NCBI GenBank assembly: GCA_050248615.1
Contig: JBFWSA010000025.1
Location: forward strand, 1 to 31,848
DNA length: 31,848 nt
From: Simkaniaceae bacterium
Lineage (GTDB): Bacteria > Chlamydiota > Chlamydiia > Chlamydiales > Simkaniaceae
Direction of reading: 5' to 3'
Position 1 is the first letter of the stretch. Every line of letters begins with the position of its first letter. Shown here one piece after another: positions 1 through 31,848 of the stretch. Made by a program: the position numbers and the translations under genes. The notes beneath the pieces are model-generated. The model was not told where the DNA came from. It saw nothing but the letters and a program-made list of their open reading frames with translations, and searched no databases.

Positions 1-254
1 TGGGAGAGGCCGCGGTGACTCACAATTTTGGCGTACGAGCGAAAGGGGAGGGTGAATACTCCCCGACTCGAAAACAGTTTGATCTGATTGGCTAAATCCA
101 GATCGGGATTCATAAACAAGGTGCTATAAGCAAATACAGAGGCAAAGGTGATCAGCATCGCGCGTGAAGGATGGAAAAGATAGTCACTGCCTCCCAAAAG
201 AATCGGAAGTGCGATGAAGAGGTTAAAACGGACGTGACCCTTGTACATTGCCAT
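1..254 (-). CDS. DUF2227-family putative metal-binding membrane protein (3' end outside window)
   Basis: Manual translation from ATG at 254: MAMYKGHVRFNLFIALP...TLFMNPDLDL...YAKIVSHRGLS(H). The H..FN, PDLDL and HRGLSH motifs match DUF2227. Confidence 0.75.
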   Translation of the reverse strand, partial: MAMYKGHVRFNLFIALPILLGGSDYLFHPSRAMLITFASVFAYSTLFMNPDLDLANQIKLFSSRGVFTLPFRSYAKIVSHRGLS

Positions 255-273
255 GATGGAAAGGTATCACACC

Positions 274-900
274 TTATTGCAATAGTTCAATAATTTCCTG
301 ATCTTCTACTTGAGGGAAAATAGCATAGAACTGAGAGACCGCTTGAAAATCGTCTGTCGCATAGAGGCAGACGACGTGATCTGCAACTGCTTCGATCCGC
401 TTGAGAGTATCGGGAGGGGCAACAGGGACTGCGACAATCACTTCTTTTGCACCCTGAGATTTTGAAGAGCGGATGGCTGCGATCATGGTAGCTCCTGTAG
501 CGATCCCATCATCAACGAGAATCACGGTTTTCCCTTTAAGATCGGGACCTTTGCGATTTTTTCGGTAAAGGGCGAGCCTTTTTTCTGCGACCCTTTTTTC
601 AGAGTGGATCACTTGTTCAAGGTACTCTTTAGGGACATTGAGAGCATAGATCAGCTCTTCATTAAAGTACCCCTTACCCGTTTCTGTAATGGCCCCCACA
701 GCAAGCTCCGGATTGTTAGGAGCGCCCACCTTACGGACCATGATCAAATCAAAGGGAATATCAAGAGCTTTTCCCATTTCAGCAGCAATGACAACCCCTC
801 CCCGGGCTAGCCCCAGGATGATCACATGGGGTTGTTTTTGATACTTTCGAAAAGCTTGAGCGAGTTTTTGACCCGCTTCCTCGCGATTTTTATAGTACAT
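274..900 (-). CDS. Type I phosphoribosyltransferase family protein
   Basis: Motifs NREEAGQKLA, LGLARGGV, RKVGAP..PELAVGA and the PRPP-binding loop VILVDDGIATGATM. Start set at ATG 900 (MYYKNR) rather than 915. Confidence 0.9.
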   Translation of the reverse strand: MYYKNREEAGQKLAQAFRKYQKQPHVIILGLARGGVVIAAEMGKALDIPFDLIMVRKVGAPNNPELAVGAITETGKGYFNEELIYALNVPKEYLEQVIHSEKRVAEKRLALYRKNRKGPDLKGKTVILVDDGIATGATMIAAIRSSKSQGAKEVIVAVPVAPPDTLKRIEAVADHVVCLYATDDFQAVSQFYAIFPQVEDQEIIELLQ

Positions 901-1783
901 GGCTATGCCTTTCAATGGCGTCTGCTAAGTCAGTGGCTAGCTGAGGGTAGTGGAGCTCTAAATAACGGCGGAGATCATCTGTTGCCGCTGTAAAATCGTC
1001 CCGTGTGGGGACAGTAGGAAGGGTCAGATAAAACTCTCCCACGTCAATTTGAACAGCTTTCTCTTCAATAAGGCCTAAATTATGGGTGCAGTTCAGATCA
1101 TCATCTCCAATTCCCAAAGCTCTTCTCTCTGTAATGAGATCGAGAATCGAATGGATACAAGCACGGGCCCGCTCCTCTTGATGATCTTCCATCAAGGCGC
1201 TGAGTGTTTCTAAAATGGAATAAGCTCGTTTTTGCACTAAAAACTCCATGTTATCTAAATCGAGGGTGTGTTTCTTCCCAGAAGGCTCATGCAGATGAAT
1301 GGTTTTTTTTAGGTGATGTGTTTTGTTGAGATGAAGATAGAGAACCCCGGTTTGAAAAGGGAGGCGTTCATAGGCAATCTGGTAGCTAGTAAAGAGGCGA
1401 TTTCTGTGGTTTTGCCGCCGATTCACTGTTTCCTGGTAGAGCATCTTGAGGTGTTTGGCTAAGGGAAGATAATCTAGCGCAGATTGAGTGCGCATGTGTT
1501 TTTGTTTGAAGAATTTGATTACGTAAGTTCCCGATGTATTGACAAAGGCATAACACTCTTTTCCGCTCCCAATTAAGGTGAAGGGTTCTGATGCCAAGGC
1601 ATCCAAAAGGGCGCACTGCTCATCAGAGGGACTTCCGAAATCCCACCTTGGGGAGTAGGTATGTTCTGAGAGAATTTTTTTTACCGAAAATCCTTTTGTC
1701 CGCTTAATAAAATTGATGTAGGAGAAAACACAAACAAAGACAAAAGCAGAGAGAATAGCTGGAAGAAGAATCTTTTTTTTCAT
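890..1783 (-). CDS. N-terminally anchored hypothetical protein with protein-kinase-like motifs (paralogue 1)
   Basis: 297-aa ORF with hydrophobic N-terminus; IGSGKECYAF, VIKFFK, DDDLNCTHNLG, IDVG. Confidence 0.7.
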   Translation of the reverse strand: MKKKILLPAILSAFVFVCVFSYINFIKRTKGFSVKKILSEHTYSPRWDFGSPSDEQCALLDALASEPFTLIGSGKECYAFVNTSGTYVIKFFKQKHMRTQSALDYLPLAKHLKMLYQETVNRRQNHRNRLFTSYQIAYERLPFQTGVLYLHLNKTHHLKKTIHLHEPSGKKHTLDLDNMEFLVQKRAYSILETLSALMEDHQEERARACIHSILDLITERRALGIGDDDLNCTHNLGLIEEKAVQIDVGEFYLTLPTVPTRDDFTAATDDLRRYLELHYPQLATDLADAIERHSHVL

Positions 1784-2637
1784 TTTAACGTCTTTAAAGT
1801 CTCCTCTATGCGTTTTTGTACATCAGGTAAAAGGTGGGAGGCATTTTCCTGGATAAAGTCGCGGATTTGTAGGGAAATCTCTTGAGTCTCCTCCACTACG
1901 TCCCGAGGAGGCTGGTCTAGCTTGAACTCTCCAACATCCACCTCGAGGGCCTCTCCCTGGCTAAATCCAAAATTTTTATAAAACTGCAAGTCCTTATCGA
2001 AGATCCCTTTTTGATTACGTGTAGCGATTAAGCGGAGAAGGGATTCGACAGCATCGAGAAGTGCTTCCTTGTGATTGAGGAGAGAGTGGAAATGCTCAAA
2101 CGCAAGCGTTGCTTTTTTTTGGAGTAAAAACTCCATGTTGTCGAGAGGGATTTCTAAGACCTGTCCCTGCTGATCGACAAGAGAGAGCGTCGGAAGGAGT
2201 CCTTCCGTTTTATTGAGATGGAGAAAGATCACACCTGTTTCCTTTTGAAGGTGTTCGTAAGCAATTTTATAGCTTGTAAATGACTCTTCCCGCTCCTGTG
2301 CGCGGCGCTTGATACGCTCCATAGGATAAAACAGGCGTTTGGCCGGGAGGGGAAGATAGTCTACCAAAGATTGGGTCTGCATATGCTTTTGTTTGAAGAA
2401 TTTCAAAACATATTGCCCATCTTCACTTTTAAAAGCGTAGCAGTGGTTCCCACTTCCGAGATAGGTATAAGGCTGCATGAAATAGCTTTGAATGGCATCC
2501 CCTTCATTCGGCAAAGGGACATCCCATTTGGGATCATTGGGGTGTTTGGAAAGGATTTTTTTCAGAGTAAATCCTTGAGGGCGACTACACCCCCATGAGG
2601 CAAGCAGAAGGATGATCAGAACTAAATACCGTTTCAT
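1780..2637 (-). CDS. Putative lipoprotein with protein-kinase-like motifs (paralogue 2)
   Basis: 285 aa; signal peptide ending ASWG-C; LGSGNHCYAF, VLKFFK, DKDLQFYKNFG, VDVG. 4-nt stop/start overlap with paralogue 1. Confidence 0.7.
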   Translation of the reverse strand: MKRYLVLIILLLASWGCSRPQGFTLKKILSKHPNDPKWDVPLPNEGDAIQSYFMQPYTYLGSGNHCYAFKSEDGQYVLKFFKQKHMQTQSLVDYLPLPAKRLFYPMERIKRRAQEREESFTSYKIAYEHLQKETGVIFLHLNKTEGLLPTLSLVDQQGQVLEIPLDNMEFLLQKKATLAFEHFHSLLNHKEALLDAVESLLRLIATRNQKGIFDKDLQFYKNFGFSQGEALEVDVGEFKLDQPPRDVVEETQEISLQIRDFIQENASHLLPDVQKRIEETLKTLK

Positions 2638-2647
2638 GCGTCTATTT

Positions 2648-2682
2648 TATACTCAACCAACTTTTGAAGTTGTTTGAGTATA
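2648..2682. repeat. 35-bp palindromic intergenic repeat, copy 1
   Basis: tatactcaaccaacttt-t-gaagttgtttgagtata; abuts the stop codon at 2683; near-identical copies at 24517 and 25185. Confidence 0.9.
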
Positions 2683-4746
2683 CTAAAGGGGAGTCAAAGC
2701 GTCAATTGAAAGGAGGGCTTTAGTTTTGTGTTCTCGCATCACCTTTTCTAAGTGTTCTTTGAAGGTTTCCTCTTGTTCTTTTGGAGAAAGGAGGAATCCG
2801 AGAGCATGGAGGTCAAAGACCTTTAAATAGGTAGTGAGAAGCTCACTGGGGTTGGGAACAAAGGTATAAGAGAGCTCTTTTAACCTGTCAATAAGAGAGG
2901 GATCTGTGGAACAAACCATCAACAATGCATAATCCTCCTGGGTACGACTGACAATAAAACCCTCATCATAAAGAAAATCATGATCCAAGGCATTTAAAAG
3001 AAGGGAGAAATGTTCTTTTAGGACCTCTGGAGGAATCAGGCTTTGCATATAGGAGGGGGAGAGAGAATAAAAATAGTTTTCAATCAGAGGATCATGGACA
3101 GGGTCAGCTAAAAGATTTTTGAAGGCTGCTAAGGTTTCATACTGTTTAGAGATCATTCCCCCATTAAAATCATTGAGTTCATGGAGAGTATTTTTGAGGT
3201 ACTGAATGAGTTTTTGTCTCCCTTCCGCAATTTTTGCACTCCCTTTGACATGTATGTCAAACACATACGCCTCTTTGAGATGGCGTTTATTGAGTATTCC
3301 ACACACTTTGCGTTCCGACTTTCCCACCTGTATTTGAGCTGTGTTGGGGAGAGTTAAGTGGGGAGCATCCGATTTTTGAATGCGCGTGATGATCACAGAA
3401 AAAAGGAGATCTTTTTCCCATTGATTATGGAATTGGATAATGACCTGAGGGGGATCGTTAGGGTTTTTGAGTTCTTTGGAGAGGGTTAAGATGTTTCGCA
3501 TCGTCTCCTCATCACTATAATGAGAGGGAAGAGGTGCGGGAGTTCTTTGGATGCACTCTTTAATTTTTTTGGGTATTTTCTTCTTCAGGCATTTCACTGC
3601 ATCCGCTGTAAAAGGACTCTTATCGTCATTTTGAATCTCTAAATAGAGAATACGGACACGCTCTTTCCCTTGTTTTTTTGTGATCAAGCTCTCTTCCACT
3701 AAAACGATGTGAGGAAGTTCTTCTTGGATAGCCTTAAACACGTGGTGTTCTTCTAGAATTTCACGGTCATCCATGAGGTTGATCCCAATGAGGAAAGCCA
3801 AAGTAGGGACAACACTATTTTCCCTCTTAAGCTCAGTTTTTAGAAGCTTAAAACTCGTGTGGCGCTCCTGGGGCCTCGTGAAGATGGTATGGGTGATGAT
3901 TTTGCGAAAGAGATAGAGATAGGAAAGGAGCTTGTTGAGGTGAAGGAGGGGACGTCTCTTTGCAAAAGAGGGATCAAAAATCATGAGATAATTTTGGATT
4001 TCATTAAAAATGGTAGAGTCAAATTCTTGGGGTTTTTCTTCAAGAAGAGGGAGGAGGTGGTCTGGAATTTTATGGGGATCTTTTTCTTGCAGAGCTTTTA
4101 GAAGAACATGGTGCGTTTCCTCAAAAATCGTATGGTGGAGTTCCTTATGAGGGCGCTTAATCAGCGAGGTGAGATTTTCTAAGAGAATCATCCCTTTTTC
4201 TTCCATTGAGAGTCCCTTTGTAAGAACCACCTTGCGGGCATGTTCGACCCCTAGCGTCGTTAAACGGATCTCTTCGGCAACTTTAGGATAATTTTCCTGG
4301 ATGATGTGGAGATCACGCGCTGTTTCTGCTTCAAAATAGAGCTCGGTGATAAAATAACGGCGATCGGGCTGAATCAGAAATTTAAAATTGAGCGAGCGCA
4401 TGACCGTAATGGGAAGGTGTTTTCCAGGAATGAGAAAACGGGCCACTCTATCACAGAAATAGCGCCCGACGCCATGAGAGTGATCTCCTAAGCAAAGAAG
4501 AGCAATCGAGAGGCTACAAGGAGCTTCATCTGCAGAAGAGATTTTTACAATCGGTAGAACGTCATGGAGTTTCTGAAAGGAGGCTTCAGTAGGGATAAAG
4601 TGAGAGGCTTCCTGAACTTCAAAAATGGACTCGGGGACAATATCTTTAACAAGATGCTCGATAGAGGCCACATAGGAGTCAAATCCTTGTTTGTTTCCTT
4701 GCGGAGGGGGAAAACTGGATTTGATTTTTAAAAGATCAATTTTCAT
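2683..4746 (-). CDS. Hypothetical cytoplasmic protein coupled to oppA (~687 aa)
   Basis: Long ORF; probable ATG at 4746 (MKIDLLK), overlapping the oppA stop; no obvious signal peptide or transmembrane segment. Confidence 0.75.
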   Translation of the reverse strand: MKIDLLKIKSSFPPPQGNKQGFDSYVASIEHLVKDIVPESIFEVQEASHFIPTEASFQKLHDVLPIVKISSADEAPCSLSIALLCLGDHSHGVGRYFCDRVARFLIPGKHLPITVMRSLNFKFLIQPDRRYFITELYFEAETARDLHIIQENYPKVAEEIRLTTLGVEHARKVVLTKGLSMEEKGMILLENLTSLIKRPHKELHHTIFEETHHVLLKALQEKDPHKIPDHLLPLLEEKPQEFDSTIFNEIQNYLMIFDPSFAKRRPLLHLNKLLSYLYLFRKIITHTIFTRPQERHTSFKLLKTELKRENSVVPTLAFLIGINLMDDREILEEHHVFKAIQEELPHIVLVEESLITKKQGKERVRILYLEIQNDDKSPFTADAVKCLKKKIPKKIKECIQRTPAPLPSHYSDEETMRNILTLSKELKNPNDPPQVIIQFHNQWEKDLLFSVIITRIQKSDAPHLTLPNTAQIQVGKSERKVCGILNKRHLKEAYVFDIHVKGSAKIAEGRQKLIQYLKNTLHELNDFNGGMISKQYETLAAFKNLLADPVHDPLIENYFYSLSPSYMQSLIPPEVLKEHFSLLLNALDHDFLYDEGFIVSRTQEDYALLMVCSTDPSLIDRLKELSYTFVPNPSELLTTYLKVFDLHALGFLLSPKEQEETFKEHLEKVMREHKTKALLSIDALTPL

Positions 4747-6313
4747 GAGTTCTCTCAGGGTGCAAGGTAACATGTGTCAAATGAATCGATCCGATGGGAG
4801 AAATATAGACCCCTTCCACGTACGGCTGCTGCAAAAAGATTTCCCTCCAGTGGTAAATAGGGGCTATGGGCATTTCTTCCATGAGGATCTCTTCCGCTTT
4901 TTCTAAGTGCTCTCTTCGTTTTTTTAATGTCGAAAGAGTCATAGAAGCATCGAGTATTTCAATATACTTAGAATTTTCCCATCCTGGATAGTTTTTTGCA
5001 TTAGATTTGAACTTAAAGCGGTCAAAAATATTCATAAGATCGGGATACTGAATGATCCAGAGTCCGTAACCCAATTGGTAATCGCGTTTGATCAGTTTGT
5101 CGAGATAGACTTTGAAGGTGTAGCCCTCTAACCTCACCCGAATGCCGAGGGTTTTGTGCCACTGCTCTTGCAAGGCTTGAACCACTTGGGTATGGGGGTC
5201 ATTGATCAAATAAACAAAGGGAATGTCTTCTAAGTCACTTTTGGTTAACCCGAGCTCTTCGAGCCCTTGCTGAAGATAGGCTTGAGCCTGGGAGAGATCC
5301 TTACGGGGAAAAAATCCGCGAACGACCTGTTCCTTTAAGAGAGGAGGGATCGGATCGAGGGCGACTTCTTCTTCCATTTGCGTGATGTGATGGACAATGG
5401 CTTCCCGATCCATCGCATAAGCAAATGCCTTCCGGATATTTGCATTACAAAAGGGAATCGTCGCTGTATTAAAAGTGCAAAAAGAGGTCGCCCCTAACGC
5501 TTTTGTTTGGAGCTTTCCCTCCCCTTTTAAACGGGGGAGTGCATCGAGAGGAATGGGGGAAAAACGAGAGCCTAAAAAATCGAGCTCCTTTTTCTGATAG
5601 AGATTCAGAGCGGTGGTTTCATCCTCAATAAAAGAGATCTGCACCCCCTCAAGATGGACGTTTTTTGCATCCCAATAAAAAGGGTTTTTTTCTAGTACCA
5701 TGAGATTGGAGGGGCGGTAGGCATCCATCTTAAAGGGACCGTTATTCACCCTTTCAGAAAAATCGCTGTCATGAGGGACGGGGAAAAAAGTGCAAAAAGC
5801 AATCAGCTCTAAAAAATACGGAGTGGGACATTCGAGTGTGACCTCCAGTGTTTTATCATTCAGAGCTTTTATGCCGATAGCATCGACACTGATGAATCCC
5901 TCCTTGGCTCCTCTTGCATTTTTAATCGGGTAGAAAAGTGCGGCGTCAGGAGCAGGGAAATCGGGAGCCAGGAGGGTTTTCCAGGCATATTCAAAATCCT
6001 TAGCGACTAAAGGTTTTCCATTAGACCAAAAAGACGAGCGCAAGTGAAAAGTATAAACTGTCTGATCGTCAGAAATCTCCACTTTTTTTGCAAGGGCCAG
6101 TTCACAGTTTGAAGCCGGGGTCATCCGGGTGAGCCCTTCAAAAAGCATAAACTTCACGGTGGTAGAAATCGGATCTCCCCCTTTACGAGGATCGAGCGTT
6201 GAGGGATCTTCAGGAAAATTGACACGCATCACATGGTGTCCTTTGATAGGAGAGGAAGAGTAGCATCCAAAAAACAGGATGCAGATTAGAACTAGGAATA
6301 TTCTTACTTTCAT
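4736..6313 (-). CDS. oppA: Oligopeptide ABC transporter substrate-binding lipoprotein (SBP family 5)
   Basis: Lipobox FFG-C; PSTLDP, LFEGL, YTFHLR...WSNG, NGPF, KNPFYW, IRKAFAYAMDRE, EEMPIAPIY. Confidence 0.92.
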   Translation of the reverse strand: MKVRIFLVLICILFFGCYSSSPIKGHHVMRVNFPEDPSTLDPRKGGDPISTTVKFMLFEGLTRMTPASNCELALAKKVEISDDQTVYTFHLRSSFWSNGKPLVAKDFEYAWKTLLAPDFPAPDAALFYPIKNARGAKEGFISVDAIGIKALNDKTLEVTLECPTPYFLELIAFCTFFPVPHDSDFSERVNNGPFKMDAYRPSNLMVLEKNPFYWDAKNVHLEGVQISFIEDETTALNLYQKKELDFLGSRFSPIPLDALPRLKGEGKLQTKALGATSFCTFNTATIPFCNANIRKAFAYAMDREAIVHHITQMEEEVALDPIPPLLKEQVVRGFFPRKDLSQAQAYLQQGLEELGLTKSDLEDIPFVYLINDPHTQVVQALQEQWHKTLGIRVRLEGYTFKVYLDKLIKRDYQLGYGLWIIQYPDLMNIFDRFKFKSNAKNYPGWENSKYIEILDASMTLSTLKKRREHLEKAEEILMEEMPIAPIYHWREIFLQQPYVEGVYISPIGSIHLTHVTLHPERTHEN

Positions 6314-6438
6314 CTTATTTCTCCGAAAGAACAGGCATAAACCAAAACGAGAATTATTTGCAAATGATTAAGATCGATTATATTTTTCTTAAAAATAGGA
6401 ATGGGAAGACATTCTCTATATAACGCATTCCTTTTTGA

Positions 6439-6471
6439 TGCTAAATTTTTTGATAGATTAAAAATTTAGCA
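6439..6471. promoter_or_regulatory. 12-9-12 inverted repeat between divergent oppA and tpsA; possible operator
   Basis: tgctaaattttt-N9-aaaaatttagca, perfect arms. Confidence 0.4.
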
Positions 6472-6517
6472 ACTGATTATTAATCAAACTGAAATAAAAA
6501 AAAATTTTGGAGATCAT

Positions 6518-9500
6518 GTGTTGAGATCTAAACTGTCCGGTATACTGCTTATTCCAATCTTTTTGTATGGCAAACCTATAGATCCAAAGGTAACTTCAGG
6601 AACAGCCACTTTTCAAACCCCCTCTAATACCTTGCTTGTTGTTAATTCAGGGGATCGAACCATTATTCAGTGGAATAGTTTTTCGATTCATGAGAACGAG
6701 CATGTTATTTTTAATCAACTTTCCTCTCATTCTTCTATCTTGAATCGCGTAACTTCATCAGAAGTCAGCAAAATTATGGGAAAACTGACTTCCAATGGAA
6801 AAGTGATTCTTATCAATCCTTTTGGGGTTCTTTTTGGAGAAAAGGCAAGCATAAACACCCATGCTTTCATTGCTTCCACACTAGATTTATTAGACGCTGA
6901 TTTTTTAAATGGAAAAGACCTCCTTTTTAAAGGGGAAAGCAATGCGGGGATAGTGAACCTTGGTGAGATAAAAGCTAGAGGAGGAGATATAACCTTAATT
7001 GGGCGTTATATAACCAACGAAGGAACTATTAAAGCTCCTGAAGGAGTAGCAACGCTAGCTGTTGGGAAAGAAATTCTATTAAAGCCTTCAGGTAAAAATC
7101 GTGTATTTATTTCTCCAAATGGTGAAGGGGATTTAGAAGAAGGAATCATTGATAAAGGAACTATCGAAGCTCTTCGGGTTCAGCTGATAGCTGATGGAAA
7201 TGCTTATAAGTTTGCAATTAAACATGAGGGAAAAATAGATGCCTTATCTACTCAAGAGTATCAAGGGGATATCTACTTAGTCTCTGAAGGAGGAAGTGTT
7301 GAGAGTAGGGGGCAGCTCCATGCTTCTGGAGGCCACGTCCGCATCCTTGGGGAAAATGTAGCTTTGATGGACCACGCATTCATTAATACTTCTTCTGCAG
7401 ACAAAGGGGGAACAGTATTAATCGGAGGGGCTTTTCAAGGGAATGATCCTGATATCTATAATGCGAGACAAACTATCATTGGAGAAAATGTAAAAATCCA
7501 AACAAGTGCTCTTGAGAATGGAAATGCAGGAGATGTGGTTGTATGGGCAGATGGTACCACTATTTTTCATGGAAACATTGAAGCAAAAGGGGGAGTCATC
7601 GGTGGAAATGGAGGGTTTGTAGAAGTTTCAGGAAAAACAGCTCTCGATTGGAAAGGATCTGCTGATCGAACAGCTCCTTTTGGAATCCCAGGGACTCTTT
7701 TGTTAGATCCAAGTGACGTTACCATTGTTGACAGCAGTGGTTCAACAACAGCGATGACACTCGGCCCTACAATCAGTCCAGCAGTCCCTTTTACCGGGTG
7801 TCAGTTACGAAATGAAGACCTTACGAATCAACTGACATTTGGACCTGTTGTTGTTACAACGAGCTCGGCTAATACTGAAAATGGTGATCTAATCATTAAG
7901 GCTGATATCGATGATTCACTTGCTACTCCTTATAACACCTCAAACTCATTGACACTCATTTCAAATAGAGACCTGGTGATTTATGGAAGCGTTCAAAATG
8001 AAGGTTCAGGAGCCATCATCTGCAGTGTAGGAAGAGATCTTGTTGTAGATGGATCCAATGCAGTTGGGTCTGGAAGTCGTTTAGGATCAAGATATGGAGA
8101 TGTTATCATCACTACAGGAGGAAGTGTCTTGATGTCAGGAGGGGGAGGAGTCGGTCGTTCTGCTCAGATTGGCTATATTGCCAATGAAATTAAAAGCAAT
8201 ATTTCTTTAGATATTGGTGGCAACTTATACATGCAGTGCGTCAATAACTACGCACTTATCGGCCACACCTATTTTGGAGATATCTTTCCCCCCCTAAATT
8301 TTACTGGTGATATTAATATCTCGAGAATTGGAGGTGAACTTGTGATGATTGCAGGAGGAGATTCAACTGCCTTCGCACAAATTGGACTCGTTCCTCATCA
8401 ATCATCAGGCCCAACATCTATGGGAACGACTGGAATAGGGAATATTACGATTTCAAATGTGGGGTCTAATATTCAGTTAACAGGTGGTCAAAAGGCGATT
8501 AATTGCTACACGCTGATTGGGCATGGAGGACGTCCAAGGTCATTTCCAGACTCTTTTCAAGGAGATATTCTTGTTAGGGGTTTTAGAGACCTAGTGATCA
8601 CTGGAGGACGGGGTGGAAATGTAGATAACTTTGCTGGAATTGGATATGGTCAAACTTTTCCAGTGACCGGAGGAACCCACACCTTCACTTCCAACTTCAT
8701 TGATGTTGGAGTTAGTGGAAGGTTAATTCTTCAAGCAGGACAAGAAGGAACTGGGAACCATGCTTATATCGGAGCCTATACAGGTTCAGCTACTACAGTT
8801 GGTCCCTCTTTTGTCAACCTTTCTATTGGGAGGATTAGTACCTCTTCGGGAAGCAACACTGCTTTACTTGGAGATGGCAATAACAATGCCGATTCAGACG
8901 CCATTATTGGGCTTTTAGGAAGAATAGGACCTGCTGCTACAAATGTGAATGTGACATCAGGAGATGCTTTGTTTTTAATAGCTGGTACTCCACCTGCTGG
9001 AACCTCTGATGCTGCGATACGAAATGCCATTAGAGCTACTGGAGGCTCTATTAATGTCACTGTCTCTAATGGAAGCGCTCTTCTCCGAGGAAGTAATCTA
9101 TTGGGAGGAGGAACAGCTGATATCACTTCCGCAGGAACTCTAGATGTTAATGTCCAAAATGGTAATCTCAATATTACGAGTCGAAATGATTCGGCATTTA
9201 TTACTACTTTCGGGGTTGGCAATGTCTTTGCTTCAAGAGATATTGTTATTACCGGTAATCCTCTAGTTCCTGTTCAGGCATATATTAAAGGAGGGAGTTA
9301 TCTCCGTGTTCAAGCTGGGGATACTATTGATCTTGTGGAGAATTCCTTAATTACAACTTCTCCTGGGATTCTTGAAGTGATTGCTGGAAATGACATCAAC
9401 ATGTCAGCACTTTCACAGATCATCAATGGAGGAGCTGGTGGAAATGATTTATTAAACATTGTTGTAGATAATGACTTTCCCACCTCACCAGGTATTGGGT

Positions 9501-10009
9501 TTGGAGCCTTGAATATGGAGCCAGGGGCAACTATATTTGGTGATGAAGTCCGTATTTTCACTGCAAGGCAGAATTTAAACAACATTTTGGGACTGATTAA
9601 TGGAACCCCTTTTACTCCAGGACCTCTTTATGCAGATCAAGCTCCAGAAAAATGGTTGACTTACTACTTCGATTCGTTTTTTCATACTGGATCTCCTTTT
9701 ACAATCTTTTATAAAGATGGGGTTGTTTCGGTAGCCAATGTACAAAGAAGTCAGGTTTTAATTAGTGAAGCCTTAACTGATTTACATCCTTATGATGAGT
9801 TTTTGGGTTGGTCATTGGAATTTCAAGAAGGATATGATGTCGAGAAATACAATTCTAAACATTTAGACGGAATTTCAAGTTTTCAAATTATTCCTGATCA
9901 GATGTATTATTTACGCATGAGGAAGCATTTCAATAGCATGCTCAGGGACAGCGATTTTATATTATTTCCTACTCCTCTTAAAACAACAACGCAACAGAAT
10001 GATTTATGA
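6518..10009 (+). CDS. TpsA-like exoprotein with filamentous haemagglutinin N-terminal (TPS) domain and beta-helical repeats
   Basis: Signal peptide; IIQWNSFSI, ILNRVT, GKLTSNGKVILINPFGVLFG, GGFVEVSGK, GTLLLDP; Gly-rich repeats; coupled to tpsB. Confidence 0.9.
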   Translation: MLRSKLSGILLIPIFLYGKPIDPKVTSGTATFQTPSNTLLVVNSGDRTIIQWNSFSIHENEHVIFNQLSSHSSILNRVTSSEVSKIMGKLTSNGKVILINPFGVLFGEKASINTHAFIASTLDLLDADFLNGKDLLFKGESNAGIVNLGEIKARGGDITLIGRYITNEGTIKAPEGVATLAVGKEILLKPSGKNRVFISPNGEGDLEEGIIDKGTIEALRVQLIADGNAYKFAIKHEGKIDALSTQEYQGDIYLVSEGGSVESRGQLHASGGHVRILGENVALMDHAFINTSSADKGGTVLIGGAFQGNDPDIYNARQTIIGENVKIQTSALENGNAGDVVVWADGTTIFHGNIEAKGGVIGGNGGFVEVSGKTALDWKGSADRTAPFGIPGTLLLDPSDVTIVDSSGSTTAMTLGPTISPAVPFTGCQLRNEDLTNQLTFGPVVVTTSSANTENGDLIIKADIDDSLATPYNTSNSLTLISNRDLVIYGSVQNEGSGAIICSVGRDLVVDGSNAVGSGSRLGSRYGDVIITTGGSVLMSGGGGVGRSAQIGYIANEIKSNISLDIGGNLYMQCVNNYALIGHTYFGDIFPPLNFTGDINISRIGGELVMIAGGDSTAFAQIGLVPHQSSGPTSMGTTGIGNITISNVGSNIQLTGGQKAINCYTLIGHGGRPRSFPDSFQGDILVRGFRDLVITGGRGGNVDNFAGIGYGQTFPVTGGTHTFTSNFIDVGVSGRLILQAGQEGTGNHAYIGAYTGSATTVGPSFVNLSIGRISTSSGSNTALLGDGNNNADSDAIIGLLGRIGPAATNVNVTSGDALFLIAGTPPAGTSDAAIRNAIRATGGSINVTVSNGSALLRGSNLLGGGTADITSAGTLDVNVQNGNLNITSRNDSAFITTFGVGNVFASRDIVITGNPLVPVQAYIKGGSYLRVQAGDTIDLVENSLITTSPGILEVIAGNDINMSALSQIINGGAGGNDLLNIVVDNDFPTSPGIGFGALNMEPGATIFGDEVRIFTARQNLNNILGLINGTPFTPGPLYADQAPEKWLTYYFDSFFHTGSPFTIFYKDGVVSVANVQRSQVLISEALTDLHPYDEFLGWSLEFQEGYDVEKYNSKHLDGISSFQIIPDQMYYLRMRKHFNSMLRDSDFILFPTPLKTTTQQNDL

Positions 10010-11721
10010 ATTTGAGACCAATAGTAATAGCCTTATTTTTCACTACTTCAATTTATACTCAAGATTGGGAAAGAGTGGCTCCCAAAGAGCCTACAGAATT
10101 TGAGTCTGGGCATGGAACCCTCTATTCTCCTGAAGGAACAATAAAATCAATAACCGATGGAGACAAGGTAATCATCCCTCAGTTAAAAGGGGTTTTGCTT
10201 ACTAGTGAAAATACAACTGTTACTCAAGAAGAAATTAACCGTGCTATTGGAAGAGTAGATACCCTCAACATTCGACTGCCAGGTCCCTTTAAGAGTTTAA
10301 ATGAAGATATTTCGAATAAGTTTCTCAATAGACCTTTAACAAAGCAAGATGCTTTGGAATTAAAGCAAGAAATTATTTTTTTCTACCAAAGATGGGGTCG
10401 TCCTGTCGTAACCCTTGAAATTCCTCAACAAAAAATCAATGATGGTGTCCTACAATTGATTGTTATAGAAGGAAAATTTGGGCAGGTCAGAGTTGAAGGG
10501 AATCGCTATTTTAAATCTAAAACATTAACTGAATATATTCGCCTGCAAGAAGGAGAAGCCATTGATTCAAACATCTTAATAGAAGATGTGGATTGGATGA
10601 ACCGTAATCCTTTTAGGCAAGTTGATATTATCTATGCTCCAGGTGAGGTAGCTGGAACAACAGACATCCGCCTATTGACTAAGGATCGGCGCCCCTATCG
10701 TTTCTATGCTGGAGTAGATAATACGGGATATGATGAAACAGAAAATACACGCCTATTTGTAGGAGCAAATTGGGGAAATGTTTTTGGACTTGATCAAATC
10801 CTATCTATACAATTTACATGCGCTCCTAATGTGAATCGCTTTTGGGCTGGGACAGGAAGCTATACGATCCCACTTCTTTGGAGGGATGTTTGGGACTTTT
10901 ATGGAGGATACTCTCAAGTCCAAGGAGATATGGATACCCCAGGATTAAAAAATAAAGGATATAGTGCACAAGCAAGCACCCGTTATAACTTTATACTAAA
11001 ACCCCATCCTGGACACTTACATGATCTCATTCTTGGACTAGACTATAAGCGAACCAATAACAATCTAGAATATGGGGGAAATAGTGTTTTTCGCCAAAGC
11101 ATTAACCTCACGCAATTGGTCTTCGGATATAATAGCGCCTTTGATAGTGAGTGGATGAGGTCCTCATTCTCTTTAGAATTCTTCTATTCTCCCGGGACTT
11201 GGCTTCCAGAGCAGTCGAATGCAGACTATCGCCAAGTACGCTACAAAGGAAATGCACACTACCTCTATGGAAGGTTCTCCTTTGAGCCCATTATTAGACT
11301 TCCAAAAGACTTTGCTTTTGCTGTAACTTTACGTGGACAAGCATCCACTCAGAATCTCATTGCAAGCGAGCAATATGGGTTAGGAGGCTATAATACAGTT
11401 CGAGGCTATAAGGAAAGAGAAGTGAATGTAGATGATGCCTTCCTTTTATCTACAGAGTTAAGAAGTCCAGCTATTGGCTTCATTGGGAAAAACGCTTTTA
11501 AAGATCTGCTTCAATTCCTTATTTTTTTAGACTATGGGATTGGTAGAAATGTGCATAAAGAACCTGGGGAACAAGCCAGTCAGTACCTCCTCGGATTTGG
11601 ACCTGGAGTACGTTATGATATCGGTCCTTACCTGAATTTTCGTGGAGATTTAGGAGTTCAACTGCATAAGTTAGATAGTCGAGGATTTCGATTTCACTTC
11701 AGTTTAATTGCAAGTTACTAA
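10006..11721 (+). CDS. TpsB (ShlB/FhaC/HecB family) outer-membrane secretion/activation protein
   Basis: Signal peptide; POTRA-like PQQKINDGVLQLIVIEG; DNTG; GGYNTVRGY; C-terminal aromatic beta-signal FHFSLIASY. Confidence 0.92.
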   Translation: MNLRPIVIALFFTTSIYTQDWERVAPKEPTEFESGHGTLYSPEGTIKSITDGDKVIIPQLKGVLLTSENTTVTQEEINRAIGRVDTLNIRLPGPFKSLNEDISNKFLNRPLTKQDALELKQEIIFFYQRWGRPVVTLEIPQQKINDGVLQLIVIEGKFGQVRVEGNRYFKSKTLTEYIRLQEGEAIDSNILIEDVDWMNRNPFRQVDIIYAPGEVAGTTDIRLLTKDRRPYRFYAGVDNTGYDETENTRLFVGANWGNVFGLDQILSIQFTCAPNVNRFWAGTGSYTIPLLWRDVWDFYGGYSQVQGDMDTPGLKNKGYSAQASTRYNFILKPHPGHLHDLILGLDYKRTNNNLEYGGNSVFRQSINLTQLVFGYNSAFDSEWMRSSFSLEFFYSPGTWLPEQSNADYRQVRYKGNAHYLYGRFSFEPIIRLPKDFAFAVTLRGQASTQNLIASEQYGLGGYNTVRGYKEREVNVDDAFLLSTELRSPAIGFIGKNAFKDLLQFLIFLDYGIGRNVHKEPGEQASQYLLGFGPGVRYDIGPYLNFRGDLGVQLHKLDSRGFRFHFSLIASY

Positions 11722-11846
11722 GCAACACGCATTCAAGATCCGTTTATATGGAAAGAGTTTCGTAGAAAAGGGTTTGCATTTTCTAGCCATTTTTTTCTAC
11801 CTACCTCTCCTAAATCATCCCCATTTTAAACAACTTTAGCTATAAT

Positions 11847-13445
11847 CTAGAGTTTGTGTAAATAAGCTTTATGAAATTGGATATCTCCCATCGGAGAGAT
11901 CGCCACATTTTTTAAACGGGGATTTTTAAGGTAGACTAAATGGTAATGGTAGAGGGGAATAATCGGCATCTCATCGATGAGGATTTTTTCTGCCTGATCG
12001 AGCAAAGAGAGGCGCTTTTCAAACTCTTGATAAAAAGATTCCGCAATGAGGGTAGAAAAACGGGCGTTTTCCCAACCACTATAATTGCGGAACGTATCTT
12101 TGGTATAAAAGCGTTCTAAAAAGTTCATCCGATCATGGTATTGCCCAATCCACGACATCTGCCCCAATTGGTAATTGCGGGTGTACAGATGGGCCAGGTG
12201 CGTTTTCAGCTCAGAGGCTTGCAACTCGACCTCAACACCTAAAACCTCCTTCCATTGACTTTGGAGTGCAAGAGCGAGGTTGCGTTGCAGCTCCGAAGAA
12301 AAATAACTGTAGGTGACCTTGGGGAATTCTTCCCGAGTCATGCCGAGTTCTTGCAGCCCCCGTTCAAAGTGCTTTTGTGCCAGTTCAGGGGAATTATCGG
12401 GGAAAAGAGGGGCTAAATTTTGCCCTTTTAAGACGTGAGGAACCGGTCCTGTAGCGACATCATCAAACATCTGAGAAACATTTTCCACCAAAGTTTCCCG
12501 GTTGACCGCATAGGCAAAGGCTTTCCGGATGTTAACATTGTTAAAAGGGTAGGCTTCCAGGTTAAATGTCGTCAGCGTCGTTCCTGCAATGGGGCGTTGG
12601 CGAATTTCTAAACTCTTTTTCATTACCGATACAGCATCCAGAGGCAAGGGAGAAATGAGCCCTCCAATCCAGTCTAACTTTCCCTGTTCATAGAGCTTTA
12701 AAGCGGTCGCTTCTTCAGAAATAATGGTTGCTCGAATCTCTTCGATCTGCACCTTATCGCCATTCCAATAAAAGGGGTTTTTTTCAGCCACCACTTCATC
12801 ATCATTGACCCAAGACTTGAGGCGGAAAGGGCCGCTAAAAACAAAATCTTGCCTTCCATTCGGATGAGGAACCTCTTTCCCTCCATTCGGAACAGGGAAA
12901 AAGGTACAAAATGCCGTGAGTTCTAAAAAATAAGGGATCGGTTTTTCTAGCTCCACTAAGAGTTTTGTTTCACTAAGCGCTTTGACACCCACCTCATCGA
13001 ATGAACATTCTCCCTTTCTAGCCCTTTCCCCATTTTTTAGGGGATAGAGGAGATGAGCAGTCTTGGAAGGGAAGTTGGGGTCTAAAAGGGCTTTCCACGA
13101 ATCCTCAAAATCGTAAGCAGTGATCGGGGTTCCATCTGACCAGTAAGCTTCGCGTAAATAAAATAAATAGGTGGTGCGATCTTCCAAGATTTTCACCCGT
13201 TCAGCAAGGGCCATAGAAACCCTTCCATCAGGTTCTAAGCGGGTCAATCCCTCATAAAGCATGAAGCTGAGCACTGTTGTCACGGGATCGGTGCATTTAC
13301 GGGGATCTAGTGCAAAGGGGCTATAGATAAAATTAATCCGAACCGTTTGTTTTTCTGGTTCTAGAGAGGTTCCTTCCTTCTTCTGACACGAGAAGGTGGC
13401 GCAAAGAAAAGTGAAAAATAGAATCGGTAATAAAAAAAGCCTCAT
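11847..13445 (-). CDS. oppA: Oligopeptide ABC transporter substrate-binding lipoprotein (SBP family 5), second paralogue
   Basis: Signal ending TFS-C; LDPRK, LYEGL, WSDG, SGPF, KNPFYW, IRKAFAYAVNRE, DEMPIIPLY. Confidence 0.92.
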   Translation of the reverse strand: MRLFLLPILFFTFLCATFSCQKKEGTSLEPEKQTVRINFIYSPFALDPRKCTDPVTTVLSFMLYEGLTRLEPDGRVSMALAERVKILEDRTTYLFYLREAYWSDGTPITAYDFEDSWKALLDPNFPSKTAHLLYPLKNGERARKGECSFDEVGVKALSETKLLVELEKPIPYFLELTAFCTFFPVPNGGKEVPHPNGRQDFVFSGPFRLKSWVNDDEVVAEKNPFYWNGDKVQIEEIRATIISEEATALKLYEQGKLDWIGGLISPLPLDAVSVMKKSLEIRQRPIAGTTLTTFNLEAYPFNNVNIRKAFAYAVNRETLVENVSQMFDDVATGPVPHVLKGQNLAPLFPDNSPELAQKHFERGLQELGMTREEFPKVTYSYFSSELQRNLALALQSQWKEVLGVEVELQASELKTHLAHLYTRNYQLGQMSWIGQYHDRMNFLERFYTKDTFRNYSGWENARFSTLIAESFYQEFEKRLSLLDQAEKILIDEMPIIPLYHYHLVYLKNPRLKNVAISPMGDIQFHKAYLHKL

Positions 13446-13469
13446 GACTTAAAGATCATAAGGCTTTTT
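13432..13469 (-). terminator. Intrinsic terminator-like hairpin after 13501..14919, overlapping the oppA start codon
   Basis: Minus strand AAAAAGCCTTATGA-tctttaag-TCATGAGGCTTTTTTT; homologous to the hairpin at 15500. Confidence 0.65.
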
Positions 13470-13500
13470 CCATTACTTCTAAAGAAGAAACCGCACCGCT

Positions 13501-14919
13501 TTAGTAGCGATGACGTGGTTGCTCATTTTCCATCAGAAAAGCGGCAGCAGCAAACACTCCGACAGCACCCACCATCCCTGCAACCGTTAGACCTGCTGCC
13601 TTGAGGTAACCCACATGGTAGCTTGTCAAATACTGCGAGAGGGTAGGAGCGAGGGCAACCGTTGCAATAAAGGCAGCGGCTACGCGTGTTCCCACGTGGA
13701 ACATTTTTTCACTATCTTTCGTTCTTTTATTCTCCATTTTTGCAAAATCTAGAGTTAAAACGGAAATGAGCGTGGAAACGCCACCCACAGCACCGACAGA
13801 AAGAGATCCTTTCAGGATCGGAGCTTTTTCCCCTAGATAAGAGCAAATCGTTCCAAAACTTAAAAAGATGGCCGCGACAACGCCAGTGACCAGACCCACA
13901 CTTATAGAATATTTTCCTAGACGTTTGTAGTCTTCAAAAGTATAGCGGCGTCCTTGACCTGCCTCTGGGCGAGGAGGAGGAAGATCTCCTGCAATCGCTT
14001 GTTTATCACGGACATGGGGGTTGTTAAACAGAAGTTTCTCCCTTTCTGCTTGGGTTGCAAACGACAAAATTTGGTAAGATAAGCTTTCACTCTGCGCAAA
14101 GAGTTGCTGTCCTTGCTCCATTTGCATGAGGACTTTGAGCTGCTTGGTAGGATCTTCCATCCATTGCAGAGCCTGCTTAGCTGGCTCCATTGCTCTAGCA
14201 ACCATAAGCGCATTCAGAAGCTGCGTTTGATGGGTGGTATGAGAAAACTCACGCCAAAACAAACCTTGGTTAAACTGTAGAGGATGTTCTTGTTGCGCAT
14301 CTTGAACAAGCTCGTCAATCCGTCTTATGTCTAAGGCAGCTACAGGACGCTCTTCTAGCACTCTGGGCCTTTCTTGCCCGCGCCTAGCGTGGCGTTCCAT
14401 TGCTTTCTCTGCGCCATGATCCATGTATGAAAAACCTGCGGCAGCAAGGGCTCCTAAAACTCCGTACAGCGCTGCACCGAGATAAGTCACGCGGTGAGGG
14501 CAAAGAGATTTAGAAACGATCGGAGTAAAGGCTGCAGTGCTCAGAAAAACGCATAAAGCAACGCTTCCCATTCTCTGATATTTCTCTTTTACTCTTTCTC
14601 CTAAAACCAGCGGCATTTTATGACTAAGAGGAATCGCAACCGCAGTTGTCATCCCCGCAATCGCCCCTGCGGGAAAGGTTCCCCAAACGGCAGGTGTTGT
14701 TGTAAATAGGTGATAGACTACCTTTGTTGCCAAAAGTCCCAAGGAGCCAATAGCTAAAGCCCCTGCTCCCATCCAGAGTCCTCCATAGCCATCGGATAAT
14801 CGATTGGTGATAAATTCTCCAATGGCTTCTCCCCATCCTCTTCGAGGTCTTACTTCCAAAACTTCATGTGCTCCAAAATGAGGAGCAGCTCTTTCATGAT
14901 CAAATTCTACTCTTTGCAT
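13501..14919 (-). CDS. Hypothetical membrane protein with two hydrophobic modules (Inc-like); long paralogue
   Basis: 472 aa; hydrophilic N-terminus; paralogue of 15567..16646 with a longer central linker. Confidence 0.75.
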   Translation of the reverse strand: MQRVEFDHERAAPHFGAHEVLEVRPRRGWGEAIGEFITNRLSDGYGGLWMGAGALAIGSLGLLATKVVYHLFTTTPAVWGTFPAGAIAGMTTAVAIPLSHKMPLVLGERVKEKYQRMGSVALCVFLSTAAFTPIVSKSLCPHRVTYLGAALYGVLGALAAAGFSYMDHGAEKAMERHARRGQERPRVLEERPVAALDIRRIDELVQDAQQEHPLQFNQGLFWREFSHTTHQTQLLNALMVARAMEPAKQALQWMEDPTKQLKVLMQMEQGQQLFAQSESLSYQILSFATQAEREKLLFNNPHVRDKQAIAGDLPPPRPEAGQGRRYTFEDYKRLGKYSISVGLVTGVVAAIFLSFGTICSYLGEKAPILKGSLSVGAVGGVSTLISVLTLDFAKMENKRTKDSEKMFHVGTRVAAAFIATVALAPTLSQYLTSYHVGYLKAAGLTVAGMVGAVGVFAAAAFLMENEQPRHRY

Positions 14920-14934
14920 ATTTTCCTCCTTCTA

Positions 14935-15357
14935 TTAATACTCATCATAATCTTGTCCATTGGGGGACAAGAACACAAAGGTTCCCACACCTGCGAGGCC
15001 ATAAAGAGAAGACTCAATATAGTTCACAGAATAAGTGGATAACATTTTTGATACTGTAGGTGTTGCAAGCGTTGTTGTAAGAAATACAGTAAGCGCTCCA
15101 GCAGCAGCTGCTGCAAAGGGGCTCTCTGTTTTTCTTCCGATCACTTTTGCTAACGGCAGGGCCACCAAACACGACGTTCCCGTCATGAGGGAAGCGTTTA
15201 GGGTCCCTTTAATAGAAGGCATATAACTGTCAATAAATGCATTGATTTTACTGCCCGTAAAGTAGAGGATTGCACATGCACCAGCGCCCACAACGGCTCC
15301 AGCTGCATACAGTGCACCCCCAGCGGCAGATATTCCGACTTTTTGTAAGTCTACCAT
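14935..15357 (-). CDS. Small hypothetical membrane protein (single module)
   Basis: 140 aa, hydrophobic; close paralogue of 16659..17057. Confidence 0.75.
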   Translation of the reverse strand: MVDLQKVGISAAGGALYAAGAVVGAGACAILYFTGSKINAFIDSYMPSIKGTLNASLMTGTSCLVALPLAKVIGRKTESPFAAAAAGALTVFLTTTLATPTVSKMLSTYSVNYIESSLYGLAGVGTFVFLSPNGQDYDEY

Positions 15358-15402
15358 AGTGCCCGTCTCCCAAATCTTAGATTTTGTTAAAAATTGGGCA
15401 CC

Positions 15403-15431
15403 ATCATATACAAGTCCAGGTTTAATTTCAA
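15403..15431 (-). promoter_or_regulatory. Putative sigma66/sigma70-type promoter
   Basis: Minus strand TTGAAA-N17-TATGAT, about 45 nt upstream of ATG 15357, with an AT-rich tract upstream. Confidence 0.6.
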
Positions 15432-15499
15432 AAAAAATAAAAGATTCTCAATTTTTTGAGGGTAAATTGCTTACGTAAAATGTAAAAAATTCTTTTAAG

Positions 15500-15536
15500 A
15501 AAAAAGCCTTACGAAGACACCTTCGCAAGGCTTTTT
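15500..15536 (-). terminator. Intrinsic terminator after 15567..16646
   Basis: Minus strand AAAAAGCCTTGCGAAG-gtgt-CTTCGTAAGGCTTTTTT, one G-U pair. Confidence 0.8.
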
Positions 15537-15566
15537 CGATAACTTCTAATGACGGAACTACCTAAA

Positions 15567-16646
15567 TTAGCGGCGTCTTCTCTGGGATGGTTTTTCGTCA
15601 TTCATCGCATCTAACAGGATAAGCCCACCGCCGCCTACTGCAGCAGCACCCCCCACTCCTGCAACAGTCAGACCCGCTGCTTGGAGGTAACCCACATGGT
15701 AGCTTGTCAAATACCGAGAGAGGGTAGGCGCTAAGGCAACCGTTGCAACAAAGGCAGCAGCCACTCGTGTTCCTATATGGAACATTTTTTCATTTTCTTT
15801 CGTTCTTTGACTCTGTAGTTTTTCAAAATCTAGAGTTAAAACGGCAACGCATGTGGAAATACCACCCACAGCACCGACAGAAAGAGATCCCTTAAGGATG
15901 GGAGCTTTTTCCCCTAGATAGGCACAAATCATTCCCAAACTTAAGAAGATTCCCGCTACAACGCCAGTGACCAGACCCACACATATAGAATATTTTCCTA
16001 GACGTTTGTAGTCTTCAAAAGTATAGCGGCGTCCTTGAATTGCCTCTGGGAGCTCTTGATGCTGTCCGAGCTGACGCTCAGCTTTTTTCGCACGTTTTTC
16101 CTCTTTCTGGTGATCTTTGAGAGAGCAAACAGCGGCAGTGAAGGCCCCTAAAATTCCATATGTTGCAGCACCAAGATAACTGACGCGCTGAGGGCAAACA
16201 AACTTAGAAACTGTAGGAATAAAGGCTACGCTACTCAGAAAAACGGATAAAGCTACGCTTAGCGCTTTCTGATTCTCTTCTTTAACGTTTTCTCCCAAAA
16301 CCCTAGGCATTTTATGACTGAGGGGAATGGCAACCCCAGTTGTGATCCCCGTAATCACTCCTGCGGGAATGGTTCCCCAAATGGAAGGAGTCGATACAAA
16401 GAGGGCATAAACGGTTTTGGTCACAAGCAGACCCAGTGAGCCAACAGCTAAACCGCTCATTCCCATCAAAAGACCGCCAGCCCCATCGATAAAGCGTTGG
16501 CTAATAAATTCATAGGCGGTCTCTCCCCATCCTCTTTGAGGTCCTTCTTCAAAAAATTCGTCTTCTTCTAGAAACTGCCTTCTTGCATACTGAAATGCCC
16601 CATGCTGAGGCACTTCATCATATTGTCGTTCTAAGCTAGATGCCAT
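15567..16646 (-). CDS. Hypothetical membrane protein with two hydrophobic modules (Inc-like); short paralogue
   Basis: 359 aa; GAGGAAAAT precedes the ATG on the minus strand, as in its paralogue. Confidence 0.75.
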   Translation of the reverse strand: MASSLERQYDEVPQHGAFQYARRQFLEEDEFFEEGPQRGWGETAYEFISQRFIDGAGGLLMGMSGLAVGSLGLLVTKTVYALFVSTPSIWGTIPAGVITGITTGVAIPLSHKMPRVLGENVKEENQKALSVALSVFLSSVAFIPTVSKFVCPQRVSYLGAATYGILGAFTAAVCSLKDHQKEEKRAKKAERQLGQHQELPEAIQGRRYTFEDYKRLGKYSICVGLVTGVVAGIFLSLGMICAYLGEKAPILKGSLSVGAVGGISTCVAVLTLDFEKLQSQRTKENEKMFHIGTRVAAAFVATVALAPTLSRYLTSYHVGYLQAAGLTVAGVGGAAAVGGGGLILLDAMNDEKPSQRRRR

Positions 16647-16658
16647 ATTTTCCTCCTT

Positions 16659-17057
16659 TTAGGTTGCCATGATTAAGAATGTTCCCGCACCTGCGAGGCC
16701 ATAAAGAGTAGACTCGATATAGCTCACTGGGTATGTGGATAACATTTTCGATACGGTGGGTGTTGCAAGTGTTGTAATGAGAAAGAGAGAGAGCGCTCCA
16801 ACAGCTTTTGCTGCTAGTTGGCTTTCTGTTCGTTTGTTAATTACCCTTACTAACGGCACGGCCACAAAACACGATGTTCCCATAACGAGGGAAGCGTTTA
16901 GTGTCCCTTTAAAAGAAGGCATGTAACTATCTATAAAGGCATTGATTTTACTGGCTGTAAAATAAAGGATTGCACACGCACCAGCTCCTACAATGGCTCC
17001 AGCTGCGTAAAGTGCGCCTCCAGCGGCAGATATTCCGACTTTTTGTAAGTCTACCAT
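16659..17057 (-). CDS. Small hypothetical membrane protein (single module)
   Basis: Start set at ATG 17057 (MVDLQKVG) to match its paralogue's N-terminus; GGGAGA RBS-like sequence upstream. Confidence 0.75.
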   Translation of the reverse strand: MVDLQKVGISAAGGALYAAGAIVGAGACAILYFTASKINAFIDSYMPSFKGTLNASLVMGTSCFVAVPLVRVINKRTESQLAAKAVGALSLFLITTLATPTVSKMLSTYPVSYIESTLYGLAGAGTFLIMAT

Positions 17058-17096
17058 AATCGATCTCCCAATCTTTTTTTTTGATAACTGGATAGC

Positions 17097-17125
17097 AGTA
17101 TAGGGAAAGGGAAAATTATACTCAA
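17097..17125 (-). promoter_or_regulatory. Putative sigma66-type promoter whose -35 lies in a half-copy of the 35-bp palindrome
   Basis: Minus strand TTGAGT-N17-TATACT; tatactcaaacaa at 17117-17129. Confidence 0.55.
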
Positions 17126-17151
17126 ACAAAAATGGAGAGAGAGAAAAAAAT

Positions 17152-18039
17152 TTAAGGGTGCTCAATCATTTCTTGAATCTTTGTCTCTGCGTAGGGAGAG
17201 AGCTCAGGGTAGTGTTGATCTAGCCAAGGGATAATTTTTTTTTGAATTCGGAAAATCTCATGGGAGTAGTAGTAGGGGAGTTCCTTTTTAGGGTCGTGGT
17301 GAAACCCTCCCACATCGATTTCTACGACGTGATCTTTGATAAATCCAAAGTTGCGGATGAGATGGGGATCTTTATCGCTATATCCTTTTTGCGCCCGGTA
17401 GAGTGTGAAATGGAGGAGATCATCAATCGCTTGCTGAGCTTTTTTCAAATCTCCTGTTTTTTTTAGGGATAAGAGGTATTGATCAGTGGGAATGGCTCTT
17501 TTTTGCATGAGAAAGGGAATGGTATCAAGAGGGATTTTATGGGTGAGGCCCAAGCGATCTTTTACGATGAGGGTACGTTTCAGATGAGAGGTAGGATTTA
17601 GATGGACATAGAAAAGACCGGTTTCATTTCTAAAGTGGAGATAAGAGAGGATGCAACTCGCAAACGTTGCCTGAACGGTCTCTTCTTTTTTTTGTTTCCA
17701 GCGCTTCCGCTTAGCCTCTAAAGAAGGGGGGAGGGGAAGGGCCTCATAAAAGGGATGCATCCGCCACCGTTTATGTTTGAAAAACTTTAGGATATAATTT
17801 CCATCTGCGCTTATGAAAACGTAACTTTGACTCCCACTTGCCAAATAGTGATAACGCTCAGAAAGGGCAGTCGTGAGTTCTTCTAAATCGTCTGCAGCAA
17901 TCGGTACATCCCAAGCAGGGTTATAAGGGAGTTTGGAGGTGATATTAGGGAGGCCAAAACCATCGGTCAGGGAGTGGGAGAGGCGCTCTATTCCAAGGAG
18001 AGCACCTAAAATAAGGAGAAGATAGAGGAGCTTTTTCAT
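17152..18039 (-). CDS. N-terminally anchored protein with protein-kinase-like motifs (paralogue 3)
   Basis: 295 aa; hydrophobic N-terminus; LASGSQSYVF, ILKFFK, DKDPHLIRNFG, IDVG. Confidence 0.7.
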   Translation of the reverse strand: MKKLLYLLLILGALLGIERLSHSLTDGFGLPNITSKLPYNPAWDVPIAADDLEELTTALSERYHYLASGSQSYVFISADGNYILKFFKHKRWRMHPFYEALPLPPSLEAKRKRWKQKKEETVQATFASCILSYLHFRNETGLFYVHLNPTSHLKRTLIVKDRLGLTHKIPLDTIPFLMQKRAIPTDQYLLSLKKTGDLKKAQQAIDDLLHFTLYRAQKGYSDKDPHLIRNFGFIKDHVVEIDVGGFHHDPKKELPYYYSHEIFRIQKKIIPWLDQHYPELSPYAETKIQEMIEHP

Positions 18040-18890
18040 TCAACTAATGTTAAGAGTTCTTCTTCAAAACAGTGTAACAGATCGGGATGATTTTTCTCGA
18101 GGTAGTGATGAAAATGGCGGGTAATCCGAATCATTTCTGGTTGGTAGATGGTGGGATCTTTTTCGGTTTCATCCGCAATAAAACGCCCAAAGTCGATTTG
18201 AAAAGGTGCACTACCTATAAAGCCAAAATTCGTGCTAAAGTCGGGGTCTTTATCAAAAATGCCTTGTTGACACCGCTGCAAAGCTAAACGGAGGAGGTTT
18301 TTGATTCCTTGTTTGGCTTTTTCGATTTCCCCTTTTTCCATCCATGCATCAATTGCTTGATAGGCAAGGGTTCCCTTCCGCTGAATGAGAAAGGGGATTT
18401 GATCGAGGTGGATCACATGTTTTTTTCCGATTTTATCGATCAGGGTGACTTGGGTATGCAGGTGGTCTGTGGGAGCTAAGTGGATGTAGAGAAGGGCTGT
18501 TTCTTCTCGAAAGAAATCATACGCAAGGGAAATGCTGCTAAAGGTCCTTTCTAAAACCTGTCGTTTTTTCTCCCGTTTGGCTTCTAAATAGGGGAAAGAG
18601 GGGAGATATTCCAACCAGGGGGGAATACGCATATGTTGGAATTTGAAAAGTTTGAGAACGGTTTGGTTATCTTCGGAGATAAAAACATAGGATTGACTCC
18701 CTGAGCTAAAGTAGCGGTAAGGGGAGGAGATCAATTGAGGATCAAGGGGCTCTATCCGCTCCCACATCCGATGATCCCCTTGGGGAGGATAGACGTTGAC
18801 CATGGCAAACCCATCGGTTGCTTTATGACAGAAACGCTCCACCCAAAAGAATGCTGAAACGATCAAAAAAATCTTGAGTAAAAACCGCAT
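18036..18890 (-). CDS. N-terminally anchored protein with protein-kinase-like motifs (paralogue 4)
   Basis: 284 aa; FSSGSQSYVF, VLKLFK, DKDPDFSTNFG, IDFG. Confidence 0.72.
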   Translation of the reverse strand: MRFLLKIFLIVSAFFWVERFCHKATDGFAMVNVYPPQGDHRMWERIEPLDPQLISSPYRYFSSGSQSYVFISEDNQTVLKLFKFQHMRIPPWLEYLPSFPYLEAKREKKRQVLERTFSSISLAYDFFREETALLYIHLAPTDHLHTQVTLIDKIGKKHVIHLDQIPFLIQRKGTLAYQAIDAWMEKGEIEKAKQGIKNLLRLALQRCQQGIFDKDPDFSTNFGFIGSAPFQIDFGRFIADETEKDPTIYQPEMIRITRHFHHYLEKNHPDLLHCFEEELLTLVE

Positions 18891-18934
18891 CGTGTTAACC
18901 TGAGCTATCCATTCAGAGGATTAGTTTAGAGGCG

Positions 18935-20440
18935 ATGGCGATTTCTGAAAAGAGAAGAAAGTCTCTCATTCTTTTGGCGATGACGAGTATGACCTCGCTC
19001 ATCTTTTTGAATGCGACCCTCCTTCCCGTGGCACTTCCCACGATTCAAAGGGAACTTGTGGTATCAGTAGTGGGTCTCCAATGGATTATTAATGCCTATC
19101 TTTTGGCAACGGCTGTTTTTGTGATTGCTGGAGGGAGATTAGGAGATCTTTTTGGACACCGGCGCCTGTTTTGTATAGGGGTTTCGATTTATGCGATTGC
19201 TTCGGTGATGGGAGCTTTCGGGCAAACAGGGTGGTGGCTCATTATGAGTCGAGCGATTCAAGGAACCGGGGGAGCGTTGATGTCTCCATCCGGGATGTCG
19301 ATCATTATCCACACATTCTCAGAAAAAGAGCGGGGGCGCGCGATCGGAGTAATGGTGGCTATCGGCTCTTTATTTCTCTCATTGGGCCCATTTATTGGGG
19401 GGGCATTTACGCAGTACTTATCGTGGCGTTGGGCTTTTTTGATCAATCCTCCCATCGCTCTATTAGGGATCCTTTTAACGTTAAGGGTGATTCCCAAGTC
19501 CCAAAAACTTCACGAAACATTTGATTTTCTCGGTTTTTTTACCCTTTCTGCAGGCATTTTTTGTTTAACGCTGGGTCTCATGCAAGGAAAAGTGTGGGGG
19601 TGGGGATCCTGGGAGGTGGTTTTCCTCTTTTTGCTCTCGCTTTGTTTTTTTATCGCGGTCAGGGGATTTGAGGGGATGGCACGTCACCCCTTTTTCCAAT
19701 TCCGCCTCTTTAAAAATCGGGTCTTTTGGGGAGGATCACTCCTCATTTTATGTGCCCAATTTATCTTGATGATTACCGTTTTTTGGCCCCTCTATTTTCA
19801 GAAAGTCCTGATGGATTCTCCTCTCATTGCAGGTTTGATCACAGCCATTGGAACGATTCCTTTAATGCTTTTTGCTCCACTGAGTGGACATTTAGCCGAT
19901 AAGAGAGGGGCTCGGCTGCCGATTTCCATCGGATTTACCTGTTTAGTCCTCTGTTTTATTTGGTTTTCCTATTTTCTGTTTCACCATCATGTTCCCCTCC
20001 TTTTCCCAGCCCTTTTTGCTTTTGGTGCGGGGATCTCGATGGTGATGACACCGGTGAGTTCTGCAACCCTGAGTGCTGTCCCTCCCACAAAAACGGGGGT
20101 GGCGACAGGGATGTATAATACGTTACGCTTTACGGGTGCAACGATTGGGGTTGCCGTTCTGGGGGCGATCCAAGTGAATGTTCAGGATGATCTTTTTAGT
20201 GAGAGCCTCAAGAAAAATGGGGCTACAGCAACCCTCGACCCGAGTGTTTTCGAGGGGTTACTCAATGGACTTCCCCACTCTCTTGAAGCAGCAAAAGCCC
20301 TTTCAGCAGACTCTCTAGCCTATGTGAAGGGGGCTTTGATTGAAGCTTCGACAGTCGCCTTTTCTCTGACAAATAGTGTGACGGGGGTTGTTGCTCTCTT
20401 AGCCCTGGTGATTACCCGCATTGCCTTTAAAAAAACCTAA
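18935..20440 (+). CDS. MFS drug:H+ antiporter, DHA2 (EmrB/QacA) family
   Basis: VALPTIQ, WIINAYLL, GGRLGDLFGHRR (motif A), GPFIGG, SWRWAFLINPPI; about 14 hydrophobic segments. Confidence 0.92.
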   Translation: MAISEKRRKSLILLAMTSMTSLIFLNATLLPVALPTIQRELVVSVVGLQWIINAYLLATAVFVIAGGRLGDLFGHRRLFCIGVSIYAIASVMGAFGQTGWWLIMSRAIQGTGGALMSPSGMSIIIHTFSEKERGRAIGVMVAIGSLFLSLGPFIGGAFTQYLSWRWAFLINPPIALLGILLTLRVIPKSQKLHETFDFLGFFTLSAGIFCLTLGLMQGKVWGWGSWEVVFLFLLSLCFFIAVRGFEGMARHPFFQFRLFKNRVFWGGSLLILCAQFILMITVFWPLYFQKVLMDSPLIAGLITAIGTIPLMLFAPLSGHLADKRGARLPISIGFTCLVLCFIWFSYFLFHHHVPLLFPALFAFGAGISMVMTPVSSATLSAVPPTKTGVATGMYNTLRFTGATIGVAVLGAIQVNVQDDLFSESLKKNGATATLDPSVFEGLLNGLPHSLEAAKALSADSLAYVKGALIEASTVAFSLTNSVTGVVALLALVITRIAFKKT

Positions 20441-20604
20441 TACCAATTTCCACAAATAAAATTACAAATTCATCTTGATCTTTTTTCGGAAAACTACACT
20501 TTTAATCTCACTAACCCTCATAGGGTTAGTATCGATTTCCAAGCGTAGTTTTGCATAAAAAATCTGCAAGCCAATTTGTAATTTTAATTTTTACAATTGG
20601 TATA
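20440..20604. repeat. ~165-bp imperfect palindrome (MITE/ERIC-like)
   Basis: Nested arms ataccaatt/aattggtat, taaaattacaaatt/aatttgtaatttta, aaaactac/gtagtttt and actaaccct/agggttagt. Confidence 0.8.
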
Positions 20605-20728
20605 ACCCACTCATTATTAACCTTGTTATTTTTAAATCGACGCACCAAATCGTTAAATCTTGATTTGGTGCGCCGATTTTCAATCTTATTTCGCTGCACC
20701 AAACAACATCTAAAGTTGTTTGGCTATA
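20601..20728. repeat. 128-bp TATA-bounded structured element related to the 35-bp palindromes
   Basis: tataacc...ggctata ends; internal IR aaatcgacgcaccaaatc/gatttggtgcgccgattt; terminal hairpin ccaaacaac/gttgtttgg. Confidence 0.7.
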
Positions 20729-20773
20729 AAAATCTGTAATCTGATAAGGAAGGGGGTAGGAGGCTTGAGATAA

Positions 20774-21601
20774 GTGAAGCTGTGGATCTGTTTATTTTTA
20801 GGGTTAATGACTTATGGGCAAGGGGAGCCAATTGTTCCCGTGCATTCCCCTAGTGACGGAGAGGTGCGGATCGTCCCGGTTAGACCGAGTCCTGAGCCGA
20901 GTACGACGTTACTAAAGATCATATTTCCTCGCCCTTTTGAGAATAAGCGTAAGTCTCCTGTGAATGTCCAGTTACGGATTGAGGGATTCCCCTTAGGAAC
21001 GATCACACAAAATGATCGGGCCGCGGAAATCTACAATGACCCTCAAGGACAAGCGGTTCATGTGATTATCGATAACGAGCCCTACCTGATCTATAACCAA
21101 TCAGTTGAAGACTCTTTTGATGAGAATCGAGAATATTATGACAAGATCTTAACGTTTCATATTCCTTTTGTATTAAAACCGGGACAGCATGTAATTCGGT
21201 GTTTTCCTGCCCGTTCTTACGGGGAGAGTTTAAAAGGAGAGGGGTGTTTTGCCTCTGAAGTCTTTTATTTTCAAGACCGCAATCAAGCAGATAGCATGAA
21301 TATGAATCTGCAAAAACCCTATTTAACTTACAATGAACCGCAAGGGCGTTATCCTGCCTATAAATCGGATCCTCTTCTTCTCGATTTTTATATCTCTAAC
21401 TGTCAGCTTTCTGCTGATGGGTATAAAGTGCGCATTAGTATTGACGGGAAGGTTATCCGGATGTTGACTCAATGGGTTCCTTATTATCTTTATGGTTTAG
21501 GAAGTGGAAAACATAAGATTAAGCTCGAACTCCTTGATAAAGATAATCATGTCGTTCCTGGATTTTTCAACATCGTTGAACGCGAGATTGAATTAGAGTA
21601 G
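20774..21601 (+). CDS. Exported hypothetical protein with two small beta-rich (DUF4399/Ig-like) domains
   Basis: GTG start and signal peptide; repeated pattern HVIIDNEPY...LKPGQHVI and RISIDGK...LGSGKHKIKLEL. Confidence 0.7.
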   Translation: MKLWICLFLGLMTYGQGEPIVPVHSPSDGEVRIVPVRPSPEPSTTLLKIIFPRPFENKRKSPVNVQLRIEGFPLGTITQNDRAAEIYNDPQGQAVHVIIDNEPYLIYNQSVEDSFDENREYYDKILTFHIPFVLKPGQHVIRCFPARSYGESLKGEGCFASEVFYFQDRNQADSMNMNLQKPYLTYNEPQGRYPAYKSDPLLLDFYISNCQLSADGYKVRISIDGKVIRMLTQWVPYYLYGLGSGKHKIKLELLDKDNHVVPGFFNIVEREIELE

Positions 21602-21614
21602 ATTAACTCTAATT
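21591..21614 (+). terminator. Possible terminator hairpin spanning the stop of 20774..21601
   Basis: aattagagt-agatta-actctaatt followed by T-rich sequence; the stem is AT-rich and weak. Confidence 0.35.
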
Positions 21615-21651
21615 GATTTATTTTAAATGTGTTAAAACTTAATAATAAAAA

Positions 21652-21681
21652 TTGAAAATAAAATCAAAAGCGATTCATAAT
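21652..21681 (+). promoter_or_regulatory. Putative sigma66-type promoter
   Basis: TTGAAA-N18-CATAAT upstream of ATG 21749. Confidence 0.45.
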
Positions 21682-21748
21682 GACTAAAGGGGGCACTAGC
21701 GCGAGGGGACTCTCTCCTCATAAGATCGGGCTATAGATATAGGGATAT

Positions 21749-23911
21749 ATGGCAAAGAAACCCAAAGATGATGAAATGACCATCATGGATGCTGTGGATA
21801 ACCTTTCTGGTATGGCCGAATTAGATATTGAGGTCGAAAAAGAGGGGGAATCTCGGGGTGTCAAGAAGGACTTGCATCAGTTGATGAGCTTAAAGCCTGA
21901 AGAGAAAGAGCAAACCCTTTCTACTGTGAAGGGGACCTTTAAAACCGTTCATAAATACTTGCAACACGTTTATCAGAAAGATAAAGAGCAGCTGAAAGAC
22001 ATGGATATGCAGCGGGGGATTAAAGCGATCATGGTTTTGGCTGATGAGGCGGCGGATAAGCTCGATAAATGTACCTCTCTTTTCAAACATACCTATGAAG
22101 AGGGGACGCTGACAGAGATCAAAGAGTATAAGGATCTCCGCAGTTTTTATATGAATAAGATTGTGAAGCGATTCCAAGAGGTTTTAGCTTCTGAAGCGGC
22201 CTGGGAAGAAGAGTGGGGGGCTGAAGAGGAGCAGATTGATATTGAAAAGCTCGGTCTTAAAGACTTAGAAACGGTCAAAAGGGATAAAGAATATGAACTA
22301 TTCTATATCCGAAAAGATGATGGAAGGCCTTTTTTCAATCGGAATTTACTCCGTCATATCAAGCTTGTTAGCGATTTTGATGAGGTGATTAGTGGAGTGG
22401 AAGGGGAAGACCCGTTACTCAAAATCAATATCATGCTCGACAAAGAGGCGCAAGCGGTCGCAGAAAACATCCGGGATGATGTCAAAAATGAGTTGGGCGA
22501 TTTTTTTGCGGATGCTATCCAACACAAGGAAGTGCCCATTGTTGGAGATGTGATCAAGCTGACGATGTCTCTAATGCTCGCCTGCAACCCTCAGAATCTT
22601 ATCCAACATACGATGGGTAAGATGTGTATCCGTTATCTAAAAGACTTTCATGGCTTTTTAAGAGAGATCTTAAGCTCACCCGAATACCACCGTCTGATTA
22701 GCCATTCGATTGAAGAAACCGATAAACTTTCACGGACCCTGATCTATCTGATCCATGCTTATGCTTATGCTTTTTTTACACGGATAGGAAGTCAAAAAGA
22801 GTTTCAAGAATACTACAAAAATTTGGTAAAAAGTGCCTATGATGGGGAACTGCCTCCCCAAAGAAAAGAGATCGAAACCCTCTCGTTTTTCAGTGATATT
22901 ATCGATAATCACGATGTGGTGACGCGCGTTTTAAAAAAATATCCGAGTGGCCCTTTATTTAAAACACTCGATATTTTCCATGAGAGGGATGAAGATGAGG
23001 GGTTTGATCCCATTATGCAGGGGAATCCCCCTTACCACCTCTTCACGTTATCAAGTGAATTGTTCGATGCGAAATGTCTCAAGTTACCTTGTCCTACTTT
23101 TCATGCTCACATCAATAAAGCCAAAGTGATTGAGGAATTCAAGGGGTTCCTGAGGCATATTGAAACAAAAAAAGGGCTTGAAAAACACCTGCTCATTAAT
23201 CTGCAGGATCGCACTTCTTGGGAAGAACATGCACGCTGCCAAGCGCTTGAAGAGCTGGAAAATCAAGCCGAGTTTAACAAGCAACTTGTCATCGTCACTC
23301 TTCCCAAGAAAAGCGACTTTTACTACCAAGCAGATACCTATTTATCGGTAGATTCTGCTGAGGATTTTATCCATCTTTTAGAAGAGCAGGTCAGTAGTGG
23401 GGAAGAGTGTGGATTTTACTTCTCAGGGAAAATTGATAAGAAGAAGCTGGGTGCTTTTGTCAAGGAGGTCATACCCCTCATTTATACCCACTTCTTTGGA
23501 AAAAAATCTCAGCTTGAGCGGAATGAACGCCTCAACTTTATTGAAATTTTCTATATGCTTCTCTGTTTGAAAATTCTCGATCTGACACGACCCGACACCT
23601 TTAGTTTTACCTGTAAAGATGGTGTCGATGTTGGAGCGACGACAAATGCAGCATTTTTAGCTATGATCAAACAGATGAGTCAAAACCCTAAGTGGAACTT
23701 AGAAGAGCAAGACCATTTACTTTGGGTACTAAATGGCCCGGCCCTTTCGGTCAGAGAGCGCCTTGTCGATTACCAGCGCCTCAGTCGGATGCTCAGCGCC
23801 ATGGGAGTATTTTGCGAAGGTTTTGCTAAAGGGCAAGAAAAGCTTAAGAAAGCGTTAGAGTCTCTCTACGAGTACCCTCTCCTGCGCAAGATTCAGTGTA
23901 AAATTATTTAA
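21749..23911 (+). CDS. Hypothetical protein with a C-terminal degenerate CX5R-phosphatase-like motif
   Basis: 720 aa, acidic N-terminus; LLINLQDR, VTLPKKSDFYYQ, FTCKDGVDVG. Confidence 0.75.
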   Translation: MAKKPKDDEMTIMDAVDNLSGMAELDIEVEKEGESRGVKKDLHQLMSLKPEEKEQTLSTVKGTFKTVHKYLQHVYQKDKEQLKDMDMQRGIKAIMVLADEAADKLDKCTSLFKHTYEEGTLTEIKEYKDLRSFYMNKIVKRFQEVLASEAAWEEEWGAEEEQIDIEKLGLKDLETVKRDKEYELFYIRKDDGRPFFNRNLLRHIKLVSDFDEVISGVEGEDPLLKINIMLDKEAQAVAENIRDDVKNELGDFFADAIQHKEVPIVGDVIKLTMSLMLACNPQNLIQHTMGKMCIRYLKDFHGFLREILSSPEYHRLISHSIEETDKLSRTLIYLIHAYAYAFFTRIGSQKEFQEYYKNLVKSAYDGELPPQRKEIETLSFFSDIIDNHDVVTRVLKKYPSGPLFKTLDIFHERDEDEGFDPIMQGNPPYHLFTLSSELFDAKCLKLPCPTFHAHINKAKVIEEFKGFLRHIETKKGLEKHLLINLQDRTSWEEHARCQALEELENQAEFNKQLVIVTLPKKSDFYYQADTYLSVDSAEDFIHLLEEQVSSGEECGFYFSGKIDKKKLGAFVKEVIPLIYTHFFGKKSQLERNERLNFIEIFYMLLCLKILDLTRPDTFSFTCKDGVDVGATTNAAFLAMIKQMSQNPKWNLEEQDHLLWVLNGPALSVRERLVDYQRLSRMLSAMGVFCEGFAKGQEKLKKALESLYEYPLLRKIQCKII

Positions 23912-24474
23912 TTCAGATCTAGGTTTTCGGGGATCATGGAAAGGGTTTTGTATTTTCCTCCCATTTCTCTAAGAAGGGTTTGCCACAGGATCTCTGGAGG
24001 CGTCTCAAAGACATGGTGACTTGAAGCAGGGTGGAGGAACCAGGCGCCATTTAAAAACTCTCGCTCTAAAGCTCCTGAGCTCCATCCTCCATATCCAAAA
24101 CAGAGAAGAGACTGTTGGAAAGAGCCTTCTGCTGCTCCCATTTGAAGGGCATCGATATCTCCATTGAGATAGACCCCAGGGCACACCTCCAAGCTACTTT
24201 CTGTTCCTGTTCCTAAGCTTTGCAAAAGCATGATTTGGTTGGGTTGATTGGGTCCCCCAGAGCGGATTTGAATCGGAGCTTCTTTTAAATCCCCGACTTG
24301 TAAGAGATCATTTTCTAGGTCAACCTCTAGAGGTTTGTTGATGATAAGTCCAAAGGAGCCGACGGGGCTATGATCGCAGAGCAAAACAACACTCCGAAAG
24401 AAGATCCCACTTGTGATGTCGGGACTGGCAATGAGAAATGTCCCTTTTTTTAGCTCTGAATAGGGGACTTTCAT
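23908..24474 (-). CDS. yqgE: YqgE/AlgH family protein (UPF0301, DUF179)
   Basis: FLIASP, FFRSVVLLC, GSFGLIINKP, GGP, GYGGWSSGALERE...GAW, LW. Confidence 0.92.
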   Translation of the reverse strand: MKVPYSELKKGTFLIASPDITSGIFFRSVVLLCDHSPVGSFGLIINKPLEVDLENDLLQVGDLKEAPIQIRSGGPNQPNQIMLLQSLGTGTESSLEVCPGVYLNGDIDALQMGAAEGSFQQSLLCFGYGGWSSGALEREFLNGAWFLHPASSHHVFETPPEILWQTLLREMGGKYKTLSMIPENLDLN

Positions 24475-24516
24475 CAGGACGCACCTCCTCCCCCTCTCTT
24501 AACAGGAAAAGAGATA

Positions 24517-24552
24517 TATACTCAAACAACTTTTGAAGTTGTTTTGAGTATA
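24517..24552. repeat. 36-bp palindromic intergenic repeat, copy 2
   Basis: tatactcaaacaacttttgaagttgttttgagtata, with one extra T in the right arm. Confidence 0.9.
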
Positions 24553-24615
24553 GGAACAAGCGATTACCGCTTCCAGGAATGATAAGCGTGTCGTAAATGT
24601 CCACTCAGGCTGGGA

Positions 24616-25074
24616 TCATTTTGAACTGTTGGTTCGAACAGGTGTCCTAATCTTTAGGTTGATCTCTTTTTGCCCTTGTGGCGTGATGGGTTGATAGGGC
24701 ATGACATCTTGCATATCGGAATCGATAGCCCCTTGTGTCATGTTTGCCCCTAGGTGTTCTTGGGTATTTAAAGGCTGATCGGCGATTAATAAAGCGAGTT
24801 TTCCATTCTTGCTATATTTTGCATAGGTATAGGCATCAGCAGGGTTTTCGGCATAATAGAGACGGCGATCGGGGTTAAGACCCTTTTTGAAGACGTCTTC
24901 ACTTGCTCCAAAATAGCCAATGACATGCTTTCCTTTTGAGCGGAAAACCTCTTCCATTTTGTGCGTTTCTTCCTTAAGTGTTGAGGGAAATTTCCTCTCT
25001 AGTATCTCTAGTGAAACGAGACCTCCTGTAACGAGGGTGACTCCAACAGAAGCTGCTCTGAATAGTCCTGACAT
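24616..25074 (-). CDS. Hypothetical protein, possibly ADP-ribosyltransferase-like fold
   Basis: 152 aa; GGGGA RBS and AT-rich upstream region; short hydrophobic N-terminus; GYFGAS...LYYAENPADAYTYA. Confidence 0.6.
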   Translation of the reverse strand: MSGLFRAASVGVTLVTGGLVSLEILERKFPSTLKEETHKMEEVFRSKGKHVIGYFGASEDVFKKGLNPDRRLYYAENPADAYTYAKYSKNGKLALLIADQPLNTQEHLGANMTQGAIDSDMQDVMPYQPITPQGQKEINLKIRTPVRTNSSK

Positions 25075-25184
25075 AATAATTCCCCATATTATTTTATTAA
25101 TTCACATTAATTATATAATATTTTTTATTATAAATAAACAATATCGTTTGTTATAAAAATGTATGTAATTTACTTTCAGGGAGT

Positions 25185-25219
25185 TATACTCAAACAATTT
25201 TTAAAATTGTTTGAGTATA
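25185..25219. repeat. 35-bp perfect palindromic intergenic repeat, copy 3
   Basis: tatactcaaacaatttt-t-aaaattgtttgagtata; 2 nt after the mlaD stop. Confidence 0.92.
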
Positions 25220-25221
25220 TG

Positions 25222-26433
25222 TTATTGAGCCACTCTTTCTGCTTCTTGGAGCTGCTCATTATAGAGTTTAAGGTTATCATAGAGAGCCTGAGCACGACGC
25301 ATCAGCTCTGCAAAGTCCCTTTGGAATAGCTTGCTTTCGAAGATCTTTTCGCTCTCAGGGCTGTTTTCTGCCCGATCCACAAGCATCGAAAGACGAGACA
25401 TCGAGGTGTTGATCAGATCCACCTCTTGATTGAAGTAGCTGCGGAACGCTTCCGGGGAGTTTAAAGCGTTTAACGCTGTGGCTTGTTTGATGCGAGTGCG
25501 TTGCCACTCTTTATTCAGGTTGAAGAACACGCCATAGTGATTTACATCATTCATGAGGGTGTCTAACTTGCTGAGAATCGCTGTCACGCGCAAGTAGGTG
25601 TCATCATCGACAAAGAGCTTTCCAAGGGTCCCGCGTCCATCAGCCGTTGTTTGCATCAGATGGTCAAAAGCAAAGCTCGCTTTTTTGGCATTTTTAAGGG
25701 TAATGCCCAGATTCGTAAACACATCATCTTCTGTCATTTGTTCGAGTGAGTAATGGACATCTTTCATGGCGAGGGAGAAGTTTTGGACCCCCTCTTTTAC
25801 CTCTTCAACAAGGTGGGTTTGATTGACATGGGCAAGAGCTATAGAAGCCTCTGTCATCGCATCATCAAATGAGCGTATGGCAGCTCCAAGCTCGTGACCA
25901 TTTTGATCGATCCAAGCAATGATTTTATCGAGCGTTTCTTCTACTTTATCGGAGAGCTGCCCCAGTTCATTAAAGGCACTTTCCAAAGGGTCTACAGATT
26001 CCGCGTAAATGGGGGTTTTGGCAGAGATAAGGGTCGGTTTAACCCCTTTGGGTGGAGAGCGAGGAATGATCGCAATTGATTTTTCGCCGAGGAGTCCTGA
26101 AGTTTGTACGGTGATCTCATCGGTATTATAGACCTTAACGCTGGAGTCGATTTTGAGGATGAGTTGATAGAAATAGACTTGTCCGAGCTCATCGGTTGTC
26201 GGTTTGGCACGTGCCCCGGGGATTTGCTGAATCTCCACCACTTCTCCAACGGGTTTTCCTGCAAACATGACACGCGTTCCTACAGAGAGACCGTTGATAT
26301 TGGAGAAGCGGACGACGAGGGTTTCTTTCCCATCACCGACACTCGGCTCCAGGAATAAAATGATTCCTACAATGAGCGCACAAGCCACAACGACAAAGAG
26401 CCCAATGAGCATGTTTTTCATGTAATCAACCAT
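25222..26433 (-). CDS. mlaD: MCE/MlaD family protein with C-terminal helical extension
   Basis: N-terminal TM; FSNINGLSVGTRVMFAGKPVGEV, TSGLLGEKSI; in operon with mlaEF. Confidence 0.88.
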   Translation of the reverse strand: MVDYMKNMLIGLFVVVACALIVGIILFLEPSVGDGKETLVVRFSNINGLSVGTRVMFAGKPVGEVVEIQQIPGARAKPTTDELGQVYFYQLILKIDSSVKVYNTDEITVQTSGLLGEKSIAIIPRSPPKGVKPTLISAKTPIYAESVDPLESAFNELGQLSDKVEETLDKIIAWIDQNGHELGAAIRSFDDAMTEASIALAHVNQTHLVEEVKEGVQNFSLAMKDVHYSLEQMTEDDVFTNLGITLKNAKKASFAFDHLMQTTADGRGTLGKLFVDDDTYLRVTAILSKLDTLMNDVNHYGVFFNLNKEWQRTRIKQATALNALNSPEAFRSYFNQEVDLINTSMSRLSMLVDRAENSPESEKIFESKLFQRDFAELMRRAQALYDNLKLYNEQLQEAERVAQ

Positions 26434-27205
26434 CTCTTTTTCTCCTAAAACTGCGTGGATCTTCTGAAATCGTTTTCCTTAAGAAGGCAATGACGGGGTC
26501 GTCGATTTGCAGAAAGGCATCTGGTTTATCAATATAGGCAATTTGTCCATCTTTGTGAAGGGCTAATCGATCTCCCACGAAGAGAGCTGAAATGATATCG
26601 TGGGTAACAACGATACTGGTTGCCTGAAGTTGTTCCTGTGTTTTTACAATGAGTTCATTAATCTGCATGGCGGTAATGGGGTCTAATCCTGTTGTTGGCT
26701 CGTCATAGAGAAGGTATTCGGGGCGATAGACAATGAGCCTTGCAAGGCCTGCACGCTTACGCATCCCTCCCGAAAGATCGGAAGGCATTTTTTTCTGAGT
26801 CCCGGCTAAATCGACCATTTCTAAAGCCTCATCCACTCGATCCGCAATTTCCCCCTTAGAGTACCGTTTTCCTGTTTTCAAATTTCCATGCTGTTTCAGG
26901 AAAAAAGCGGTGTTTTCTTCAATGTTCATGGAGTCGAAAAGGGCCGCTCCTTGAAAGAGCATTCCCATGTTATGGGTGATTTGAAAACGCTTTTCTCCCC
27001 TTAAGTCCGAAACGCGCACGCCATCGACTTCAATATACCCCTTATCAGCAACAGCAATCCCAATGATGTGTTTAAGAAGAACGCTTTTTCCCACTCCCGA
27101 ACGGCCCAGAATCACTAAAGTCTCTCCCTTTTCTACTTTTAGGGTGAGTCCTTTTAATACCGGGTTATTGTCATAGGCTTTCCAAAGGTCGTGGATGTCG
27201 ATCAT
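26426..27205 (-). CDS. mlaF: MlaF-family ABC ATPase
   Basis: GRSGVGKS, FQGAALFDSM, LSGGMRKR, YDEPTTGLDP, VVTHD. Confidence 0.93.
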   Translation of the reverse strand: MIDIHDLWKAYDNNPVLKGLTLKVEKGETLVILGRSGVGKSVLLKHIIGIAVADKGYIEVDGVRVSDLRGEKRFQITHNMGMLFQGAALFDSMNIEENTAFFLKQHGNLKTGKRYSKGEIADRVDEALEMVDLAGTQKKMPSDLSGGMRKRAGLARLIVYRPEYLLYDEPTTGLDPITAMQINELIVKTQEQLQATSIVVTHDIISALFVGDRLALHKDGQIAYIDKPDAFLQIDDPVIAFLRKTISEDPRSFRRKRDG

Positions 27206-27208
27206 AAC

Positions 27209-27994
27209 TTAAGAAAACCATCCCGTTGCGTTTTGGAGCAAGTTTAGGCCGAGTGTGGTGAGGAAGTTGGTGAAGAGGATAAAAGTGTAACAAATCACCA
27301 CGCTATTGGTTGTAGAGCGTCCGACTCCTTCAGCCCCCCCAGAGGTGGTCAGCCCTTTGTAACACGAAATCGTGATGATGAGGATTCCAAAAACAAAAGC
27401 TTTTACAATCCCTGTTAGCAGATCAAAATTGGTAATGTAAATGGGCATGGGATCAAAGTAAGTCGTTGGGGGCATTTTAAAATAAAAAACAGAGATCAAA
27501 TACCCTCCAAAGATCCCCATAAAGATGCTAAAAACGGTGAGGAGAGGCATCATGACCATCCCCGAGATAAAACGGGGAGAGATGAGATAGCGGTTGGGAT
27601 TCACAGCCATCGTCTCTAAGGCATCGATTTGTTCCGTCACCCGCATGGTCCCCAGTTCTGCACACATCGCTGCTCCCACGCGCCCTGTCACCATAAAAGC
27701 GGTGAGAACAGGCCCCAGTTCCGTGATCATGGCTTTCCCAACCATGAGTCCTGTTGCCCCTGCCAGCCCCTTATCACTTAACTGAAAAAACGATTGCGCT
27801 GCTAACACAAGCCCCGTAGAAAATCCCGTCATCGCCACAACGGGGAGAGATAAGACACCAATGTTGTAGAGTTGCTCACGGATTAATGACCAATGGGGGG
27901 GACGCTTGAAAGTTGCAACAGTCACATTCCAGATGAGGAGAATGAATTCCCCTGTGGCGGCTAAAAAATTAAGCTTACTGATTAAAAAGCGCAT
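27209..27994 (-). CDS. mlaE: MlaE-family ABC permease
   Basis: ELGPVLTA, GRVGAAMCAELGTMRVTEQIDALETM, GGAEGVGRSTT. Confidence 0.94.
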   Translation of the reverse strand: MRFLISKLNFLAATGEFILLIWNVTVATFKRPPHWSLIREQLYNIGVLSLPVVAMTGFSTGLVLAAQSFFQLSDKGLAGATGLMVGKAMITELGPVLTAFMVTGRVGAAMCAELGTMRVTEQIDALETMAVNPNRYLISPRFISGMVMMPLLTVFSIFMGIFGGYLISVFYFKMPPTTYFDPMPIYITNFDLLTGIVKAFVFGILIITISCYKGLTTSGGAEGVGRSTTNSVVICYTFILFTNFLTTLGLNLLQNATGWFS

Positions 27995-28005
27995 AAAAGG
28001 GGATT

Positions 28006-28488
28006 CTACTGAATTGTATACTTTTTTAAAAGCTTGGTGATGTGTGCAACAATTTCAGGAACTGTAGGGGAAATGTCAATGACTAACCCCTCCACTGGTT
28101 CTTCTAAAGTTTCGAACTGACTTTTTAAAAGGGTGGGATTAAAGAAATGCCCTTTCCGTCCTTCCAGCCGCTTACGAATAAGGGTGTCATCTCCCTTGAG
28201 ATACACAAAGAGGACATCCGAGGAAATCTTTAAGATGTTGCGGTAGCTTTCCTTAAGCGCAGAGCAGGCTAAAATGCAGTCTCGATGCTCGTGTAAGAGT
28301 TTTGCTAATGTTTGGAGCCAAGGCCACCTGTCGGCATCGGTTAGAGGGATTCCCGCTTGCATTTTTTCTTTGTTTGAAGTGCTATGGTAATCATCCCCAT
28401 CAAAAAAGGGGATCTTGAGGCTCCCACTAAGCCTTTTTCCGATCGCTGTTTTTCCACTTCCGGAAACTCCTAGAAGAATAACTCTCAT
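28006..28488 (-). CDS. gntK: Gluconokinase (GntK/IdnK type)
   Basis: GVSGSGKT, DGDDYH, GIPLTDADRWPWL, ACSALKESYR, GHFF...LLKSQFETLEEP. Confidence 0.93.
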   Translation of the reverse strand: MRVILLGVSGSGKTAIGKRLSGSLKIPFFDGDDYHSTSNKEKMQAGIPLTDADRWPWLQTLAKLLHEHRDCILACSALKESYRNILKISSDVLFVYLKGDDTLIRKRLEGRKGHFFNPTLLKSQFETLEEPVEGLVIDISPTVPEIVAHITKLLKKYTIQ

Positions 28489-28536
28489 AAAGATCCTGAT
28501 CTCTCTTGATCAGGATCTTAGAGGTTATTAGAAATT
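28489..28536. repeat. Hairpin plus direct repeat, copy A (downstream of the ORFan)
   Basis: aagatcctgatc-tctctt-gatcaggatctt followed by agaggttattagaaatt; homologous to 29571-29623. Confidence 0.8.
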
Positions 28537-28571
28537 ATGTCAAAATAGCTTAGCTTCAACTTTTTACTCAT

Positions 28572-29381
28572 TCAACATATAATACAGGGACCATTATTAT
28601 GTCTTTGTTCCATTTGTATAGAGTATAAATTAATCTTTTCTAGTAAGTAAGGGATTAATTGTGGCAACGATTCTTCTTCAATTTTAATTTTTATCATAAA
28701 AAAACCATTTTCATGAATAATCCATTTTTGATCATATTCAAGCGTGTAACCCATCATTTCTTCCAGAGCTTTGGTTATAAGTTGCTTTGGTATTGTTTCT
28801 GGAAAACAATCAATAATATTTTGGAGAGACATTTTTGATTGTCCTTGTCCTGAATTATAACTCAAAATGTCCAATATTTGATGTTGTAGAATGGAATTGT
28901 AGAAGTAATCAAAAGCAAAATCATTATCGAAGAATATTGATGCATCAGTATGCCCTTCCAAATAATCTTTAACTTTTTTGTTCTTAAACGTTTTATAGCA
29001 GTAAATTTCTAAAATACCTTTAAAAACCATTTCTTCATGTTGACTAAATTTTTTAACATTTTCAAATGCTTCTTGTCTTTTAGAAGCAGTATCTTCACCT
29101 ACTTCTAACATATCAAGCAAGTTTCTTGAGAGATTTCCTCCACCTCTGTTTGTTCTTGCTTCATTAAGTCTTAAGTGGTTTGTTTTTTCATAATTGGAAA
29201 AACTATAAACTATCTCAAACATATTTTGGATTCTGTCCCAATGTGGAGATCCTTTTTCATGTTTTTGAAATGGGTTAGAGTCTTTCTGGTCACTGGTGTC
29301 TTTTACTTCTTTATTCTCATAATGGGATTTAAGTAATAAAGGGTCATAACTGTTTATACCAGTCAGTTCATGTGTGCTCAT
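28572..29381 (-). CDS. AT-rich hypothetical protein ending in a CaaX motif (candidate effector)
   Basis: 269 aa; GAGGA RBS; ends ...GPCIIC-stop. Confidence 0.7.
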   Translation of the reverse strand: MSTHELTGINSYDPLLLKSHYENKEVKDTSDQKDSNPFQKHEKGSPHWDRIQNMFEIVYSFSNYEKTNHLRLNEARTNRGGGNLSRNLLDMLEVGEDTASKRQEAFENVKKFSQHEEMVFKGILEIYCYKTFKNKKVKDYLEGHTDASIFFDNDFAFDYFYNSILQHQILDILSYNSGQGQSKMSLQNIIDCFPETIPKQLITKALEEMMGYTLEYDQKWIIHENGFFMIKIKIEEESLPQLIPYLLEKINLYSIQMEQRHNNGPCIIC

Positions 29382-29563
29382 TTTTTCCTCTTTATGTTTT
29401 TAAGAATTTGATTGATCTAAATTTATGGTTTTTTAAGAACTCTCTAGTTTTGTAAATGTTTGCATAAAATCCAATGCATTAAATTTATTGAATATTATTT
29501 GAGTGCGAAGTTAGATTATTTGTAATTACTAATTAAATAGTTTGTTGTGAAGAATGGTTTTTT

Positions 29564-29623
29564 ATAAAAAAAAGATCTCAGTCTTTCTTGACCGAGATCT
29601 TATCTTAGAGGTTATTAGAAATT
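29564..29623 (-). terminator. Intrinsic terminator of the translocator operon (hairpin repeat copy B)
   Basis: Minus strand AAGATCTCGGTC-aagaaa-GACTGAGATCTT followed by a T run. Confidence 0.8.
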
Positions 29624-29636
29624 GAGTAAAGGCTTC

Positions 29637-30539
29637 TTAGCCACGCACCTCAAAAGCGCGTACTTCTTGCTCCATCAGCCTTTGATTCATTTGATCGATG
29701 GTTTTTACAGCTTCGTCTTCATTGCGCTTTTCATCTTGTCTCGATTGGTACTCAACGCGAGAGGCCTCACTTTGTTGCTGCCCAACAGCGACATCGCGTT
29801 GGTTGGCCATTTGTGAAGACTGTCCCCACTGTTGGAGGAAAGGCTCAGACATTTTTTGTCCCGTTTGTCCCAGCCAGTTCACCCATTGAACGGTTTCTTT
29901 ATTATCTGTCAAAGCATTGGTAAGCATATGGTCAGGAGTCCACCGATTATCATAGACTCTACCTAAGAGAGGATCCCAGTTTTCGCAGATATTTTTGATG
30001 CTATCTGTCCAGGCAGTTCTTTGTTGTACAAACTCTGTAATACCTAAGGCAGGAATCATCGTATCTGTACCGAGTTGTCCTTGGATGAGTTTAGGTCCGA
30101 ATCCCACGACCATTCCCACAATACTAGACCATTGCTGGATCTTATCACTGTTTTTAGCGGCGGTGTCGTGATGGTCAGAGACCTCATGACTAATCCGCTC
30201 CCAGTGTTTTTTCATGACGCGGGTTTCTTCTTTAGAATTTTTGGCCACATCTTGCATGGTTTTGCGTGCTACAGACATGGTGGCAAAAATGGCAAGAATG
30301 GGGTTTTGATAGCGGCGCTGTTCCATCCCTTTTTTGGAGGGAGGCGCTGGGGCCCACTGATGTGCTTCAACTTCTTGAGCACCGTTTGCTTCGTTTGCAA
30401 GAAGTGCTGACGAAATGGCATGAGGGTTACCCTCTTCTTCCACTTTTTTGGTAGTTTTAGTATCAATGAGAGCCAACTCTTTATAGCTATCGGCTTCTAT
30501 AGGATTTCCACCGCTAACTGCTACTGCGTCGGTCATCAT
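29637..30539 (-). CDS. Putative T3SS minor translocator (CopD/YopD-like)
   Basis: 300 aa; one central hydrophobic stretch and a helical Q/E-rich C-terminus; third gene after the SycD-like chaperone. Call is mainly from synteny. Confidence 0.5.
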   Translation of the reverse strand: MMTDAVAVSGGNPIEADSYKELALIDTKTTKKVEEEGNPHAISSALLANEANGAQEVEAHQWAPAPPSKKGMEQRRYQNPILAIFATMSVARKTMQDVAKNSKEETRVMKKHWERISHEVSDHHDTAAKNSDKIQQWSSIVGMVVGFGPKLIQGQLGTDTMIPALGITEFVQQRTAWTDSIKNICENWDPLLGRVYDNRWTPDHMLTNALTDNKETVQWVNWLGQTGQKMSEPFLQQWGQSSQMANQRDVAVGQQQSEASRVEYQSRQDEKRNEDEAVKTIDQMNQRLMEQEVRAFEVRG

Positions 30540-30552
30540 TTCCTCCTATGAT

Positions 30553-31689
30553 TTATGATTTTGATCCGAGTAGGATGCGGGAGATCACCTCACCTTTCAT
30601 CCGTATTTGTTCTGATGCTGCTTTACTAAGCTCAATCAAGTCTTCCATCTTAAAAGACCCGACCGTTTTCTGGATGTCATCCCGGTTTTTGAGTCTGTCA
30701 ATGTTTAGCTCATTGTTATCGCGTTCCATCAGATTTCTTGTTTTTTGAGAGCCCAAGTGGACGTAGTTCATAAACGTGTGAGATAAGTTAAGGGCTGTCT
30801 CATTAATGGCTCCTAAAGTCTTGGCTAAGTCTCCAAAATGGGCAAAACCCTGCCTCATTCCGAGCCCTGTTAAGCAAGCGCCACTTAGCGCTAAAGCCCC
30901 CACATAGGTGCTGTTATAATTCATTTGTTTCAAGGCGAAAGATCCCATGGATAAAAGACTTCCAATGATCATCTGTGCACCGGGCTGGTAGGCCCCTGCA
31001 GCCATCAATCCTGCCCCTCCAATGATTCCTGCTGAAATGAGGAGGAATTCTGTGAGGTTAAACAGGTACGACCAGGTTTCTTCTTTCTTAGAGTTTTCGT
31101 GAACCTCATCGATTTTCTTGAAGAACTCTTCATTGATGTGATTCCGTTTTTTAACATGGGTTTCTAAGATCTGTTGGGTATTTTCGTGCCCCAAAGCGCG
31201 TGTTTCATAGATATCATCGACAACACGTGCCCATACCGCACCTAACATGTTCACTGTCCCTTGGAACATTTTAGAAAGCTCAGATTGGGGCGGGGGAGCG
31301 ATAGGTGGGCTCCGGTGGGCACCGATTAAAGGTTTGTTCTCAACTTGTGAGATAGTAGCCTTAGGAATATCCATAGGCTCTGGATCAGGTAAGGGGAGGA
31401 CAGGCTTCGCAACCTCTTGAGGAGGACTTTGAAGCTTGGCTTGGGGTTGCATGAAAAAAGAGCGATCAAAGTCTACAGGTTCCGTCTCTGTTGGGAGGGT
31501 CTGTAGAGGCAATATGTCAGGAAGGAGCTCTTTTGACTTTTGTTTTGGACGAAAATCGTCCAAAAAGAGGTCTTGTTGCTCTAACTGTCTAAGATCGACA
31601 ATCTGTCGACTGAGAGGATCCCTTTTTTCCCCGATCTCATGAGGGAGATAAAAAGGACGATCCAAACTAATGGATCCACCGTCCGCCAT
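30553..31689 (-). CDS. Putative T3SS major translocator (CopB/YopB-like)
   Basis: 378 aa; Pro-rich N-terminus, then a coiled region, a Gly-rich hydrophobic hairpin and a helical C-terminus; directly after the SycD-like chaperone. Confidence 0.55.
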   Translation of the reverse strand: MADGGSISLDRPFYLPHEIGEKRDPLSRQIVDLRQLEQQDLFLDDFRPKQKSKELLPDILPLQTLPTETEPVDFDRSFFMQPQAKLQSPPQEVAKPVLPLPDPEPMDIPKATISQVENKPLIGAHRSPPIAPPPQSELSKMFQGTVNMLGAVWARVVDDIYETRALGHENTQQILETHVKKRNHINEEFFKKIDEVHENSKKEETWSYLFNLTEFLLISAGIIGGAGLMAAGAYQPGAQMIIGSLLSMGSFALKQMNYNSTYVGALALSGACLTGLGMRQGFAHFGDLAKTLGAINETALNLSHTFMNYVHLGSQKTRNLMERDNNELNIDRLKNRDDIQKTVGSFKMEDLIELSKAASEQIRMKGEVISRILLGSKS

Positions 31690-31692
31690 GGG

Positions 31693-31848
31693 TTATGCTC
31701 CTTGCTCTTCTTCTTTTTTCCAAGAAGATTCTAGGGTTTCCACTTTTTCTCGAAGCTCTCGGTGCTCAGCTGTCAAGCGCGACTTAGTAGCGCGCACCGC
31801 TTTGAGCCCTTCTGAATAGTCTTCGAGGGCAAGATAACACTCTGCAGC
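31693..31848 (-). CDS. SycD/LcrH-family TPR T3SS chaperone (C-terminal part; 5' end outside window)
   Basis: Manual translation AAECYLALEDYSEGLKAV...EQGA-stop; AAECYL is typical of the last TPR of SycD/LcrH. GGAG before the next ATG. Confidence 0.65.
   Translation of the reverse strand, partial: AAECYLALEDYSEGLKAVRATKSRLTAEHRELREKVETLESSWKKEEEQGA

Follow-up and report, generated by a model that had tools for sequence, protein, structure and literature searches.

A chlamydial family of kinase-like proteins predicted to resemble the AceK kinase domain in fold and to act outside the cytoplasm

The window analyzed here, a stretch of 31,848 nucleotides from a Simkaniaceae bacterium, had been predicted from its letters to encode four exported or membrane-anchored proteins of kinase fold, arranged in tandem pairs. 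All four open reading frames were found as predicted and on the same strand (Table 1). They are read in the order P0004 then P0003 and P0002 then P0001, and the 4-nt overlap within each pair is formed by ATGA at both junctions. P0004 as query recovers P0001, P0002, and P0003 at E values of 3e-56 to 7e-33, and comparison with relatives gives a pS of 0.76–0.83, at which synonymous sites are saturated, with a pN of about 0.2; the likeness of the four ORFs is therefore not due to chance. These are the sole copies of the family in the source genome, which is 96% complete. RNA runs gave only short contigs, which fall on the kinase genes and also on the DNA between genes and so are uninformative about expression, and a promoter and terminator scan gave results at chance level.

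Table 1. Positions of the kinase-like genes and associated features in the window
Feature	Positions	Strand	Description
P0004	18036..18890	minus	284 aa; short hydrophobic leader and PKL domain; key residues G64, K80, D213-x-D215, N221, D233-F-G
P0004 catalytic loop	18186..18254	minus	D213-K-D215-x5-N221-F-G through D233-F-G
P0003	17152..18039	minus	295 aa; paralogue, catalytic set intact; ATGA overlap with P0004
P0002	1780..2637	minus	285 aa; predicted lipoprotein paralogue, catalytic set intact
Predicted lipoprotein signal peptide of P0002	2587..2637	minus	ends S-W-G-C17
P0001	890..1783	minus	297 aa; paralogue with 22-residue uncharged anchor; sister of P0002
Context gene	20774..21601	plus	predicted exported 275-aa protein with two Ig/FnIII-like sandwiches; listed as context, not as a component

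The motifs xSGxxxY[AV]F, [IL]K[FL]FK, D[KD]Dx5N[FL]G, and [IV]D[VF]G are present in kinase order, as first read. Of 451 family members, a set that was picked by profile and is biased towards intact members, 444 retain all of the K/D/N/D residues within these motifs. Two peculiarities noted in the four ORFs are traits of the family as a whole: the His two residues before the catalytic Asp is replaced by Asp (395/451, with Asp or Asn at this position in 444/451 and His in one), and the catalytic loop is one residue longer, with five residues between Asp and Asn in 419 of 445 sequences. The family does not have the H/Y-x-D-x4-N loop of Hanks-type (ePK) kinases, and the Hanks-type Pkinase profile has no match in the four ORFs or in 97 members. 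Because the K/D/N/D set is kept in all four paralogues as well as in those 444 members, a pairing of an active kinase with a pseudokinase, of the FAM20C/FAM20A type, is ruled out, and from the same set we infer that the proteins are very probably active PKL enzymes. The long helix at residues 100–126 has conserved acidic residues only near its end (D/E125, 69%; E130, 85%). The description of the family as uncharacterized stands: the four ORFs have no Pfam or NCBIfam match, 97 members have no Pfam match, searches of the PDB by sequence and by profile gave no match to the family, and no published description was found in the literature.

A structure model of P0004 was obtained with a pLDDT of 96.2 and a pTM of 0.90, the other three proteins being placed by homology. 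The model is predicted to adopt the bilobed kinase-like (PKL) fold originally proposed, and every one of the matches listed (Foldseek, VIA) is a PKL protein. In a Foldseek-free search of 48,161 chains, AceK was first (Z 11.7, rmsd 3.9, 193 residues aligned), followed by a match at 10.5, and nearly all of the best 50 were protein kinases. Another structure comparison gave a tie between AceK (Z 11.8) and PRPK/Bud32 (11.4). PRPK is Foldseek rank 1 (TM 0.47/0.57), with WbdD at ranks 4 and 7, WaaP at rank 16, and APH also among the matches, while POMK is found at rank 48 of the Foldseek-free search (Z 9.2). CotH, FAM20, and the Legionella effector kinases are absent among the structural matches listed but may be relatives all the same. 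The minimal kinases Bud32/PRPK and RIO resemble the family in their compact PKL domain and small C-lobe but differ from it in having no membrane leader and show 13–15% identity to it; they are cytoplasmic, single-copy enzymes with His or Tyr ahead of the catalytic Asp. The CotH spore-coat kinases, described in PMC12189002 as atypical bacterial protein kinases that serve envelope structure, not signaling, and that have no DFG motif, are a functional analogue only; the family does have DFG. A common fold by itself shows no function.

The AceK kinase domain is the nearest structural match, but the proteins of this family are not AceKs. The likeness to AceK (PF06315, PDB 3eps) extends over about 190 residues at Z 11.7–11.8, rmsd 3.9, and 15% identity, with an equivalent D/N/D triad and β3 Lys; the profile alignment puts D215/N221/D233 onto D457/N462/D475, the triad given for AceK in PMC3747045. 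The order of secondary structure in the model, together with this alignment, suggests that K/D/N/D would converge on one site in three dimensions. The family profile scores 27.4 against the AceK C-lobe, including the catalytic-loop N-F-G, versus a maximum of 18.3 in 40 shuffles (hhalign), whereas a pairwise hhalign comparison on a narrower alignment is not significant (E 0.056). AceK aligns to the family only across its residues 293–541, and with about 580 aa in total it includes an N-terminal regulatory domain that is missing from the family (284–297 aa in P0001–P0004), which has in turn an export leader that AceK lacks. The catalytic loop reads D-x-D rather than the P-G-D of AceK and is longer by one residue, and the metal-Asp motif reads D-x-G in place of D-Y-D, so that the family is without an equivalent of Asp477. 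PF06315 has no match in the four ORFs (E ≤ 1), in 97 members (E ≤ 0.1), or anywhere in the genome.

AceK is also a phosphatase, using the same active site, and Asp477 is required for that activity, according to the account in PMC6591243. This precedent, an extra Asp/Asn at −2 that could be an additional metal ligand, and a PiT phosphate transporter upstream in 34 of 80 loci would all suit a reading in which the exported PKL enzymes mainly hydrolyze ATP, dephosphorylate their targets, or transfer nucleotidyl groups, for example to release phosphate for uptake. We regard such a main activity as distinctly unlikely, given that the position of Asp477, two after the metal Asp, is Gly in 443 of 451 members, that PiT is divergent and belongs to the conserved backbone, and that many ordered paralogues suit several substrates better than a single hydrolysis.

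The proposed location outside the cytoplasm or at the membrane is well supported by features predicted from the sequences, namely lipoboxes, positive-inside leaders, and the lack of any other membrane segment (a second hydrophobic segment is found in none of 441 members). The single lipobox reported among the four ORFs is that of P0002, whose clade combines a basic n-region, a hydrophobic run, and a conserved [GAS]-C, present in 18 of the 20 orthologues whose N-terminus could be read; among the 26 lipoprotein-like starts that a pattern search picked out in the source genome, 6 have an aromatic residue at −2. Separate lipoboxes are present in other clades (L038, L028, L078). Of 441 members, 350 have more positive charge ahead of the hydrophobic run than behind it, and 32 show the reverse. 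On the strength of the lipoboxes and this charge bias, the catalytic domain is likely to lie outside the cytoplasm. For the non-lipoprotein clades export is extrapolated, since in 182 of 441 members the uncharged run has only 9–12 residues, a short length for a helix that crosses the membrane, and E-R-F-C takes the place of a lipobox in most of the family. The Cys after the leader is conserved in 71% but does not covary positively with any other Cys column, so that an intrachain disulfide is unsupported. T-x-G-F was considered as a signal-peptidase I site and rejected by inference, because the lipoprotein clade also retains G-F and the modeled helix stops there.

Membrane-attached kinases that face the cytoplasm, with an N-terminal helix dipping into the membrane and no export, would have a trivial ATP supply; many leaders are short and followed by charged residues, and P0001 and P0002 are more positive after the hydrophobic run than before it. 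This arrangement is very unlikely in view of the 350-to-32 positive-inside bias and of signs of translocation that include the lipobox conserved in a clade whose catalytic residues are intact, the lipoboxes elsewhere, and the cleavable-type leader on the two-domain fusion P0127.

The family comprises 2,563 clusters at 50% identity. Its distribution across the Chlamydiae, a check put forward with the original prediction, proved wide: a genome-by-genome search, confined to Chlamydiota, found it in 300 of 400 genomes and in none of the 29 genomes of the small-genome family f4, probably Chlamydiaceae. Records titled Verrucomicrobia that contain the family are probably mislabeled, since they have chlamydial gene order, and searches of plasmids and phages gave no family match. 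The claim that the genes always occur in tandem pairs is true of the source genome but fails across the family, which includes singletons and ordered arrays of up to 8. Two-domain fusions exist (e.g. P0127), and no fused forms of 579–2000 aa were found, which is weak evidence. The paralogues group by array position (24 changes versus 88.3 when shuffled), the P0004 clade usually being first; old clades held in order suggest that the paralogues may have separate jobs.

Restriction of the family to intracellular bacteria, a fold resembling protein kinases, and a variable +2 residue in its lipoproteins, by which outer-membrane sorting is possible, would be consistent with host-facing kinases, surface-exposed or delivered by vesicles, that act on inclusion or host substrates. 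Such a role is nonetheless highly improbable: the anchor looks uncleaved in most members, the leaders are Sec-type and not type III-like, and clades and gene order are stable across families, unlike effectors, which turn over fast.

Of 80 loci, 60 have a homologue of the 275-aa protein close to the kinases, and in 10 it is directly upstream and co-oriented; the same query found none in families f6 (0/46), f3, f12, and f17, all of which have kinases. The Atlas label of this neighbor, 'phosphopeptide-binding protein' (0.90), was not upheld: its model shows two sandwiches of Ig type, and no FHA match is among the rows listed.

The neighborhoods also bear on whether the exported active kinases would act on the LPS core or some other glycan of the envelope, or on a lipid of the periplasmic leaflet, in the manner of WbdD, WaaP, or POMK, with each paralogue serving a different position. 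WbdD, WaaP/WaaY, and POMK have a PKL fold that works at a membrane and fall within the structural matches at the ranks given above, although lower than AceK; POMK is a membrane-anchored kinase facing the lumen, the topology proposed for P0001–P0004, and WaaP and WbdD face the cytoplasm. The short anchor would hold the active site close to the membrane, one GT2 gene adjoins the 8-gene array L096, and the source genome has KdtA and six GT9 (heptosyltransferase family) matches, whereas whatever it matches in the Kdo/WaaP kinase family is short and partial. GT9 and kinases are both 0/29 in f4, and families f1, f7, and f9 are rich in both. However, GT9 is present where kinases were not found (f10, 5/5; f14, 8/8; f15, 4/4; f8, 2/2; f27, 2/2), f17 has two GT9 but 4–6 kinase matches, and phylogenetic profiling of the kinases against GT9 is indecisive. 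The 23 recurring neighbor groups at 80 loci, part of them Pfam-scanned, yielded no identified glycosyltransferase or LPS gene, and linkage to glycan clusters was not found. WaaY, WaaP, and YrbL score 11.5–13.2 against the family profile (hhalign), which is background level, and the WaaP/WaaY/KdkA and YrbL profiles (PF06293, PF06176, PF10707) have no Pfam match in the four ORFs or 97 members; Atlas scores of 0.86–0.87 to LPS kinases and YrbL are leads only. We consider glycan or lipid substrates unlikely, and envelope proteins are slightly favored over LPS or glycan. For an active PKL enzyme with its domain outside the cytoplasm, a protein substrate has somewhat better than an even chance, and the substrate class is the weakest step of the best explanation.

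The Gram-negative periplasm is normally without ATP, and ATP-dependent kinases are thus unexpected there. Chlamydial energy parasitism offers a candidate answer, in which the kinases would draw on host ATP as it crosses the periplasm to NTT importers. Uptake of host ATP by chlamydiae through these importers is described in PMC5451489, and the NTT family has four matches in the source genome. Periplasmic ATP alone is insufficient to explain the spread of the family, since no member was found in f4, which uses NTT. In the proposed mechanism, P0001–P0004 would be exported and tethered to the inner membrane on its periplasmic side, would spend host-derived ATP in transit to the NTT importers, and would move phosphate onto envelope targets, likely proteins. 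This whole reading, from an AceK-like fold through activity, export, and inner-membrane tethering to host-ATP-fed phosphorylation of envelope targets, is tentative and falls somewhat short of an even chance. A broader reading has nearly even odds: environmental chlamydiae would have a periplasmic kinome in which AceK-like kinases, up to eight or more of them, form an ordered battery of ancestral origin. With host ATP these kinases would phosphorylate the envelope of the bacteria themselves, perhaps when replicating forms turn into spore-like ones or back, and the system would have been lost towards the pathogenic Chlamydiaceae.

With this family the kinase superfamily gains a large new branch, a relative in structure of the AceK kinase domain that occurs on its own. 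As a trait made up of several genes, the family also sets the majority of environmental chlamydiae apart from the small-genome pathogens. One carrier, Simkania negevensis (CCB88950 / F8L842), is cultivable. Energy-parasitic chlamydiae are bacteria in which the limit set by a periplasm without ATP may fail, and the family makes periplasmic ATP chemistry directly testable.

All four ORFs of the original prediction were recovered at their coordinates, each on the minus strand; both pairs are joined by ATGA, which gives the 4-nt overlap, and the proposed kinase-like motifs are common to all four. The paralogues, 30–41% identical to P0001, have no further copies in the 96%-complete genome; a pS of 0.76–0.83 against a pN of about 0.2 in comparison with relatives shows that purifying selection on them is strong. 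Among named homologues, the closest come from Simkaniaceae and from other environmental chlamydiae.

Features of the window and its predicted kinase-fold genes
Position	Strand	Feature	Remarks
890-1783	−	P0001, kinase-fold, 297 aa	
1780-2637	−	P0002, kinase-fold, 285 aa	predicted lipoprotein
2683-4773	−	large conserved chlamydial protein, 696 aa	syntenic with kinase locus across families; no Pfam or NCBIfam match
6518-11721	+	two-partner secretion pair between two OppA genes: TpsA (TPS domain), TpsB (POTRA, ShlB)	opposite strand to OppA, lower G+C; probably inserted into an ancestral locus
13501-17165	−	two-gene unit of hydrophobic proteins, tandemly duplicated, between P0003 and OppA (472+140 and 359+about 132 aa)	DNA identity 74-88%; no family match; inclusion-membrane-like by eye
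17152-18039	−	P0003, kinase-fold, 295 aa	
18036-18890	−	P0004, kinase-fold, 284 aa	
20432-20610		165-bp imperfect palindrome between MFS and 275-aa genes	folding z −8.4 against shuffles; copied on contigs C46 (96%) and C28 (79%); resembles a small repeat or non-autonomous mobile element
20774-21601	+	275-aa protein, predicted exported	two predicted Ig-like sandwiches, H139, R142 and E151 invariant; Bacteroidota relatives automatically labelled 'phosphopeptide-binding protein'; found in f1, f7, f9, f20, f28, f30 and few others
21749-23911	+	large conserved chlamydial protein, 720 aa	as for 696-aa protein
29637-31689	−	two ORFs, 300 and 378 aa	no family match; 378-aa ORF has a central hydrophobic stretch and by eye resembles type III translocator-like proteins

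P0004, the sole paralogue modelled, gave a confident AlphaFold2 prediction (pLDDT 96.2, pTM 0.90; 97-sequence alignment), for which the top Foldseek matches were PRPK, AceK, WbdD, APH, WaaP, COQ8A and RIO. Structural re-alignment placed AceK first (Z 11.8) with PRPK level (Z 11.4), and AceK again came first in a separate search through 48,161 chains (Z 11.7; runner-up 10.5), in agreement with the kinase-like (PKL) fold originally proposed. The 451-member family profile scored 27.4 against the AceK C-lobe, compared with a maximum of 18.3 for 40 shuffles and 11.5–16.5 for six other E. coli proteins; a narrower alignment reached only E 0.056. The AceK triad D457/N462/D475 (accessible text of PMC3747045) is the counterpart of D215, N221 and D233 (P0004 numbering). 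Identity as AceK was rejected: no family protein scanned against Pfam matched PF06315, the AceK regulatory domain is absent, and AceK Asp477 (accessible text of PMC6591243) is replaced by Gly. The window genes belong to a PKL family that is real, large and unnamed, and to which the AceK kinase domain stands nearest.

The family comprises 2,563 clusters at 50% identity and is present in 300 of the 400 Chlamydiota genomes sampled, including families f9 (86/90), f7 (68/69), f6 (46/46) and f1 (30/34); among these 400 it was not detected in f4 (0/29; 1.0–1.3 Mb genomes, probably Chlamydiaceae), f14 (0/8), f10 (0/5) or f15 (0/4). Its designation as uncharacterised stands, as literature searches found no description, though family listings and proteome tables in supplements or subscription journals could name its proteins; S. 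negevensis accessions appear in no main text. In their accessible text, one PKL survey (10.64898/2026.09.18.752743) includes chlamydiae solely as oral taxa and another (PMC9758233) does not mention them; a CotH comparison was drawn from the accessible part of PMC12189002.

Catalytic residues were compared in 451 sequences of 34% mean identity: the four window proteins, 308 profile matches of 230–360 aa in 80 loci, and 139 newly listed representatives (of 144) with lengths of 240–340 aa, a set picked by profile and so biased to intact genes. Conservation of the β3 Lys, catalytic Asp, metal-binding Asn and DFG Asp (K80, D215, N221 and D233 in P0004), on which the original prediction had been made to depend, is complete in 444, so that the family has no pseudokinase class; three of the remaining seven are truncated or misaligned and four are altered at the catalytic Asp. 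The Asp noticed in place of the usual His proved a family-wide trait (395/451; Asn in 49), as did the longer catalytic loop: of 445 sequences, 419 have five residues between Asp and Asn, and 26 have four. The sequence evidence for catalytic activity is good, and non-kinase chemistry is improbable.

For the 441 members whose N-terminus is present, the median length of the uncharged N-terminal run is 14 residues; net positive charge is greater ahead of the hydrophobic run than behind it in 350 (equal in 59, reversed in 32), and a second hydrophobic segment is absent from all. The window's own family has 22 P0002-type ORFs, two of them truncated. [GAS]-C follows the hydrophobic run in 18 of the 20 with a readable start, which come from kin genomes that are not independent, and the last two have I-C or no Cys. 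Lipoboxes recur in further clades (loci L038, L028 and L078). Functions of chlamydia-specific lipoproteins are described as largely unknown (accessible text of PMC2811131). Counting against export, the uncharged run is only 9–12 residues in 182 of the 441, and the common leader end E-R-F-C (Cys in 71%) is not a lipobox. Kinases facing the cytoplasm are nevertheless quite improbable, the catalytically intact lipoprotein clade being the strongest argument for a domain working outside it. Sequence evidence for the predicted export is good.

Occurrence 'always in tandem pairs' describes the window genome, not the family. Of the 80 loci, 3 have a single copy within about 5 kb, 23 have two, 13 have three or four and 41 have five to eight, as lower bounds with a few counts taking in fragments; 12 further loci chosen from other families include nine single genes and one array of eight. 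Both tight pairs share a contig in 11 of 38 other genomes of the window's own family, with exceptions carrying a lone P0001 type (G030) or P0004 type (G053, G060). Three f6 loci (L085, L087, L089) have a single kinase gene near a divergent methyl-accepting chemotaxis protein gene. In 29 arrays of at least five genes, paralogues group by position (24 changes against 88.3 when shuffled; a first-gene pattern was used to find the loci, and the shuffles take no account of kinship), with P0001 and P0002 as sisters. Locus L095 has the order kinase, kinase, OppA, OppA, 692-aa protein, kinase, DUF2227, and the window is probably the same locus, extended by the inserted secretion pair and membrane-protein genes. 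Two kinase domains are fused behind a single leader in four proteins (P0125, P0127, P0129 and L078), which suggests that the paralogues act side by side.

Of 400 Chlamydiota genomes, 359 have heptosyltransferase-family (GT9) genes; genomes of f1, f7 and f9 often have at least six, and none of the 29 f4 genomes has any. This distribution suggests that the LPS core is richer in environmental chlamydiae; the window genome carries them on contigs C62, C15, C11, C6 and C31.

A glycan or lipid substrate, to which the structural matches WbdD, WaaP and POMK, the joint absence of kinases and GT9 from f4 and the lack of a full WaaP-type gene in the window genome would point, is unlikely: GT9 is found in several families without kinases, and no glycan genes were identified among the 23 recurring neighbour groups of the 80 loci, some of them scanned against Pfam, which include the 275-aa exported protein (60), the 720-aa protein (45), PiT (34), an MFS transporter (19), HSP20 (16) and OppA (15). 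Host-facing kinases are very improbable.

In chlamydiae, nucleotide transporters take up host ATP (accessible text of PMC5451489); the window genome has four matches to this transporter family. Imported ATP must cross the periplasm, and so could supply exported kinases there; this supply does not account for their absence from f4. Exported through Sec and tethered at the periplasmic face, the kinases would bind ATP-Mg through K80, N221 and D233, with D215 acting as base. Protein kinases dominate the structural ranking (48,161 chains), and the substrate may, at somewhat below even chances, be an envelope protein.
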